64,000 nt of DNA, taken from NCBI GenBank assembly GCA_049599475.1, contig JBMYOQ010000002.1, forward strand, positions 95,795 to 159,794. Reading direction: 5' to 3'. Source of the stretch: Opitutales bacterium. GTDB lineage: Bacteria; Verrucomicrobiota; Verrucomicrobiia; Opitutales; JABSRG01. The number at the start of each line of letters is the position of its first letter. Within the stretch, counting starts at the first letter, position 1. Below, in pieces: positions 1 to 64,000 of the stretch. The position numbers and the translations under genes were made by a program. The notes beneath the pieces were generated by a model. It was given only the letters and a program-made list of their open reading frames with translations, ran no database searches and was not told where the DNA came from.

Positions 1-2
1 AA

Positions 3-608
3 TTCCCCGGCGACGGCGGATCTGGTGGTGACGGTGGATCCGGCGGTGGCGATGATGGATCTGGCGACGGCGGTAGCGGAGATACAACAGATACTGATGG
101 TGATGGTGTGATCGATTCTCTGGATGCGTTCCCTCTGTCTCCTTACTTCGGCGAAGGGCCGTATCAAGATTATCTCTTTAATGGAGGCTTTGAAGACCCT
201 CTAGCGGGCGGCTGGAATGTCCCAGGGGGTAATGGCGGGTTTGAGTCTGCGGAATACTATTCCGGGGCTTCTTCCTTTGCGGTAATTAATCCGGACGGCT
301 CCAAGATTGATTTGAATGGACAGAGGGCGTATTTCGTAGCACCGGCTACGGTTGTGAACTTCAGCGGATGGTATAAGGCAAGTATGCCATTTGCGGAAGG
401 TAAGGTGAGCCTGATCACCAAATTGATCGGGACTGAAAGTATCAATAAGACATTTAAATTAAACTACATCGATGGTGAATGGAATTACTTCAGCTTCGAT
501 GTATTGATGCCGACGGGTGAAGCAACACAGCTACGGAAATACAAGCTGAGAACACAAGAATCCGGATTGACAATCTGGTTCGATGATTTGTCTGTCGTCG
601 CCTACTAG
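3..608 (+). CDS. 3' part of a large secreted protein (partial at window start): Gly/Asp/Ser linker, DxDxDG repeat, C-terminal CBM4/9-like beta-sandwich
   Basis: Frame is open from base 3 (FPGDGGSGGDGGSGGG...DTDGDGVIDSLDAFPLSPYF). The segment 'PLSPYF..LFNGGFED...WFDDLSV' matches the CBM-like domain of the two G8 proteins. Stop at 608. Confidence 0.8.
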   Translation, partial: FPGDGGSGGDGGSGGGDDGSGDGGSGDTTDTDGDGVIDSLDAFPLSPYFGEGPYQDYLFNGGFEDPLAGGWNVPGGNGGFESAEYYSGASSFAVINPDGSKIDLNGQRAYFVAPATVVNFSGWYKASMPFAEGKVSLITKLIGTESINKTFKLNYIDGEWNYFSFDVLMPTGEATQLRKYKLRTQESGLTIWFDDLSVVAY

Positions 609-663
609 TTTCACGGCTGCTTGCAGAGTATTGATATAAGAAATACAAGATTGCCATACCAAG

Positions 664-690
664 CCTCCGTGGAAACACGGAGGTTTTTTT
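664..690 (+). terminator. Rho-independent terminator
   Basis: CCTCCGTG-GAAA-CACGGAGG (8-bp perfect stem, GAAA loop) followed by T7, 55 nt after the stop at 608. Confidence 0.85.
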
Positions 691-863
691 GTCCCTTGTG
701 AAAATTAAGGCGTCTGTGGCATGAACCTATTGGTGGGTTAACTTTCTCATGAGAAATGTGTCATATATAACAAGCGAAGTATATGGATGAGCGAAATAGG
801 TAGGATATAAGATTGGGCAAGCGAAGACTTCGCGAAAACTTCTCTACCCCCACTCTCAGTCAT

Positions 864-3800
864 ATGCACCTTGAACGCCCCCCCATCGTTCGTCCCTCAA
901 GCTGTCGTTCGGCATCTCTTGACTTAATCTCTCTCCACTCACTGTTCGCCTGGGTGCTCGCATTTTGCGTGGTCACGCAGGGCTTGAATGCGCAGAACGA
1001 AGTGCTTGGGCATCCGATGGTGCATAGTCTGTTCCCGGATGCGTTAGTTACGAAGCGCACCGTGCAAGGGGGAAATTGGTCGAATCCAGCAGTCTGGGAC
1101 GCCAATACATTGCCGACGGATGGCGATCGCATTGTCATCGAAGAAGGGCATGCCGTCGTAGTCGATTACGAGGTGCCTGAGGAGTTGATGACTCTGCACG
1201 TGAAGGGTGACCTATCGTTTAACAAGGATGTCCATACGCAACTGACAGTGGACACCATGCTGGTCGACTCAATGGGCAGCTTGACCATGGGGAAAGAGGG
1301 CGCTCCCATCAGCAGATCTGTCACCGCAAAGATCGTCATCAAAGACTATAATAATGAGGGGATCATTACGCAGTTAAATGAAGATGGCTCAGCGCCTATC
1401 GATTATGATCCTTATCAGGTCGGTCAGGGGCTGATTGCAAAAGGTCGTGTAGATATGGAGGGCGCGACGCGGGTCCATGGCGGGACCTTGAGCCAAGCTC
1501 CTTCGGCTTTGGATGATCGAATCTACCTCGACTTCAAAGCGAAAGACTGGGAGGTCGGCGACAAGATTGTGATTGCGGGCACGACACGAGACGGGCTGGG
1601 GGACGAAGTGCGTGAAGTCGCGAAGCTAAAGAATAGTAAGCGGACAATCGTTTTAGATAGGCCTTTGGAACTCGATCACCACCTGCCAACGCATTCTAAG
1701 GAAGGGCTAATACTGAAAGTCCATGTGATCAACCTTACGCGTAATGTATGGATTGAGACGGATGCATCAGGCCGAGATCCTTTTCCGGCAGAACCGGTAG
1801 ACGGTGTGATTCAATACAACCGCCGCGGTCATCTGATGTTTATGCACAACTCGGATGTCAGGCTGAAGCTTGCTGGGTTTTATGGCTTGGGTCGGTCGAA
1901 TAAGACAACAAGGGCCAAGGATACCTTTATAGACGAGGCCACTGGAGAAATTACTTTATTAGGGACTAACCCTCGTGGGCGATATGCAGTCCACTTTCAC
2001 ATGGCGGGATTCGATCGGACAATTGAGGTCACCGAATGTGCCGTGGATGGAAGCCCGGGTTGGGGGTTTGTAAACCACAGTAGCCGTGTCGACTTCTATC
2101 GCAACGTTGCCTACAATGCGCGGGGTGCCAGTTTTGTGACTGAAGCCGGGGATGAGCTTGGTTCATTTATTGAAAACATTTCGATTCGCAACGATGCCGA
2201 CGAGGATCAGTCAGGCAACGATCTGCGCTTCCAGAAGCGAAAGTTCAGCAGTGATCGAGCAGACGAAAATGAATTTGGGTTTGGCGGGCACGGGTTCTGG
2301 TATCAGGGCATAAATATCATAGCTAAGAGAAATGTAGCATCGGGCGCTGGGCGCGAAGCTATGTCGATATATCCTCTCCCGTTGCTTGGTCGCGTGTCCG
2401 ACACCATCCCGGTCGAAGAGGTGCGCGAGGAGAGTGCTCATTTACACGCTTCCGATGATGTGAGTATAACAGCTATGCCGGTCCTTAGTTTTGAGGACGA
2501 AATTGTGTATGGTTCGAATATCGCTTTGATGGTAGGGGAGCATCGGCCGGATTTTTACTCGCGCGTTAAAAACTTTGTAGGGTGGTCTGTGCAGATGGGG
2601 CTGAGTACCAACTACTCGGATTTCGTGAGCTACGAAGATATCACACTGATTGGAGATTTGGATGACCCGATGGGCTTGGGCGCGTTTGCACACCATGGAA
2701 CGGGAAATGTGGATTTTATCAATCCGCACATGGAAGGCTTTGCCCTGGGGCTGCAGATGCCGCGAGGCGGAAACAGTGAGTTGGGCTCTGAATTGAGTAA
2801 CCCTGAGGCGGCTCTAAAGCTGAGTTTTATAACGAATGGTTATTTTAATAATCTGATAAATTTGCATTTTCCATTGGTGCGAGCGCATACGCCGGTGAAA
2901 GTGGAAATTACAAACCCGACATTCGGGACGCTCGCTCCCGATGCCGTGTCGCGCGCTATTACGGCCTTGGGAGAAATCGATACGAATAACGACTTAAATA
3001 TCGACTCGAGTAACACGGATTCCAATGGATTTAAGAAGCTTAAAGAACTGGTGGATGGCGGAAGTATTACAAAGCAATATAATTACTTGCTCCATGATAC
3101 TTCTAAACCGGAAAATTCGGGAGGCACCACAGTCCATAAAAAGGATATTTTGAAGCCAGTTATATTTACTGTAGATTATGGCGAAGGTGGTAAGTATCAC
3201 CTGATGATGGAGGATATGCAGAATCCTCAGCATGTCCCGTATCAAGCTGATCTATACATTCCTGACGATTATGTCGAAGGGGATGAAATAGGAAAATGGG
3301 GCATTCCCATCGCTTATCTGGATAAGACGAATCGAGAAATTGCGACCTTGTTCCAGTCTGCAACGGATCCCGATAATCCATACCATAATCTATTTGGTAA
3401 GATGGATCATTATCCGATTGGGGCGCACGGAATCGGTGGCATGATGTTTCCTCCCGATTTTGAGCAAATAGATCGCTTTGAACCTTGGGATGATGGGTTC
3501 AATGTCGTTGCGGTGCGCATCGATGACTTGGAGGATTATAAGCTAGATCTTGTCGACCCCAACCTCCCCGTTTTATTATTTGATTTCGAATACGAAGGAA
3601 ATCGGCTAAAATACCGCCAAGACAAGCCTGCTGCTTGGAATGCCTTTCCGATGGAATACAAGTATGCGGATTTTAATGCATACTCGGGGACTGGAAAAGC
3701 CATGTTCCTCGATGGGAAAGGTGATGCTATTGACTACACGCTTCCCTATCGGCATGCGCATAAAACATTCAGTTGGATAGCCGATCTACGACCGCTTGAG

Positions 3801-5720
3801 ACCACGTCTGGAGTGATCTATGAGTGGTCTGCGGGGGATGCATTCTATCAAATCTCAATGGATGGGGGCGAGCTGCTAGCCAAGGTTCAGACTTCTTCAT
3901 CTGCGCCTGTTAAAGAAATAAGAGGGGGCTCCTTGACTGCGGGTCACTGGCACCAGATTGCCTTCAATTTGGAATATTCTTTGGGCCGCGTTTTCCTCTA
4001 CTTAGATGGTGTTCTAATCGGTTCTAGTGATGTAGATACCATTACTGTAATGGATCGTGGTATTGCCCGAATTGGGCGCGGTATCATCAATGATGATGTT
4101 TCAAACGCGTATCGAGGATTTGTCGACAATCTGCGTGTTCTTGAACGTTCTTTCACTGTTCTTGCACTTGAAGAATATTACAATGAAACCCGCATCCAAA
4201 CACCAGAGGAGTTCGATCCATCTCTTGCCGGTTTAGATGTCACGGATATCGATGTCGATGGCGATGACGTGCGCGATTTAGATGATGTGTTTCCTGCAAA
4301 TGAGGATGAAACGCTTGATAGCGACGGTGATGGCTGGGGGGATGCGTCAGACCCAGAGCCTTTCTTGGCATTCCTCGATTCCGATGGCGATCGTGTTCCT
4401 GACGCTTCAGACCCCTTTCCAAGCGATCCTACAGAGTGGAGTGATATCGATGGTGATTGGACGGGTGATTTTGATGACTCCGATGCCGATGGTGACGGTG
4501 TGCAGGATGTTGATGATGCCCTGCCATTCGACGCTACGGAACAGGTAGACACCGATGGTGATGGCGTCGGCGATAATTCTGATGCCTTCGTTCACGATCC
4601 GATGGAATGGCGCGATACCGACAAAGATGGTTATGGGGATAATATTGACGCGCTTGACCACAACCCTGACGAATGGAAAGACTCGGATAATGATGGCTGG
4701 GGCGATGGACAAGATAATCACATTTATTCCCCCGCGTTCGCATTAGAAGAGAATATTTTGCCCAACCCAGGCGCCGAGGATGGAGCTACCGATTGGAAAT
4801 TCTCTAACACCGGATCAAGCGCAACCATAAATCTAGATTTCAAGCGCTCGGGAAATGCCTCATTTATCCTAAATAATGTGGGGGATGGGACCGCGAGAAT
4901 GGAATCTACCGGATTGGAAGTCTCTAACCCGGCGGGACTTAAACGTGTTACCGCGAGTGGTTGGGTGCGATTGAATAAGATTGTCAAAAACAAAGAGGAT
5001 AAAGTCCGCATCGGTATCGATTTCATTGGTGGACGGGTCGAAGAGCGCATCATTCTTGTCGAAAATCGAGAATGGACAAACTTCTCGTTCGATTACTTTA
5101 GCGACGATTGGACCGGCATTGACCGATTTTTCATCTCAAATGATCTGGACAATCTTGTTGTTCATATCGACGACTTGAAGGTGAGCGTAAACAATGTTGA
5201 ATCAGACATAGATTCCGATGGTATCGATGACTATGCCGACAATGACGACGACGGAGATGGCTATTTGGACGGTGAAGATTGGTTCCCGAACAGTGCCTCG
5301 GAATGGGCGGACACGGACAATGACGGCACCGGAAATAATGAAGATACTGATGATGATGGTGATGACCTGCTGGATACCGAAGAAATCGCTGCAGGGCTCG
5401 ATCCGCTCGATGCGTTGGATGCCGATTTGGATTATGACCAAGATGGGCAGACAAATCGTCTAGAAGTTCGCGCAGGCACAGATATCTTCGACTCCATGTC
5501 ACGTTTCATTCTGTCGACAGTGAATGTCTTAGAAAATGGTGATGTCAGGCTCGAATGGGCGGGCGGAGATACGCAAAGCTTCTATATCGAATACTCCAAT
5601 GATCTGATGAACTGGTACGTGTTACCGGATTCGGTAGGTGTAACCGTGAGCGAAGGGTATACCGACATCAGTGTGGGAGGCGCAGCGGCTCGCTACTACC
5701 GTGTGGTGTTGAACGATTGA
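864..5720 (+). CDS. Large secreted G8-domain / parallel beta-helix protein with LamG-like domain, TSP3-like DxDxDG repeats, CBM-like domain and C-terminal tag module
   Basis: ORF 813-5720 (TTG); ATG 864 preferred. Signal peptide, G8 start 'GGNWSNPAVW..LPTDGDRIVI', 'GRYAVHFH', beta-helix-type repeats, LamG 'WHQIAF..LYLDG..FVDNLRV', DxDGDG repeats, ends RYYRVVLND. Confidence 0.85.
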   Translation: MHLERPPIVRPSSCRSASLDLISLHSLFAWVLAFCVVTQGLNAQNEVLGHPMVHSLFPDALVTKRTVQGGNWSNPAVWDANTLPTDGDRIVIEEGHAVVVDYEVPEELMTLHVKGDLSFNKDVHTQLTVDTMLVDSMGSLTMGKEGAPISRSVTAKIVIKDYNNEGIITQLNEDGSAPIDYDPYQVGQGLIAKGRVDMEGATRVHGGTLSQAPSALDDRIYLDFKAKDWEVGDKIVIAGTTRDGLGDEVREVAKLKNSKRTIVLDRPLELDHHLPTHSKEGLILKVHVINLTRNVWIETDASGRDPFPAEPVDGVIQYNRRGHLMFMHNSDVRLKLAGFYGLGRSNKTTRAKDTFIDEATGEITLLGTNPRGRYAVHFHMAGFDRTIEVTECAVDGSPGWGFVNHSSRVDFYRNVAYNARGASFVTEAGDELGSFIENISIRNDADEDQSGNDLRFQKRKFSSDRADENEFGFGGHGFWYQGINIIAKRNVASGAGREAMSIYPLPLLGRVSDTIPVEEVREESAHLHASDDVSITAMPVLSFEDEIVYGSNIALMVGEHRPDFYSRVKNFVGWSVQMGLSTNYSDFVSYEDITLIGDLDDPMGLGAFAHHGTGNVDFINPHMEGFALGLQMPRGGNSELGSELSNPEAALKLSFITNGYFNNLINLHFPLVRAHTPVKVEITNPTFGTLAPDAVSRAITALGEIDTNNDLNIDSSNTDSNGFKKLKELVDGGSITKQYNYLLHDTSKPENSGGTTVHKKDILKPVIFTVDYGEGGKYHLMMEDMQNPQHVPYQADLYIPDDYVEGDEIGKWGIPIAYLDKTNREIATLFQSATDPDNPYHNLFGKMDHYPIGAHGIGGMMFPPDFEQIDRFEPWDDGFNVVAVRIDDLEDYKLDLVDPNLPVLLFDFEYEGNRLKYRQDKPAAWNAFPMEYKYADFNAYSGTGKAMFLDGKGDAIDYTLPYRHAHKTFSWIADLRPLETTSGVIYEWSAGDAFYQISMDGGELLAKVQTSSSAPVKEIRGGSLTAGHWHQIAFNLEYSLGRVFLYLDGVLIGSSDVDTITVMDRGIARIGRGIINDDVSNAYRGFVDNLRVLERSFTVLALEEYYNETRIQTPEEFDPSLAGLDVTDIDVDGDDVRDLDDVFPANEDETLDSDGDGWGDASDPEPFLAFLDSDGDRVPDASDPFPSDPTEWSDIDGDWTGDFDDSDADGDGVQDVDDALPFDATEQVDTDGDGVGDNSDAFVHDPMEWRDTDKDGYGDNIDALDHNPDEWKDSDNDGWGDGQDNHIYSPAFALEENILPNPGAEDGATDWKFSNTGSSATINLDFKRSGNASFILNNVGDGTARMESTGLEVSNPAGLKRVTASGWVRLNKIVKNKEDKVRIGIDFIGGRVEERIILVENREWTNFSFDYFSDDWTGIDRFFISNDLDNLVVHIDDLKVSVNNVESDIDSDGIDDYADNDDDGDGYLDGEDWFPNSASEWADTDNDGTGNNEDTDDDGDDLLDTEEIAAGLDPLDALDADLDYDQDGQTNRLEVRAGTDIFDSMSRFILSTVNVLENGDVRLEWAGGDTQSFYIEYSNDLMNWYVLPDSVGVTVSEGYTDISVGGAAARYYRVVLND
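4250..4720 (+). repeat. Coding tandem TSP3-like Ca2+-binding repeats (DxDGDGxxDxxDxFPxDxxE)
   Basis: About 7-8 repeats visible in the translation of the 864-5720 ORF; equivalent array at ~19560-20040. Confidence 0.75.
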
Positions 5721-5793
5721 TAATCCTGCCTGTGTAATCGCTTTGCTTTCGAAACAATTATTCAGCTTTAGCTACCGAGTGCGCACATAACAC

Positions 5794-5957
5794 GTCCGCT
5801 CTGAGATCGGCCGCTACCGCAACGCGTCCGATCAATTTGTATTGGGAATTTGCCTAATAAATAGATTCAAGGTAGGGGCCGACCTCCGGGCGGCCATAAT
5901 TCAGCATCAGCTGCATAGGCTGGCGTGTCTGCGTCCGCTTTGCAATCGGTTGCTACC
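5794..5957. repeat. Cluster of three GTAG-type REP-like 25-nt palindromic units (-, +, -)
   Basis: 5794-5818(-) ggtagcggccgatctcagagcggac; 5871-5895(+) ggtaggggccgacctccgggcggcc; 5933-5957(-) ggtagcaaccgattgcaaagcggac. Lies between convergent genes. Confidence 0.65.
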
Positions 5958-6060
5958 TGAAGGATCAAGTATCGCTTAAGTACCGATATTGGAGCCTCTG
6001 AGAATACTCCCGGTGCGCAAGTTCGCAAGGGAGGCCCTTAACCCGTTTCCATGACCTTTC

Positions 6061-7578
6061 TCAATGAGACTTTTTCTTCTTCTTTTTCCCGCCCTTGATC
6101 TTTCCGTTGCCCGGTAATCCAGAGTCCTCCATGAGGACCTTTTGTTGGGTTTGCTTCAGCTTGCCCTCAAGTTGAGCTATAATGGTTTTGTATTCGGGGT
6201 TGTTGGCTAGGTTTCGCAGTTGCTCTGGGTCGGTTTGGCGGTCGTAGAGTTCTGGAGAATGGTTTGGGACGTGAAAATAGGTGTAGCGCTCAGTGCGTAT
6301 TCCATGGTGCGATGGTCCACTCCAATAGGCATACCATTGGGCATCCCGCCAATCATCAGGTGTTTCCCCTTTGAGGACGGGGACCATACTGCGACCTTGC
6401 ATGGCTTCCGGGATGGGGGCTCCAGCAAGGTCCAAAAGAGTGGGGGCGATGTCTACCAGTTCACACAAATCTGTATTGATGCTCCCTGGCTTTATTAGCT
6501 CTGGATAGCGTATCAGGAATGGGGTACGCATCGAAGATTCTAAAATGAGGCGTTTGTCAAAAAAACCGTGCTGGCCGAGCCAATATCCCTGGTCAGACAT
6601 GTAGACGATCACGGTATCGTCTAGGAGATTTTCCTTTTCTAAATATTCGAAAAGGCGGCGAATATTATCATCGTTGCCCCGGATGCAGCGGAGGTATTTT
6701 TTTGCGAGGTGCTGGTATGACACTCGGTGGCGGTCTTTCTGGTCATCTGGGTCGTGTGGGTTCAGTTTTGGCCCACCTTTTCCTTTTTTTGCTTTGTCAT
6801 AATAAGTCTCTCCGTCGCCGAGTGATAGGTGGCGATCAGTTTTGATCATCGTCTGTTTCAATACAGAGCCACTCGCCGCAATATCCTCATAGAGGGATGG
6901 AGGTTCTGGTATGTCCTCGTCTTTGAAGAGGTGTTTGTAGCGGTCTGCAGATTCGTAGGGAAAATGTGGGGCCTTGAATTGAAGGCTCAGTAGAAAGGGG
7001 CGGTCTTTATCGCGCTTATCGAGCCAATTGAGGGCTACGTCTGTATAGACATCGGTGCTGTATCCAGGAAGCTGGTGCGTGTATTTTTCGTATACTTGAT
7101 CGCCATCGACACCCTTGAAGGATGGATTCGTGTATTTGCCTTGGCCATTAACGATAAGAAATTTTTCGTAGCCCTTGGGCTCGCTTTCGATATGCCATTT
7201 GCCTACGAGCCAGGTTTGATATCCAGCCTTCCTCAGCTCCTCTGGATAGTGGGGAGCATGGTCATGAATCCCATGACTGTTGGTGCGGACCCCGTTAATA
7301 TGCCCATACTGCCCGGTTAATATGCTCGCGCGACTCGGGGAGCATATTGAGGTCGCTGTGGTCATGTTGTCGAAGCGCATGCCTTCATGCGCAATACGAT
7401 CAATATGGGGCGTCTGTGCGTAGTCTTTTAGATAGCTGTCGTATACTGAAATAGTCTCGAAGGCGTGGTCGTCGACGAGAACGATGAGCATATTGGGCTG
7501 TTTGGCGTGGAGTGCCCCGGCCAGTGCGCTGATAGCTGCGAGTCCGAGATATTTCAGGCGTTTGAGGTGATGAATCAT
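6061..7578 (-). CDS. Sulfatase (S1, Cys-type)
   Basis: Signal peptide, 'PNMLIVLVDD', CSPSRASILTG, GKWH, 'SDQG..GQHG..DKR'. Poly-Lys C-terminus. Confidence 0.95.
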   Translation of the reverse strand: MIHHLKRLKYLGLAAISALAGALHAKQPNMLIVLVDDHAFETISVYDSYLKDYAQTPHIDRIAHEGMRFDNMTTATSICSPSRASILTGQYGHINGVRTNSHGIHDHAPHYPEELRKAGYQTWLVGKWHIESEPKGYEKFLIVNGQGKYTNPSFKGVDGDQVYEKYTHQLPGYSTDVYTDVALNWLDKRDKDRPFLLSLQFKAPHFPYESADRYKHLFKDEDIPEPPSLYEDIAASGSVLKQTMIKTDRHLSLGDGETYYDKAKKGKGGPKLNPHDPDDQKDRHRVSYQHLAKKYLRCIRGNDDNIRRLFEYLEKENLLDDTVIVYMSDQGYWLGQHGFFDKRLILESSMRTPFLIRYPELIKPGSINTDLCELVDIAPTLLDLAGAPIPEAMQGRSMVPVLKGETPDDWRDAQWYAYWSGPSHHGIRTERYTYFHVPNHSPELYDRQTDPEQLRNLANNPEYKTIIAQLEGKLKQTQQKVLMEDSGLPGNGKIKGGKKKKKKSH

Positions 7579-7607
7579 TATGGTCGGTTAAGGCGCTTAA
7601 AACGTAA

Positions 7608-9662
7608 TTATTCGTCGACTACTATGCGTAGGAATTGATTGGGCTGCGAGTCGAAGTTGATATCTGAGCGTAGTTGAATATTTTCGGTGCCATCTCCATT
7701 GGCTGTGGCAGGCGCTATTTGAGTCGTTTGCGCTGGAGACCAGGTCGCAAGGTTCGAAGAGGTCTCTATGTTGTAGAAAAAAGTATCCTCTGCATCGGTA
7801 CGATAGCTATATTGAATACTCGGAGCGTGTGCGTCGACTCCTGGAATAATCCCGAGGTTCTCATCGGGCGTATTCGGATCCAGGCCGAAATAATATTCGA
7901 GCTCATTACTCAGCTGGTCTTGATCCAGGTCATCTTTGCGCGGTTCATCTTCGATCCCGTAAGTGGAAGACCACGCTTCGTAAGGAGTCAAGGGGCGCGT
8001 CGCCAGAATGGCGACTTCTGCCGCGGAGAGGCTGCGGCCATAGATGCGGTAGTCGTCAATCTTTCCTCGATAGGAATTGGCGCCGCTTAACGAAGAGCCG
8101 ATAGTCCATGTGTTGATGCCGGACATACTGTGAGTGGCTCCGTTTTGCGTCTCCACGAGGGTTCCGTTTTTATACAACTTACTCTCTCCCGTGCTTGTGT
8201 TTGAGGTAAATGCCCAGTGCGTCCATTTATAAACGTCGGATGCGTTAGCGTGGTATAGAGTAGTGTTTCCGCTATCCCCACCCGCGGTGAATATGACTTG
8301 GTCATCGTTTTGTGGCAGAGTGATCTTAGTTACAGTCTGACCTCCGCTAGTTTCAGCTTCAGTGATTACAAAATCAGCGATTGCGCGCGTAATATCGCCA
8401 TAGCTCCAGAAGGTCACTGTAAGCTCTTGATCAACACTGGTCAGTGCAGCGCTGGGCACAGTGAGGCTTCCTGTGATTGTAGGGCCTCCGAAGTCCAAGG
8501 CCCCACCCATATATCCTTTGGACCACGATCCTCCTGTTAGGGTTGCATCCATCGCGTTTCCAGAGGCATCGGTGATGTTGGTTCCGGAATTTTCGTTGAA
8601 TTTATACCATACAAGTAAATCGCTAATAGATGGTTCTACTCGAATGGATACAGTGGATTTATATCCGTCGGTCTGGCCGTTGTTTGCTGTGAAGGTAAAG
8701 CTATCGTAGCCGGTAAACCCACTGGCTGGTTGGTAGGTAAATGAACCGTCCGCGTTTAAGGTGAATTGGGCTGCGTTACTTGGTCCCTTGACGAGAACTG
8801 CGCTCAGGGGTAGGCCGTTTTTGTCGAAGGCTGTGGAGAGCACGCCGGGTGCGGCTACCTGGGTCGATTCAGGATACTGAATGGCTACATATTGCTGGTC
8901 GAAGGTTGCGGGTTTGTTGTCATTTATCAGCTGGATAGCTTTCCGCGCAAAACGTTCTCCTAGCAAGGTGTAGTTGTTGTCGGGGCCTTCGTTGTAGTGC
9001 ACGCGATTTTCTAACTCCCCGTTGTTGATGACGTTATTTAAATCGTCGGTATTTACCCACTCGAAATAGTGGGAGTGCTCAGCCATGCTGGACTGAATTT
9101 TACGCACCTCGTCGACATAAAGATAGGTGTCCAGTTTTACGCCGATGTCGGTAATCCGACCAATCACAATATTGATGTGATCGATTCCCATATCGTTTTT
9201 CAGCTGGCCAACGAGAGTGTGGAATGCGTGGTCGTAGAACACATATTTCTCATTACGTGTATTCGCTTCGCCCTGCATCCATATGAAAGTCACCTCCGGG
9301 TCGTTGAGACTATTGTAGCCTTGAGTAGCGTCTTTCTGCAGCCAACCGCCATAAAGCGAATCTAGGCCCCCTGGCGCATCCATACTTTCGTAGGGCCAGG
9401 TCTCCAGCCAGTTAAAGATCGATTGACCGTTTTTTCCCCGGAGTTTGAAAACCTTATTCTGTCCGGGAAAGGCTTCCTGGATCATCGGTTTGAAGACAGA
9501 GTCATAGGCGCCGCTCTTGTCGAATCGAGCCATGTTGGATTGACCGGAGAGAAGGAAGAGGTGTTCGGCTTGTAAGTTACTACAGATGGGTGTGCTTATG
9601 AGTAAGCACGGCCAAAATGTACGCATACATCGAGCCATTCGGTAAAGTGCTGATTGGTGCAT
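7608..9662 (-). CDS. SGNH/SASA-type carbohydrate acetylesterase fused to Ig-like and LamG domains with C-terminal tag module
   Basis: 'LLSGQSNM', 'WMQGEAN', 'RVHY'; Big_9/VCBS-like 'LNADGSFTYQPASGFTGYDSFTF'; LamG 'LVWYKFNE..IDDYRIY'; ends QFLRIVVDE. Confidence 0.8.
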   Translation of the reverse strand: MHQSALYRMARCMRTFWPCLLISTPICSNLQAEHLFLLSGQSNMARFDKSGAYDSVFKPMIQEAFPGQNKVFKLRGKNGQSIFNWLETWPYESMDAPGGLDSLYGGWLQKDATQGYNSLNDPEVTFIWMQGEANTRNEKYVFYDHAFHTLVGQLKNDMGIDHINIVIGRITDIGVKLDTYLYVDEVRKIQSSMAEHSHYFEWVNTDDLNNVINNGELENRVHYNEGPDNNYTLLGERFARKAIQLINDNKPATFDQQYVAIQYPESTQVAAPGVLSTAFDKNGLPLSAVLVKGPSNAAQFTLNADGSFTYQPASGFTGYDSFTFTANNGQTDGYKSTVSIRVEPSISDLLVWYKFNENSGTNITDASGNAMDATLTGGSWSKGYMGGALDFGGPTITGSLTVPSAALTSVDQELTVTFWSYGDITRAIADFVITEAETSGGQTVTKITLPQNDDQVIFTAGGDSGNTTLYHANASDVYKWTHWAFTSNTSTGESKLYKNGTLVETQNGATHSMSGINTWTIGSSLSGANSYRGKIDDYRIYGRSLSAAEVAILATRPLTPYEAWSSTYGIEDEPRKDDLDQDQLSNELEYYFGLDPNTPDENLGIIPGVDAHAPSIQYSYRTDAEDTFFYNIETSSNLATWSPAQTTQIAPATANGDGTENIQLRSDINFDSQPNQFLRIVVDE

Positions 9663-9785
9663 AGGCGGGGGGAGATGGGGAGGGTAAGCTTAAAGTTTAT
9701 AAACAATACTTTAACAAAGTCCATTCGCTAAAAGGATGAGCTTTCAGAGGCAATTTGTGAGAATCGCCCCTGAAGCATACGTTAT

Positions 9786-9834
9786 TTTATAAAATACACT
9801 AAAAAACTCAGCTAAATTTAGTATACACAATAAA
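9786..9834. promoter_or_regulatory. Paired 18-bp operator-like sites (consensus TTTAGT-N6-A[CAG]TAAA, 31-bp spacing) in a divergent promoter
   Basis: TTTATAAAATACACTAAA (9786-9803) and TTTAGTATACACAATAAA (9817-9834). Same layout at 11710 and 27302. Confidence 0.6.
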
Positions 9835-9892
9835 CAAAGCATGGAGGACACTAGAACCCATCTACAACCCTCACTAGCCCCCGTTACTCTCT

Positions 9893-11698
9893 ATGAAAAA
9901 TATCCCCTGTACCCGCGTGGATGTAATTCGCGCGTACGTGTTGACTGCTCTGCGTCTGCTGGCATTGGTTTGCCTCGTCTCTCGGGCTCTATACTCTGTC
10001 GACCTATATCCCACTCTTGAGGTGACCCGTCTCGGAGGTGGGGAGGCGCCGATTATCGATAAGCAGAGTTTTATCGATGCGGGGTTGCCGGAAGGAGGTG
10101 ACAATATTAATGGACCGACCTGTATTCGAGTTCCTGACTGGGTTGCTGTCGAAGACCGCGCACACCCGACTGCTCAGTATTATTTGTATTTCGCGAGCCA
10201 TGCTGGGAATGCCTATTTTATACCGATGGCTTGGGCTGCGAAGATAGAGGGCCCATGGACCTTGTTTAATGCGGGCATTAATGATGACCCGCGGGTGGCG
10301 GGGACGGGGGTTCTCGATATGGGTGATTCTAAGCTACAAGCAAATGGTAAGCCCCAATTTTATCCACATGGTGGAGCTGAAGCTCGGTTTAAGAGCAATA
10401 TAGCTTCACCGGATATCGTGATCGATCACGTGAATCAGCAGTTCATTTTATTTTTTCATAGCCCGACTGAAAAAAATAAGGGGTCAAAGCACGGGTTTAC
10501 AACGGGTGGGCAGAAGACAGGTGTGGCTACGTCTGCTACCGGGCTGAATTTTAATATGCCCAATGAGCACGTAGTGCAATTTGGAGATGGAAATGATCCC
10601 GATAATCCGGAACACGTACAGATGGGGCTTGAGGTGACGGGCGGTGTGGGTGGCGGAGAGCCCGGGCACGGCGTAAAGAACGCGCAGCTCGGAAATGCGT
10701 ATTTTAGAGTATTCCAATACAATGGGGAGATGTATGCATTTTCCAATTACGGAAGATTGTGGAAATCACCAAGTGCTTCAGAGCCTTGGTTGACAAGCAA
10801 TCCGCGCAAAGACGCTTGGGATGAGGCGATAGCTGCCGAAAATGCGACGACCAGCGAGGCGGCGGGTGATCCTCGCTTAGGGAATCCCATCTACAAGGAC
10901 CTTACGGAAGCCTATATGGAACGGAATCCGTGGGTCACTGGGGTGAGTTCTGGAAATGTCGATCCTAGGCGCAATTTTGCGGGTAGGACGGGTTTTGAAG
11001 GTTACGACGCAGAGGGTAACCCGATTCCCAAGTTCAATGGAAACCACGGAGCTCCACGCCACTTTGCGACTCTCCTGCAGGAAGATGGGCATACGCTTGA
11101 GGTCTGGTATACCAGTCGGGGTGATGCGCCCGAACGTATTTTCCGAACGACCATGGATCTCAGCCAAGGTGATTGGGAATCATGGCAGACCGTTGTCTCT
11201 GATGACGATTATATCCACGACATGATGTTGACTCCCGAGCGAGATTGGGAAGGCGCTGACTTGCCCGTAACTGGAGGTTCTAACGGGCAATCGGGAGAGG
11301 CCCATGCATTTAGAGATCCACAGTTGTTCAGGGATGATGATGGGCAAGTGTATCTTTTTTACACGGCGCGTGGTGAGACAAATATCGGTGTCGCTCGCGT
11401 TCATCCGAGAGATACGGATGGGGACGGGTCTAGTGACGATGATGAGAGCGTCTCGGGTACCGATTTGAATGATCCGCAGTCGATCTTTAGAATCAGTGAA
11501 GTCATTGATGGTGGTTCTTATGTGACTGTCCGTTGGCCGAGTGTCAGTGGGCGTATGTATGCTCTAGAGACCTCTAATGACGTGAGACAATGGAGCGAGG
11601 TCGCATCTGGAATCGCTGCGCAACCTCCGTATAACGAATATCAACTACCCAAGAGCTCTGTGAATATCTATTACCGTGTGTTGGTGACTTTTCCCTAG
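9893..11698 (+). CDS. Secreted putative beta-propeller glycoside-hydrolase-like protein (family A, copy 1) with C-terminal tag module
   Basis: 'NINGP..RVPDW..YYLYFA..MAWA..IEGP', 'IASPD', 'GNAYFRVF', 'GDAPERI', 'RDPQLF..VYLFY..GE..IGVARV'; ends IYYRVLVTFP. Confidence 0.75.
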   Translation: MKNIPCTRVDVIRAYVLTALRLLALVCLVSRALYSVDLYPTLEVTRLGGGEAPIIDKQSFIDAGLPEGGDNINGPTCIRVPDWVAVEDRAHPTAQYYLYFASHAGNAYFIPMAWAAKIEGPWTLFNAGINDDPRVAGTGVLDMGDSKLQANGKPQFYPHGGAEARFKSNIASPDIVIDHVNQQFILFFHSPTEKNKGSKHGFTTGGQKTGVATSATGLNFNMPNEHVVQFGDGNDPDNPEHVQMGLEVTGGVGGGEPGHGVKNAQLGNAYFRVFQYNGEMYAFSNYGRLWKSPSASEPWLTSNPRKDAWDEAIAAENATTSEAAGDPRLGNPIYKDLTEAYMERNPWVTGVSSGNVDPRRNFAGRTGFEGYDAEGNPIPKFNGNHGAPRHFATLLQEDGHTLEVWYTSRGDAPERIFRTTMDLSQGDWESWQTVVSDDDYIHDMMLTPERDWEGADLPVTGGSNGQSGEAHAFRDPQLFRDDDGQVYLFYTARGETNIGVARVHPRDTDGDGSSDDDESVSGTDLNDPQSIFRISEVIDGGSYVTVRWPSVSGRMYALETSNDVRQWSEVASGIAAQPPYNEYQLPKSSVNIYYRVLVTFP

Positions 11699-11709
11699 CA
11701 TTGCGCAAA

Positions 11710-11758
11710 TTTAGTATTTCTAATAAAAAAATCAGAATAATTTAGTATAGAAAATAAA
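11710..11758. promoter_or_regulatory. Paired 18-bp operator-like sites
   Basis: TTTAGTATTTCTAATAAA (11710-11727) and TTTAGTATAGAAAATAAA (11741-11758), 31 bp apart. Confidence 0.65.
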
Positions 11759-12097
11759 TTTAAAGTTAGGATTATGGGGATGACTTCTTAGAAGTGCTCC
11801 CCTCAATGATATTCTTACCCTGTACCCGTATTTCCGCCCATTATAGGCGGTACCTCATTCTTTGTTCGCCCAAGAAGACTGGGCGGTATGTGCCTGCACA
11901 GATTAGACTGTTGGATTCGTATCTAGGGGAATTATTTGCATCCCGAAGGGACTCTCACCAAGGTGCAGATCTTGTTTTTTCGGCTCGTTTCCGAAGGGGA
12001 AAAACAAGCACGTCAGCTGCGTTAATCGCATCGGTCGGAGATCTTAAATCGAGGGATCTTTGGGCGCCTTCCAATGCGTGAACAAACTTTTGAGTGT

Positions 12098-13872
12098 ATG
12101 AAAATTAATAGACGAAACATGTCTCAAGCCCTAGTTCTGTGTGTCCTGGGGATATCTGTATCTCTGTTGGCTGGCGACCTTTTGGGGCAGAGGCCAGGGC
12201 CGGATCCTGTGACGCTTGTTACCCCGCAGGCATTAAACAAGACGCTGAGCGTAACACGTCTGAATGGGAACCAACCGATTATCCACGGGCAGATGTTTTT
12301 GGATATCGATCCGACCCTGACGCATGAAGCGGGGAATATTAATGGGCCGAGTCTCGTGCGTTTACCCGACTGGCTGCCTGTTGAACAAAGAGCTGATCCG
12401 AGCGCACAATACTATCTCTATTTTGCAAGCCACTCGGACGTATATATCCGAATGGCTTGGGCGGCGGATATTGAGGGCCCCTATACGCTCTACAATACAC
12501 ATGCGGATCCCTTGCTCGACGATGGTATGCCGGGACGTGGAGTATTGGATTTGATCGATAAGGATGAGCGGATTACCTTTGGTGTCCCAAAATATGCAGT
12601 AGGGGGACTGTGGCGTCTCCGGATGTGCATATTGATCATGAGAATCAACAGTTTCTCATGTATGTCCACATGGGTTCCACAAAGTCGACTGGTTACGATA
12701 GTGGATATTTCAATACAGGAGGGCAAAAGAGTATGATCGCTACATCGGCATCGGGTCTAAATTTCAACCAGCCCGATGACGGCAGTGGAGGCGGAGGCGT
12801 CATGGGTGGTGAATCCGGGCATGGCTTGCGCCCCGCGTATTTGGGGAATGCGTATTTTAAAGTCTTTGAGGTCGAGTCGGGATCGAATGCGGGCCTGTAT
12901 GCATTTTCGAATTATGGCCCGGTTTGGAAGGGGCCTGCATCGGGTATTCCGTGGGACACGAGTAATGTCGTCATCGATCGCAAAGTTTATGATTCCTGGA
13001 CAGAAGGTCCGAAGATAGAAAGCCCGGTGTATCAGGATTTGAGAGATCACTATATACAGGACCTCTTAGATGCTGCGGATCTCGCAGGGGTTACCGATTT
13101 TACGAATTTCGGATATAGCGAAATGGTGGCGGCGCGCGGAGAGCCCCGTGTGAGAACGCGGACGGGTAACCTAAATTGGGATGCCAATAATGAGGTGTGG
13201 AAGGAGCAAGATGGAGGTTCCCCGAGGCACTTTGGAGTATTGATGCAGGAAGACGGCAAGACGCTTGAAGTGTGGTATACGTCCCGAGGGGATAGCCCAG
13301 AGCGCGTTTTCCGGACGACGATCGATACGAGCCAAAATACCTGGGATACTTGGGATGCGGTCGTCACCGATGCCGACACTGTTCACGATGAAATGCTGCG
13401 TGCTGTCTATGATTGGGAGGGTGGAGATCTGAGCCCTACCACAGGGTCTAATGGTCAATCTAATGGGCTCGCCAATGCGATCCGCGATCCCGACCTTTTT
13501 CAGGACGAAGATGGCAAAGTATATTTGCTCTATGTGGGAGGCGGGGAGAGCGCTATCGGGATCGCTCGTGTATTTCCCACAGATTCCGATAAAGACGGCT
13601 CTTCAGATGACGACGAAGCTGTAGCGGGCACCGACCCACATGATTCAGAAGACACATTGAAAATTTCAAATTTAAGCATCTCAAATGGCGTCGCGACCCT
13701 CGACTGGCCCAGTGTGGTCGACCGCACCTACGGCATCGAGCAATCCACGGATATGCAGGTATGGACACCCGTTACTTCGGATATCTCGGCCCAGCCGCCA
13801 ATGAACTCACAGAATGTTCCTGTGGCAGATGCTGGGCTCTTTTTCCGCCTGTCGGTAGAGCATACACCGTAA
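12098..13872 (+). pseudogene. Family A beta-propeller protein (copy 2) with C-terminal tag, split by a 1-nt frameshift in G5 at 12602-12606 (pseudogene or sequencing error)
   Basis: ORF 12074-12736 carries the N-terminal family motifs; ORF 12610-13872 carries 'ASPD...' to GLFFRLSVEHTP. Adding one G gives ..VGGTVASPD, collinear with paralog 'NNIASPD'. Confidence 0.85.
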
Positions 13873-13906
13873 GAGGGTTTAGGGCCTAATTTAAGAACAA
13901 TCGATT

Positions 13907-15241
13907 ATGCTAAATTTCAAAATCTCGAAAAAACTCCTGAAATCTGCGCTCTTCATGGGGGTGGTTTTTTCGAGTATCGCGGCGAAGGCCGCAACGACGA
14001 TGTCGCCAAACTTGAGCGTCATGCGCCTCAATAATGGCGAGCCGATCATTACCAAGGATATGTTCTTGGCTATAGATCCAGGCTTGGAATACCAGGGGAA
14101 GAATATAAACGGGCCCTGCATGGTCCGCATCCCGGATTGGGTCGCGTCAAAGGACCGTGCGCACCCTTCAGCGATTTACTACCTATACTTTGCGCACCAT
14201 GGAGATGGCTTTATCCGCATGGCGTGGGCGCAGAATATTGAAGGCCCATACACCTTATATAATACACATACCAATGAAAAAGACCTGCAAAATGGCGACA
14301 CACAAAACGGCCGTGGAGTCCTGGATTTGGGGACCAAGCTGCAGAAATCAGGGAAGCCTGAAATGGTATTCAAGGGTCGGTTTAAAATTAAGAATAATAT
14401 CGCGTCACCGGATGTCATATTGGACCATAAAAACAAGCAATTCATCATGTTCTTTCATGGGCACGCCGCGAAGCCCACGTATGACTCAAGTGTAGCCAAT
14501 ACTGGTAAGCAGAAGAGTTTTGTCGCGACTTCACGAACGGGTCTAAATTTTAATATGCCTGATGATAACCCTGCAAATGCGGGAGGCGTGAACGGTGGTG
14601 AATCAGGACATGGAATACGTGTGGCCCATTTGGGAAATGCCTACTTCAGGACTTTTCAATATGATGGGGAACTGTATGCATTTTCAAATTACGGACCCGT
14701 TTGGAAGGCTCCTAGTTTGGAAAAGCCCTGGGACACTTCGCATATCAAAAATATCAATGATGATGTGTGGACTGAGATGGCCGATAAGAAAGAAAACCCT
14801 ATCGCACGTGCCGTAAAGCCCTACAAAATGAAGCACCGGGAGAGTCCCATTGCAGGGTTCAATAGAGGTGGGTTTCAAAGTGCGCGACATTTTGCTACCT
14901 TATTGCAAGGGGATAATAAGACACTCGAAGTCTGGTACACGGCGCGTGGAGATAGACCTGAACGGATTTTCCGGACAACAATAGATCTTAGCCAAAATGA
15001 TTGGAATTCTTGGGAAACCTCTATTCATGATCTAAAGGACATTCACCAAGAGATGCTCCGGCCTGAACTCGAATGGGAAGGCGCAAACCAACCCCTAGCC
15101 GCAGGAAAGAACGGTCAAACAGGTTTTATGAATGCTATGCGTGATCCTGACTTATTTCGAGATGCCGATGGGCAAGTTTACCTCTTTTACGTGGGTGGGG
15201 GAGAAAGCGCTATCGGTATCGCTCGAGTGAACGGGTTCTGA
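13907..15241 (+). CDS. Family A beta-propeller protein (copy 3), no C-terminal tag
   Basis: Signal peptide; same motifs as 9893; ends right after IGIARV (NGF*). Confidence 0.8.
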   Translation: MLNFKISKKLLKSALFMGVVFSSIAAKAATTMSPNLSVMRLNNGEPIITKDMFLAIDPGLEYQGKNINGPCMVRIPDWVASKDRAHPSAIYYLYFAHHGDGFIRMAWAQNIEGPYTLYNTHTNEKDLQNGDTQNGRGVLDLGTKLQKSGKPEMVFKGRFKIKNNIASPDVILDHKNKQFIMFFHGHAAKPTYDSSVANTGKQKSFVATSRTGLNFNMPDDNPANAGGVNGGESGHGIRVAHLGNAYFRTFQYDGELYAFSNYGPVWKAPSLEKPWDTSHIKNINDDVWTEMADKKENPIARAVKPYKMKHRESPIAGFNRGGFQSARHFATLLQGDNKTLEVWYTARGDRPERIFRTTIDLSQNDWNSWETSIHDLKDIHQEMLRPELEWEGANQPLAAGKNGQTGFMNAMRDPDLFRDADGQVYLFYVGGGESAIGIARVNGF

Positions 15242-15486
15242 TCCCCGGGGATATGGGGTCCGGGGGAGTTTATGTCTTTGGTAATAGAATCCCTTTGCTG
15301 AGTTATGACTTGGATGCGCGAGATGTTTCTCCACAGATTATAAGGATGAACGCAGATTTTATTGGGTCGTTGAAGTAGAATTCTCGAGCTCAGAAAGAGC
15401 GGTTTAAATGAGCTTAGGTTTTGTTGCCGGGCTTATGTTTCTGGAAAGAGCTGAATAACGGGGGGCGTTAATGAATGTTTGTTCTC

Positions 15487-15534
15487 ATTAGTTTTTACAG
15501 TAAATTAATAAGTGTGTTTAGTAGGACTAATGAA
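15487..15534. promoter_or_regulatory. Degenerate pair of the 18-bp operator-like sites
   Basis: ATTAGTTTTTACAGTAAA (15487-15504) and TTTAGTAGGACTAATGAA (15517-15534), 30 bp apart, ~55 nt before ATG 15589. Confidence 0.45.
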
Positions 15535-15588
15535 ACTTTTCATGTAGGGTGAAATCTTCCCAACCCCCAACCCCCCCCCCTGAAAAGC

Positions 15589-18500
15589 ATGTCTTGCCCT
15601 TGGCTTCCCCTTGGTTTACCCAGCGCGCGTTCGCGTACCCACTCTAGACTCGTCCTTGCGACTTCGACTCTTCTCTTCAGACTAATCACCCTCCTGCTCC
15701 TGCCTGCGACCCTGCTGAAGGCTGAGATGGGGCATATGGAACACGGGGCCCACATGGAGCATGCGGCCCCGATGGATCAGATGGATCACAGCCATCATGA
15801 TACCGGGATGCATGATAATGCGCACGCGAGTATCTTGCTGCAAGTCTCTCATGATAAGGCTACGGTGACTTCGGCCGGTAGCGGGAATTGGTTCGAAGAC
15901 TCTACCTGGCATGGAGGCGTTCCTGGAGATGGGGCCCGTGTTGTCATCGGTTCTGAGCATACGGTTACCTTGAATGGTGTCTCGGACGCCAAGCTGATTA
16001 CTTTGAGGGTCGACGGACACTTAGTGTTCGCAACGGATCAGAATACGCAGCTGATCGTCGATACAATGGTGGTCGGCGAACACGGTAGCCTCACTGTGGG
16101 TACGAACGCGAATCCGGTCCCTGCAAACTTGACGGCGAAAATTATTCTGGAAGCGTACAATGGCTTGGGCTTTGAGACGGAGGATCATATGTCTGATGAT
16201 TTCGACCCCTTCCAGGTCGGCTTGGGCCTTATAAGTTTCGGGCGTGTGGAGATGCATGGTGCCAACAAGCTACATGGGGGTACCTTAAATGTGGAACCTT
16301 CCGTGGATGATTTGACTATTAAGTTGGATGAAAAAGGCAAAGGCTGGAGGGTTGGTGATACCATCGCCATTGCAGGCACGAACCGAGACGGCCTTCAAGA
16401 TGAGGTAAGGGAGATAACTGCGATCAAAGGTAGAAAGCGTGAGATCCATTTTGAAGGTGAGTTGCTCTACAACCACCACACTCCGACGTATGATAAAGCG
16501 CGGATAAGTAAGCGAGAATTAGAATTGAAAGTACATGCGATAAATCTCACACGTAATGTCTCTATCGAGACACCGGAGGCATATCGTTCTCCATTTCCGG
16601 ATGTTTTCATCAAGATGGACGATAGACATCCGTTTAAGCGCTATGAGCGTCGCGCTCATGTCATGTTCATGCATACGAACGATGTGGATATCCGGTATGT
16701 TGGGTTCTACGGACTGGGCCGGACGAATAAAATCGTTCGCAACGACGGTACAGCAGTAAATGAGGATGGCACCTATTACATCGGGTTGAATCCTATTGGG
16801 CGCTATTCCATGCACTTTCACCAAGCCGGATGGGGACCCGAGTCTGTTGATACACCGCCTGCTCGTATCGAGGGCTGTGCGCTAATAGATTCGCCGGGTT
16901 GGGGCTATGTTAACCACAGCAGCCACGTCGGATTTTATCGAAATGTTGCACATGGGGCGAGAGCCGCAGCGTTTGTTACGGAAGCTGGCGATGAGCTAGG
17001 CGAGTTTATTGAAAATATATCGATACGGAATGATATCGATGAAGAGCACGGTAGCGGTGATCTGCGTTTTCAAAATCGGAAAAAGAGAGATGAGTTCGCA
17101 TTCGGAGGGCATGGTTTCTGGTTTCAAGGGATCAATATAACTGCCATTGATAACGTCGCATCCGGTTGTGGTCGTGAAGGTATGACACTTTATCCCTTAC
17201 CACTGCCAGGTAAGCTGAGAGGTGCTTTCCCCATGGCGCGCGTCGATACCGAGAATCGAAATTATGCAAAATTTGGAGATGCATTGGGAGCCGGATCAGT
17301 GCCTGTCCGCGAATTTCGAGGCAATATTGTCTATGGCTCGAATATCGCACTTATGCTGGGCGAGCATAGGCCCGTAGATTATTCGCATGTGGATAAGTTT
17401 CTCGGGTGGTCAGTCAGAATGGGCCTGAGTTCCAATTATTCTGCTGCCATTAAATATCGAGATATTACCTTGATTGGGGATGTTGCATTTCCTGAAGGCT
17501 TGGCCTCATTCGCGCATCACGGGACAGGTGACGTACAGTTTCTGAACCCTCACATCGAGGGGTTTTCTTTGGGAATTCAGATTCCACGAAGCGGGTTTAG
17601 TGGAGCAAATCGCACGACCGATGATGAAGAGTCAGAAGCTGGCGATGGAGAGTTTGACAGTGGGAATTTCGCTACGGCTTTCCAATACAGCCTGATTGAG
17701 AATGGTTTTTTCAATAACTACATCAATTTACACTACGCACTTGCGCGTGGAAAACTCCCATTGCTTGTCGATATTATTAAACCAGAGTTTGGAGACCTTA
17801 CACGAGATGTGGAGACCCTTCCACAAGGTACCGAGGCAGAAATTGAGTATTACAATACTATCAAAAAGGCCCAGGCTCGTGGCCTCGCGGCGCTAGCGGA
17901 AATTCACCAAGAAAATGATTTTGATATCGATGCCAGTGAGAAAGACAGCAATGGCTTTGGGGAGCTGATGGATTTGGTGAGGAAGGAGGATACTTATGAT
18001 GACCCTAATCCGAGGCCAATCACCCGGCCGTATAATTATCTCTTCCATGATGTGTCGAATCCTCACGCGAGAACGGGGACCAAGATCCATTTACGCGATA
18101 ATTCCTTAGCTTACCGATTTTTTGTAACGGAGGCGGACGGCCGTCGATACCAACTATTTATTGAAGATGTGCAAAGACGGGAGCATATACCGTATAAGAA
18201 AATATGGAAAGATGAATACAAAGGGAATCCTGAATACGAGATAGATGGAAAGCCCGATTACAGCACTTACTTCCCAGAGGAGTATGTGGAGAAAAATGAC
18301 GACAAACGTGAAAAAATGATCTCTAAGCGGGATAGAGAGTATCATGCTAAGGCTCCGGAGGGTATCTTGGATTGGACCCCGGAGGAGCTATTTGCGAGTC
18401 TCACGCCCGAAGAACAAGCGACGTATCAGGACGATTATGATGCAGAGGATAAGACACCTTTTGTCGAAAAGGTTTATAAAAACCTCTATAATCTGAAGAA

Positions 18501-21072
18501 AGGTGCATATTTCGGTTCAGATCGCGTTTTGGTGCATAAGGGCCGTGGTATCCCCCAGGAGTTTTATTACATTAGTAATGAGGAAATTAATACAGTTTTC
18601 CAGATGAATGCCCATAAGAAGACATTGCGTACATTGTTTGTTCCTGGAGACCCGGAGAATTATCCGACTGGCGCGGCATCCATTGCTGGCTTTATGTTGC
18701 CAAAGGATTATGAATCTATCGACCGATACGAAGATGGGGTGAATGATTGGGATTATGAGTCTTCCTACAATGTAGTCGCTATGCGCGTCGAAGATTTGGA
18801 TCATTACGTCACATATCTTGATGAACCGAACAAGCCTCAGGCCGACTTTAGTTTTGATATTCAAGGCAACCCTTTGAAGTATCGCTTAGACCATCCTGCT
18901 GCTCGCCAGAGGTTGCCGATAGATCTCGAGTATCAGCAGATGCCTGATGGAGGCAAAACGCTCTTTCTCCCAGGGAAACTCTATGAGCATAGTCCGGAGA
19001 ATCCCTTGTGGTTTCGTCAGCCATTCCCATTACACTACAAGACATTCGCAGTCTCGGCATTCTTTCGCCCGATGAAAACGGATTCGGGTGTATTGATCGA
19101 ATGGGCAGATTCTGGAGATTCCGGCTACCAAATCGCGTTAGAAGATAATGAAATTGTAGCGACGCTGCGAACTAGCGCATCTCGAGTCACAGAGGTGAGG
19201 GGTGGCGTCGAGCCGGATGAGAGTGTTGTGACGGCTAATGACGAACCTCTGGTTCCTGGAGAGTGGTATCATGTGCTTATGTCATATAATTTTGGGCATG
19301 GAATGCTCTATCTCTACGTGAACGGAAAGCTTACGGCCCTTCAAGAGGTGCCTATTTGTGAACATAGTGAAGCGGAAGGCTTCGACGTTACTCTAGGAAT
19401 GGGTGATGAAGCGTTTCCGCGCACCGATGCATATCGCGGATTTATCGATGACCTTCAGATTCTTGAACGCTCTTTTACGAATTTCGCAGCAAGAAATTTT
19501 TATGAAGAGAGACTGCTTTCCGAGGGCGGGATAGCACGCTTTATCGACGGCCCAAACTCGGATATCGATGGTGATGGGTTGATCGATTTACTGGATCCCT
19601 TCCCAGTAGACGGAGACGAGACTGTTGATGCGGATCAAGATGGATTTGGTGATAACAAAAGTGATCCGAAACCCGGAAAGTCGCATAAGCCCGATAGCGA
19701 TGGTGATGGTATTCGTGACGAGTTTGATGCTTTTGATAATAATATAGCTGAATGGAGCGATACCGATGGTGATCTCATCGGGGATAATGACGATCGCGAT
19801 ATTGACGGAGATGGCTTTGACAACGAGAAAGACCACTTGCCTTATGATCGCTGGGAATTCGCAGATACCGATGGCGACGGTGTCGGGGATCGTTCAGATG
19901 CTTTCCCCGAAAATCCGTATGAATGGTCCGATGTGGATGGTGATGGAGTCGGTGATAATGAAGATGCCCTGATGTATAGCGCCGCGGATTCCATCGATAG
20001 CGATGGAGATGGCTGGGGGGATTTAGTAGACCTTTATCCCTTGTCACCATACTTCAATGACGAAACCAATATATTAAATAATGGCGATGCCGAGGACGGC
20101 ATGAACGGATGGGAAACGCGAAATAACGGCGCTGACAATCCTATCTCCTCCATACGACCAAACTCTGGAAACGCGTCATTCTATATGGTCAATGACGAAA
20201 GTAACAGCCCTTCACTCATCGGGAGAGATTTTGACCCTCCCGAAAATCCAATCGAGGGCGGGTACTATCCGGAATCCATCAAGGTTGTGAATATCAGCGG
20301 TAAGGTGAGGGTTGAAAAGATTATTACCAACAAACTAGATAAGGTGCAAATTCTCGTTAAATATAAACAGGGAATTGAAGGAAGGACTAAGACTTTTTCA
20401 AAGACCGTACAGTATCGAGAACCGGTCTGGACCGATTTTAATTTCGATGTGACGAACCTCTCGAGCGTTCGTGGCATTGAGGAGATAAAATTCGTTAACC
20501 AGCAAAACGGGATGAATGTATTTTTGGATGACATTCAGGTGCTTGTAATCGAAAGTAGTGAAGATCTAGATGGAGATACAATACCTGACTATTTAGACCC
20601 TGATGACGATGGAGATGGGTATGCTGACGGTGAAGATGAAGACCCTCGGAATTTTCATATAAGAGGTGATCTTGACGGTGACGGTGTTGATGACAGCGTT
20701 GATGATGACGTGGACGGCGACGGTATACTAGACGCCATCGAGGTCGCCCTTGGTTTAAACCCTCGATTCCAGCCCGATGGTCTCCTGGATCATGATGGAG
20801 ACGGCCAGACCACAGCTGCTGAGATTTTGGCAGGAACCAATCCGACAAACAGAGGCGAGCGATTCGAGCTATTCCAAGACGTTATAGGGGATACGGTTAG
20901 ATTCTTTTGGAACGGTAATGAGGCTAAAGCTTATGATATCGAATATTCTGAGGATCTGATCGAGTGGTTGCCTGCCCCGAATGGCCAGGGATTGAATGTC
21001 TTGGACGGATACACAAAGCCCATGTCTTCAGAAGACGAATTATTATTTTATCGGGTGCGAATTGATGAATGA
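15589..21072 (+). CDS. Large secreted G8-domain / beta-helix protein, paralog of 864-5720, with N-terminal His/Met tract and C-terminal tag module
   Basis: Collinear with 864-5720 (KVHAINLTRNV, GRYSMHFH, FVTEAGDELG, FGGHGFW, FAHHGTG), then LamG, DxDGDG repeats, CBM-like domain; ends LFYRVRIDE. Confidence 0.85.
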   Translation: MSCPWLPLGLPSARSRTHSRLVLATSTLLFRLITLLLLPATLLKAEMGHMEHGAHMEHAAPMDQMDHSHHDTGMHDNAHASILLQVSHDKATVTSAGSGNWFEDSTWHGGVPGDGARVVIGSEHTVTLNGVSDAKLITLRVDGHLVFATDQNTQLIVDTMVVGEHGSLTVGTNANPVPANLTAKIILEAYNGLGFETEDHMSDDFDPFQVGLGLISFGRVEMHGANKLHGGTLNVEPSVDDLTIKLDEKGKGWRVGDTIAIAGTNRDGLQDEVREITAIKGRKREIHFEGELLYNHHTPTYDKARISKRELELKVHAINLTRNVSIETPEAYRSPFPDVFIKMDDRHPFKRYERRAHVMFMHTNDVDIRYVGFYGLGRTNKIVRNDGTAVNEDGTYYIGLNPIGRYSMHFHQAGWGPESVDTPPARIEGCALIDSPGWGYVNHSSHVGFYRNVAHGARAAAFVTEAGDELGEFIENISIRNDIDEEHGSGDLRFQNRKKRDEFAFGGHGFWFQGINITAIDNVASGCGREGMTLYPLPLPGKLRGAFPMARVDTENRNYAKFGDALGAGSVPVREFRGNIVYGSNIALMLGEHRPVDYSHVDKFLGWSVRMGLSSNYSAAIKYRDITLIGDVAFPEGLASFAHHGTGDVQFLNPHIEGFSLGIQIPRSGFSGANRTTDDEESEAGDGEFDSGNFATAFQYSLIENGFFNNYINLHYALARGKLPLLVDIIKPEFGDLTRDVETLPQGTEAEIEYYNTIKKAQARGLAALAEIHQENDFDIDASEKDSNGFGELMDLVRKEDTYDDPNPRPITRPYNYLFHDVSNPHARTGTKIHLRDNSLAYRFFVTEADGRRYQLFIEDVQRREHIPYKKIWKDEYKGNPEYEIDGKPDYSTYFPEEYVEKNDDKREKMISKRDREYHAKAPEGILDWTPEELFASLTPEEQATYQDDYDAEDKTPFVEKVYKNLYNLKKGAYFGSDRVLVHKGRGIPQEFYYISNEEINTVFQMNAHKKTLRTLFVPGDPENYPTGAASIAGFMLPKDYESIDRYEDGVNDWDYESSYNVVAMRVEDLDHYVTYLDEPNKPQADFSFDIQGNPLKYRLDHPAARQRLPIDLEYQQMPDGGKTLFLPGKLYEHSPENPLWFRQPFPLHYKTFAVSAFFRPMKTDSGVLIEWADSGDSGYQIALEDNEIVATLRTSASRVTEVRGGVEPDESVVTANDEPLVPGEWYHVLMSYNFGHGMLYLYVNGKLTALQEVPICEHSEAEGFDVTLGMGDEAFPRTDAYRGFIDDLQILERSFTNFAARNFYEERLLSEGGIARFIDGPNSDIDGDGLIDLLDPFPVDGDETVDADQDGFGDNKSDPKPGKSHKPDSDGDGIRDEFDAFDNNIAEWSDTDGDLIGDNDDRDIDGDGFDNEKDHLPYDRWEFADTDGDGVGDRSDAFPENPYEWSDVDGDGVGDNEDALMYSAADSIDSDGDGWGDLVDLYPLSPYFNDETNILNNGDAEDGMNGWETRNNGADNPISSIRPNSGNASFYMVNDESNSPSLIGRDFDPPENPIEGGYYPESIKVVNISGKVRVEKIITNKLDKVQILVKYKQGIEGRTKTFSKTVQYREPVWTDFNFDVTNLSSVRGIEEIKFVNQQNGMNVFLDDIQVLVIESSEDLDGDTIPDYLDPDDDGDGYADGEDEDPRNFHIRGDLDGDGVDDSVDDDVDGDGILDAIEVALGLNPRFQPDGLLDHDGDGQTTAAEILAGTNPTNRGERFELFQDVIGDTVRFFWNGNEAKAYDIEYSEDLIEWLPAPNGQGLNVLDGYTKPMSSEDELLFYRVRIDE

Positions 21073-21159
21073 CCTGAGTCCGATACCTCGTGCGGTGCTT
21101 GAGTGGCATCTCTGCGCCGACCTTAAGTAATCGAAGTTTCCCAGATATAGCTCTTACGA

Positions 21160-23205
21160 ATGATAAATATAATACGATCCAGTCTCTTGCTCGCTATGAG
21201 CCTGCGAGTCTTACATGCGAGCCCTGAAGTGTCTCTGTATGGCGGGACGAGCTCTGACGACGCGGAATTTCATGTCTATATTTCATTTTCAGAAGCCGTT
21301 TCTGGTCTGAGTGATGAAGATTTTGGGGTCACGAATGGAACCGTGTCGGGGACTCGATCTACATCTCAGGATAATCATGACACGCACCAAACTGCGCTTG
21401 AAAATCGCTATTATCGCACCACGGTTCGTGCAGAGAAACCGGGAACTGTGGAAGTCTCCCTGCCGGCGGGCGTTGTCCTCGCGAGTAATGGAGGAGCACC
21501 GAACCTCGTTTCTAATACGCTCTCTATAGAGTGTTTGGCGGATTTTGGAGCGGCATGGGTCGTCGACGATTCGGATGACTGGAGTACCTTTACGCATTCA
21601 AGTGTAAATATGGATGTGAGCGGAGGTCAGGCCTCGCCGACAGCGGACTCGTCGAGCCTAAAAAGTGAGATTTATACAGTGGATCGCTTGCGAAAGCCCA
21701 AGTAGGTTCGGTTTCACCAAAGTGCAGCGTGGACGAACTGGAGTGGGGCAGGGAATATTAGCCCGGATGGGGCTACGGATGCCCCTGTTCTCCTATCCGT
21801 AGCGGCAAATGATTATTATTTTCTTTCTCGAGGGCCTACCAAAGCCTACTACGCCTGGCACAGCACTGATATGTCGAACTGGACCGGGCCAGCCCGGATT
21901 ACTAATGATGGGAATGGTAATGGACAATACACGACAACGGCCGAGTACAAGGACGGGGATTTTTACATATTCTATGACAGCCCCAACGATGAAGATCCCG
22001 CCTTGTATATCGATGATGACTTGATGGATGGTGTTGTAGGCACGAACTACGGAATTGTATTTAGTGATCCATCACATGGCTCGGACACGAGCATTATTCG
22101 GACAGATGAGGATGGACGCTTTCATTTGATCTATGAAGAGTGGAGCCCTATCGACCCGAGCACGCATGCCTGGGATTCGCCGCTTGCGGGGCACACCAGT
22201 AGCGTGGACGGGATCAATGGTTTTACGGCTCATAAGCACCATCCCGCAGTCGATCACCGAACGAATCCTACGAATACCTTTGGCACCTATAAGCACCCGA
22301 ATGACAAAAGCATCTTGCAAGAGTATGAGATTCATGAGCCTGCACAGGATGCGTATGGGGATTGGACTACGATCAAAATCGGGTCCCGCTATTATCTGTT
22401 TGGCGATTTTGATGATCATGAGGTCGACAAGATCAAGGTGGGCATTTTTCATTCGGATTCGATATATGAAGAATTTGAGCGCGTAGGGGCTATTGGAAAT
22501 GGGCACCCAGATCCTACAGTCGCCTTTGCGGAAGGACAATTTTACCTGATCACACAGAAGAGTACCGATTATGTGAGCCCCGGACCTTGGATTAAGGGCG
22601 TCGAGGCACGCGCGGGTGTCGATATTGATGGTGATGGAGACATTGATGAGTGGACGAATTGGAAAACGGTGAAAGAGACTTATGACCACAAGCCGGGATA
22701 CGCGCGTGTGGTCGATTGTGACCCGGCTCAGCTCGATTTATCCGGACTTTCTTCCGGCTACGGTTTCCGGTTCGAGTTCCGTATCGACGATACTGTGGTG
22801 AGCGGTCATTCGCCGATTATCGATCGGGTCGAATTCGCATTTGAGCCATCGGGTTTTCAGGCGTGGTCCAATGATCAGGATATTGTTGCCGACCCCCACG
22901 GTGATCATAACCAGAACGGGCTAGAGAATTTAATAGAATTTGCGACAGGCTTAGATGCCTTGCCAGAAATTTCCTTCCCTGAGAGACGCTTGGACTTTCA
23001 ATCCAGTTCTGAAGCGCTGAGCACTGGTTACGGGCTCGAAGTGGCCTTCTCGGACGACCTCAAGCTGTGGAAGCGTGCCTCGGACGAATTGCTCGAAGGC
23101 ATTAGTTTAGATCAAAGCTTCTTTGACGGGAATGGAAATTACATCGAGAGCTTCCTGATCTCTGGAGACTCCAATAAGATCTTTTGGCGTATCGAAGTCG
23201 AGTAG
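21160..23205 (+). pseudogene. Secreted protein (Ig-like N-terminus, family C propeller-like core, C-terminal tag) interrupted by a single in-frame TAG at 21703-21705
   Basis: ORFs 21160-21705 and 21871-23205 share a frame. The intervening sequence reads KPK*VRFHQSAAWTNW..DAPVLLS..YYAWHSTDM and aligns with paralog 52028-53602. Ends KIFWRIEVE. Confidence 0.85.
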
Positions 23206-23301
23206 GGTGCCGTTTAGGCAATTTCGCTCGATTACGGGTGTGCCGAAATGGGCCTTTATTAGGTTTCTCAAAAGTAATTTTGTAAACTCGAGTTTAAAAT
23301 G

Positions 23302-23378
23302 GTTGTAGCCGCGGTACTCTGCTGCCCGCACTCGAGTCTGCTTATGTGCTGGCCCCAGCAGAGGCGGGCGGCAACAAC
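23302..23378. repeat. REPIN-like inverted pair of GTAG-type REP units
   Basis: gttgtagccgcggtactctgctgcc ... gccccagcagaggcgggcggcaacaac; near-identical arms at 35828-35910; between convergent genes. Confidence 0.7.
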
Positions 23379-23531
23379 AAGTATCAGGATGAATAGGCGA
23401 GAACACTTTTGAGAAAGGGTCTAGAGGTAGTGACATTCTAAGGATACTCGGTCAACCGTGAGCCGGTATGACTGATGAAATTGCTTGAGAAACCTCGTGC
23501 TGCGGGTCTTGCGCCCGATTCAATGGGGGTT

Positions 23532-26500
23532 TTACGGAAGAGATACTTCTACTTTGTAGAATGCTTTGTCAGAGCTTGTGTCGCTAAAGATGAGGTCTCC
23601 GGTATTGCCACGGACGGGACCTTGACCATCTACGGCTTGCCAGGGGGTGTTTGGGCCTAGTCTGTCGGCACGAAGTAAGGTGTATTTTCGTTCCAAGGAC
23701 GTGTTCGGAATCAAGATTTCGAATGCGTTCGCCTCCGATTCCATTATTGCCCCAATTTGGAGTTTGGACTGGCCGTTGGACGGGTCGGTATCTGCTAAGT
23801 ATTCTTCATAATCCGATTTACCATCTCGATCGGAGTCGCTGTTGGGGGCCATGTTCAGGGGGTGTCCCGAGTGCGTCCATTCCCAGTCGTTGGGAAGCCC
23901 ATCCGCGTCTGAGTCGATCTTATAGGCATCGTAGGGAGCCAGCAGTTTCTCAAGAAATGCGTCTCCATAACTCATGTTCTCAAATGATTCGCGGTTGCGA
24001 CCGTAGGACATGTATTCGAATCGAGTGAAATGCCCAAGGGAATCGTCCTGCTGAACACTATCTTCTGCGAAGGGTAGATATTTCGTAGACTGATCTCCAG
24101 TGTTTACTCCGGTCTTACTGAGCCAACCCGTGTGCCCCATTTCATGAATGGTAGTATTGATGACATTATTTAAGCTATAGGCAGCGCTACCTGTTGTTAG
24201 GTAATCTATGTATTCGGAGGGATCGGAAATATTAAGGAATGAAGACATGGATGGATCAAAGTGGTATGTTCGGTCATCGCATACAGGTTCAGTATCTTGT
24301 GTTTCTTCGATCTCGTGTGAAAAACAGCTACAGCTCTCTTCGGTATTGAGCGTAGTTGCAGGAGTATCGCAGTCATGATCTTCGTAGAATATAATGCTTG
24401 GATAGAGGCGAGTTACTTTTGTTCTGGACCCTAGGGCTCCCATAGCCTGACCCAAGGAGCCGGGGCCATCTATCCAATATAAAGTGTTTTCTTCCCCAGA
24501 AGACTGTGGCGGATATATTTTAAGAATATCTTCTGCGAATTCGGTTTCATTTTCGTAATAGTATAGCAATGTCGCGAGGTACAGGCCGTCTGCTGTATCT
24601 GTGTCTAAAATTTCCTTGCCGGGAGTTTTGGGGACAGAAGCATACCAAGCTTTTACCTTAGCTGTATTCACATTTTGGTTAACTAGAGAGAAGATTGCAG
24701 GAGGGGCCACATACTCTAATTGAAAATAACCTTTGGTGGCTTTTATGAACTCTTCTGATAATAGCATTTGGGCATCTTCTAGTTCCGAAATATTGGTCAA
24801 CGAAGTATCTCCAATTCTAACCACACGGACTTTGATATTATCAAAAACGTAATCGTTGCGCCAACTCTGGTTTGGGAACTCACGTGCATTGTAAGCGTTG
24901 AAAGTTTCTATTGGGGGTGCGGCTGTAGCGTCGTCCCAATTCGTTTCTAGGGCGAACTCATCAATGTCGCACGATACGCTCCCTTCGAGGGTGGCGTTTA
25001 GTCTAAAGTTAAAGGTCCCGTCTGTTTCATAGTATTTGAGGTGGTAAGGTGCACGGAACAGCGTATAAGCCATACCGTTTTGGTATTCCGATGGATCTAT
25101 GGTTGTAGCTCCGCATTGACCGTTTCTTGATAGATATACGGGGAGTCCTGGTTGTGACCACGGCTCGCTGCGAATAACTTTAATTTTCATCATCGACTCT
25201 TTGTCAGCACCTGGGTTCGTCGGATGAATGTAATCAACGTATATTGTATTTTCGAATTGCTTGTAGTCCTCGATGTTGAGGGCCGTGATGTATACTTCGC
25301 CGGGGAGCAGGGTGGTTTGCGAAATCCCCTGTCCAAAGGATGCCAGATGGCTGCCGTCTAGTGAGTAGAGTCCGCTCAGTGTGTCGCTTAATTCGATGGT
25401 CGGCGCAGGTGTGACTGTTACGGAGTCATAGACATAATCACGGTCTGGCCCCTGCGCCTTAAGCATGAAAAAATATTCGCCAGGAGGGTAATTGAGGAGA
25501 TCTACTTCGATCTCCAGTGGGGTGCCGAGTGGTAGACCCTCTTGCTCGGACACTGTCGATACAGATCCCACAAAATGTTCTTTCGACCAAATTGATGCAG
25601 CAGCGTCTGCGGGGTCCAGATCCCGATAAACCTTCATCGTCGAGAAGCGCTCGTCAGACGGAGGGTTCAGGTGAATGCTTATGATCGATCCAGATTCTAC
25701 GGTGTCTGGTGTTATCTCCAGTGATCCACTTTCTGGAGGGATATAGTAGGTCGGCGCATCGGGAGATGGGTCAGTAGCCGTAATTAATAAGCGTTTAGCG
25801 AGTGTACAATCATTGTCTGATTCCAATGCTGCATTGAGAGTAAATGAAAAGCCACGGTTGAGGCCATATAAAGAGGTGTCTGCGGGAGTCCGGAAAAATG
25901 CGTAGGCTAATTCATCTTGGTAAGCACTTGGCTCCAGAGTTCTCGCACCGCATTGTCCATTGTGAGAAAGTAGGACGAACCACGGTTGACCTTGCACGAT
26001 GCTGATAAATGAGATCTTTGATTCATTGGAGCCGGTTTCTGGGTCATAAGTATAGAAATCGATGTCATTGTTGAATTGTTTGAATTCCAGTGGATTGAGT
26101 GCCAGGATATAGATTGAGTCGGGCACCAGGATTGGCAGTGGCCCAGCTCCATCAAATTGACTTATAAAATCTCCACCGAGGCTATAGAGTCCACTCCTGG
26201 TGTCATTGAAGCTGATATTTGGACCGGTGATTTCGACGTGGGTGTAGACCTTTTCCCGGGTCGGAGCGAACGTCACGAAATAATAGATACCTGGCTCAAA
26301 ATTTAGCACACTAATGCCGACGCTATAGGGCTCGCCCAATCCGGCTTTTTCTGACTCTGTACTTACCTGTTGGTAGCGTTGGGATGGCCAATCTCCATTA
26401 GCAGCATCTACGGGATCCACATCCTTATACACCCAAATAGATGAGATGAACTCTAAGTCCGACGGGGGATATAAATTCACCGTGAGAGTGGTGTCGAAGT

Positions 26501-26636
26501 GGACTGTGTCTGGGATTATTTCGATTGCGCCATTCGGATCAGAGGCACTGGCATTTAAAGCCCAAAGACTTGACGCTAAGCTGCTTATTAAGAGACAGAA
26601 TCTTCTAAGGGAAGAACGGGGGGATAGATTCTTCAT
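23532..26636 (-). CDS. Secreted zinc-metallopeptidase-like protein with duplicated ~250-aa N-terminal module and C-terminal tag
   Basis: ATG 26636 preferred (ORF extends to 26666). 'TTIHEMGH' (HExxH) and a downstream 'YMSY' Met-turn-like motif; internal duplication; ends KAFYKVEVSLP. Confidence 0.75.
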   Translation of the reverse strand: MKNLSPRSSLRRFCLLISSLASSLWALNASASDPNGAIEIIPDTVHFDTTLTVNLYPPSDLEFISSIWVYKDVDPVDAANGDWPSQRYQQVSTESEKAGLGEPYSVGISVLNFEPGIYYFVTFAPTREKVYTHVEITGPNISFNDTRSGLYSLGGDFISQFDGAGPLPILVPDSIYILALNPLEFKQFNNDIDFYTYDPETGSNESKISFISIVQGQPWFVLLSHNGQCGARTLEPSAYQDELAYAFFRTPADTSLYGLNRGFSFTLNAALESDNDCTLAKRLLITATDPSPDAPTYYIPPESGSLEITPDTVESGSIISIHLNPPSDERFSTMKVYRDLDPADAAASIWSKEHFVGSVSTVSEQEGLPLGTPLEIEVDLLNYPPGEYFFMLKAQGPDRDYVYDSVTVTPAPTIELSDTLSGLYSLDGSHLASFGQGISQTTLLPGEVYITALNIEDYKQFENTIYVDYIHPTNPGADKESMMKIKVIRSEPWSQPGLPVYLSRNGQCGATTIDPSEYQNGMAYTLFRAPYHLKYYETDGTFNFRLNATLEGSVSCDIDEFALETNWDDATAAPPIETFNAYNAREFPNQSWRNDYVFDNIKVRVVRIGDTSLTNISELEDAQMLLSEEFIKATKGYFQLEYVAPPAIFSLVNQNVNTAKVKAWYASVPKTPGKEILDTDTADGLYLATLLYYYENETEFAEDILKIYPPQSSGEENTLYWIDGPGSLGQAMGALGSRTKVTRLYPSIIFYEDHDCDTPATTLNTEESCSCFSHEIEETQDTEPVCDDRTYHFDPSMSSFLNISDPSEYIDYLTTGSAAYSLNNVINTTIHEMGHTGWLSKTGVNTGDQSTKYLPFAEDSVQQDDSLGHFTRFEYMSYGRNRESFENMSYGDAFLEKLLAPYDAYKIDSDADGLPNDWEWTHSGHPLNMAPNSDSDRDGKSDYEEYLADTDPSNGQSKLQIGAIMESEANAFEILIPNTSLERKYTLLRADRLGPNTPWQAVDGQGPVRGNTGDLIFSDTSSDKAFYKVEVSLP

Positions 26637-27301
26637 AGGAGTGGGGGGAGGTGTTGAGTGTGGCAAATTCTGTATAGAATTACCTCATTTGAAGAGCACT
26701 TATGAGGTGATTTTGAGAATTTGAACTAGATGTATTCAGGAGAGTGCTGATACCTGATTATTATAGGGTCGGATCTGGTATCCAATGGGAGATTCCTGAA
26801 GCATCATTTGATTTGAAAAACATATAAAAAAATTGGATACTTGCAAGGTTCAAAACCAAAATGGATAGAGTTTGTGGGTATATTATAAATACAAAAAAAT
26901 GTATTTTAAGATATTGTGCGCTATGGCTAAAATTATTGAATTAAATTCACTCAAAACAACATCTCTGTTTGTCGATCGAGTGCGGCAGATAAGGATCTCA
27001 GCAGTAACATCAAGGTAAACGATTACAGGTATAATTAGACAAGGAACGGCTCCCGGGTGGCATTGATTCAGTCTTGGAGACTTCGTCTAACATTTTGATA
27101 TTTGCTCTAATACCGAATCCCGAAAATATTGATTTAATCAAGATTTTCGAGATTCGGTATTAGGTAGGCGGTTCCTTGACTGATCGAACGAAGATCTCGG
27201 TTTCTGTGCTGCTACGAAATTATTCTTCGGCCTATTCCGATCCAAATGAGCTGCGCATCGGAGTTATTTGAGAAGGGATATGGGTGCTGGTTTTGCGTTT
27301 T

Positions 27302-27350
27302 TTTAATATCAGAGATAAAAAATTCACATATTTTTAGTATAGAGAGTAAA
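27302..27350. promoter_or_regulatory. Paired 18-bp operator-like sites
   Basis: TTTAATATCAGAGATAAA (27302-27319) and TTTAGTATAGAGAGTAAA (27333-27350), 31 bp apart, ~50 nt before ATG 27401. Confidence 0.6.
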
Positions 27351-27400
27351 CGAAATGAGAGCATAGTTAGAGTCATCCTTCGGGATACCCCTTCCCCTCT

Positions 27401-28093
27401 ATGATTCAAAATTACTGTACCTCCGCGCTCGCGATAGTTTATCGTGGGGTTTGCTTGTTCGGCGCTTATTTAGGCATCGCTTCGTCACTGCATGCTCAGG
27501 CAGTGAGTGTCGATGTACTGGATTCTGAATGGAATTTCCATGGCCATGGTCTGAAAAAGGTAGAGCGCGGTATGCTCTACATGAAGGAGGAGCCCGGAAG
27601 CCAGGGAGCTATGATTGTCAGCCCGGAGGCCTATGCCTCTGAGGTGAATGTAAGATACGAGATCATGCCCATGAACGCGGCGAGCGTATGCGTGCTTATT
27701 TTGGGTGCGATCGACGCCGATAACTCGCGAACCTTAAGTATTCCAGAGGGATACGATGGTTCCATGGGGCATTGGATTCAGCAGGTAGATAATACCTTTT
27801 TTGCTTTTCACAATGCTGCGCACAATCGCACTCCATTTGCGATACGGTTTCCCGACCGCACGCCCCTGGGAACTGCGACAGACAACGTGATGCAGAGCGG
27901 TCGATTTTATACTATTGCTGCGGGACGGACAGGCAATCGGGTGTGGCTCGAAATCGATGGAACGCTTGTTTTCGAAGGGAAAGATACCGTACCGTCGACT
28001 GCGGGGCATATCGCATTCCGCATCCGGGGGCTGGCCGAGGAACCGGCCGCCTGCTTAATTCGCAACGTATCGGTCGAGTCCACCGGGAACTGA
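27401..28093 (+). CDS. Secreted DUF1961/YesU-like concanavalin-fold protein
   Basis: Signal peptide (SLHAQA); all-beta pattern ending 'LEIDG..VF...GHIAFR....IRNVSV'. Confidence 0.65.
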   Translation: MIQNYCTSALAIVYRGVCLFGAYLGIASSLHAQAVSVDVLDSEWNFHGHGLKKVERGMLYMKEEPGSQGAMIVSPEAYASEVNVRYEIMPMNAASVCVLILGAIDADNSRTLSIPEGYDGSMGHWIQQVDNTFFAFHNAAHNRTPFAIRFPDRTPLGTATDNVMQSGRFYTIAAGRTGNRVWLEIDGTLVFEGKDTVPSTAGHIAFRIRGLAEEPAACLIRNVSVESTGN

Positions 28094-28097
28094 GTTT

Positions 28098-28919
28098 ATG
28101 AATTGGGGGAAATTCAGCCTGGGGCTTCTCATCGCCCTGTTTAACCTTGAACTCAGTGTTGGAAGCGAGCCTGCGGAGAGTGCCGCTGAATCGACATTTA
28201 TGCAATTGCTCGAGGCCGACTGGGATGAAGTCTTTTTCGATTCCGGAGCTGGAGACTGGCGAGAGCGTTGGACGCTCGATGGGGAATTTGCAACATTAGA
28301 GAATTCCGATGCGGGTATGGCTTTTACCGCAGGACCTGAAGCTTTCGAGGACGCTCATCATGCGGTGCTTTGGACAAGGCAAGACTTCGCGGGCAGTTTG
28401 AAAATTGAGTATGAGTATACGCGTCTCGACGACGTGCTGCGCATGACGACGATACTGTTCATTCAGGCCACTGGAAGTGGGGAGCCTGGGTATGATGAGG
28501 ATATCAGCAAATGGGCTGACAAACGTGCCGTTCCGGCAATGAGTCAGTATTTTGGGAACATGCACCTCTACCACCTAAGTTATGCGGCATATGGCAAGCG
28601 TGCCGCGGATATTGACGACGATTACGTGCGGGCTCGGCGCTATGTCGCAAAGCGATTGGGAGGCACTCAGATTAAAGGGGACACGTTTAAAACGGGTTTA
28701 TTTCGAACCGGCGTACCTCATCGAATCACCGTCATTAAGCACCAGAAAAACATTTACATGCGCGTGAGTAGTCCGGAAAAGACGGCATTTTTCCATTTTC
28801 ACAATCGCAAGCTCCCGCCTGTCGAGTTTGGCAAAATTGGCCTACGGCACATGTCTACGCGGAGTGCGCGTTACAAAGACTTTAAAGTAAGCGCCCTCGC
28901 GAGCGACGATATGAACTGA
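28098..28919 (+). CDS. Secreted DUF1961/YesU-like protein
   Basis: 'HAVLWTRQDFAGSLKIEYEYTRLD', 'YHLSYAAY', 'VRARRY', 'GKIGLRHM..RSARYKDFKV'. Confidence 0.75.
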   Translation: MNWGKFSLGLLIALFNLELSVGSEPAESAAESTFMQLLEADWDEVFFDSGAGDWRERWTLDGEFATLENSDAGMAFTAGPEAFEDAHHAVLWTRQDFAGSLKIEYEYTRLDDVLRMTTILFIQATGSGEPGYDEDISKWADKRAVPAMSQYFGNMHLYHLSYAAYGKRAADIDDDYVRARRYVAKRLGGTQIKGDTFKTGLFRTGVPHRITVIKHQKNIYMRVSSPEKTAFFHFHNRKLPPVEFGKIGLRHMSTRSARYKDFKVSALASDDMN

Positions 28920-28923
28920 GTCC

Positions 28924-30438
28924 ATGCTACGAAATCCCGCAATACAGACCCATTTTATGTTGATACCATTTCGACTTTCAGGACTCATAGCCATGCTCTC
29001 GTTTGGGATTGCTGGGGCGTCTTCCTTGTCTCCAGAGCTAAGAGTCACACGGTTAAACAACAATCAACCGATTATTCATCAGGGCCTGTTTAAGGCGTAT
29101 GCACCGGACGGACCTCCGGAATCGCTGCACCCGGAGGATTTGGAAGCCTATCAGGAGTTTTATGGCAAAGAGATTGATCGTAAGGGCAAGCCTTTCCAGG
29201 TCTCAGGCGAGGCGACGAACATCAACGGGCCCTGTATGGTGCGTGTCCCGAGCTGGCTGAAAGATCATGAAAAAGCCGATCCGCGTGCGAATTATTATCT
29301 GTACTTTGCGCACCATGGCTCGCCCTTCATTCGTATGGCGTGGGCACAGCACATTGAAGGGCCTCACACCTTGTATAATATGCATCCGGTCAATCGTGAC
29401 CTGGAGGGAGGGGATACGCAGCCTGGCCGAGGCGTTTTGGATCTCGGTTCCTCATTCAAGCGCGTGATCTATGGGAAGGTCAAACCTACCGTAAAGCTCA
29501 CTACAAAGGTTCATCTTAAAAATAATATAGCATCTCCAGATGTGATCATTGATGACGAGAATGAGCGGTTCATCATGTTCTTCCACAGTCATGCCGAAAA
29601 GCCGACCTTTGATTCCCGAAAGGCCAATACCAGTAAGCAGAAGACCTTTGTCGCCACATCGCGGACTGGCCTCAATTTCAACATGCCAGGGGATCCTAAG
29701 AACCTTCCACAAGGGGGTGTTCATGGGGGGGAGCCGGGGCATGGCATCAAGCCTGCCTATCTCGGTAATGCATATTTTCGCACGTTTATCTACGGGGGAC
29801 ATATTTATGCATTTACGAATTATGGACCTCTCTGGAAGGGGCCTGATGCAACCTTTACGGGAAAGTCAAATCGCCCCTTCAATTACGACGGGATCTGGGA
29901 CACCTCACTTCGCGGAAACGATGAGCGCGGGGATATCTGGATGCAGATGGAAAATCCTACTGAAAATCCGATCAAACGAGACATCGCGAGGATGAAGCCT
30001 CCGGGGATAAGCCCTAAGGATAATTCGCCAGATTTCACCCGGGCTAGTACGCAGACCGCTCGTCACTTTGCCACACACCTCCACGCAGATGGACGGACAT
30101 TAGAAGTCTGGTACACTGCGCGCAATGATAGACCGGAGCGGATCTTTCGCACGGTAATGGACCTCGCGCAGGTTGACTCGAAGGGGAATCCGGTCGATTG
30201 GCATAATTGGTCTACGCAAGTCGATAACCCCGTAGATGTGCACCAAATGATGCTGACGCCTGAATACCCGTGGGAAGGATCGGAGCTGCCTATCAAGGGC
30301 GGGGGCAATGGGCAAACCGATTTTGCGCACGCCATGCGTGACCCGGACCTGTTCCAAGACATCGATGGAACGCTCTACCTGCTCTATGTCGGCGGGGGAG
30401 AAAGTGCCATTGGTATCGCGCGTGTAGACACACTTTAA
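28924..30438 (+). CDS. Family A beta-propeller protein (copy 4), no C-terminal tag
   Basis: Closest to 13907 (KNNIASPDV, KTFVATSRTGLNFNMP, AMRDPDLF); ends IGIARVDTL*. Confidence 0.8.
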   Translation: MLRNPAIQTHFMLIPFRLSGLIAMLSFGIAGASSLSPELRVTRLNNNQPIIHQGLFKAYAPDGPPESLHPEDLEAYQEFYGKEIDRKGKPFQVSGEATNINGPCMVRVPSWLKDHEKADPRANYYLYFAHHGSPFIRMAWAQHIEGPHTLYNMHPVNRDLEGGDTQPGRGVLDLGSSFKRVIYGKVKPTVKLTTKVHLKNNIASPDVIIDDENERFIMFFHSHAEKPTFDSRKANTSKQKTFVATSRTGLNFNMPGDPKNLPQGGVHGGEPGHGIKPAYLGNAYFRTFIYGGHIYAFTNYGPLWKGPDATFTGKSNRPFNYDGIWDTSLRGNDERGDIWMQMENPTENPIKRDIARMKPPGISPKDNSPDFTRASTQTARHFATHLHADGRTLEVWYTARNDRPERIFRTVMDLAQVDSKGNPVDWHNWSTQVDNPVDVHQMMLTPEYPWEGSELPIKGGGNGQTDFAHAMRDPDLFQDIDGTLYLLYVGGGESAIGIARVDTL

Positions 30439-30465
30439 ATGTATCCAAATCTATAGACTTTCATT

Positions 30466-31602
30466 ATGCACTCATTACTTAAAGCCCTTATTTTAGGGAA
30501 CTTGTTCTTGCTCCTGAATTTCCAGGCAAATGCTCATAGTGATATTTCGGTGCATGTGATGAATACGGGAAGTCTGATCTATCGGGACATGGATTCCATG
30601 ACTCCGGGGGAAACGCTCGAAAATGTTTCTCTGAACGACCTTCAAGGGCAGTGCATCGTGAAGATCAATGGCGTGTATCATATGTATTTTGCCAAGCACA
30701 AGGGACTCAAAGTATATTTGGCAACCGCACCAGATATCGCGAGTAATGCGTGGACCTATGTCGGCGTGGTGCTGGATAGCGATGTCGGAAAAGGCCTATC
30801 CACCTTTGATCATATAGCCTTTCCAGATGTCACCATCGCGGAGAATGATCCGGGGCGCTACATCATGCTCTTTCATGGGATGCATCGGATGGGGAAGGGG
30901 GCCACCCGTAAAAAGGGGAAAAAGGAGCACATGAATTACATGGCTGTCAGTGGAGACCCGACCAATTTTAATGATGGCGTCCTGCTGCAAGACCGCTTGG
31001 GGACCCCCGCTCCTGTCTGCGTAACCGGCCCCTATGGGCGTGTATTTAAAATGTGGGACGACTACTATGCCGTTTCAAAACAAGGGGAGCTCTATGATAT
31101 TCCTGAGCACTTTGAGAGCGTCTTCAAAACAGGTACGTATGAGGGGCTCGATATTTCGGGGCTAAAAACGAAAATCGATGATGTGAATTTTGATCGGATT
31201 CCATCTCCAATCAGTAAGGACCTTCTCCTCGAGAATTGGGGGCTCAAGCCGTCTGACTATAATTGGATCAATCACCCCGATTTGAACCAAATTGCCCAAA
31301 CCAATAAGGCCGAATTCTATTTTTGGATTAAAAAGCCAAAAGACAGTAAATACAGCGAATTATACCGACAGGTTATTACGCTTGGAGAGCGGGGAGACTG
31401 GTTTATCGACCCGAATGAAAAGCTCTCCACAGCGCTCACTCGCGAAGCTGTCACCGAAGCCGTGGGCAAGCCTGTTACAACGCTGGGGGATCCTTATTAT
31501 TTCTACGAAGATGGAGTCGAGTATCTGTTTTTCGGGTACAGTCATGGAAGGGCAAACTCCCCAGGCGAAGGTAATATCGGCGTAGGCCGTATCAGTCGTT
31601 AG
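30466..31602 (+). CDS. Secreted putative beta-propeller protein (family B, untagged)
   Basis: Signal peptide; 'YHMYFAKH', 'HIAFPDV', 'YIMLFHG', 'GDPYYF..EYLFFGY', 'PGEGNIG'. Tandem paralog of 31712. Confidence 0.75.
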   Translation: MHSLLKALILGNLFLLLNFQANAHSDISVHVMNTGSLIYRDMDSMTPGETLENVSLNDLQGQCIVKINGVYHMYFAKHKGLKVYLATAPDIASNAWTYVGVVLDSDVGKGLSTFDHIAFPDVTIAENDPGRYIMLFHGMHRMGKGATRKKGKKEHMNYMAVSGDPTNFNDGVLLQDRLGTPAPVCVTGPYGRVFKMWDDYYAVSKQGELYDIPEHFESVFKTGTYEGLDISGLKTKIDDVNFDRIPSPISKDLLLENWGLKPSDYNWINHPDLNQIAQTNKAEFYFWIKKPKDSKYSELYRQVITLGERGDWFIDPNEKLSTALTREAVTEAVGKPVTTLGDPYYFYEDGVEYLFFGYSHGRANSPGEGNIGVGRISR

Positions 31603-31711
31603 CCTCTTCCGCAAAGTCTCCTACACAGTACAGCTCCCCCTGAGTCCCTTACCCCGCAAGCCGTTCCTTGAGAGGGCTTTATTATCTTTTATCCCTTGAT
31701 TACACCTATCT

Positions 31712-33307
31712 ATGAAAAAGCTGTTGCCTTTCGCGATTGTAGCGACCGCGATACTCCCAAGTTATGCCCATGAAAACCTCGATATAACCGTCGATATTTT
31801 CAGTGATAGCAGTCTCATTTTCCGATACATGGACTCGATCAATCCGGGAGAGGATCTGTCTGGGTATAACCTCAACGATTTGCAGGGGCAGAGCGTCATC
31901 AAAATCGACGGGGTCTATCACATGTATTTTGCGAAACACAATGGCACCCAGGTTCATCTGGCCACGACTGAGGACCTAGAAGTCGGGCCTTGGATTTATG
32001 TAGGTGTTGTTTTGGATAAAGCGGTGGGCGCCGGGCTTGCCAATTTCGACCATATCGCAGCCCCAGATGTGAGAATCGCGGAAGAGGCCCCGGGGCGCTA
32101 CATCATGCTGTTTCATGGTCAACATTACATGGGCGCGGATGCGACGGACCGCAGTGGACAGAAGGAACACATGAACTTCATGGCGATTAGTGACGATCCC
32201 ACCGACTTCAATGATGGCGTCTTATTGCAACCTAGAAAGGATGGCTTGCTGGCACCCGTGTGTATTTCCGATGGATACGCCCGCGCCTTTAAAATGAACG
32301 ACGACTATTTTGCCATCGCGAGTAGAGGAGAGATGTTTGATATCCCGGAGGTCTTCGAAACTGTCTCCCGAACGGGCACCTATGATGCCGTAGACGTATC
32401 GACCCTGAGCTCGCGCAAAGAGACCACCAACTTTACCCGGGTCCCGTTTCCAATCTCTTCTGCGTATTTCGAGGACCTTTGGGGGCTCACCACGAGCGGC
32501 GGCGATAAATCACTGCCGAACTATTTTAGTCACCTCAACCATGGTTTCGTACATCAGATCGGTACCTCGAATTTCGTGGATTATTTCTTTTGGTTGAAAA
32601 AGGCGAATGATCCTACTTACCGAGAAATGTTCCGCCTGGTACTCGAGCTCGATGAAAACAACAATTGGGTGCACGATCCTCTCAACACACCTCAGGCGGT
32701 GATTGGCTTGAGTGATGTGACTCATGGAGATGGCGCCAATGCGCGCTCTTTTGGAGATCCCTTCTATTTCCGGGATAATGGGCATGAGTATTTGCTCTTC
32801 GGATACGAATACGAACAGGCTAACAGTCCCGGTGAGGGAAATATTGGCCTCGCCAAAATTACACGGTATTACGGGGACGGGTCGGTGTGGCTCGATAGCG
32901 ATTGGGACGGCCAAGACAACGATGCTGATCTTGATGACGATAATGATGGCATCGACGACCTCACCGAGGAACAGTTTGGCCTGAATCCACTAAATGTTGA
33001 TGATGCCGGGGCCGATTTCGACGGTGATTCACAGCCGAATAAAACGGAGATCTTGGCCGGTACAGACTTGAACGACGCGAGTTCTCAATTTCGCATATCG
33101 AGTCTCGTAAAGGACCCGGTTGACGGCGATATTCAGATCGATTGGTCTGCGGGATCCAACCGGGCTTTTTCAATAGAATATTCGGAAAACCTCGTGGATT
33201 GGTTTCCCTTGCCTGGAGCCAGTGCGATCACTTCTGGCAGTGGATTTACCGATACAACAGTTGTGGAGGGGCAACCGCGTTTTTATCGCGTAATTCTCAA
33301 TGAGTAA
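31712..33307 (+). CDS. Secreted putative beta-propeller protein (family B) with C-terminal tag module
   Basis: Collinear with 30466 up to PGEGNIG, then DxDxDG segment and tag; ends PRFYRVILNE. Confidence 0.8.
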   Translation: MKKLLPFAIVATAILPSYAHENLDITVDIFSDSSLIFRYMDSINPGEDLSGYNLNDLQGQSVIKIDGVYHMYFAKHNGTQVHLATTEDLEVGPWIYVGVVLDKAVGAGLANFDHIAAPDVRIAEEAPGRYIMLFHGQHYMGADATDRSGQKEHMNFMAISDDPTDFNDGVLLQPRKDGLLAPVCISDGYARAFKMNDDYFAIASRGEMFDIPEVFETVSRTGTYDAVDVSTLSSRKETTNFTRVPFPISSAYFEDLWGLTTSGGDKSLPNYFSHLNHGFVHQIGTSNFVDYFFWLKKANDPTYREMFRLVLELDENNNWVHDPLNTPQAVIGLSDVTHGDGANARSFGDPFYFRDNGHEYLLFGYEYEQANSPGEGNIGLAKITRYYGDGSVWLDSDWDGQDNDADLDDDNDGIDDLTEEQFGLNPLNVDDAGADFDGDSQPNKTEILAGTDLNDASSQFRISSLVKDPVDGDIQIDWSAGSNRAFSIEYSENLVDWFPLPGASAITSGSGFTDTTVVEGQPRFYRVILNE

Positions 33308-33432
33308 GCGCTGCCTGAGGTGCCACTTGGTAAAAGAGTACGATAGTGAACAGTGCGATTGTATTAAAGTAATAAAAATAAACAAAGGCCGGTTTCTGGT
33401 GTTTGATCAGATGCATTGATCGAAGAAAAGTG

Positions 33433-34917
33433 ATGATATTGCGATTGTTTTTTATTTTGGTGTGTAGCCTTGGCGTTCTGTCTGCGGATCGGCCGAATAT
33501 TGTATTTATCCTGACGGACGACCAGCGGGATAATTCATTTTCGGGAATGGGTCATCCGTGGGTACAGACACCTCATGTGGATCGTTTGCTGGAGGAGAGC
33601 ACGCGATTCCAGAATGCTTACATTGCAGAACCCACCTGCAGGCCGAGCCGTGCGGCCATCTATTTGGGCTGTCATGAACGCGTGAACCACCAAGGCTTTA
33701 GTTCAAAGGTGAAAATGAATGCGGAGCAGTGGTCAGATAGTTTTCCCGCTCTGCTGCAGGAGGCTGGATATCATACTGGGTTTGTGGGGAAATGGCATGT
33801 GTCCAATGCCAAGGGGGTGCGACTCCGCAACCTCTTCGATTTTGTCGATGGTCACGAGGGACATGGCATGTTTTACTATCCGCAAGAAGACGGCACCGTG
33901 CTCACAACGAATGAGCATTTCACAAACAAAGCGATAGAGTATTTAGAATCTAGAGATACGAATCCGTTCTTTCTCTCGATCTGTTTCTCGACTCCGCACG
34001 GCTCCAAGTTAGCAAAAATGCATGAGGTGCTCGATGAACCGGCTCACCAGAACCCTCATCTCAAAGACCACCCCATCTACGGTCAGATGTATCGAGAGCT
34101 TTCCTTTGAGATACCGTTTGAGAAAGGTATTAACCCCTATGACCATATTCCCAAGTCCGTCATGAACCAGGATAAAGGGCGAAATCGGACTTATCATTAT
34201 AACTACGAAGAGGGGAAAAGTCGGGAGCATTACTATCGCTATTACCAGATGATCACGGAGATAGATCTAATGGTGCACCGAGTCGTATCGGCTCTTGAGC
34301 GCCTTGAATTAGATGAAGAGACGCTGATTGTTTTCGGGAGCGATCATGGGCTCTTGATGGGCGAATACGGTATGGGCGGCAAGGGGCTTGTCTACGATCT
34401 CTCGAGTAAATTTCCCTGTTTTATTTACGATCCCAGTGCTCCGAAAGCAACGCGAGGTCAGGTGCGCGATGAGCTCGTATCGAGCCTAGATATCGCCACG
34501 ACCCTTCTCGATTATGCAGGTGTCGAAAAGAGCGCCTTTATGTATGGCGCGAGCCTCAAGACATTGGTCCAGAGCACAGAGACCCCTGAGACCTGGAGAA
34601 CGGGCCTATTCCTGGAAAACCTGTACACTGGCCGTGATACGCCGATGCAAGCAGGCTATGTCGAGAATGGCTGGAAATACGTTGCTTACAGCAAGGCGAG
34701 GAACCCTTACACAGAGGACGATCTCAATCTAAGCGAGGACTCCATTGTATTCGAACAACTCTTTGATCTGAGGTCGGATCCTGAGGAAGAGCGAAATCTC
34801 ATTGATAGCCCGGAATTCGCCGAGACCCTCGCTCGGCTCAAACAAAACACTCAGAGCGAGGTTGACCGGTTGAACATGAAAAGAGCCGAATACCGAGCAC
34901 GTTATTTTACTGAGTAG
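33433..34917 (+). CDS. Sulfatase (S1, Cys-type)
   Basis: ORF from 33403 (TTG), ATG 33433 preferred. 'RPNIVFILTDDQ', CRPSRA, GKWH, SDHG. Confidence 0.93.
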   Translation: MILRLFFILVCSLGVLSADRPNIVFILTDDQRDNSFSGMGHPWVQTPHVDRLLEESTRFQNAYIAEPTCRPSRAAIYLGCHERVNHQGFSSKVKMNAEQWSDSFPALLQEAGYHTGFVGKWHVSNAKGVRLRNLFDFVDGHEGHGMFYYPQEDGTVLTTNEHFTNKAIEYLESRDTNPFFLSICFSTPHGSKLAKMHEVLDEPAHQNPHLKDHPIYGQMYRELSFEIPFEKGINPYDHIPKSVMNQDKGRNRTYHYNYEEGKSREHYYRYYQMITEIDLMVHRVVSALERLELDEETLIVFGSDHGLLMGEYGMGGKGLVYDLSSKFPCFIYDPSAPKATRGQVRDELVSSLDIATTLLDYAGVEKSAFMYGASLKTLVQSTETPETWRTGLFLENLYTGRDTPMQAGYVENGWKYVAYSKARNPYTEDDLNLSEDSIVFEQLFDLRSDPEEERNLIDSPEFAETLARLKQNTQSEVDRLNMKRAEYRARYFTE

Positions 34918-34982
34918 GTTCCCATCCGGGACTACAAACGGCCGAGAAAGAAAGTACCCTGAGTTTTATCGAATTTAACCCT

Positions 34983-35732
34983 ATGCTTATGATACGCAAA
35001 AGAACCTACCTCCTATGCTGGCTACTTGCTGGCATGATTCAAATAAATGCTGAGCCGCTCAAAGTCTTTGTGCTGGCGGGACAGAGCAACATGGTCGGAA
35101 AGCGTGGAGATGCGCTCGCATTACCTCAGGAAATGAAGGGAGTTCAGCAAAATTTGTTTTTCAAAAAGTCAGCATGGGTCCCCTTGGCACCCGGAGTGTC
35201 GGAGAAAAGGGGATTTGGCCCAGAGATTTCCTTTGCCTATGCAATGGGGGAGTATTTAGGAGAGCCTGTCGGTATTATCAAGCATAGCAGCGGCGGGACG
35301 AGCTTGGCGAAGCGTTGGGATCCTTCTGCTGAAAAATCGCTTTACCAGATGCTTCTGAATAAGGTGAAGGATGCTCAAAAGAGCCGAGATATTGAAATTC
35401 TTGGGATGCTTTGGATGCAGGGTGAAGCTGATTCTAAGAATCAGCAAGACGCAGAGGCTTATGCTGAAAATTTCAAAAATTTTATTTACACCGCCCGAGA
35501 AGATTTTGGCAGTCCGGAAATGATCTTTATCGCGGGACGTGTAAATCCAACTGCCGAAAAATATCCCTTCGTAGATATCGTGCGCGCGGCCCAGGAAAAT
35601 TGCGCGGTAGATAATTATTCATTTATCGACTGCGACGGCTTAAGCAAGGTAAGCGACCAGGTTCATTACGATCCAGTCGGGCTCGTCGAAATGGGAAAAC
35701 TGTTTGCCCGCGCCATGAAGGGGCACTTGTAG
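34983..35732 (+). CDS. Sialate O-acetylesterase-like (SASA/SGNH) carbohydrate acetylesterase, untagged
   Basis: 'VFVLAGQSNM', 'FGPEISF', 'GGTSL', 'WMQGEAD', 'DQVHY'. Confidence 0.9.
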   Translation: MLMIRKRTYLLCWLLAGMIQINAEPLKVFVLAGQSNMVGKRGDALALPQEMKGVQQNLFFKKSAWVPLAPGVSEKRGFGPEISFAYAMGEYLGEPVGIIKHSSGGTSLAKRWDPSAEKSLYQMLLNKVKDAQKSRDIEILGMLWMQGEADSKNQQDAEAYAENFKNFIYTAREDFGSPEMIFIAGRVNPTAEKYPFVDIVRAAQENCAVDNYSFIDCDGLSKVSDQVHYDPVGLVEMGKLFARAMKGHL

Positions 35733-35827
35733 CTAGACTGGAAGCTCAGAATTTCCGATACATTATGGGTCTCACTCTGTAGGGTTTCGCTCGCGGACCA
35801 CCTACAAATATTCCATTCGCGAAAGGT

Positions 35828-35910
35828 GTTGTAGCCGCGGCACTCTGCTGCCGTGCCAGCAGTTCAGTCATACACACAAAGGCGCCCCAGCAGAGTGAGT
35901 CGGCTACAAC
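35828..35910. repeat. REPIN-like inverted pair, second copy of 23302-23378
   Basis: gttgtagccgcggcactctgctgcc ... gccccagcagagtgagtcggctacaac; between convergent genes. Confidence 0.7.
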
Positions 35911-36014
35911 TCTCAATATGAGTGCGAACCGGTATAATTGGGAGAGCCGCTGAGTTTTTAGGTTGCTGAACACGCTGTGGTCTTTGCGAGGACAGGCCTT
36001 TGAGCTTGTTATAA

Positions 36015-37514
36015 CTACTTTTTCTTGGTTGTGTAGTTTAATCCAAGGTCATTCGTCCGAATTTTCGCGATCTTTTGTGCCATTTGTTGGCGAAATCTTT
36101 CGACAACTGGGGCGTGCTCTGGACTGTCTGAGAGGTTGTTCCATTGCTGAGCGTCCTTATGCATATCATACAATTGTACCGCAGCATTTTTCTCTTCGCC
36201 ATGCTGCATGTAGGCCCATCGGTCATTGCGAAGAAGCAAAAGTCCGCGGCTGGAGCAGAATGCAGTATCCCTTACGCTGAGAGCGGGGTTGCTTAACAAG
36301 GGGAGTAGGCTATGTCCCTGCAGGCGTTCCGGCACCTCGAGGCTACAGGCCTCTGCGAGAGTAGGATAGAGGTCGACGAGCTCGGTAAAAGAATGGCTCA
36401 ATGCAGGGGCTTTTCCGGGTATTTTTATTATCAAGGGCACGCGTGCGGATTCTTCCATCACGCCGACCTTCATCCAAAAGTCATGTTCGCCCAGGAAAAA
36501 ACCGTGGTCACTTGTGAAAACGACAATTGTGTTTTTCTCAAGACCTTCATCGCGGAGAGTATTCAGAATTTTACCCACCTGTGCATCCATATAACTGACA
36601 CTGGCATAGTAGCCCGCTACAGATTTGCGCTGCTGCTCCAGGTTCATGTTTAGGTTTTGTGTAGTCTTATAATTAATACCTCCCTTAGGAATATCATCCC
36701 AGTCTCCAGGAAATTTGTGTGGAAGCAACATGTCTTCGGGCTTGTAGCGCTCGAAATACTCTTTGGGTGCTGCAAATGGGACGTGCGGGCGTACAAATCC
36801 AACGGCTAAAAAGAAGGGACGATCTTTATTTGCTCGGATCCATTCGGATGCCTTTTGTGCTGTTTTTCCGTCGGCTTGAGACAGGTCTCCACCTTCGCTT
36901 TTCAGTAATTCCATGGTGTTCCCTCCGATGACGCCTTTACTACCATCGGGGTTGTTTTCGAGCAATTCGGATTCACCTCGGCCGAAAACTTCAGGTGCCT
37001 TTATGTTATAATACTCTGTCCAGGAGGTTTCATCATCTTTCCCGCTGGTGCCTTGTTCTATATCGCCGGGAACACGCATGTGGTATAGTTTACTGATGCG
37101 CGCGGATTTGTAGCCATTGTTTTTGAAATGCTGAGGCAGGGTCGCGCGCTCTCCGATAGACTCGCGTAGCGAATTCTTAATCCCTTTTCGAGCTCTAGGA
37201 ATATTTATGGCATGTGGATAGTAGCCGCTCAGTAAAGATGCTCTTGAGGGTTCGCAAACCGGGTATTGGCAATAAGTGCGTGTGAAGCGGGTGCCTTCAT
37301 TGGCTAGGCGGTCAATGTTGGGTGTGCTAACCCTATCATTGCCATAGCAATTGAGGGCAGTTGCGCTTAGGTCGTCTGAGATGATGAACAAGACGTTATA
37401 TAGACTATTCGAAGAGGTCCCAGCGTGCGTATTTACGGTAAATAGGGAGAACACGCCAAGTAGGATTTTTGCCCACTTCAATTGTTGCGTGATTTTAATC
37501 CACTGAATCCTCAT
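36015..37514 (-). CDS. Sulfatase (iduronate-2-sulfatase/choline-sulfatase-like S1)
   Basis: 'NVLFIISDDL', 'CQYPVCEPSRAS', 'VGFVRPHVPF', 'SDHG..LGEH..W.K'. Confidence 0.95.
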   Translation of the reverse strand: MRIQWIKITQQLKWAKILLGVFSLFTVNTHAGTSSNSLYNVLFIISDDLSATALNCYGNDRVSTPNIDRLANEGTRFTRTYCQYPVCEPSRASLLSGYYPHAINIPRARKGIKNSLRESIGERATLPQHFKNNGYKSARISKLYHMRVPGDIEQGTSGKDDETSWTEYYNIKAPEVFGRGESELLENNPDGSKGVIGGNTMELLKSEGGDLSQADGKTAQKASEWIRANKDRPFFLAVGFVRPHVPFAAPKEYFERYKPEDMLLPHKFPGDWDDIPKGGINYKTTQNLNMNLEQQRKSVAGYYASVSYMDAQVGKILNTLRDEGLEKNTIVVFTSDHGFFLGEHDFWMKVGVMEESARVPLIIKIPGKAPALSHSFTELVDLYPTLAEACSLEVPERLQGHSLLPLLSNPALSVRDTAFCSSRGLLLLRNDRWAYMQHGEEKNAAVQLYDMHKDAQQWNNLSDSPEHAPVVERFRQQMAQKIAKIRTNDLGLNYTTKKK

Positions 37515-37535
37515 ATTATATGGAGTGCCACGCAG

Positions 37536-38849
37536 CTATACCTCCCATCCTGCTCGGTATTCCTTGCTCAGGTATTTATTCGCTGCATCAAAATTACGGA
37601 TACGATGATTTTTCGAATCCCATTCGAGGCTCTGTTCTGGGAAATGAGATGCGAGGCCGCCTAGTAGGACTGTCTCTGTAAGAGGGCCTCCATATTCGAC
37701 GAAGTCCGCGATTGGGTTCACATCTTTGCCGAGAACTGCTTCCACATAATCGAGGTAATGGTTGCGTGCTTGCAGCCTTGGGTAACGGTAATCTTGGTAT
37801 TTCTCGCGTGGGTAGGGGATCGGGAGTTGCTGGTGGGGTTGTAACAAGACGCCGTCAGTGCCGACAAAGATAGAGCCTTGTGCAGGCATTTTGTTTCCGA
37901 ATTGTTCGGTGAGCCCCTTAGGTGGTTTGGCGGCTCCGTCGGTCCAGTAGACTTTTACGGTGTCTCCTGCGGTATATTCGTTGCCGGAAAATGTGTATTC
38001 AAATGCTTCATCGAGTGCCCAGTTAGTCGCGTTGGGTTGATTCCCAGTTGATTTGACTGATAGAGGCAAGCGCACCTTGAGTGCTTGAAACATAGGACTG
38101 TAGAGATGGCATCCCATATCTCCCAAGGTGCCCGTACCAAAGCCGAGGCGTTTGCGCCAGTTTTTTGGATGATAGTAGCCCTCTATGTAATTGCGCTCTG
38201 GTGCAGGACCCAGCCATCGATTCCAATCAAATTCGGAGGGAATGGGATCCGTGTGAGATGGCAGAGGCTGATCATCACCCCACGTCTTGAAGCAAAACAT
38301 GTGGACTTCTGATACCTTGCCGATCACGCCGTCCTGAATCATCTGAGCCGCCAGGCGCTCATAAGTGCTTGATGCGACCTGAATGCCCATTTGGGTGACG
38401 ACCTTCGACTCTGCCGCGACGTCCATCATCCGCTTAGTCTCGTGAAGCGTGTGCGCCAAGGGCTTCTGTCCATATACATTCAGTCCGAGCTGCATGGAGG
38501 CGATGCCCATGGGGGCGTGCATGTGGTCGGGAGTCGAGACGTTGACTGAGTCGATGTGTTTATGCTCTTTATCGAGGAGTTCCCGCCAGTCTTTGTAAAC
38601 GCGGACTTCAGGGAATTTTTTGAGTAGTTTGGGTAGATTGCGGTCATCGATCTCAGCTACTGCGACGAGGTCTAAGTGCTTATGCCTTGTGAGATTGTTG
38701 ATATCTCTGGCGGCCATTCCGGAAGCACCGAAGCTGGCATGGCTTACCCTCTCATTGGCAGAAGGGCCTGCGCGCCCTATGTTGAAAAGGCTGAATCCGG
38801 AAGCTGCTAGAGCGGTCTTTTGAATGAAGTGACGTCTCGTTTGTTGCAT
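37536..38849 (-). CDS. Tat-exported Gfo/Idh/MocA NAD(P)-dependent oxidoreductase
   Basis: Tat motif TRRHFIQ; 'STPDHMH', 'QKPLA', 'GTLGDMGCH'. Confidence 0.92.
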   Translation of the reverse strand: MQQTRRHFIQKTALAASGFSLFNIGRAGPSANERVSHASFGASGMAARDINNLTRHKHLDLVAVAEIDDRNLPKLLKKFPEVRVYKDWRELLDKEHKHIDSVNVSTPDHMHAPMGIASMQLGLNVYGQKPLAHTLHETKRMMDVAAESKVVTQMGIQVASSTYERLAAQMIQDGVIGKVSEVHMFCFKTWGDDQPLPSHTDPIPSEFDWNRWLGPAPERNYIEGYYHPKNWRKRLGFGTGTLGDMGCHLYSPMFQALKVRLPLSVKSTGNQPNATNWALDEAFEYTFSGNEYTAGDTVKVYWTDGAAKPPKGLTEQFGNKMPAQGSIFVGTDGVLLQPHQQLPIPYPREKYQDYRYPRLQARNHYLDYVEAVLGKDVNPIADFVEYGGPLTETVLLGGLASHFPEQSLEWDSKNHRIRNFDAANKYLSKEYRAGWEV

Positions 38850-38869
38850 GAGCTAGGTTCTTTCTTTGT

Positions 38870-40282
38870 CTAAGAAACAATCGCCAGAGGATCCGTGTTC
38901 TTCCAATTGCCACGCGTAAAGTCGGGGAATTGTTGAGGCATGCCGCCTTGCGCCACTGATGCTTCGCTGAGGGGCCCTACGGAGCTCCAGAATGCGCTTT
39001 CATAAACATTTTGGTCCAGCGGTTCACCATTGAGTAAGCATTCTGCCATTCGGATTAATTTTATGGCATCCATACCCCCGTGGCCGCCCATGGATTTGGC
39101 GAGTTCTTGAGTCCGTTTGTAAAGAGGATGATCGTAGGTTTCATAGATGTAGGCGAGCTTTTCATCTTCGGCCCATTGGTGGTAATTCTTGGGAGCCCCT
39201 GGGTATTTCATCTCAAGGGCAACACGGGTTGGGAAGCCCGCTAGGGTACCTTCGGTACCTTGTATCAAGTTATGCCGAGTGTAGGGGCGAGGACTCGTTT
39301 CATCCCATTGGATCATAATCGTCCGGCCTACATACGTTTTGATTATGGATGTATTGATGTCCCCGCACTTATATTCTAACTGATTCCATTTGTGGTCCGC
39401 GGGGAAGTTTTCTTTTGCGTATTTTGCACGCCCGAGCGCTTGGGACGACATGGATACAATCGAACCGTAATTGTCGTCGCCTCGTGCCAGATTCATGTAT
39501 TGAGAAATTGGGCCCAAGCCATGGGGTGGATACAAATTTCCATTGCGTTTTGCATAGTGCAAAGTGCGCCAGAAACCAGTGCCCCGATCCACATTTCGCA
39601 TTTGCTTACGAAGCTCGTGGATGTAGGCGGATTCCCCATGTACTAGTTCTCCAATGACACCTTGGCGCACCATGTTGAGAAACATCAATTCCTCGCGGCC
39701 GTAGTTGACATTCTCCATCATCATGCAGTGTTTCTGGGTGCGTTCACTGCAATCGATGACACGCCACAAGTCCTTGATCGTTGTGGCTAGCGGTAGCTCT
39801 ACGAATGTGTGCGCGCCCGCTTCCATTGAAGCAATCGCCATCTCCGCATGGTCTTCCCAAGGAGTCGCTATAAGGACCGTATTAGGCTTTACCTCCTCGA
39901 GCATCCGCTTCCACGCGTTCTTTGAGCCGTGATAAAGTTTGATGTCTGGATGCTTTTCATTTCCGCCCTTACGCAGGATACGTTGCTTCGTCTTAGTCGC
40001 TAAATCTTCATATACGTCACATAATCCGACAATCTCGACGCCTTCCAATTTCGAGAAGCGATCTGCCTGCTTTGATCCCCGAGATCCGGTGCCGATGATG
40101 ACCGCACGCACTTTGTCGAGTTTTGGAGCTGCATAGCCTCCCATGTACCGTGCCCCCGCCCCACGTTTGGGACCTTCGGATGGATTCGCGAGGCCGAGTC
40201 GAGGAGTCAACGCGGCAGCTGCCGCCGAAATGCCGGCAAATCCTTTAAAGAATGTACGACGTGAGGGAGAGTATTTATTCAT
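38870..40282 (-). CDS. GH109 NAD+-dependent glycosidase (alpha-N-acetylgalactosaminidase family), Tat-exported
   Basis: Tat SRRTFFK; 'IGTGSRG', 'ATPWEDH', 'MENVNY', 'YPPHGLGP', 'SPRPYTR', catalytic 'GGHGGMD'. Confidence 0.9.
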   Translation of the reverse strand: MNKYSPSRRTFFKGFAGISAAAAALTPRLGLANPSEGPKRGAGARYMGGYAAPKLDKVRAVIIGTGSRGSKQADRFSKLEGVEIVGLCDVYEDLATKTKQRILRKGGNEKHPDIKLYHGSKNAWKRMLEEVKPNTVLIATPWEDHAEMAIASMEAGAHTFVELPLATTIKDLWRVIDCSERTQKHCMMMENVNYGREELMFLNMVRQGVIGELVHGESAYIHELRKQMRNVDRGTGFWRTLHYAKRNGNLYPPHGLGPISQYMNLARGDDNYGSIVSMSSQALGRAKYAKENFPADHKWNQLEYKCGDINTSIIKTYVGRTIMIQWDETSPRPYTRHNLIQGTEGTLAGFPTRVALEMKYPGAPKNYHQWAEDEKLAYIYETYDHPLYKRTQELAKSMGGHGGMDAIKLIRMAECLLNGEPLDQNVYESAFWSSVGPLSEASVAQGGMPQQFPDFTRGNWKNTDPLAIVS

Positions 40283-40347
40283 GAGATGAGGATGGATTTA
40301 TCGTTTTTTCTAATGATTTGTGAATTGGGGGGAAATTGGGAAACGGA

Positions 40348-42306
40348 TTACTGTTTGAATTGCACCGAATCTAGGAGAATGCTTTTTGGGCTATCTAAGC
40401 CGGCTGTTAGTGTAAAAGTTCCTTCAGCAAAGACGGGAGCCTCGAAGCTTTCTCCTTCGGTTCTGTAGCAGTAGATGAGTTCTCCTGTCTCGGAGTCTGT
40501 TAAGGCGACGACGGCATTGGGTGTCGGTAGTTCAACACGGGGCAGTGTGCCGATTGTCTTACGCCCATCGTTTTGTTTTGTGTTGAAAGTAATGGGCCAA
40601 CCTTCGAATTGTGCGGAATCGCCTTGGCTGAGATCTGCAAAGCGGGGCCAGCATTCAAAGGTGATGTCTCCGCTGGGTTTGTGAATATGTATGAGGCCGT
40701 ATCCATCGCCGCGATTCTCGCGCCAAGAATCCTTTCGTATTTGATTCATGCTGATCGCCTCTGGATTGGCATAGGCCATCATCGTAATTTTGTTGCCAAG
40801 CCCATCCTCGTAATCGCCGACCCACGGGAGGATTGACTGTACCGGAGCTCCCAGACCGGTGGATTCCGACTCTGGCCACCACCAGCGACCATAAACTGTA
40901 TTGACGAGAGCAGGACTGGTGAAGGCGAAGGGACCATCGCGGTGGGATTCGATGCCGTGTTGAACAACGACGCCAAGGTGTTGATCTCCACATAGGTGAG
41001 TCGCACGTGCGGCGCGCAGGATACGCAGTGCATTATCTCGCCCATTTTGGGGCCAACCGTTACAATCGAGATCGGCTAGGAGGCGTTTTTGGGGGCTACC
41101 GTGTAGGTGGACCGCACCGGCAAAAGCGGTTTGTGATAAGGCGACTTTCATACTCGCGTCCGTCCAGTCGCGTGCCCAGTGATCGAGGAACTCCAGTTGG
41201 CGTTCGCCGAGTAGCTTTAGCCCAGGAAGATTGATTGCATTCCGGTCGTAACTAGGGTCGTTGATATGATCAGGACGTGGCCCCATTTGTGGAATATTTC
41301 CTTTAGGCGCGGATTTAAATTTGCGGTCTTCGAGAATTGCGAAACTGACCCCACCAACATTCAGATCTGTATAGTAAACGCCAATACCTTGTTCGACGGG
41401 GGTGGAATCGAAGGGATCAGGTAGATTGCTTGTCTGTTGACGCTGTACCATGTTTACAAACGACGGTGGATACATGTAGCCGCCGTCATTGCCCTTGAAC
41501 TCGGGTGAAGAGGCCTTGCCCCCTGCACCCCAAAGGTTGCCGTGTCCAATGTCGTGATCATCAGGGATACACACGGTTGGTCGGTCTTTCATGACGTCTC
41601 GAAACTGCATGCCAAATTGAAGCCAACCGAAGGTCGCTTCGTCGTGCGTATAGTTTTGGTCGCCTGCAAAGAATAAAAGATCCGGGTTGTGGATCTGCAA
41701 ATTCTGGACGACTTGGTTTCGGGTAAAGCGTTCCTTGTCTCGGGGGGAATTACATGACATTGAGGCGACAACAAGCGTATCTTTGTCCACCGGATCCTTG
41801 CGGATTAGGCCCTCGAATGTAGAGAGATCTGCCAACCTTAATCGATAGGGGACGTCTTCACTATTATCCCAATTTTCGATACGAAATTGAACATCCCACC
41901 CAGGGTAGTTGACGGGTTGTTCGATACTTTTCTCCCAGATGCCATTTCTTTGGAACTCTAAGCTAACCATTTTGGGCTCATCAGGTAGCAGAGGAAAGCA
42001 TTGGGCGGTCAATTTGAGGACACCGTGGTCGTGTGTGTATAAGGCAAATGCCAATGCTTTTTCGCGGGGTATGCTCTGCAACCATGCCGCCATTTCCTGC
42101 TCAGGCCAGCTCTTCTTGTTGCCTTTGGGACTGTCATGGGGGCCGTTTTCTTTCGAAGGGTACTTCCACCATTCCCCGATTGCAACGTTGTCCGATTGGT
42201 GCGCTGTCTGGCTTTCCTTCCCGAAAGGATACGGCGCGTTGTAATCCGGCTGAGCAGATAGAGCAGTCGCCAGAAGGGAGGCTAGGAAAACAGATTGGGG
42301 TGTCAT
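40348..42306 (-). CDS. PhoD-like metallophosphoesterase
   Basis: 'FFAGDQNY', 'PDDHD', 'EDRKFK', 'LLGERQLEFL', 'CGDQH'. Confidence 0.8.
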   Translation of the reverse strand: MTPQSVFLASLLATALSAQPDYNAPYPFGKESQTAHQSDNVAIGEWWKYPSKENGPHDSPKGNKKSWPEQEMAAWLQSIPREKALAFALYTHDHGVLKLTAQCFPLLPDEPKMVSLEFQRNGIWEKSIEQPVNYPGWDVQFRIENWDNSEDVPYRLRLADLSTFEGLIRKDPVDKDTLVVASMSCNSPRDKERFTRNQVVQNLQIHNPDLLFFAGDQNYTHDEATFGWLQFGMQFRDVMKDRPTVCIPDDHDIGHGNLWGAGGKASSPEFKGNDGGYMYPPSFVNMVQRQQTSNLPDPFDSTPVEQGIGVYYTDLNVGGVSFAILEDRKFKSAPKGNIPQMGPRPDHINDPSYDRNAINLPGLKLLGERQLEFLDHWARDWTDASMKVALSQTAFAGAVHLHGSPQKRLLADLDCNGWPQNGRDNALRILRAARATHLCGDQHLGVVVQHGIESHRDGPFAFTSPALVNTVYGRWWWPESESTGLGAPVQSILPWVGDYEDGLGNKITMMAYANPEAISMNQIRKDSWRENRGDGYGLIHIHKPSGDITFECWPRFADLSQGDSAQFEGWPITFNTKQNDGRKTIGTLPRVELPTPNAVVALTDSETGELIYCYRTEGESFEAPVFAEGTFTLTAGLDSPKSILLDSVQFKQ

Positions 42307-42347
42307 GATAGTTCGAATTTGAGCTTTCCATCGAATATACTCGACCC

Positions 42348-43715
42348 CTACTGCTTATTCACGCCGTCAGAGCCAGGTATATATTTAGCCATCGCGGTCT
42401 TCAGAGAATCATACTCAGGATTGCCTGCGATGTTGTGAATCTCGTCGAGGTCCGTCTTGTGGTCATAGAGTTCTTCACTGCCATCCTCGTATCGGATGTA
42501 TCGATACCGTTCGCTTTGTATGGCGAAATGCCCCTTGCCAAGCTGAATGATAGACGGGTGGGGCCAATCCAGTGTTGGCCGATCCATTAAGGGGACGAGG
42601 CTGCGGCCTTCGTTTCTCTCGTTCTTCGGCAGGCCTGTTAGCTCGACGAGAGTCGGATACATATCGAGCAGGCTAACAACACGGTCTGTATGTTGCCCCG
42701 CAGGGACGCCTGGGCCGGCGAATACAAATGGCACGTGTGAGGAGCGCTCGTAAGTCGTAATCTTCTGGAACGTATTCTTTTCCCCAATGTGGTACCCATG
42801 GTCGGACCAGAAGACGATTATCGTATTGTCCTTGTAAGGGCTAGATTCGAGTGCTTCGAGAACACGCCCGACTTGATGATCGACGAAACTAATACATGCC
42901 AAGTAGGCGTGTACGATGTCGCGGTATTTACCGTTCTTGATCGCCCATTCAGTCGAAGGCATATGCTTGCTGCGGTTAACCTTTCGAGAGATCGCGGGGA
43001 CATCTTCCATGTCGTCAGGCTCGAAGCGCGGAAGCTTGATTGCATCGCGGTCATAGAGATCAAACCACTTCTTGGGCGCATACCAAGGCACGTGCGGGCG
43101 AAGGAATCCGACCATAAGCATGAAGGGCTCATCATGCTGCTCTTGCAAGCGCTCGACTGCCCAGGTCGCCGTCTGGTGATCGGCCAAGTCCTCATCGCGG
43201 TCTGGGGCGATAGCCCAGTCGGTGCTGGTCCCTTTCTGAGGCCATTGTGCTTTGAGGTTCCCTGTGCCGTGATTGAATTCTTTGCGTCCACCTGAGAGAT
43301 CTGCGGAGTCTCGGGGCAGGTGGCGGTGCATGATTTTGCCGATCGCCATCGTTTTATAGCCATGCTTGCTGAAATAGGTATGCATGAGCTCGGCTCCCAG
43401 ATCGTTAACGATTTTCGCGACGCCATCGTCTTTGGTGTTCTTGATGATTCCGGAAGTGTATGGAAAAAGCCCCGACATGACGCTCGCTCGAGAAGGCGAG
43501 CACAGTGGATACTGGCAATGAGCTTTGTTAAAGGCAGTTCCCGAGGCCGCTAGGCGATCCATATTGGGTGTGATGACATCAGGGTATAGACCCATGTAGC
43601 TGGCGAAATCATTCATGTCGTCCACAGAAATCATGAGGACGTTGGGGTGATCCTTCGCGTGCATTGGGGGCGTTAGAATCGCTGCAGAGAGAGTGAGGAG
43701 GAAAGAGAGTCTCAT
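42348..43715 (-). CDS. Sulfatase (iduronate-2-sulfatase-like S1)
   Basis: 'PNVLMISVDDMN', 'CQYPLCSPSRAS', 'GFLRPHVPW', 'WSDHGYHIGEK'. Confidence 0.95.
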   Translation of the reverse strand: MRLSFLLTLSAAILTPPMHAKDHPNVLMISVDDMNDFASYMGLYPDVITPNMDRLAASGTAFNKAHCQYPLCSPSRASVMSGLFPYTSGIIKNTKDDGVAKIVNDLGAELMHTYFSKHGYKTMAIGKIMHRHLPRDSADLSGGRKEFNHGTGNLKAQWPQKGTSTDWAIAPDRDEDLADHQTATWAVERLQEQHDEPFMLMVGFLRPHVPWYAPKKWFDLYDRDAIKLPRFEPDDMEDVPAISRKVNRSKHMPSTEWAIKNGKYRDIVHAYLACISFVDHQVGRVLEALESSPYKDNTIIVFWSDHGYHIGEKNTFQKITTYERSSHVPFVFAGPGVPAGQHTDRVVSLLDMYPTLVELTGLPKNERNEGRSLVPLMDRPTLDWPHPSIIQLGKGHFAIQSERYRYIRYEDGSEELYDHKTDLDEIHNIAGNPEYDSLKTAMAKYIPGSDGVNKQ

Positions 43716-43747
43716 ATTATTTGGAAAAAGTAGATTGGATGGTGTAT

Positions 43748-45994
43748 TTAATTGCCTGAGTTGGCTTCTCTCGCTTGTCGGATGGCTTTTTTCTCAGTTT
43801 TTCGTACGGCCTTGGCAGCGGCTTTGGTCCGGATTGCCGCAAGTTCTTCTTCGGTAACACTCCACTCGATGTTGGGCTGGTCTATGAAATCGAAGTTTAT
43901 CTTGTCCCAATAGGCCGTGGGGACGTTCATCCTGAATTTGTCGGTCTTCGTATTTAGGGCCAATTTTGACTTATCTCGAACATCCCAGATGACCATTGTG
44001 TTTTCATGATCGAGAACGGGGTTGCCAAACTTCTCGCGAGGAACGTTGTCGAGCACCATTTGAATCATCCGTGGGTGATCGGCTTTCCACCCTGTAGGGC
44101 TTACGTCGATACCGTATTCGGTGATCTTTCGGTAAATGTCTTTCAGCTTGTCTGTCTCAACGCCCACTGTCTTTGGAATGCCATCGGCAGGGAAAAAGTT
44201 GCCCTCGGATATATTGTGGAATAGTGCGTCCGCTAGGATGCCTCCGCGCGGCGCTTCTGTGAGGCGAACGATGCCATGGGTATCTCGCGGTCCTGGGGCT
44301 CCGCCGACATTGCCATGTTCGCCGGCTACGAAATTATCAAAAAAGGTCTCAGTGCGTTCGGAGCCGAGGCCCTTCAATTTCCCTAGGATGATCCCGTTTG
44401 CATAGATTAGGTTGCTGCTGTAGATTTGCTCTTTGCATGGAAACATGATGGCAAATCCGTCCGCCCCTTTTTTCTCACTGTAGATAGTATTATTCCTTAC
44501 TTCGACATGAGGTGTCAGTTTTTGGCGGATACCGGAAGTTCCGCTGTAGAGGATCATATTGTTTTTGAAACGAATCTTGAGCTTGGGGTCAGTGGTTTCG
44601 TCCATAACGATCGTTTTTCCCTCATCGAGGTGCATCATCAGGTAGAAGGGTTTGGCCAGTGAGTAAATGCGTTGCTCGACATTGAATATGAGGTTGCCCG
44701 AGATGTCGTAGCGGTAGAAACGCGGATCGTCTTCTTCGCCGTAGATATGCTCATACTGTCGATGTATCCCATGGCCGCCGCTGTAGGATGAGTGGGCTAT
44801 ATTGAAAATAATATTGTCATGGATCCTTACATAGCGACTCTTGCCTGGCATATTGATGCCTTTCTGAAAAAAGTCCTGAATGATGCAGTTTCTGACTGTC
44901 ACATGTTCCGCCCATGAAATGGCGACGCCCCCGCGGCCCCCACGCTTTATTTTACCGCGCGACCAGAAATTGGCCATAGCCTCCCAGTGGTCTACAACGG
45001 ATTTGCCATCCATGTGAAAGCCATCGGTAATACTGTGGCTGCCTTTGATTACCATGGCATACTGAGTCCCCTCGGTATTGATGAGTTTTACATACTCGTT
45101 GCCGTAGGGGGTGATTGTAATCTCTTTTCCCAATTCTCCCTCGTGCTCGACGCGCGACCGGAGATTTGTGTAGATACCACCACGCATGTAGATGAAACCG
45201 CTGGGTTTTACGTCCTTACAGGCCCTTAGAATCGATTGGAAAGGGTTTGTGGGGCTTCCGTCCCCAGTTTCATCACTTCCGGTTGTAGGGCACACGATCA
45301 GGCCTTGGAGGTCGGGCTTGCCCGGTTTTACGGAAATGCTAAGGGGCCACTTTTGCGAGTGTCCCGACGAGGTGCTGAGTTCGATCTCGACTTTGTGGCT
45401 GCCCTTTTGGTGCATCATGGGCGTCCACCTGATAATCCCAGTTTTTTCGATGATCGCTAACCCTATCGGAGCGTTGTGGACCGAGAAGGTGATTTCCTCG
45501 TTGATAGATGGCGGGATCACCTGAGCCTCGAAGCGGTCTCCACTTGCGATCTGAAAATTTCCACCGGATTGGCCAATCGTGGGGATGTCTCGACTACCGG
45601 TGTCTGAAACGGTGCTGCGTGCGGTGGTTTGGGGCGGCGCGCCTACCTGGATATTCAGCGGCCAGACGACACGTTGACCGGTTGATGCGGTCAGGACAAA
45701 GTCTACGCGATGCGGGCCTGCTTGCTCTTCGGTCGGCGTCCAAGCATAAGCAGAAGTGTCTGGGTGGATGTTAAATCCGGAAGGTGCGTTCTCGAGGCTA
45801 TAGGTAACTTTTGCAACGCTGGTTTGGATGACGATACGCCCTTTGAGGGTATCTCCCGGCCGAAGGGTCGTGCTTCGGTCTGGCTGATAAATATCGAACT
45901 CAACGACTGCCGAAAAAGCAGCGCCGCTGAAGAATATCAATTGGAGTAGGGTGAGGAAAGCTAGGAGCTTTCGTGAAGATAGAGGCCAGATCAT
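43748..45994 (-). CDS. Secreted protein with two putative Ig domains and a right-handed beta-helix (DUF1565 / polysaccharide lyase-like)
   Basis: Two 'APxGxxI...WTP' Ig-like repeats; 'GSDETGDGSPTNPFQSI..A...PSGFIYMRGGIY'; 'VRNCII', 'IHDNII', 'ISGNLI', 'VRNNTI' beta-helix rungs. Confidence 0.75.
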   Translation of the reverse strand: MIWPLSSRKLLAFLTLLQLIFFSGAAFSAVVEFDIYQPDRSTTLRPGDTLKGRIVIQTSVAKVTYSLENAPSGFNIHPDTSAYAWTPTEEQAGPHRVDFVLTASTGQRVVWPLNIQVGAPPQTTARSTVSDTGSRDIPTIGQSGGNFQIASGDRFEAQVIPPSINEEITFSVHNAPIGLAIIEKTGIIRWTPMMHQKGSHKVEIELSTSSGHSQKWPLSISVKPGKPDLQGLIVCPTTGSDETGDGSPTNPFQSILRACKDVKPSGFIYMRGGIYTNLRSRVEHEGELGKEITITPYGNEYVKLINTEGTQYAMVIKGSHSITDGFHMDGKSVVDHWEAMANFWSRGKIKRGGRGGVAISWAEHVTVRNCIIQDFFQKGINMPGKSRYVRIHDNIIFNIAHSSYSGGHGIHRQYEHIYGEEDDPRFYRYDISGNLIFNVEQRIYSLAKPFYLMMHLDEGKTIVMDETTDPKLKIRFKNNMILYSGTSGIRQKLTPHVEVRNNTIYSEKKGADGFAIMFPCKEQIYSSNLIYANGIILGKLKGLGSERTETFFDNFVAGEHGNVGGAPGPRDTHGIVRLTEAPRGGILADALFHNISEGNFFPADGIPKTVGVETDKLKDIYRKITEYGIDVSPTGWKADHPRMIQMVLDNVPREKFGNPVLDHENTMVIWDVRDKSKLALNTKTDKFRMNVPTAYWDKINFDFIDQPNIEWSVTEEELAAIRTKAAAKAVRKTEKKAIRQAREANSGN

Positions 45995-46195
45995 ATCGAA
46001 TGCTATGAAGGGGTCAGTCGATTCGGGGGCATCGGCCGTTATTGAGGGATTTTTCTTAGTCTGATATTGTGTGAAATTCGGTCAGTTGTGAGGAGTCTTG
46101 AGCTCGTCGGACGGGTCAGGTTTAAGTTGAAAATTGAGAATGTAGAGTGCTGGGCTAATGCCTCAGTGAAAGGGCTTTGCTCGTGGTTTTAGGAT

Positions 46196-46230
46196 GGTCT
46201 TGAGCTTGCCCAAATAGCTAGCTCAAGACC
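46196..46230. other. 11-bp inverted repeat downstream of the sulfatase (possible terminator or RNA hairpin)
   Basis: GGTCTTGAGCT-N13-AGCTCAAGACC; no clear U-tract. Confidence 0.35.
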
Positions 46231-46294
46231 CATTGAAAAGGAGCGCTTGCCTAATCCGGTGTTTCGGATTGAGCGCGCGCAAATTTTTAGGGAT

Positions 46295-47722
46295 TTAGAG
46301 AGTATTCGGCTCCAGCACATTCCAATCGGGACCTTCTGCCATGACGCTTGCATTTTTCTTCACAAGCTTGGCTTTGAGAGTCTCAACGATTTCAGGATGT
46401 TGCGCGGCAATATCGGTTGTTTGGTTTGGATCCTTTGCTAGATCGAATAGTTGGAATCCTGTGTAGGAACCCTCGCGGAGGGTAGGAATCCAAGCCTCGT
46501 CGAACATGTTTTTGGTCGACATCTCGAAGTCTGGCTGGGCTACAAGGTTGTAATTCCCATCGCGAATCACCACCATCGGTCGCGATTTTTGAAGGTGCCA
46601 ATACATGACAGTTTCCCGCTCAAATTCAGTCTCAGAGCTGGTGAGAATCGAAGAGATGTCTTCGCCGTCTAATACATTCTCGGTGGGTGGATCGATGCCG
46701 AGGAGCCCACAGATCGTGGGCAATACGTCCACGATACCGGATGGGCCTTGTATGACGCGTCCCGCGGGGATCTTACCAGGCCACGTGTAGATGCCCGGTA
46801 CGCGTATGCCGCCTTCCCAGTTTTCCCCTTTGACGCCCCGCAGGTCTCCGACGCGATCGCCGACGTAGCTCCCATTATCCGAAGTATAGATGATCAGGGT
46901 ATTTTCGAGTTCACCCTCGGCTTCTAGTTTTGCGATAAGGCGGGCGATGGCGCGGTCGGTATTGTCGATGGTAGCTGAGTAGATCGCGCGATTGGCCTTC
47001 TTGCCTTTCTTGGGCTTGGCCTTGGGATCATGAGGCATGTCTGTTTTATAAATATCCACAATCTCCTGAGGTGCCGCGATGCGCTGGTGTGGCTCGTGAT
47101 ACCAGATGTTTAGGAAAAAGGGCTCCTTCTTGGACTCGCGATCGTCGAGCCACTGGATCGCCTCGTCTGTGACTATCTGACAGGCATAGCCTTCCATGAC
47201 GCCCAAAGCTTCGCCATTACGGTAGAAATTCTCCGGATTGTGGTGGCTGGGTTCAGCATTATTCGCCGTCGCAAACCAGTAGTCGAAGCCATGATCTGCG
47301 GGGGTGGGCTTATCGTGTGTGAAATAGGGGAGGCCCAGGTGCCATTTACCGAAGTGCCCGGTTGCATAGCCTGCGTCCTTCAGTACTTCAGCAATTGTTA
47401 TTTCGCGTTTCAGGAGGTGTGACTTTTGCCGGACGTCATGAATCCAGCTATAGACGCCTGTGCGTATGTGGTGGCGTCCTGTGAGCATTGTTGCCCGCGA
47501 CGGAGAGCATACCGCAGCCCCGGCATAAAACTCCTCGAAACGCACGCCATTTGCCGCAAGCGAATCGAGAGTCGGTGTCTTCACGGGACCGCCGTAGCAG
47601 CCGATGTCTTTATAGCCTAAATCATCGACGAGAAATAGGATCACGTTGGGCTGATCGGCAGCCTGCAGCGACATCGTGAGTGCCGCTAGTGCAGAGATCT
47701 TTTTGAATAAATGCTTTTTCAT
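46295..47722 (-). CDS. Sulfatase (arylsulfatase-like S1)
   Basis: 'PNVILFLVDDLG', CSPSRA, GKWHLG, 'GFDYWF', SDNG, 'EGGIRVP'. Start overlaps the GH95 stop (TAATG). Confidence 0.95.
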   Translation of the reverse strand: MKKHLFKKISALAALTMSLQAADQPNVILFLVDDLGYKDIGCYGGPVKTPTLDSLAANGVRFEEFYAGAAVCSPSRATMLTGRHHIRTGVYSWIHDVRQKSHLLKREITIAEVLKDAGYATGHFGKWHLGLPYFTHDKPTPADHGFDYWFATANNAEPSHHNPENFYRNGEALGVMEGYACQIVTDEAIQWLDDRESKKEPFFLNIWYHEPHQRIAAPQEIVDIYKTDMPHDPKAKPKKGKKANRAIYSATIDNTDRAIARLIAKLEAEGELENTLIIYTSDNGSYVGDRVGDLRGVKGENWEGGIRVPGIYTWPGKIPAGRVIQGPSGIVDVLPTICGLLGIDPPTENVLDGEDISSILTSSETEFERETVMYWHLQKSRPMVVIRDGNYNLVAQPDFEMSTKNMFDEAWIPTLREGSYTGFQLFDLAKDPNQTTDIAAQHPEIVETLKAKLVKKNASVMAEGPDWNVLEPNTL

Positions 47723-50109
47723 TATGGGTTCCAGACGAGTGATCCATTGGATGGAATCTTTAATTCGACGGGCTTCGCTGAGTTATTAACGAGGACGAAG
47801 GTACTGCCGGGTTTTCCGAGGATACGTGCTTGGGTGGCCTCACCATCTTTCCATTCTAGATCGATTTCGAAGCCGCCACGTGCCTTCAGGCCGTCAAAAG
47901 AGCCTGTGTGCCAGCTGTCAGGTAGTGCAGGCAGGAAACGGATAATATTAATGCCGTCTTCGGTCTCACCATGGCTGTGGAGGAGCATTTCGGTGATCGC
48001 TGCAGTCGCTCCGAAATTTCCATCGATTTGAAGGGGCGGGTGCGTATCCCAGAGGGCGCTGGTGGTCGATACTTGGAAAAGCGCGATTAGGTTTTCAAAG
48101 GCTCCCTTGGAGTCCGACATGCGTGCAAGCATCCCGATCGTCCAGGCGCGGCTCCATCCAGTAGCGGCACCCCCATTGGCAAGACGTGCGTATACGGATT
48201 TGCTCACGGCATCACGCATGGCGAGGTCGGCATCGAGGTCGATCTGATTGCCTGGGTAAGAACCGATCACGTGAGAGATATGGCGGTGGTCTGGCTTGAG
48301 TTCAAAAATGCTGTCTTGGCGCCACTCTTTGAGACGGCCGTCTTCATCAATTTCTGGACGGTAGATCTTCGGCAAACGTTTCTTGGCTTCCTTGACGATC
48401 GCTTCATCGGTTTTTCCCAGAATTTCGGCGGCTTCGATGAGATCGTCTAGGGATTGCATCATCATGTATTGGTCAAAGCTGTTTCCACTGGAGACACTGC
48501 CTTTTTGATTCTTGCCGCTGGCATCCTTATACTGGAATTGGTTTTCTGGGGACGCCGTAGGGCGCGAGACCCACTGCTCGATGTCTTCGTCCCAATACAT
48601 CCACTCCATGACGAACTTAGTCGACTCGACCATGACATCCCAGTGTGTGGCGAGGTATTCGGCGTCGCGGTTGAAGCGGTAGTGCTCCATGATGTGCTGG
48701 ACCAACCACTGGCCGCCAAAAAACGATGCAGCATTGGCCGCCTTGCGCGCCCAAATCCGGGTACGTCCCCAGAGGTCTGAGGCGTGAGGCATTACCCAGC
48801 CATCGAAGCCCATCTCTTGGGCCATATTTTTGCCGAAGGGTTGATAGAGGTGAATGAGGTCAAAGAGTGGCTTGTGGAACTCGCTGAGATTCGTGGTCTC
48901 CGCGTGCCAGTAGTTCATCTGTAGGTTGATGTTTAAGTGGTAGTCGGAAGACCATGGAGCTTTTACGAAGGGATTCCAGACACCCTGTAAGTTGGCAGGT
49001 AAGCTGCCTGGCCGTGAAGAGCTGATGAGGAGTAGGCGGCCAAAGTTAAAATATGTCTCAACGAGGTCGTGATCGTCTGTAGCGCCATCTTTGATACGTT
49101 GTAAACGATCTGGTGTGGACATTTTCAATACATCATCAGAGCTGTTGCCCAAGTTGATCGATGCGCGGTTAAAATATGTCTGATAGTCCGCAACGGCGTC
49201 TGCGTGGATTTTGTCCTCTGGTTTCTTAGCGAGGGCATCGAGAGTCGCGAGGGTGCCAGCTTGCCAACCATCCGCGAGCGGAGAGTCGACGTCGTCTCGG
49301 TTAAAGTCGGTTTCGATTGCGACCTTGATGATCACCGAATCAGCACCTTCGATACGCACACCAGTTCCCGATTCGCTGAGGCTGCCTCCCTCGAGTTTAA
49401 AGCGCAGGCGGGCTTGATAGGTGGTGCCGTCGCCAGAACCCTTGCCGTTTACGATCAAGTCGTTGCCTAAGAGGGATGTTCCAGTGATGAGCTTGGTGTT
49501 GACGGATGCATTGAAGGAGAGACCCGCTGCTTGGTCGGACGCGAGTTTGATGACGATAACGTCGTCCGGATACGAAGCATATACGCTCTGCGAAATGGTT
49601 TCTCCGGCGAGCGATGATTCGGTATAGGCCGTTGCTTTGGAAAGATCCAGCCAGCGGGTAATCTCAGCCTTCGCGCCTTTTTCGGCGTCGTGGGCGATCA
49701 GGAGGCTGCCGACGAGCTGATAACTGGACGGGCGTGCTGCGGGCTGGCCACGGGGGACCTGGAAGCTCCGAATGAAGAGGTTCTTGGCGTCTTCCCATTC
49801 ACCCTGTTTATCCAACTCAAGGATTTCCTCGAAAATCTCGCGAGAGTTCTCCGGCATCTGCTCTCTGGGCAGTTTTTCCCAAATGCTGTCTTCATTGAGC
49901 ACAATGCGTTCGGTTGGGAAATTGCCGAACACGGCCGCTCCAAGGCGCCCATTGCCGACTGGGTATGATAATTCCCAATCTTTGCCAGCGCCAGCTTGGT
50001 CCCAGATGATATGACCCGACTTGAGCGCGTCAGTTTGTTCTGACGGGTTAGATAACAGTGATGCGGAAAGGCCTATAAAGGCCGCACTAAAAATACTTTT
50101 TCTATACAT
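47722..50109 (-). CDS. GH95 alpha-L-fucosidase
   Basis: 'PVGNGRLGA', 'LNEDSIW', 'FGRLLLISSSRPGSLPANLQGVWN', 'DYHLNINLQMNYW', 'SPEN', 'HRHISH', 'TGWSRAW', 'QIDGNFG'. Confidence 0.96.
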   Translation of the reverse strand: MYRKSIFSAAFIGLSASLLSNPSEQTDALKSGHIIWDQAGAGKDWELSYPVGNGRLGAAVFGNFPTERIVLNEDSIWEKLPREQMPENSREIFEEILELDKQGEWEDAKNLFIRSFQVPRGQPAARPSSYQLVGSLLIAHDAEKGAKAEITRWLDLSKATAYTESSLAGETISQSVYASYPDDVIVIKLASDQAAGLSFNASVNTKLITGTSLLGNDLIVNGKGSGDGTTYQARLRFKLEGGSLSESGTGVRIEGADSVIIKVAIETDFNRDDVDSPLADGWQAGTLATLDALAKKPEDKIHADAVADYQTYFNRASINLGNSSDDVLKMSTPDRLQRIKDGATDDHDLVETYFNFGRLLLISSSRPGSLPANLQGVWNPFVKAPWSSDYHLNINLQMNYWHAETTNLSEFHKPLFDLIHLYQPFGKNMAQEMGFDGWVMPHASDLWGRTRIWARKAANAASFFGGQWLVQHIMEHYRFNRDAEYLATHWDVMVESTKFVMEWMYWDEDIEQWVSRPTASPENQFQYKDASGKNQKGSVSSGNSFDQYMMMQSLDDLIEAAEILGKTDEAIVKEAKKRLPKIYRPEIDEDGRLKEWRQDSIFELKPDHRHISHVIGSYPGNQIDLDADLAMRDAVSKSVYARLANGGAATGWSRAWTIGMLARMSDSKGAFENLIALFQVSTTSALWDTHPPLQIDGNFGATAAITEMLLHSHGETEDGINIIRFLPALPDSWHTGSFDGLKARGGFEIDLEWKDGEATQARILGKPGSTFVLVNNSAKPVELKIPSNGSLVWNP

Positions 50110-50469
50110 CGTTTTAAAAGGAGATACTATCGTATATTGAATAAACTAAATTCCGATGCTGAAGTTTTAGTAGGCGTTTTTGAATTTTATCAGCCTGCTT
50201 GTGTAAACGTGCACTTAGAGCCGGCAGTTAGGCGTATTTAAGAATATCCACCTTCGTAAGGGTGGTAGGTCCGCCGGGATTGTAGTGCTGATTCTCACTC
50301 AAATTAATAGTTCTGGTAGCAACTGTGTCGGGTGAACCGTCTCGGTGAGCAGTTGAGTATAAGTCCAATCCCATTATGGGCTCGCTTAAACGCCAATGCC
50401 CTGCGGGAGTGCAGGGCATGGTGTCTCGGGATCGATTATTGAGAAGAGGCGCTCAGGCCTCTGTTGATT

Positions 50470-52008
50470 CTATAAGGTCGCGGAGAATGCGACGGGCACA
50501 TCATTTTCTAGTTTTGGGCCTGGTGTGCTGCGTCCGTTTTCGATGAATTCCATTAAGGTGTCATAGAGGCGCTTTTCGACCTCTGGAAACTGTGTATATA
50601 GATTGGTCGTCTCCTGTGGGTCCTTGATCATATTGTAGAGCTGAAATTTGGGTAAACCTTGCTTGGCTGCGTCTTTATCTTTGGGTTTGGACCAGCCCCC
50701 GGATCCCGCTGTGAAGATCAATTTCCACTCGGGTGTGCGGATGGCGAATTGACCGCTAATAGAATGATTTACAATCGCGCGGGTTGCTGCAGTTTCCTCG
50801 GTTTTGCCAATGAGGGTCGGGAGAAAGCTTACACTGTCTTCAGCTCCATCTGCTGGGAGGTCTGTGGCGATGATATCCGCTGCGGTGGCTACGATGTCTC
50901 CCAGGACAGTGAGGCGATCGGTCTGAGTGCCTGCTTTGATCGCGGCGGGCCAGCGGACAATGTGCGGCACACGGTGACCGCCCTCCCAGATGTCTGCCTT
51001 CGCGCCCCGGTAGATGTAGTTGGGAAAGTGTCCCTGAGCGATTAGCGCGTCAATATCTGCTGCGGGTGAGCAACCGTTGTCTGCCGTGAAGAGAATGAGA
51101 GTATTTTCGGTAATGCCAGCTGCGTCGAGGGCGCTTAGGATTTGGCCGACACCCGCGTCTGTTTGCATGACAAAGTCTCCGTAGTCGCCGAGCCCGCTCT
51201 TACCCTTCCATTCAGAAGTGGGAATGATGGGTGTGTGTGGGCTGGTTAGCGGTATGTATAGGAAAAAGGGAGTGTCTTTATCGGCTTTGAGGATGTATTC
51301 CGCGGAGCGATCGTAAAACTCGTCGAGTGTTTCAAATGGGTCGAAATTATCGGCGATCCATCCAGGGCGGAATCCTTTGGTGATGCCCAGTTCTGATTTC
51401 ATGAGCTTCTTATCGACGTATCGCAAATTCTGTGACTGGTAGCGGTCATTTTCGATGTAGTTGTAGGGAGGGAAATCGAGGGAGGCATTGTGGCCCCAGA
51501 AGTAGTCGAATCCGTTACAAGTGGGTGTGCCGGTCAGTGGTTGATCCCAGTTGATGACCAGGTTTTTTAGGTTCTTTTTGTAGCTTGCGGGTGGTTCGGC
51601 GAAGGGATGATTCATGCCTAGGTGCCACTTGCCAATCATTGCGGTATTGTAACCATTTTCCTGTAACAGATTAGCGATGGTCAAACGGTCGGCTTCGATC
51701 AAAGGTGGCTCATATCCATTTACGACACCGCGTTGGAGCTTTGTGCGCCAGTTGTAACGGCCGGTCATGACATTGTAACGAGTTGGCGTACACACCGAGG
51801 AGCTTGAATGGGCATCTGTAAACACCATTCCTTCTGCGGCCATGTGGTCCAGGTGCGGAGTCTGGATTTTGGACTCAGGGTTTAGGGCGCTGACGTCGCC
51901 ATAACCCATGTCGTCGGCTATGATATAAATGATATTGGGACGCTCTTGTTTAGCGCTTGAAAGCGATAGGCAGAGCGCGAATGCGGAGAGTAGGAGAGGG
52001 TTTCTCAT
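50470..52008 (-). CDS. Arylsulfatase-like S1 sulfatase
   Basis: 'PNIIYIIADDMGYGD', 'FTDAHS..VCTPTRY', GKWHLG, 'EGGHRVP'. Confidence 0.95.
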   Translation of the reverse strand: MRNPLLLSAFALCLSLSSAKQERPNIIYIIADDMGYGDVSALNPESKIQTPHLDHMAAEGMVFTDAHSSSSVCTPTRYNVMTGRYNWRTKLQRGVVNGYEPPLIEADRLTIANLLQENGYNTAMIGKWHLGMNHPFAEPPASYKKNLKNLVINWDQPLTGTPTCNGFDYFWGHNASLDFPPYNYIENDRYQSQNLRYVDKKLMKSELGITKGFRPGWIADNFDPFETLDEFYDRSAEYILKADKDTPFFLYIPLTSPHTPIIPTSEWKGKSGLGDYGDFVMQTDAGVGQILSALDAAGITENTLILFTADNGCSPAADIDALIAQGHFPNYIYRGAKADIWEGGHRVPHIVRWPAAIKAGTQTDRLTVLGDIVATAADIIATDLPADGAEDSVSFLPTLIGKTEETAATRAIVNHSISGQFAIRTPEWKLIFTAGSGGWSKPKDKDAAKQGLPKFQLYNMIKDPQETTNLYTQFPEVEKRLYDTLMEFIENGRSTPGPKLENDVPVAFSATL

Positions 52009-52027
52009 GGACGGGGGGATCTGGAGA

Positions 52028-53602
52028 TTATTCGAAGTTTACAGTTATCGAATCGATGATTGGTTTTGAGTTGTTAGAAGTGTTGTCTTGGATACGGATT
52101 TCGAACTTGAAGCCGTACCCTTCTGGCAGGTCGGAAAGGTTTAATTGAGCGGGATTACGCTTTATCTGTTTGGAGAATCCGGGGATGGCTTCGTATGTCT
52201 CTTTCACGGGAGCCCAGTCTGTCCACCGATTTATATTTTTGTCTCCGTTTGTATCGACTCCAACGCGGGCTTCTACGCTTTCCACCCAAGGGCCGGGGCT
52301 TACGAAGTCGTCTTGCTGCTGAGTCGCTAAATAAAATTGATTCTCTGCAAAAATAATATCGGGGTCGGGGTGGCCTTTTCCGACAGAATGCACCAGCTCG
52401 AATGGGCCGTTTACGCTATCTGCGGTTAGGATCGCGACGGACATATTTTTAGTCGGCTCTCCTGCGGGGTGAAAGTCACCAAAAAGATAATACTGTCCAC
52501 CAATACTAATCGCAGCCCAATCACCGTATGCGTTCTGCGCGGGTTCGTGTTTCTCGTAGCTTGCGTGGCTTCCCCCTTTCCAGATGGAGCTGCTGCCCCA
52601 GTGCGGGTGCCTGAATTCGCCGAATTCACCGGTTGGTTGTGTACGATGATCAACTGCTGGTTCACGAATTGTAAAGGGGGTAAGTCCTCCATCAGGGCTC
52701 ACGGCGCGTCCGGCTAGCGGAGAGTCCCATGCGTGCGCGCTCGCATTGATCGGACTCCAGTCTTCGTAGATCAGGTGGAATTCACCCTCGAGATCGCGGA
52801 TTACAACGCAGTCGGATCCATGAGAGGGGTCGGCCCAAACCATACCGAGGTTTTCCCCGGGTTCCCCATCGGTGAGGTCGGAATCGATGTAGAGGTGTGG
52901 GTCTTGGTCGTTCGGGTTATCGTAGTAGATGTAAGTCTTTCCGTCGGCATACTCTGCGGTGGTGACCCATCGTCCCTCTCGGTCAGTGATGGGGCCGTGG
53001 TGTACCCAGTTTACCATGTCGCGGCTTTGCCAAGCGTGATATCCGCCGAGGCCGGGTTTTAGTCCACCGGGCGCGTTGTAAGTGTTGGGAATTTGAGTCG
53101 TGCGCAGCGGTATATCAAAACCTTCAAGATTTGCCTCTTGGCCGTTGAAGGGTTTATTTGCTTCAGCTTCGAGCTTGGCGGCTGCTTCTGGATCGCTCTT
53201 GCGTAATTGTTTGAGGCGCTTGGGATTGGCGCCGTTCGCGGGGTTGAAACGACCAAAAATCCAATAGTTCCCGGGCCCTTGAGACAGCAGCACGGGTGCG
53301 TCGCCAAGATTTTTTGGGCCAATGTTCGGTGTCTTGTTCCAGTTGTCCCAGCTTGTACTTTGGGCTACGGTGAGGCTACGTGCTTGTAGCTTGTTTTTTG
53401 CGTCGAAATATTGGCTACTCAGCGTAGCGGATTCACCTGCCGGAACGATTTGTCCATTCGTTATTTCGGCACCTTGGATATCGGCGATATTGTTTTTCCA
53501 TTCTATCTCACTCGAAAGATGCCATGTATTATTCGATCGCAGTGTTTGAGATGTCGTAATGCTTATGCTGGCGAGCAGCAGTGCGGAGCTTATGTGATTC
53601 AT
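52028..53602 (-). CDS. Secreted family C propeller-like protein, untagged paralog of 21160-23205
   Basis: Shared motifs 'DAPVLLS', 'TTAEY', 'DPSHGSD', 'HAWDSPLAG', 'AYGDW', 'GHPDP', 'VSPGPW'; ends at KPIIDSITVNFE*. Confidence 0.8.
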   Translation of the reverse strand: MNHISSALLLASISITTSQTLRSNNTWHLSSEIEWKNNIADIQGAEITNGQIVPAGESATLSSQYFDAKNKLQARSLTVAQSTSWDNWNKTPNIGPKNLGDAPVLLSQGPGNYWIFGRFNPANGANPKRLKQLRKSDPEAAAKLEAEANKPFNGQEANLEGFDIPLRTTQIPNTYNAPGGLKPGLGGYHAWQSRDMVNWVHHGPITDREGRWVTTAEYADGKTYIYYDNPNDQDPHLYIDSDLTDGEPGENLGMVWADPSHGSDCVVIRDLEGEFHLIYEDWSPINASAHAWDSPLAGRAVSPDGGLTPFTIREPAVDHRTQPTGEFGEFRHPHWGSSSIWKGGSHASYEKHEPAQNAYGDWAAISIGGQYYLFGDFHPAGEPTKNMSVAILTADSVNGPFELVHSVGKGHPDPDIIFAENQFYLATQQQDDFVSPGPWVESVEARVGVDTNGDKNINRWTDWAPVKETYEAIPGFSKQIKRNPAQLNLSDLPEGYGFKFEIRIQDNTSNNSKPIIDSITVNFE

Positions 53603-55035
53603 TTCTTCTTGGGGGTGCGGAGCTTCCAGATATCGACTTCAACGTCGTTTTGCATAGGAGGACCTGGGCGTGTTCGCCCATCAGCCACGGATTTCTCGAG
53701 TAGGCTGAGGAGCTCCTGCGCTTTTTCTGGATGCGTCTCGTAAAGGTTATTTGTTTCGCCGCGGTCTTTGGCCAAATTGTAGAGCTGAGCGGGTGCGGGT
53801 GTGTGTTTCTTCCCTTTCTTCTCCTCACTGTCCGCAATAAATTTCCAATTACCCTTGCGTATCGCGAACTTGCCTTTGAAGGAGTGATGGATCGCGAGTG
53901 GGTGAGTCGGGGCTGCTTTTGCTTCTTTTCCCTGTAGAAGGGGCAAGATTGAAAAACTATCGACTCCGGCATCGTCGGGTAGACTGACTTCCAGCATGTC
54001 TGCGACAGTCGCCATGAGGCTGACCTGTACTATGGTGTCATTACAAATCGAGCCGGGAGTGATGACGCCTGGCCAACGCGCTACAAAAGGGACTCGGTGT
54101 CCGCCTTCGTAAATTGTCATCTTGTTTCCTTTCAGGCCGGGCAGTGGATCGTAGCCCAATTTGCGAAGGCTTTCGGGTTTGGGCGCGGTGCCGTTGTCGG
54201 TCGAAAAGATTACGAGCGTATTCTCTGTAAAATGATTGCGGTCGAGAGCATCGAGTATCTGTTTCACGGCATCGTCTGTCTGCATGACGAAATCAGCATG
54301 GTCATTGATACCACTTTTCCCTTTCCACTCTGGGGCAGGCAAAACCGGGCTATGTGGGGAATTTAAGGGCACATAGAGGAAGAACGGTGTTTGGCTCTTT
54401 TCTCGTCGGCCATCGATGTAGGCGACGCTGCGCTCGGTGAGGCGCGGAAGCATTTCGACTGCTGATTCGAAGTTTTCCGTGACAACATCCTGTTCGATCC
54501 AAGTGAGCATCTCCCGGGCGTGGTGAAACCCTTCATACACATCGAAACCGCGTGTGATCGGGCCGCCGATGACTTGGGCGCCGATGGTTGCTGCGCCCAC
54601 ATTGTATTCGCCTTTTTGTTTCGTGACCTTTCCATTCTTATAGGAAAAAGAGAGATGCCATTTTCCGATGATTGCGGTGTCGTAGCCGTGTTGTTTTAGC
54701 AGCTGTGGTACTGTGAGTATATTCTCGGCAATTAAAGGAGCTTGTCCGGTTTGGACTACGGCTTTTTGCAGGCGCGTGCGCCAGGCATAGCGCCCCGTCA
54801 ATAAGGCATATCTACTCGGCGTGCAGACCGATGACGCACTGTGCGCATCCGCAAAACGCATGCCTTCTGAGGCAATGCGATCAATGCCTGGAGTCGCGAT
54901 GGGCAAGTCTGGATTATAAGCTTGCGCCTCTCCCCAGCCCTGGTCGTCAGCATAGATATAGACTATGTTTGGGGTCTGCTTGGCAAATGATTTTGCCGTG
55001 AAAAGTAAGAGAGAAAGGGCGAGTAAGGTACGCAT
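53599..55035 (-). CDS. Arylsulfatase-like S1 sulfatase
   Basis: 'PNIVYIYADDQG', 'VCTPSRY', GKWHL, 'EGGHRVP'; 4-bp overlap with the next gene. Confidence 0.95.
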   Translation of the reverse strand: MRTLLALSLLLFTAKSFAKQTPNIVYIYADDQGWGEAQAYNPDLPIATPGIDRIASEGMRFADAHSASSVCTPSRYALLTGRYAWRTRLQKAVVQTGQAPLIAENILTVPQLLKQHGYDTAIIGKWHLSFSYKNGKVTKQKGEYNVGAATIGAQVIGGPITRGFDVYEGFHHAREMLTWIEQDVVTENFESAVEMLPRLTERSVAYIDGRREKSQTPFFLYVPLNSPHSPVLPAPEWKGKSGINDHADFVMQTDDAVKQILDALDRNHFTENTLVIFSTDNGTAPKPESLRKLGYDPLPGLKGNKMTIYEGGHRVPFVARWPGVITPGSICNDTIVQVSLMATVADMLEVSLPDDAGVDSFSILPLLQGKEAKAAPTHPLAIHHSFKGKFAIRKGNWKFIADSEEKKGKKHTPAPAQLYNLAKDRGETNNLYETHPEKAQELLSLLEKSVADGRTRPGPPMQNDVEVDIWKLRTPKKK

Positions 55036-55138
55036 GTATGTACATTGTGTGGGGAACCGGTTAGGACATTAAGTGTAATGCCGAAGATCGGGAGTGGTTT
55101 CGTGGATTAAACGATTTAATCCAATTTAATTTACTTAG

Positions 55139-55870
55139 TTAACGTACTTCTGCCGAAAGATTCAACTCATGATCGCGAACTCGTGTAATCATAGGCACTT
55201 TGCGTCGGCCCTCAGGAGGGGTAATAAACATCAATTGGCGACGCTCAGGGGTGTGGACCCAAGACGTGCCATAAATAAGAAGTGGTTCCGGGTATTCCGG
55301 CAAAGTGCACGCAATATCGACGCGATAACTTCCTCGGCCTTCTCTCGGCTCTGGTAGAATTGCCCTGGACCGAGAGCGGATATTTACAACTTTGTCTCCA
55401 AATTTTCCTGAAATATTAGCTTCGCTGAAATTGAAAATGAGCGTGTGCCCCAGGGGGAATTCGCCTTTAGAGGCGTTTATTGGGATTACGCGTGCCGGAA
55501 AGGCGGTGCTGTGTGTGGAGGGTAAAAACAACAGAATACATCGGCTCCATTCCTTGGGTATTCTGAGCTTTTGAGCATTTTGAGGAAGGTTTTTAGGATC
55601 GATCGGCGCCTCAGTTAATACCGTAATTTCGATTTCGCCTCGTGGTATTGATAGCGGTGGGGAGAGGATGCGTCGTGGGAGCTGGATGTCTTCCGAAAGT
55701 TGTTCTGAGAAGATGTGGGCTGTTTCAGGGAGTGTTCTATCTGCTTGAAGAAATATAGCTCGGATTTCTCGAGCTACGAGAAGCCCTTGTGTGGGCATAC
55801 CGACTATGCAGATTGTAATGAATAAAAAGGTACGAGAGAACATGCTGGATGCGGGTAGTGTGCGTTGCAC
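55139..55870 (-). CDS. Hypothetical secreted/membrane-anchored partner of the PilX-like protein
   Basis: 243-aa ORF 8 nt downstream of the giant PilX-like ORF; N-terminal hydrophobic segment. Confidence 0.7.
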   Translation of the reverse strand: MQRTLPASSMFSRTFLFITICIVGMPTQGLLVAREIRAIFLQADRTLPETAHIFSEQLSEDIQLPRRILSPPLSIPRGEIEITVLTEAPIDPKNLPQNAQKLRIPKEWSRCILLFLPSTHSTAFPARVIPINASKGEFPLGHTLIFNFSEANISGKFGDKVVNIRSRSRAILPEPREGRGSYRVDIACTLPEYPEPLLIYGTSWVHTPERRQLMFITPPEGRRKVPMITRVRDHELNLSAEVR

Positions 55871-55878
55871 GAGCTAGA

Positions 55879-58800
55879 CTAAATCTCTTCTTCAGATAAC
55901 CACCTGAAGGAAACAATTTCGTAGTTGCGACCTAAGGTCTCGTTTATCGAGGAGACCATTTCAGTGTTGGAAAATGGAAGGGCTTCGGGAGCATCCGTTT
56001 TATGATCAACATATTCTGCCCGGCGTGTGAGGACGATTTCGCACCAAGCCTGTGCTAAGATGCTATTACTCGCGCTTGGGTCGCGCTTATCTCCGTAAGC
56101 TCGAATGGTAAATGTATCGTCTCTGGCCGAAAGCAAGGGTGCGATAGGGCGCAGGATGTCTGCTTGCCTGATCCAGCCCGGTGTTCCGAAACTCGGAGAC
56201 CCCTTGGCTGCTTCGGCGAATGCATAGTCTAAAGGCTCGCCGGGTATTGTGGATGCCTCGTCGAGAGGGATGAAGTGGTCTTCTAGGGTTGCGAAAGGGT
56301 TCGATGAGTTGGATCCCGATGCGTGGTCTCCATTGGCAAGGTTATCGAGCGCCTTCTGAATAGTGCCTGCTATGGCATCTTCTGGATCATTGCTGAGCTG
56401 TCTATTAACAAACTCTGAGAGCGACAGGAATGGACCGCGCTCTTTGATGACTCTGACGATTTCGAGGGCTAGATCTTCGATTTCGGTATCAGACAGAGTC
56501 CGGTAACCTGCGAATTCGGCCGCATCCATAAAACTTACAGATGACTCCATCGAGTTGGACGCGCTATCTTGGTCTCCCGCAATCGATGTGCGCGGAAATG
56601 GAGATGCCCCGGAGCTGGGACTGTCTAGGACTATCTGGCCTGATTGATCAATGATCGCGACTTGTTGATTTCTTGCCTGTCGAAGAAGAGCCTCCCATGC
56701 TTTGACTGAGGTCGAGTTTACGTTGAACATGCCTTCCACCTCAAGTTTGGAGGCAATGTATTCGAAGGGATATTTGGATACATCGCCTTCGCTCTCAATG
56801 TCGATTTTTGACCCCGAAACGATGTCGCTGGTTGTCGTGATTATGTCACTAGATTTTGCGGCGGACGTCGGGTGGTAAAATCTGTTGGGTAGGCTTTGAT
56901 TGCCAAAGAGGTGATCTCTGTAAGTGTCGCTGAGTGATGTCCGAATTGTGCTGAGCCCGACGTTTTCAAATTCTCTAGGAGAGATCGAAGACACAAACCA
57001 ATCATCAAAGAATAGGTGGTTGAGCAGGTAGCTGTCATCGTTCGCAAAGTCCTCGTATTCAGAGCCAGGAACACCGGGTGCAGAGACATTTGTTTGTTGA
57101 ATAATGGGGCTCGCGGACGCATTTCCGAGGAGGTTGAATTGGAAGGGCGGGACTGGATTATTATCGCGTGCGTCCCAATGGGTCAGGTCCACAAGGCTTT
57201 GAATCGGGCGTGTTGGGATTTCTGCTACAATTGCGCGTGTCAGCCCGGTGTCCGGAAAGTAGCCTGTGAGGATATACGAGCTGTTTGAGCTGGGAGGTTG
57301 GTTTGGACGATAATCTTCGCTGAAGGCCCTTAAGCTTATGTCAAACGGGCTATGAATGGGATGATAGTTTCCGCTGCCTGTAGTATCTGGTTGTGATCCC
57401 GCTTCGAAGGATTCTCCGATGTTTACATGATGGGTGAGTGGGTGCCCTTGAAGGAACGCTTTACTATTCTGATAATTGAACGCGTTTGCAGGGTCGATCC
57501 GATCAGTTGACAGGGGACTGACTGCTCTGTTCGCGAAGGTCAGTGACATGAATTCTTCTGGAAGAGAAATTATGGAACCGACGGCTCCACCGAGATTGAT
57601 GGACTCGATCGGAGGGTAATATTCAGTATTGGCTGAGAACACCGAATCGGCCAATTGCATGTTATAGCGGGCTCGAGATTGATTAGCAGTTCCCGCGTTG
57701 TATTCGATGCGTATACCGATGCCATCTTGAGCTCCACCGTTGAAGTTGAACTGTTTGTCAAAAGTAACTCTTTCTACGATGATTGTTTCGCTCGCGGCAT
57801 ATGATTTATTGGTGTCCATCATGTACCGTATGGAGACGGAGGGGTCGTAACCTTCGACAAGATCGACGGTAGAGGTACCTTCAATGATAGGACCGTATGC
57901 GGGGTCTAATCCGAATATTCGGGTTTCGCCGGGAAGGAGCGTTAGAGTTTGCTGAGGTGTTGCGAACTCGAAGTTGTTACTGAAGATGTCATCTAGGCTA
58001 TTTGAAAAACCATTTCCCGAATTTGTAATGGTGTTAATGTGTATTCTGGCGGAGGCGATTTGTTTCCTTAGGCGAATGGTCGGCCTCATATTTGCAGGAA
58101 TGGTAATTTCTACGTTGTAGGGATTCCACACAGTGAAAGCCGGGGAGAGTGTAAGCGCTGGTACATAATTCCCTGTAGGAATATCTGAATTATCCAATTC
58201 TTGCACACTTGAGATTCCGAAAATCAGTTGAAGCCTTCCAAGAATCGGTGATACGCGGATCTTGTTGCTAAAGTTGTCTCTTGCGTAGCTCGTTGAAGCG
58301 CTTCCTCCATCGATTTGAGGCCAGTCTTCATTGTCTATTATTCCGTAGGAAGGTACTCCGCCTTCAATGCTGATGTCTCGGTAGGCCATGGCGTAGTCTA
58401 CGAGGTGTGACCACGATGCTATAGGGCCTGTATGTGATTTCGGAGCGGAACCATAACGGTAGTCTGACCATGGATACACCAGCGCTCCAATTGTTCCTGA
58501 AGTCTCTCCATCTCCTTTGCGAGCGGTGAGAATCTTTCCAGGTTCAGAGGTATAGAAGGGCAGTTCGAATGACGGAAGGCTTGTTGTGGTGCTATGTTCG
58601 CCGGCGTCTGAGGTCGATACAAAGCTCTCTGTCATTAAAGAAAGGTCTTTGCGCCAGCCGCCTACAGCGGTGTTCGTAAGGAGGCCTCTGCTGAAAGTCG
58701 TAATGTCATGAAATTTAAGACGATCATCTGCGGGTATGGATGTATCATAGAAGAGGTTGAGCATATCATCGCTCGGAATACGAGGCGTATTGAAGTCGTC

Positions 58801-59580
58801 ATCTATTCTGCTGAGGCCAAACAGAGTAGGGTCAGGGCGGCCGTTAGAACGGGTGCGTTGTTGCCAATCTTCGAATTGGAAATTGGACGTATCGGGCTCC
58901 GGGTCTGTATTTATTTGAGCCTTTGCATTGTCGCCGCTTGTCCACCAGGCGATGCTCCCGGTCGTGGTCCCGTTTCGTTGAAGAGCTGTCGGGGTAATAT
59001 AGACTGCCTCTAATGGATTAGTAGAGATATCTATGCTCCCGCCCGCAACCATAGGTATTTGGTTGTTGCCGGGTGTGTGTGCTATTTCGCTACCAGCGGT
59101 TACACCTGAAGTATCATTTGGAAGGCCATTCACAGACGTTAGCCAGCCCAGGAACCGGCCATCGCTCCAATTGGTTTCTGTTGCTTGAGTTGGATCGCCG
59201 GGCCGTCGTTTAGCATCGTAATTTGGGGCAATGGGCTTGCCGTAATTCGAAGCATCTCGATCACTTGCTTCCCAACTGCGCCAGACTCCGGTGAGAGGGA
59301 CATTGTTGTCGTCGAGTACTTTGGAGCTGGCCGTGATTCGTGTGTCAGACCCCGTGAGCTGCTGCAGCTGACCTATAGCCATTTTGGCCGCTGTGACCGC
59401 ATTTTGACGTGCTTCGATTTGCGCATTTGAGGCATCGGCCACTTTAGATTCAACGCGGGTAATGCTTATCAGCGCAATAGTGATGAGAAGAAAAAAACTT
59501 ACTAAAGTAAGTGCAATGACGAGAGCAAATCCAGAGGGCGTTTCATTGCGTTGGCAGAAGATTGAGGGAGTCTTGACCAT
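55879..59580 (-). CDS. Giant PilX/GspK-like prepilin-type protein (Verru_Chthon cassette A-like)
   Basis: ORF to 59625 (TTG), ATG 59580 preferred. 'SG|FALVIALTLVSFFLLITIALISI' prepilin-like N-terminus without Glu5; 'ARQNA..A..MAIGQLQ..G.DTRITA'; C-terminal 'RGPFLSLSEFVNR', 'RDDTFTIRAYG', 'GRNYEIVSFRWLS'. Confidence 0.75.
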   Translation of the reverse strand: MVKTPSIFCQRNETPSGFALVIALTLVSFFLLITIALISITRVESKVADASNAQIEARQNAVTAAKMAIGQLQQLTGSDTRITASSKVLDDNNVPLTGVWRSWEASDRDASNYGKPIAPNYDAKRRPGDPTQATETNWSDGRFLGWLTSVNGLPNDTSGVTAGSEIAHTPGNNQIPMVAGGSIDISTNPLEAVYITPTALQRNGTTTGSIAWWTSGDNAKAQINTDPEPDTSNFQFEDWQQRTRSNGRPDPTLFGLSRIDDDFNTPRIPSDDMLNLFYDTSIPADDRLKFHDITTFSRGLLTNTAVGGWRKDLSLMTESFVSTSDAGEHSTTTSLPSFELPFYTSEPGKILTARKGDGETSGTIGALVYPWSDYRYGSAPKSHTGPIASWSHLVDYAMAYRDISIEGGVPSYGIIDNEDWPQIDGGSASTSYARDNFSNKIRVSPILGRLQLIFGISSVQELDNSDIPTGNYVPALTLSPAFTVWNPYNVEITIPANMRPTIRLRKQIASARIHINTITNSGNGFSNSLDDIFSNNFEFATPQQTLTLLPGETRIFGLDPAYGPIIEGTSTVDLVEGYDPSVSIRYMMDTNKSYAASETIIVERVTFDKQFNFNGGAQDGIGIRIEYNAGTANQSRARYNMQLADSVFSANTEYYPPIESINLGGAVGSIISLPEEFMSLTFANRAVSPLSTDRIDPANAFNYQNSKAFLQGHPLTHHVNIGESFEAGSQPDTTGSGNYHPIHSPFDISLRAFSEDYRPNQPPSSNSSYILTGYFPDTGLTRAIVAEIPTRPIQSLVDLTHWDARDNNPVPPFQFNLLGNASASPIIQQTNVSAPGVPGSEYEDFANDDSYLLNHLFFDDWFVSSISPREFENVGLSTIRTSLSDTYRDHLFGNQSLPNRFYHPTSAAKSSDIITTTSDIVSGSKIDIESEGDVSKYPFEYIASKLEVEGMFNVNSTSVKAWEALLRQARNQQVAIIDQSGQIVLDSPSSGASPFPRTSIAGDQDSASNSMESSVSFMDAAEFAGYRTLSDTEIEDLALEIVRVIKERGPFLSLSEFVNRQLSNDPEDAIAGTIQKALDNLANGDHASGSNSSNPFATLEDHFIPLDEASTIPGEPLDYAFAEAAKGSPSFGTPGWIRQADILRPIAPLLSARDDTFTIRAYGDKRDPSASNSILAQAWCEIVLTRRAEYVDHKTDAPEALPFSNTEMVSSINETLGRNYEIVSFRWLSEEEI

Positions 59581-59837
59581 GGTACTAAGTGGGGCTGCTT
59601 GCTCATCTGTAGAGAAGCATATCAATGAACGGGAGGGGATAGTTTGGATACTTTACTAAGCCTCGAGCTGTCAATTTTACCCGGGAGTGATTAAGCGTAG
59701 AGAAATTGTTCTAAAACGCCCTTACTGCTCAGCTTGTAAAGGCAGTCGCAGCGATTAAGCCAGATCCTAAGCAACGTAGGCAGCTGCGCAGCGACACGCA
59801 CGCCCTACTTTCTAAATAACCTAAAAGTTAGTAAATG

Positions 59838-59862
59838 GGTAGCCACCGATCTCCGAACGGTG
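59838..59862 (+). repeat. GTAG-type REP-like unit
   Basis: ggtagccaccgatctccgaacggtg, same 25-nt architecture as the 5794-5957 units. Confidence 0.5.
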
Positions 59863-59975
59863 GTGCTGCGATTAAGACCAAATCTTATACGCTATCTAAC
59901 ATTCACCGTTTCGATAGACACAAATCGCCCGACTGGGCATTCCGAGGGTCGGTGATCGCAGCCCCAAGTCACAAA

Positions 59976-60200
59976 TTAAAGAATTCCGCTCCGATAGGCT
60001 TGGCCGACTGCGGCAGGGGCGTTTTTCGCCCGTAGCTTTCTGTAGATGTGTTTCATATGGTAGTCTACAGTGGTCTCGGCGATATTGAGGCGATCAGATA
60101 TTTCTTTTCGGATAAAGCCTTCGGATAGGAGATTGAGAACTTGCCCCTCTCTTTTGGATAGGGGAGTGACCGGCTCGAGGAGATTTGTATGCGTATTCAT
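59976..60200 (-). CDS. Stand-alone LuxR/GerE-type HTH transcriptional regulator
   Basis: 'LSKREGQVLNLLSEG...KEISDRLNIAETTVDYHMKHIYRKL....AV..AYRSGIL'; ATG 60200 gives 74 aa with no receiver domain. Confidence 0.9.
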   Translation of the reverse strand: MNTHTNLLEPVTPLSKREGQVLNLLSEGFIRKEISDRLNIAETTVDYHMKHIYRKLRAKNAPAAVGQAYRSGIL

Positions 60201-60525
60201 TCTATTTTGAGGCCTAAACGGCAGCTTTACTTGGGTGAGCGTTTTTGTGTGTGAAGTCGCCCATCCTACGGATTTCAGGGGTGTTGCATTAGCATATATG
60301 GGACGAGCTTCCATCGCCACGCGTCATCGTGTGCATCTGCATGTGGATTATCCCCACACGTTCTATGTTTAGGAATGTAGTTCGATTATGTATTTTCAAA
60401 AACGCTGAAACTCTGGTCAGTTTTTAAAGTTTAATTATTAAACTAATGTTTCAGGTCGAAACATCAGCATCCGTCCCTCGCATTGCTTTGTGCAATGTCC
60501 TGTCCCTATCGCAACCCATCCCTAT

Positions 60526-61935
60526 ATGATCTCTAAGATCCTTCGCATATCCCTATTCTCGATCTGCAGCTGTGCTGCTTTGGCCGATGTTCACATGGCC
60601 AATGGTTTAAAAGTCGGTGAAGTCGACTCTACGAGTGCCATCGTGTGGACCCGTCTTACCGAAAACGCGGAACGCAATATAGATGGCAAGCCGTTTACCG
60701 ATAAAGATGGTAAGACATCAAAACGGCCCTCAGTCAAAAAGCAGCCGGCCTACCCTGACCTAGAAATTATGAAAGGAAGTGTCCTGGGAAAAACCGGTGA
60801 TGTGCGGGTGACCTACTGGCCGAGCGCTGATGTTGCACAGAAGCAGGCGACTGCATGGAAGCGTGTGACTTCTGAGACTGATTTTATTCATCAGTTCCAA
60901 CTGGTCGATTTGCAGCCGGGCACGGCTTACTCGTTGCTGGTCGAGGGGCGTGATGGTGGGTCCAATTGCCAACTTGAAGGAGGTTTTCGCACCGCACCCG
61001 CGGCCACGGTAGGCGATGATATTCGCTTTGTTGTGACTACCTGTGGGGATTATCCGAGACGCGACGACGATCTGAACGGTCACAAAATCTACACTCAGAT
61101 GCTCGGGCTCGATCCCGATTTCTTCGTCCATACTGGAGATATCGAATACTACGACAGGCCGTACCCTTATGCCGTGAATCTAGAATTGGCGCGATTCAAA
61201 TGGAATCGTATCTACTCGATGCCCTTTCTGCGGACATTCCATAATCAGGTTGCCAGCTATTTTATCAAGGACGATCACGATACGACAAAGAATGATTCCT
61301 GGCCAGGTGTGGGATTCCAGGATCTCACTTGGGAGCAAGGCTTACAGACCTTTCGGGAGCAGGTACCGATGGGTGAGAAAACGTATCGCACGATCCGCTG
61401 GGGAAAGGACCTCCAAGTGTGGTTGGTCGAGGGGCGTGATTTTAGGAGCCCTAATCGGAAAAAAGACGGGCCCGACAAGACTATTTGGGGCGCCGAGCAA
61501 AAGCAGTGGTTTTTCGATACCGTCCAGGCCTCAGATGCCACGTTCAAGGTCCTTATAAGCCCGACGCCGATCGTGGGCCCCGATCGTGATAACAAGAATG
61601 ATAATCACGCGAATAAAGGCTTCACCTATGAAGGGGATCAGATTCGTAAATTCGTCTCCGAGCAGGATAATATGTACATCGTATGCGGAGATCGCCACTG
61701 GCAATACGCTTCAATTCACCCCGCGACTGGAGTGCGCGAATTCTCCTGCGGTCCAGCTTCGGATATCCATGCCGGAGGGTATCGGGAAGACTTCCGCAAC
61801 GATATGCACCGCTACCTCAAGGTCCAAGGAGGATTCCTGCGGGTAGATGTCGATAGTGCGGGCCAAACAATTTATTTCCGCCACCATGCAGTCGACGGAT
61901 CGATTGCCAATGAAGAGAGTTTTGCGGCGAAGTAG
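60526..61935 (+). CDS. Alkaline phosphatase D (PhoD)-family protein
   Basis: ORF from 60490, ATG 60526 preferred. 'VGEVDSTSAIVWTR', 'FRTAP', 'FVHTGDIEYYD', 'DDHD', 'IWGAEQKQW', 'CGDRH'. Confidence 0.88.
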   Translation: MISKILRISLFSICSCAALADVHMANGLKVGEVDSTSAIVWTRLTENAERNIDGKPFTDKDGKTSKRPSVKKQPAYPDLEIMKGSVLGKTGDVRVTYWPSADVAQKQATAWKRVTSETDFIHQFQLVDLQPGTAYSLLVEGRDGGSNCQLEGGFRTAPAATVGDDIRFVVTTCGDYPRRDDDLNGHKIYTQMLGLDPDFFVHTGDIEYYDRPYPYAVNLELARFKWNRIYSMPFLRTFHNQVASYFIKDDHDTTKNDSWPGVGFQDLTWEQGLQTFREQVPMGEKTYRTIRWGKDLQVWLVEGRDFRSPNRKKDGPDKTIWGAEQKQWFFDTVQASDATFKVLISPTPIVGPDRDNKNDNHANKGFTYEGDQIRKFVSEQDNMYIVCGDRHWQYASIHPATGVREFSCGPASDIHAGGYREDFRNDMHRYLKVQGGFLRVDVDSAGQTIYFRHHAVDGSIANEESFAAK

Positions 61936-61972
61936 GCGGAGAGGGTGATCCGCTGCGCACCGAGTGCAGCCC

Positions 61973-62164
61973 CTAGAGTTCGTTGTCGAAAAATGATCGC
62001 AGGCCGATCCATCCCAGCCCTACGAGAAAGAGGACAAGCCCGACTATCGAGATAAAATTAATATCGATCTTGGTGCCAAGGCCCATGCCTCCCAGGCCGA
62101 TAAGAATTAGGACGACGGGCGCGAAGATTCGCATCAGCGAATCCAAGAAGTTATTGCTGCTCAT
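61973..62164 (-). CDS. Small membrane protein, two hydrophobic helices
   Basis: 63 aa with two TM-like segments; C-rich leader like other genes here. Confidence 0.5.
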   Translation of the reverse strand: MSSNNFLDSLMRIFAPVVLILIGLGGMGLGTKIDINFISIVGLVLFLVGLGWIGLRSFFDNEL

Positions 62165-62402
62165 AGTGTGGTGATTTTGAAGAAGGGGGGGAGGTCTGGC
62201 TGTAGAGTGGTGAAGCCAAACCAGATTCGGTTTTAGTGGTTAACCCCGAATCATAAAAGCTAAAGCGATCAGCGGGTTTAGATTTGTTTCTTTTTTTTCG
62301 GAAGGGGCTTTCTAATGGGGCTGCTCAAGCATCTTAAACCGTTACTGTGGGGCTGCTCTTTTTTTAGAATCTTTTATGGAATCACCTACCTTTGCATTAG
62401 AA

Positions 62403-62515
62403 GGTAGAGCCCGTTCACTGATCGGGCACGACTCAGCTTTAACCGCTTGAGGTGCCGATTTGCTTTCGTAGCGAGGGCTAACGCGCTCATGCCGGCTCGG
62501 TGACCCGGCGCTACA
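62403..62515. repeat. REPIN-like inverted pair of GTAG-type units
   Basis: 62403-62427(+) ggtagagcccgttcactgatcgggc and 62491-62515(-) tgtagcgccgggtcaccgagccggc. Confidence 0.55.
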
Positions 62516-62606
62516 CCTTAAATTACTCTAAAGGCGGCGACATTCGTCCTACCTTCGTGTTTTGAAACTGTTGGAACGAATGGGAATCAGTATTACTGAG
62601 CTCCCA

Positions 62607-63947
62607 TTATTTCATCCAGTGTAATTGCGGCCATTGGTTGCCTGTATCGTTGGCCTGCGGGGCGCCTGGAGTGCTGCGTCCGTTGAGCACAAATTTCTTA
62701 GCGACTGCGCGCAGGGCTTCTACCTTCTCAGGGAATTGTGCCTGCAGATTCGTCGTTTCTGAAGGGTCTTCCTTCATGTTGTAAAGCTGGATAGTTGGAA
62801 GGCCCTGTTCCTTTGCTTTTTTGTCGTTGAAAGTCCAGCCTCCGGAGCCTGCAACAAACATGAGCTTCCAGTCTCCCTGCCGAATCGCGAATTCGCCGCT
62901 GAAGGAGTGGTGAATGATCGCCTCATGTTCTTTGCTGGGATCCTTTTTCCCGATAAGCGCGGGGTAGAAACTCAAGCTGTCCTCGGCGGCATTGTCTGGG
63001 ATCTCGGTACCGACAATGTCAGCCATGGTATCGACGATGTCTCCCAAAACGGTGAGACGGTCTGTAGTCGAGCCAGCCTTGATCCTGGCAGGCCAGCGGA
63101 CGAGGTGAGGGACGCGGTGACCGCCGTCCCAGAGGTCGGATTTTGAGCCACGATAGATGCCGTTTGCCTTATGGCCGTGCGACTCCAGGTTTTTGAAATT
63201 AGCGGTTCGCGAGCAGCCGTTGTCAGCGGTGAAAATTACGATCGTATTTTCCGCAAACCCCTTTTCATCGAGAGCGTCTAGGATGCGGCCGACCCCGGCA
63301 TCCGTTTGCATGACGAAATCCGCATAGTCGCCAATTCCAGATTTTCCCTTCCACTCGCTGGTCGGAAGAATTGGTGTATGTGGACTGGTCAAGGGAACGT
63401 AGACGAAGAAGGGTTGGGAACCATCTTGTTTGCGGATGAATTGAGCTGTCCGGTCGCAAAATTCGTCGAGAGTTTGGAATGGGTCAAAGTTGTCGGCGAT
63501 CGGTCCCGAACGCATTTTCGACGGAACCTTGTAGTCTACTTCTGAAGGGAACTGGACCACTGTTTGCGAGGTGTAGTGGTTGTTCTCTATATAGACGTAG
63601 GGTGGGAAATCGAGGGATGCTCCATGCCCCCAAAAGTAATCAAAACCGTTGCTAGTCGGGGTGCGTTCGATGCGTTGAGACCAGTCTACTTGTGGCCCCT
63701 TACCTTTGGCTTTTCCTCCTTTGAACGGCAGGCTCATGCCCAGGTGCCATTTACCGATCATCGCAGTTTTATATCCATTCTCTTGTAGGAGGGATGCGAG
63801 AGTCAGGCGGTCTTCCGCGATCAAGGGAGGCCCGTAGCCGTTGAGCACGCCGCGTTTCAGGGTGGTTCGCCAGCTGTAGCGACCCGTGAGGACATTGTAA
63901 CGCGTGGGAGTGCATACCGAAGAGCTTGTATGCGCATCGGTGAAAAT
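62607..63947 (-). pseudogene. Arylsulfatase-like S1 sulfatase, 5'-truncated by an IS insertion
   Basis: Close paralog of 50470-52008 (FTDAH..VCTPTRYNV.TGRY) but lacks the signal peptide and the 'PN..ADD' segment. Homology stops at 63947, where the IS-like end begins. Confidence 0.85.
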
Positions 63948-64000
63948 TGTCATTTTGCGGGTTAAAGTGCACCACTCGTTTGCGGGTCAAAGTGCACCAC
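63948..64000. mobile_element. Terminal end of an IS21-family-like insertion sequence (continues beyond the window)
   Basis: Starts TGT, then two 22-bp direct repeats TTTGCGGGT[T/C]AAAGTGCACCAC (63954-63975, 63979-64000), the multi-repeat end layout typical of IS21. Transposase not in window. Confidence 0.75.

Follow-up and report, generated by a model that had tools for sequence, protein, structure and literature searches.

A C-terminal Fn3-like tail that may direct lysine-poor enzyme copies to the cell surface in Verrucomicrobiota

The window, the whole stretch of 64,000 nucleotides analysed here, comes from an uncultured marine Opitutales bacterium and contains eight open reading frames with a homologous, Fn3-like C-terminal tail of about 90 residues. 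Genes are named by their first coordinate. At the left edge (3..608, +) lies the C-terminal end of a 787-aa protein with SASA esterase, Big_9, LamG and CBM-like domains, which is untailed, acidic and lysine-poor. Two tailed proteins are of the G8/CEMIP beta-helix type, namely 813..5720 (+; tail 5466-5717), which also carries LamG, acidic Ca-binding-type repeats and a CBM-like domain, and 15589..21072 (+; tail 20824-21069). A SASA esterase with Big_9 and LamG domains is tailed (7608..9662, -; tail 7611-7895), a stand-alone SASA esterase is plain (34983..35732, +), and an exported protein of 1044 aa that belongs to no Pfam family is tailed (23532..26666, -; tail 23535-23801). The other genes considered fall into three families, A to C. 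Family A, putative glycoside hydrolases with a five-bladed propeller, comprises the intact, tailed 9893..11698 (+; tail 11447-11695; fold taken from the model of a paralog), the tailed 12098..13872 (+; tail 13618-13866), and the plain 13907..15241 (+; signal-peptide-like N-terminus, core lysine about 6%, net charge about 0) and 28924..30438 (+; core lysine 4-5%). Family B consists of the plain orphan 30466..31602 (+), a GH43/GH130-like propeller by predicted structure, and the tailed 31712..33307 (+; tail 33050-33304). Family C (GH43-like) includes the tailed 21160..23205 (+; tail 22933-23202), with an N-terminal Ig-like domain, and the plain, acidic 52028..53602 (-), from a widespread stand-alone family.

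The tail is a family without an entry in Pfam or NCBIfam. In a Pfam search at E ≤ 1, none of 48 tails matched PF00041 (fibronectin type III), and the tail has no Pfam dockerin match either; the T9SS CTD models of NCBIfam had no match among 19 window proteins (E ≤ 0.1), and Por_Secre_tail, TIGR04183 and TIGR04131 were found neither among the 48 tails (Pfam) nor in the genome. NF042425 was set aside, as it matches mostly via an acidic loop, and the tail profile had no match below E 0.1 among PDB sequences. In the predicted structure, an acidic loop and helix lead into a shortened beta-sandwich of Fn3-like type that has a conserved W and F-x-R; PEP motif, transmembrane helix and basic cluster are absent from alignment and model. 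Its best 50 fold matches are Fn3-type domains (Z 6-8), led by a cellulosomal Fn3 domain (Z 8.3), and include no T9SS CTD structure; compared with 3mpc (Z 8.1, rmsd 2.6, 74 aligned) the domain is shortened, and the similarity lies within the range of common arrangements. Across this genome, 58 proteins of unrelated kinds end in the tail, and seven contain it internally (two of them near the N-terminus). It occurs in 59 of 121 Verrucomicrobiota genomes; two inspected 20-kb stretches of genome G078 encoded no tailed protein. The last copy lies within 15 residues of the protein end in 126 of 143 library matches, and 101 of the 143 have more than one tail match per protein. Internal and repeated copies are not predicted by a strictly terminal signal.

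The first-pass annotation had described duplicated enzymes as an acidic, tagged form exposed to seawater and a basic, lysine-rich, untagged form in the periplasm. Its account of the family A boundaries is correct: the plain 13907 and 28924 stop 3 residues past IGIARV, the point at which 9893 and 12610 enter the tail linker. Tailed cores of family A, tails excluded, have a net charge of -4.0 to -6.7 per 100 residues and 2.6-3.3% lysine, and aligned plain cores -1.5 to +0.2 and 4.2-6.4%; the lysine shift reached p<0.05 in two of four comparisons (0.035 and 0.0015; the others 0.064 and 0.26), which share members. Core identity between the window copies is 49-58%, and all four keep the motifs SPD, H, RH, PER and RDP, which are invariant across the family. 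In a quick tree of the 45 best homologs, the tailed 12098 and the plain P0021 are sisters (SH-aLRT 99; 74% identical), and P0021 has gained 16 lysines and lost none; the plain P0004 deviates little from 12098 (9 gained, 5 lost). Among family A homologs, the tail occupies the position of PEP-CTERM-like and dockerin-like ends. Median core lysine and net charge, over rows that are kin and not independent, were 2.3% and -7.2 for 8 tailed, 1.0% and -6.2 for 6 PEP-CTERM-like, 1.6% and -6.4 for 28 dockerin-like and 2.7% and -3.1 for 50 plain homologs, with untailed cores below 300 aa left out, as well as P0003 and P0054, which are window copies themselves. The family was found in 12 of 151 relatives and is multicopy in this genome alone, so that the retention of twins is not a general trait of these families. 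Its model (pLDDT 90.3) matches GH130/GH43 structures with Z 22-25 (up to 24.6), that is, a five-bladed beta-propeller, and 9893 scored 19.2 bits against PF04616 (curated cut-off 32.2).

For family B, too, the pairing of a plain 30466 with a tailed 31712 was confirmed, and the peptides quoted earlier match exactly. The aligned tailed core has a net charge of -7.2 and 2.8% lysine, the plain one -2.5 and 6.6%, with 18 lysines gained and 4 lost in 30466 relative to 31712 (p=0.004). The cores are 52% identical, the family is confined to this genome within the searched collection, and its resemblance to propellers is based on features and an Atlas model (TM 0.60-0.65). A lysine difference between the two forms was not found for family C: lysine is 3.8 vs 4.0%, 15 residues were gained and 14 lost, and the shift is not significant. 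These cores are 50% identical, and the 120 best homologs include no tailed member. Against PF04616, 52028 scored 33.7 bits (cut-off 32.2), yet no single stretch passes alone; window members of families A-C other than 52028 and 9893 had no match. Nor do the SASA esterases 7608 and 34983 form a charge pair (32% identity; core pI 5.44 vs 5.33; no significant lysine shift). The closest paralog of 7608 is the 787-aa protein ending at 3-608 (48% identical), which is untailed and the more acidic of the two (net -6.9 vs -4.2); it is a counter-example to a division into tailed acidic and plain basic proteins.

Two breaks had been overlooked, a frameshift in 12098 at a run of five G (12602-12606) and an in-frame TAG in 21160 (21703-21705). 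Two of the five tailed pair members of the window are thus broken, and a third broken tailed copy lies on contig C80; as 21160 carries the TAG, family C is left without an intact tailed copy. Assembly error is disfavoured, as contigs of a second study carry identical letters, bridging the frameshift and reaching 11 bases to the left of the TAG; run X1, possibly the source of the window, was left out of this comparison. A split-gene screen returned 15 candidates, neither window break among them, and hence gives no usable pseudogene baseline.

Genome-wide, 55 tailed cores have a median of 2.3% lysine and 14.3% D+E, compared with 4.7% and 14.0% in 831 signal-like untailed proteins. The difference between tailed and plain proteins is mainly a loss of lysine from the tailed core (about 3% vs 4-7%). 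The plain copies lie within the ordinary range of the genome (median 4.7-5.2%), which makes the tailed copies the unusual ones, and the earlier description of plain copies as basic does not hold, since their cores are near neutral (family A) or acidic (family B, pI 5.7), and 52028 as a whole protein has a pI of 5.0. At the level of the whole protein, 13907 is the sole basic plain copy. Sulfatases show the same lysine difference, with 2.7% in 4 tailed cores vs 5.4% in 88 short plain ones at equal D+E (13.3 vs 13.2%); the search recovered these four and missed a fifth, C30, with a core lysine content of 3.7 vs 4.9 in its partner. GC or codon bias does not account for the gap, GC3 being 0.57 in tailed and 0.56 in plain sulfatase cores and without consistent direction in the window pairs. 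Among the 24 best pairs of the genome, net charge was shifted in 16 and lysine in 18. With a division at a partner length of 700 aa, set after the table was seen, both were shifted in 12 of 12 pairs with partners up to that length, and D+E was lower in the plain member in 11 of these 12 (median -1.3 points); the 12 pairs with larger partners showed no shift. Untailed G8 and SASA paralogs match the tailed ones in acidity. In six inspected untailed acidic proteins, no hidden tail or remnant lies downstream of the stop; one of them, C6, terminates within the loop-helix half. In genome G087, six tailed proteins have 1.6-4% lysine and the five measured have 8-12% D+E. The rule is one-way: a tailed protein is lysine-poor, yet large untailed lysine-poor proteins exist, which probably take a different way out or once had a tail and lost it.

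An experimental precedent is available from Akkermansia muciniphila, in which the S1_20 sulfatase Amuc0953 is surface-bound and its twin Amuc0451 intracellular (PMC13524802, Nat Microbiol 2026; bioRxiv 10.1101/2025.09.11.675649). According to that paper, transposon mutants placed Amuc0953 activity outside, cell-bound and absent from the medium, and Amuc0451 activity inside; the binding-site residues of the two are identical, and export of Amuc0953 must use an unknown mechanism. A final CTD of Amuc0953, predicted by an AF3 model, is mentioned there in one sentence, and the paper proposes a likeness to the T9SS CTD. With our tail profile, the C-terminal end of the protein L041:1277-5557 is recognised as the same domain (hhalign probability 97.9, E 3.6e-13; HMM E 4e-11). 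Residues 38-1297 of this protein match PDB 9S8X, one deposition of that study, with 2465 bits, and the protein also agrees with Amuc0953 in architecture and N-terminus. Judged by these sequence matches, L041:1277-5557 is the Amuc0953 ortholog and its last domain is homologous to the window tail; the sequence of 9S8X ends before the tail, so that the presence of the tail on Amuc0953 itself is deduced from the ortholog and the published mention of a final CTD. No tail is present on L046 and L047, which are 9S8A-like paralogs. Tailed and plain gut-type orthologs, one ortholog pair in two genomes, differ in lysine (4.1 vs 7.1% and 3.8 vs 7.2%), with D+E of 71 vs 76 for one such pair; the gut pair is thus also lysine-shifted, and the shift does not require seawater acidity. 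Amuc_0953, Amuc_2164, Amuc_0451 and Amuc_1074 are all absent from the supplement of PMC4960237.

The two-compartment idea of the first-pass annotation is probable and has indirect support: Amuc0953, whose ortholog ends in the tail, is surface-bound and Amuc0451 intracellular, and in family A homologs the tail takes the position of PEP-CTERM-like and dockerin-like ends, with equally low lysine in the cores. The contrast of seawater-acidic and basic forms is not supported as the main cause. We consider it likely (probability roughly 0.6) that the tail sends its carrier to the surface or ties it there, that the plain copy is periplasmic, and that lysine loss results from surface exposure. Both forms would cross the inner membrane by Sec, as suggested by signal-peptide-like N-termini read by eye. 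Where the tail sits, how widely it is spread and the Akkermansia precedent suggest that a partner would then recognise it and either carry the protein through the outer membrane or hold it there. Judging from the gene content (GH95, GH109, sulfatases and esterases), the substrate would be a sulfated polysaccharide, probably one that contains fucose; the tailed enzymes would trim it at the surface, and its oligomers would be finished inside by the plain copies and the many plain sulfatases. Residence outside would select against lysine, a cause proposed for the observed correlation of core composition with tail state.

More tentatively, the tail might be the address label of an undescribed Verrucomicrobiota outer-membrane export and surface-attachment system, unrelated to T9SS and independent of the canonical type II secretin, with gain or loss of the tail moving an enzyme between surface and periplasm and its lysine content rewritten quickly afterwards (16 to 0 in the 74%-identical sisters). 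The type II secretion cluster of this genome is complete. A type II secretin query had no match in 11 of 11 genus-g21 genomes, five of them tailed, and matched in all 7 family-f4 genomes, five of them untailed. Amuc_1098-like PilQ, present in 58 of 59 tailed and 45 of 62 untailed genomes among the 121, is too general to be assigned as the tail machinery. SprA and PorP had no match in this genome (96.6% complete), with control genomes equally silent.

The tail could instead be an ordinary accessory module, such as an Fn3-like spacer, a calcium-stabilised cap or a binder of glycans or surfaces, with export determined elsewhere and low lysine marking all exoproteins. The generic fold, with its best match in a cellulosomal domain, and the internal and repeated copies are in line with such a module, as are the large untailed paralogs that are equally acidic and lysine-poor and a type II cluster that could export folded proteins without any tail. 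We nevertheless regard it as unlikely, given the preponderance of terminal over internal copies (58 vs 7) on unrelated proteins, the place it takes in family A, where other homologs carry PEP-CTERM-like or dockerin-like ends, and the tailed genus-g21 genomes without a secretin match.

The duplicates may differ in substrate specificity, or reflect module shuffling and decay, rather than share one chemistry across two compartments, as the low core identities (from 58% in family A down to 32% for SASA), the three broken tailed copies, the absence of tails among the 120 best family C homologs and the restriction of family B to one genome of the searched collection would allow. This appears improbable: the invariant family A motifs persist in all four copies, the published pair has identical binding-site residues (PMC13524802), and a change in specificity leaves the directional lysine shift in families A and B, the sulfatases and the gut-type pair unexplained. 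Least credible is the original version, in which tailed acidic copies are adapted to seawater and plain basic ones to the periplasm. Lower core pI in the tailed members of A and B, the slightly lower D+E of small plain partners and a published marine acid shift of extracellular proteins (PMC11928666) speak for it. Against it as the main cause stand equal D+E in the class and sulfatase comparisons, a gut-type pair shifted in lysine without more D+E, the modest D+E of the G087 proteins and plain copies that, save whole-protein 13907, are not basic; moreover, the periplasm is not osmoregulated and sees salt too (PMC11928666).

The twin principle, with one copy at the surface and one in the periplasm, has already been published for one pair; new here are the recognition of the tail as a family that spans the phylum, its link to the Akkermansia experiment, and lysine depletion tracking the tail. 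In the mainly open-access literature searched, we found no account of the tail as a family, nor of a lysine shift between such paralogs. The tail profile, covering 58 proteins here and half of the sampled phylum, makes the remark on Amuc0953 export a class open to experiment, for which a suitable pair and a host amenable to genetics already exist, and the lysine shift offers an independent read-out of location along with natural gain-or-loss experiments. Should the address-label reading be true, tail and lysine content would map which enzymes, of hundreds, act first on sulfated algal glycans and mucin.

Compared with known systems, the window enzymes would resemble Amuc0953 and Amuc0451 in having one activity as a larger surface copy with a final CTD and a smaller intracellular copy without it. 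In contrast to that single gut sulfatase pair, this genome has 58 tailed proteins, and three uncharacterised propeller families are involved; the accessible text of the Akkermansia paper mentions no lysine shift and does not describe the CTD as a family. The marine secretome gradient (Ayu, PMC11928666), in which K and R are scarcer and pI is lower outside the cell than in the periplasm, differs from our observations, which concern paralogs within one genome, mainly lysine, and a gut lineage too. Like the T9SS CTD of Bacteroidota (TIGR04183, PF18962), the tail is a small beta-sandwich that closes many unrelated enzymes exported by Sec; unlike it, the tail has no sequence match to these models, Fn3-type best folds, an acidic loop-helix ahead of the sandwich, and internal or repeated copies. 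With PEP-CTERM and dockerin-type anchors it shares its position in family A homologs and equally lysine-poor cores, but it lacks the transmembrane helix and basic cluster of the former and the Pfam match of the latter, and we know of no sortase-like or cohesin-like partner. The enzymes themselves are similar to five-bladed beta-propeller glycoside hydrolases (GH43, GH130, GH117, GH32 and kin), family A by its model, family B by features and predicted structure, and 52028 by a score below or near the PF04616 cut-off; they differ from the solved members in sharing only 8-15% identity with them, at which no family can be assigned.

Eight ORFs of the window share a homologous terminal stretch of about 90 residues, here called the tail, in which an acidic DxDxDG-type loop is followed by a short helix, GxDP, YxIExSxDLxxW and a last strand with F-x-R. 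In an iterated profile search, 58 proteins of the window's genome carried the tail C-terminally and 7 others internally, two of the latter near the N-terminus. The tail falls outside all Pfam and NCBIfam families (48 tails were scanned against Pfam); the strongest Pfam signal was DUF3999, in 9 of the 48 with E-values of 6e-4 or weaker, and its ESM Atlas neighbours are unnamed and chiefly from Verrucomicrobiota. Of 121 genomes sampled from the phylum, 59 have the tail, spread unevenly over the families, and 19,600 cluster representatives match its profile at E<=0.001. Among the 150 best matches, 143 were re-detected; the last copy lies at most 15 residues from the protein end in 126 of these 143, and 101 contain more than one match. 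The confident AlphaFold2 model (pLDDT 93.6) resembles a shortened Fn3 sandwich, with best Z scores of 8.3 and 8.1 that lie within the common-fold range. Pectate lyase PelI has an Fn3 domain, linked to type II secretion, that matched the model with Z 7.7.

The source genome (4.68 Mb, 146 contigs, 96.6% complete) encodes a complete type II secretion cluster together with two PilMNOPQ-like ones, but neither the type II secretin nor the PilQ-like secretin tracks the tail well enough for an assignment. Searches of this genome for SprA, PorP and T9SS tails gave no match, with the control genomes silent too. The available text of PMC13174399, PMC4960237 and PMC12204202, which give MUL2/PilQ context, does not mention the tail.

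Both sequencing runs containing the window DNA are marine metagenomes. Since Pfam identified nine sulfatases, GH95, GH109, PhoD-like proteins, SASA esterases and two giant G8/CEMIP beta-helix proteins in the window, the likely substrate is a sulfated, probably fucose-containing polysaccharide. As the first-pass annotation had stated, neither SusC nor SusD was found, here by Pfam among 34 ORFs scanned. The G8/CEMIP proteins are two of five paralogs of 1600-1960 aa (window 813-5720 and 15589-21072; contigs C2:89055, C48:3926 and C56:12271), possibly polysaccharide depolymerases, three of which are tailed and two of which stop just short of the tail. The window also contains an intergenic repeat of ~160 bp (about 23255-23416), MITE- or REP-like, with six more copies on other contigs (74-84% identity), a short palindromic intergenic repeat (about 27100-27165) that has counterparts on roughly a dozen contigs, and a Verru_Chthon cassette A-like protein (55139-59625, minus strand; weak TIGR02600 match) with a small neighbour and a split paralog on contig C78.

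Tailed and plain (untailed) paralogs were compared over their aligned cores, tails excluded. Two of the four families, A and B, show a shift of the kind proposed, with tailed cores more acidic and poorer in lysine than plain ones; family C and the SASA esterases have no significant lysine shift. In family A, the tailed cores (9893, 12098) have a net charge of -4.0 to -6.7 per 100 residues and 2.6-3.3% lysine, and the plain cores (13907, 28924) -1.5 to +0.2 and 4.2-6.4%; the lysine difference has p<0.05 in two of four comparisons. Family B (tailed 31712, plain 30466) differs in net charge (-7.2 vs -2.5) and lysine (2.8% vs 6.6%), the plain core having gained 18 lysines and lost 4. In family C (tailed 21160, plain 52028), net charge is -9.2 vs -6.6 and lysine 3.8% vs 4.0%, with 15 gained and 14 lost, and SASA esterases 7608 and 34983 are 32% identical with pI 5.44 and 5.33. 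The ORF at 3-608, previously noted for stopping right after a CBM-like domain, encodes the last part of a 787-aa SASA protein, 48% identical to 7608, that is untailed and more acidic than 7608.

The genome-wide comparison drew on our own gene calls (3465 ORFs), with signal peptides assigned by a crude hydrophobicity test. Medians were 2.3% lysine, 14.3% D+E and a net charge of -8.0 for 55 tailed cores, and 4.7%, 14.0% and -3.7 for 831 signal-like untailed proteins. Given these medians, it is the tailed copies that are depleted in lysine, whereas the plain copies, described earlier as lysine-rich, lie in the ordinary range of the genome. Median lysine was 5.2% in 1291 proteins without a signal and 0.5% in 24 PEP-CTERM-like proteins. 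An untailed paralog was available for 24 tailed proteins; this partner was the more positive in 16 cases and the richer in lysine in 18. When partners were split at 700 aa, a length chosen after the table had been seen, the shift appeared in 12/12 pairs with smaller partners (10 distinct partners; median +2.3 points lysine, -1.3 points D+E) and in just 4/12 (net charge) and 6/12 (lysine) with larger ones. Sulfatase cores contain 2.7% lysine in 4 tailed and 5.4% in 88 short plain proteins (p=0.001), at near-equal D+E (13.3 vs 13.2) and GC3 (0.57 vs 0.56). Poly-lysine C-terminal ends, possibly a periplasmic retention feature, occur on untailed exported proteins (window 6061-7578, minus strand, and about ten other sulfatase-like proteins); at least 7 K/R within the last 15 residues were found in 28 of 2679 proteins, none of them tailed. 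Several exported proteins with little lysine (contigs C75, C76, C85, C14, C24 and C8:68624) share a second recurring C-terminal ending, W- and Y-rich, which could be a further module for sorting or binding.

Family A has a predicted five-bladed propeller fold near GH130 and GH43 (Z 24.6 and 23.7), to which family B is similar in ESM Atlas structure predictions; by fold, both are putative glycoside hydrolases, and they have short motifs in common. Family B is an orphan: a search of 5.8 billion clusters, within the lengths covered, gave only its two window members (30466-33307). Family C is widespread and stands alone, with no tail on the best 120 matches. Scoring of 8000 candidates gave 4577 family A homologs, and the family is present in 12 of 151 related genomes, multicopy in the window's genome only. 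In the best 120 homologs, PEP-CTERM-like, dockerin-like or F5/8 ends, labelled by our own patterns, occupy the position of the tail; cores with such ends are acidic and lysine-poor, although kin are not independent, and plain homologs vary widely (0.3-7.5% lysine). A quick tree of 46 family A rows places the tail at four separate positions. Tailed 12098 is sister to a plain homolog (P0021, 74% identical) that has gained 16 lysines and lost none (core pI 4.5 in 12098 vs 8.9); an adjoining plain homolog, P0004, differs little.

Two tailed genes of the window are broken: 12098 by a frameshift at a G5 run (12602-12606) and 21160 by an in-frame TAG (21703-21705). Contigs of a second study have the same letters at both breaks, one bridging the frameshift and one that covers the TAG but extends just 11 bases beyond it on the left. 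Slippage may occur at the G5 run; alternatively, the breaks may reflect the loss of surface enzymes that are costly. A third broken tailed gene (C80:13823-17994) brings the total to two frameshifts and one stop, and the plain paralogs of both window genes are intact.

We consider it somewhat probable (about 0.6) that tailed proteins are located at the surface and plain ones in the periplasm. The window's tailed proteins would then be surface enzymes and its plain copies periplasmic, with twins presumably sharing their chemistry, and exposure at the surface is the likely reason why tailed cores have lost lysine. Acidity as an adaptation to seawater, the explanation offered initially, is not needed, since gut-type genomes show the lysine shift as well: in one (G087), lysine differs between the tailed and untailed copies described below without more D+E in the tailed core. 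The direction of the shift is expected, since PMC11928666 describes a general cytoplasm-to-exterior gradient of K, R, D and E for marine proteins; relative to the available text of that study, the paralog-level, lysine-led form of the shift is new.

The gut-type copies correspond to a published sulfatase pair of Akkermansia muciniphila. According to the available text of PMC13524802 and its preprint, transposon mutants identify Amuc0953 as the source of extracellular 3S-Gal sulfatase activity and Amuc0451 of the intracellular activity; in PMC13524802, their binding sites are identical and Amuc0953 is cell-bound. One tail match in G087 lies within a 1426-aa protein (L041:1277-5557) that aligns over residues 38-1297 to PDB 9S8X, deposited with that paper, the first residues of which are encoded by a cloning primer and the domain order of which fits Amuc0953. 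The last domain of this ortholog matches the tail profile, and a 9S8A-like paralog has no tail; their cores contain 4.1 vs 7.1% lysine and 71 vs 76 D+E, with pI 6.2 vs 9.0. The corresponding pair in a second gut-type genome (G063) has 3.8 vs 7.2% core lysine. The remaining tailed proteins of G087, among them a sialidase-like and a GH18 enzyme, contain 1.6-3.3% lysine and 8-12% D+E; two of the six tailed genes of this genome immediately follow PEP-CTERM genes (L041:419-1129, L090:5116-5922). The window resembles the Amuc0953/Amuc0451 system in having tailed and untailed paralogs, with a tail that is, by profile matching, homologous to the last domain of the Amuc0953 ortholog, a domain that the available text of PMC13524802 likens in Amuc0953, on the basis of an AF3 model, to a T9SS CTD.

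Follow-up and report, generated by a model that had tools for sequence, protein, structure and literature searches.

C-terminal modules in the window

The window, which is the whole 64,000-nucleotide stretch of DNA analysed here, contains eight open reading frames that end in a common C-terminal module (Table 1). A sequence-only reading of this DNA had proposed that the module is a lineage-specific export or scaffold-docking tag on secreted proteins with unrelated cores. The module was present at the end of all eight frames, with the terminal strands that had been quoted, and the [YF]xAW lead-in was seen in the 7608 and 21160 genes. The cores are otherwise different, but the 813 and 15589 proteins and the 9893 and 12610 proteins are pairs of paralogues. 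In two genes the module is present but lies in a downstream frame: the 21160 gene is interrupted by an in-frame TAG, at which two homologues have Ser, and the 12074/12098 gene has a frameshift at about 12.6 kb. Across both sites the window is matched letter for letter by low-depth contig pieces of a second study, with the TAG only 11 bases from the end of the piece that covers it.

Table 1. Modules, sub-parts of one module and untagged paralogues in the window.
Feature	Position	Strand	Description
Module	5409..5717	+	C-terminus of G8/CEMIP beta-helix/LamG protein 813-5720; EF-hand-like loop-helix plus FN3 without strand G
Module	7611..7952	-	C-terminus of SASA esterase/Big_9/LamG protein 7608-9662
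Module	11393..11695	+	GH43-like propeller protein 9893-11698
Module	13564..13869	+	ORF 12610-13872, second half of frameshifted propeller gene (first half 12074-12736)
Module	20767..21069	+	G8/beta-helix/LamG protein 15589-21072
Module, divergent	22882..23202	+	ORF 21871-23205, 3' of in-frame TAG (21703-21705) in 21160 gene
Module	23535..23858	-	HExxH protein 23532-26666
Module	32993..33304	+	Protein 31712-33307; the copy modelled by itself and with TIGR02597
Sub-part, loop-helix	32993..33082	+	Dx[DN]xDG loop, Glu at loop position 12, helix, GxDP (TSP3_bac-like)
Sub-part, sandwich	33083..33304	+	FN3-type sandwich of six strands, the last being F; conserved S64, L67, W70, F97, R99
Untagged paralogue	13907..15241	+	Of 9893 protein, 47% identity; natural control
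Untagged paralogue	28924..30438	+	Of 9893 protein, 40% identity
Untagged paralogue	30466..31602	+	Of 31712 protein, 51% identity
Untagged paralogue	52028..53602	-	Of 21160/21871 protein, 53% identity

Untagged relatives of tagged proteins occur in the window (Table 1), and the module of the 9893 protein starts directly after a GIARV end common to its untagged paralogues. Untagged G8 proteins of 1,882 and 1,959 aa are encoded elsewhere in the genome. The claim that no sulfatase carries the module held within the window but not outside it, where a 103-member sulfatase family includes four tagged proteins, three of them long and one a 390-aa fragment.

Distribution and predicted fold of the module

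A profile model built from the eight tails detected the module genome-wide. A model restricted to the beta part detected it in 62 of the 3,691 called proteins and had no matches in the reversed proteome. The expected C-terminal position was borne out, as the stop follows within 15 aa of the module in 55 of the 62 copies, compared to 2.3 expected under uniform placement; the other 7 are internal or N-terminal. P0111 and P0118 carry three tandem copies each; such internal, N-terminal and tandem placements count against docking. Once the module is masked, the carriers represent 43 sequence families, and tagged coding sequence amounts to ~225 kb of the 4.68 Mb genome. Signal-peptide-like N-termini, called by a crude rule, were found in 45/59 tagged proteins compared to 849/1,929 background proteins. 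Consistent with the proposed lack of a transmembrane helix or PEP motif, 61/62 tagged proteins have no predicted helix and none overlaps with the PEP-CTERM proteins.

The proposed lineage specificity stood at the level of the phylum, where the module occurs in 96 of 201 genomes. Among the proteins labelled as A. muciniphila are a single tagged GH18 enzyme and a single adaptor (see below). A search of 1.84 billion representatives returned 80,548 matches that were dominated by TSP3 repeats, with the beta part present in only 23 of the best 150, so that no family size could be obtained.

The tail at 32993..33304 was predicted to form six strands with a pLDDT of 92.9. From this model we conclude with high confidence that the module is predicted to comprise an EF-hand-like loop followed by an FN3 sandwich that has strands A, B, C, C', E and F and lacks strand G, and, with equal confidence, that the absent strand would leave a slot beside strands F and A. 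In a structure comparison (VIA; Z and rmsd, 50 matches listed), strands A-F aligned with those of 5g56 (Z 8.6, rmsd 2.2, 71 aligned), strand G being absent in the module. Among the matches listed, the aligned range of the best FN3 structures, 3mpc (Z 8.1, rmsd 2.4, 74 aligned, residues 3-78 of 96) and 7jgu (Z 7.2, rmsd 2.5, 72 aligned, residues 2-75 of 90), stops 15-18 residues before the chain end. Pel3 (4u49) was also a fold match (Z 7.1, rmsd 2.5, 67 aligned). No T9SS CTD, dockerin or pilin was among the 50 matches listed, and Foldseek gave no match to the model at E up to 0.001. The earlier impression that the tail does not resemble a T9SS CTD agrees with the six-stranded FN3-type model. 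No Pfam or NCBIfam model matched the beta part, and in Pfam 61 copies gave no fn3 match and only weak matches to DUF3999 (7/61) and F5/8 (3/61). The module is a fold-level relative of FN3, not a member of the family. By sequence, no solved relative was found for the tag or for the adaptor.

PF18884 (TSP3_bac) matched the first 30 residues in 11/61 copies at E up to 0.1. The D-x-D-x-D-G loop with Glu at position 12 is well conserved (D8 in 52/61, D10 in 53/61, D12 in 51/61 and E19 in 55/61), and its motif suggests that it binds calcium. Covariation across 140 copies linked only D8/D10 with E19 and, weakly, E62 with R99. A salt bridge between E19 and R99 was considered and dropped because E19 is the loop-12 calcium position. 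The loop-helix is accessory and lies outside the interface predicted below.

TIGR02597 as a candidate partner

The uncharacterised family TIGR02597 is a candidate partner of the module. Its NCBIfam entry gives no function and no paper was found with the term; nor was the module, the partner or their pairing found described in the openly accessible literature covered. This genome has one TIGR02597 gene (G000 C144:2177-3283; 63.3 bits against a curated cut-off of 50), and its product matches no barrel family. The curated model matched 30 of the 201 phylum genomes, 29 of which are tag-positive, and within family f17 it matched exactly the same 5 of 15 genomes as the tag. With broad models, 79 of the 201 genomes have both, 95 neither, 17 the tag only and 10 the partner only, a table that is partly circular, because some discordant genomes contributed copies to the broad tag model, and in which kin are not independent. 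The corresponding counts (both/tag only/partner only/neither) were 6/1/0/8 within f17 and 8/1/0/8 within f22. Against docking, family f35 showed no association (5/2/3/2), and the partner was not found in 10/78 tag-positive genomes, including G015 (100% complete, 30 contigs) and G107 (95%, 7 contigs).

Two control proteins did not track the tag: GspK was found in 142/201 genomes (14/15 in f17, 1/17 in f22) and Amuc_1100 in 151/201 (9/15 in f17, 17/17 in f22). No co-distributed translocon was found. No machine recurred beside cargo in what was listed for 14 loci of other genomes, and nothing was recurrent among 232 genes near tags in this genome.

In 12 of the 14 fusion proteins in the loci read, the TIGR02597 domain lies directly behind the module. 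Six of these 12, as well as P0105 and P0006, were detected by a tag model that had not been trained on them. P0105 has five internal modules, each followed by its own extra strand. In stand-alone TIGR02597 members, visual inspection places the end of a signal-peptide-like segment ~6 residues before PVG, and G9 is present without exception (55/55). The mature N-terminus is thus predicted to be a free strand of fixed register with the consensus xxVxT[DN]PVGY. The gene after TIGR02597 is a PEP-CTERM gene in 48/54 cases, and a leave-one-out model of these neighbours placed the one from this genome at the top of all 3,691 proteins (E 3e-5). The genome has three exosortases and at least 12 PEP-CTERM matches.

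We modelled the window tail at 32993..33304 together with the single TIGR02597 protein. The complex scored 0.84/0.84/0.83, compared to 0.00 for the best of 3 controls. The score mark used is reached by 116/157 solved and 2/215 mismatched pairs, a calibration that is only roughly valid for our own alignments, which were used here for one of the eight window tails. The runs agreed in at least 81% of contacts, with a partner pLDDT of at least 69. In the predicted complex, residues 2-12 of the adaptor contact residues 95-102 and 32-40 of the tag and fill the slot of the missing strand. In this prediction the strand is supplied by the terminus of another chain, and the fusions have in-chain equivalents.

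A proposed docking tag, its alternatives and known systems

Collectively, these results suggest that the module is a donor-strand docking tag. The scaffold-docking reading is supported because a partner family is co-distributed with the tag, is repeatedly fused to it and fills its missing strand in the predicted complex. By contrast, an obligatory role as an outer-membrane export signal is not supported, given the untagged close paralogues, the internal and N-terminal copies and the lack of a co-distributed translocon; the sequence-only reading was thus right in part. In the proposed mechanism, cargo proteins, which by their sequences mostly have signal-peptide-like N-termini, no membrane helices and the module at the end, may cross the outer membrane through the genome's type II secretion operon, the default candidate. 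Removal of the signal peptide from the TIGR02597 adaptor would expose its free N-terminal strand, which would fill the tag slot, and the conserved adaptor patch G218/V220/P241 would meet the conserved tag residues S64/L67/F97. The small PEP-CTERM protein whose gene comes directly after that of the adaptor may hold the adaptor, as gene order suggests, and would itself be anchored by an exosortase. Non-covalent docking of this kind would keep many different enzymes and adhesins on the cell envelope, most likely at its outer face. Filling of the slot by the adaptor strand, a modelled step that has independent genomic support, is very likely. The whole chain from cargo through adaptor to PEP-CTERM anchor is probable, and a phylum-wide, three-part surface display system consisting of a strand-G-less FN3 tag, a TIGR02597 strand donor and a dedicated PEP-CTERM anchor is somewhat favoured. 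Published proteomics of A. muciniphila, in which Amuc_0825 is the putative anchor, does not support surface display: intracellular fractions contained more of the PEP-CTERM proteins than outer-membrane fractions did, Amuc_0825 was undetected and Amuc_2164 is absent from the outer-membrane list, all of which count against docking (PMC4960237).

Strand donation could instead be transient, with TIGR02597 acting as a periplasmic escort that passes cargo to the secretin and the tag acting as an export signal on cargo that is then released. One adaptor gene for ~62 cargoes fits such recycling, secretins were found in every one of the 21 genomes searched in the order, and strand donation by chaperones has a precedent in chaperone-usher pili. 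However, cargo and adaptor are frequently joined in a permanent fusion (14 cases in the loci read), often with the PEP-CTERM neighbour still present, as would suit retention. Some large paralogues carry no tag, and the recurring neighbour of the partner is a PEP-CTERM gene, no secretion-machine family having recurred among the clustered neighbours. We consider an escort unlikely.

Tandem and internal copies, the tag-positive genomes in which no partner was detected and the frequency of FN3 domains in carbohydrate-active enzymes (PMC7949064) would also suit an autonomous FN3-type binding or spacer domain (for glycan, EPS or self-association), for which TIGR02597 binding matters only when the partner is fused or adjacent. 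Yet the tail with the successful complex prediction and the adaptor are encoded on different contigs, the predicted interface contains the tag residues of highest conservation, and presence tracks the adaptor within f17 and f22, which makes this explanation quite improbable. Direct recognition by type II secretion is very doubtful: the genome has a full T2SS operon, Pel3 is a fold match and the tag's conserved SxDLxxW lies at the C-C' loop, where the Fn3 domains of Dickeya PelI and Pectobacterium Pel3 carry their secretion determinant (PMC7949064), but six tag-positive genomes of genus g50 yielded no GspK, 70/123 tag-negative genomes have it, and the adaptor interface accounts for the C-C' loop residues.

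A docking tag would bear on how Verrucomicrobiota keep large enzymes at the cell, and the proposal names cargo, adaptor and anchor. Members of the phylum are major contributors to the breakdown of sulfated polysaccharides in the sea and of mucin in the gut. If correct, this would be an undescribed way of holding enzymes at the surface in the phylum, including gut Akkermansia, and would give TIGR02597 a function and one PEP-CTERM subfamily a concrete job. The ~225 kb of tagged sequence could be read as envelope-docked cargo, and tag and adaptor would form a natural plug-and-socket pair. Single residues predicted on both sides of the interface allow direct testing, for which the tagged GH18 enzyme and the adaptor labelled as A. 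muciniphila offer a minimal case.

The chain would be a Gram-negative functional counterpart, built from unrelated parts, of dockerin, cohesin and anchoring scaffoldin in the cellulosome, where docking is many-to-one and non-covalent with a separate envelope anchor. The proposed docking has the same logic, and the module resembles a dockerin in being portable, mostly C-terminal and attached to many unrelated enzymes, with a calcium-type Dx[DN]xDG loop-helix. However, it has one EF-like loop, which is dispensable, instead of a duplicated tandem pair, and 0/61 copies match PF00404, so a dockerin was rejected. Binding would fall to a beta sandwich, with TIGR02597 rather than cohesin as the receptor, in a Gram-negative host. 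In chaperone-usher pili, an incomplete sandwich without strand G is completed by a strand of another chain, as predicted here. In contrast to pili, the fold is FN3 and not the pilin Ig fold, unrelated cargo is joined to one adaptor without subunit polymerisation, and no usher was found.

Like T9SS CTDs, the module is a C-terminal beta-sandwich tag on diverse secreted proteins, and among these CTDs those of type B are anchored through a partner of their own, PorP/SprF, to which they bind (PMC9143113 and PMC11285876). The T9SS CTD, as described there, is a complete seven-stranded Ig-like sandwich whereas the module is six-stranded and of FN3 type with FN3 structures as its best listed matches, and the partner here has neither a barrel match nor a PDB relative by sequence. 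A T9SS CTD was also rejected on family models (no TIGR04183 or TIGR04131 match for the eight tails in NCBIfam, no Por_Secre_tail match for 61 copies in Pfam). Searches of the genome for SprA/Sov and type A CTDs gave 0 matches, as did the positive controls. In PelI and Pel3, too, an FN3 fold occurs on a secreted enzyme and its C-C' loop is functional, but the Pel3 Fn3 is N-terminal, seven-stranded and confined to a few homologues (PMC7949064). The PEP-CTERM/exosortase system (bioRxiv 10.1101/2023.06.07.544157) would be the source of the anchor. Tagged proteins were rejected as PEP-CTERM cargo, lacking the PEP motif, transmembrane helix and basic tail; unlike such cargo, they would reach the anchor through two non-covalent links.

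The C-terminal module and its predicted fold

The sequence-only reading had proposed that eight open reading frames of the window share a C-terminal module, and this was borne out, since all eight end in it. The module is a real feature. A search of the window's own genome (4.68 Mb on 146 contigs, 96.6% complete) with a model of the beta part revealed 62 copies, 55 of which lie within 15 residues of the stop codon, where 2.3 were expected. Seven copies are not terminal, tandem copies also occur, and the reversed proteome of this genome gave no match to the model. Once the module was masked, its carriers fell into 43 families. By a crude rule, about half of the signal-peptide proteins longer than 1,400 aa (19 of 37) carry the tag. 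Because large untagged paralogues exist, the tag is optional; the window contains four untagged paralogues that share 40-53% identity with tagged genes and stop at the point where the module would begin. In two of the eight genes, the reading frame is broken upstream of the module, by an in-frame TAG and by a frameshift (see table). Contig pieces from a second study agree with the window at both places at a depth of about 3, leaving aside run X1, which may be the source of the window; either decay or slippage may account for the two interruptions. Tagged genes occur only in the first 33 kb of the window. Many sulfatase-like and other carbohydrate-active genes lie at 6061-55035, two of the sulfatases being assigned by Pfam and the rest by the look of their sequence.

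Among the same 201 genomes of the phylum Verrucomicrobiota, at least 76, 78 and 96 were tag-positive as the beta model was broadened, counts that are lower bounds as up to 26-27 candidates were scored per genome. In other genomes, 48 best matches were examined, and 47 of them finish no more than 3 residues before the stop codon. The tag was also found on a LamG-GH18-BACON enzyme labelled Akkermansia muciniphila and on a protein labelled Kiritimatiella glycovorans. In the Atlas, the module falls in unnamed clusters, where Verrucomicrobiota is the commonest phylum.

The tail of the protein encoded at 31712 was modelled from a 61-row alignment (pLDDT 92.9) as a loop and helix followed by six strands, with the Dx[DN]xDG calcium-type loop at residues 8-19. 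Beyond the loop-helix, FN3 domains were the best structural matches, with middling Z values (5g56: Z 8.6, rmsd 2.2, 71 aligned; 3mpc: Z 8.1, rmsd 2.4, 74 aligned). Since the alignments to single-domain FN3 targets stop 15-18 residues before their end (3-78 of 96; 2-75 of 90), we infer from the model that the chain finishes on strand F, with strand G missing. Residues L67, W70, F97 and R99 are near-invariant, position 97 being F or Y in all 61 copies. The calcium loop is absent from many copies in other genomes, and the sandwich is therefore the core of the module. In the copies at L084-L102 (genus g50), the Glu at loop position 12 is replaced by Lys, the first Asp residues are gone and the sandwich motif is retained; their calcium site looks degenerate by sequence.

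A candidate partner from the TIGR02597 family

Two database proteins, P0105 and P0006, have internal copies of the module in which strand F continues into an extra strand followed by a TIGR02597-like domain. NCBIfam gave no call for this domain, and a model of stand-alone TIGR02597 members matched it at E about 1e-37. The curated TIGR02597 model matched in 30 of the 201 genomes, of which 29 also carry the tag; in the one tag-negative genome the match is to a fragment of 84 aa. Within family f17, curated TIGR02597 and the tag were present in the identical 5 of 15 genomes. Broad models gave 79 genomes with both, 17 with the tag only, 10 with the partner only and 95 with neither (6/1/0/8 within f17 and 8/1/0/8 within f22); the narrower tag model gave 68/10/21/102. 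Related genomes do not count as independent cases, and part of the training set of the broad tag model came from discordant genomes; the within-family contrasts under the narrower model (f17 5/0/1/9, f22 7/0/1/9) are therefore the fairer figures. In family f35 the association was absent with the broad models (5/2/3/2). G034 and G177, which at first looked like exceptions, turned out to be tag-partner fusions. The presence of the control families GspK and Amuc_1100 in the same genomes did not follow the tag. Of the 78 genomes positive for the tag, 10 gave no partner match; two of these 10 are well assembled.

At the loci examined, 56 of 70 partner ORFs stand alone and 14 form the C-terminal part of a large protein. 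The module directly precedes the partner domain in 12 of these 14, a count that is circular for the broad tag model; six were found with the narrower one. In a quickly built, incompletely resolved tree, the fused partners occupy several branches, a weak hint that fusion arose repeatedly. As judged by eye, stand-alone partners have about six residues between the end of a signal-peptide-like segment and a PVG-type motif, which has the register of the extra strand in the fusions and an invariant Gly (55/55 partners). The gene next after the partner encodes a PEP-CTERM protein in 48 of the 54 cases where the sequence extends far enough to tell. Such neighbours make up a distinct family: a model built without the window's genome ranked the neighbour in that genome first (E 3e-5). 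Tagged genes often lie beside the pair (L169, L171, L172, L176, L180, L183, L215, L219). The window's genome encodes a single partner and three exosortases.

The idea of a missing strand was on record before the complex of the 31712 tail with the mature partner was predicted, from a separate alignment for each. The complex scored 0.84, 0.84 and 0.83 and the best of three controls 0.00. In calibration, 116 of 157 solved pairs and 2 of 215 mismatched pairs reach the score mark, and these figures apply only approximately to the alignments used here. At least 81% of contacts agreed across runs, and partner pLDDT was at least 69. In the prediction, partner residues 2-12 occupy the place of strand G, contacting tag strands F (95-102) and A (32-40) and running antiparallel to strand F (5 with 100, 8 with 97/98, 10 with 95/96). 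Partner residues 220 and 240-243 contact S64, L67 and F97, which brings together the best-conserved positions of the two families. Among the residues listed for the predicted interface, none belongs to the calcium loop, and neither tag nor partner has a solved sequence relative. The predicted complex supports binding of the tag to the partner.

Variants of the candidate TIGR02597 adaptor and other genes

At L224 (G134), five short TIGR02597-type genes lie within 10 kb, every one with a PEP-CTERM gene of its own behind it. The tag was not detected in this genome, and these genes may serve a more divergent one. The short adaptor subtype (L220-L228, L252-L260; about 205-240 aa mature) is without the first beta domain and retains both the motif of the N-terminal strand and a neighbouring PEP-CTERM gene. 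At L175 and L186 (G198), TIGR02597 is followed by homologous 305-aa proteins without a PEP-CTERM ending, possibly an alternative anchor.

A second unnamed module, Trp/Tyr-rich and about 105 aa long, had 15 matches in the window's genome, 12 of them C-terminal (two sites in the table; C11, C14, C24, C75, C85 and others), never on one protein with the FN3 tag. Its carriers include the third gene in the TIGR02597-PEP-CTERM row and a gene that comes after the Amuc_1098-like secretin. By regular expression, 11 proteins of this genome share the C-terminal motif of the Verru_Chthon cassette A-like protein.

Positions of individual features in the window and in its genome (G000; C, contig)
Feature	Location	Strand	Remark
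In-frame TAG	window 21703-21705		at a Ser position in a tagged gene
Frameshift	window 12600-12630 (near 12.6 kb)		near five consecutive G, in a tagged gene
Small neighbour of the cassette A-like gene	window 55139-55870	-	
Verru_Chthon cassette A-like gene	window 55879-59625	-	weak TIGR02600 match
Sulfatase-family protein with loop-less tail	G000 C2:86140-88833		just upstream of window, extends cluster
Ninth tagged G8 paralogue	G000 C2:88986-93848		just upstream of window, extends cluster
Single partner gene	G000 C144:2177-3283		
Trp/Tyr-rich module	G000 C144:440-1414		
Trp/Tyr-rich module	G000 C8:68624-70558		
RHS protein (L135)	G000 C59:7647-17429		untagged, 3,261 aa, SpvB and TcdB_toxin_midN domains

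Proposed docking and known systems

We propose that the signal peptide would export the cargo, that the adaptor's N-terminal strand would complete the cargo's incomplete FN3 domain, as predicted and as backed by fusion and co-occurrence, and that the adjacent PEP-CTERM protein, processed by exosortase, may hold the adaptor, as gene order suggests. The cargo would thereby be retained at the cell envelope. The window's genome has a complete type II operon, and other sortase-type cargo requires the T2SS for reaching the surface, according to the available part of bioRxiv 10.1101/2023.06.07.544157. Against the proposal stand the tag-positive genomes that gave no partner match, the non-terminal and tandem copies and the large untagged paralogues. 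Further points against it come from the A. muciniphila proteome, as far as the available part of PMC4960237 covers it: PEP-CTERM proteins were more plentiful in the intracellular than in the outer-membrane fractions, Amuc_0825 went undetected and the outer-membrane list is without Amuc_2164. These two probably correspond to L217 and L103, judging from gene order and from the accessible portions of PMC12834350 and PMC9415379. The earlier reading of the module as a docking tag is supported, with a receptor now named (TIGR02597) and a residue-level mechanism predicted.

A full-text literature search found neither the module nor the tag-partner pairing described, nor the term 'TIGR02597'. Chaperone-usher pili use strand donation, and the predicted tag-adaptor pairing shares this principle. 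In membership tests the module fell outside the dockerins and, going by the available text of PMC11285876, outside the T9SS CTDs; tagged proteins fell outside PEP-CTERM cargo. The Fn3 secretion signal of Pel3 is a parallel at fold level only, as it appears in the accessible part of PMC7949064. In its predicted mode of working, the tag-adaptor pairing resembles dockerin-cohesin docking and, as presented in the available part of PMC9143113, the binding of a type B T9SS CTD to PorP.
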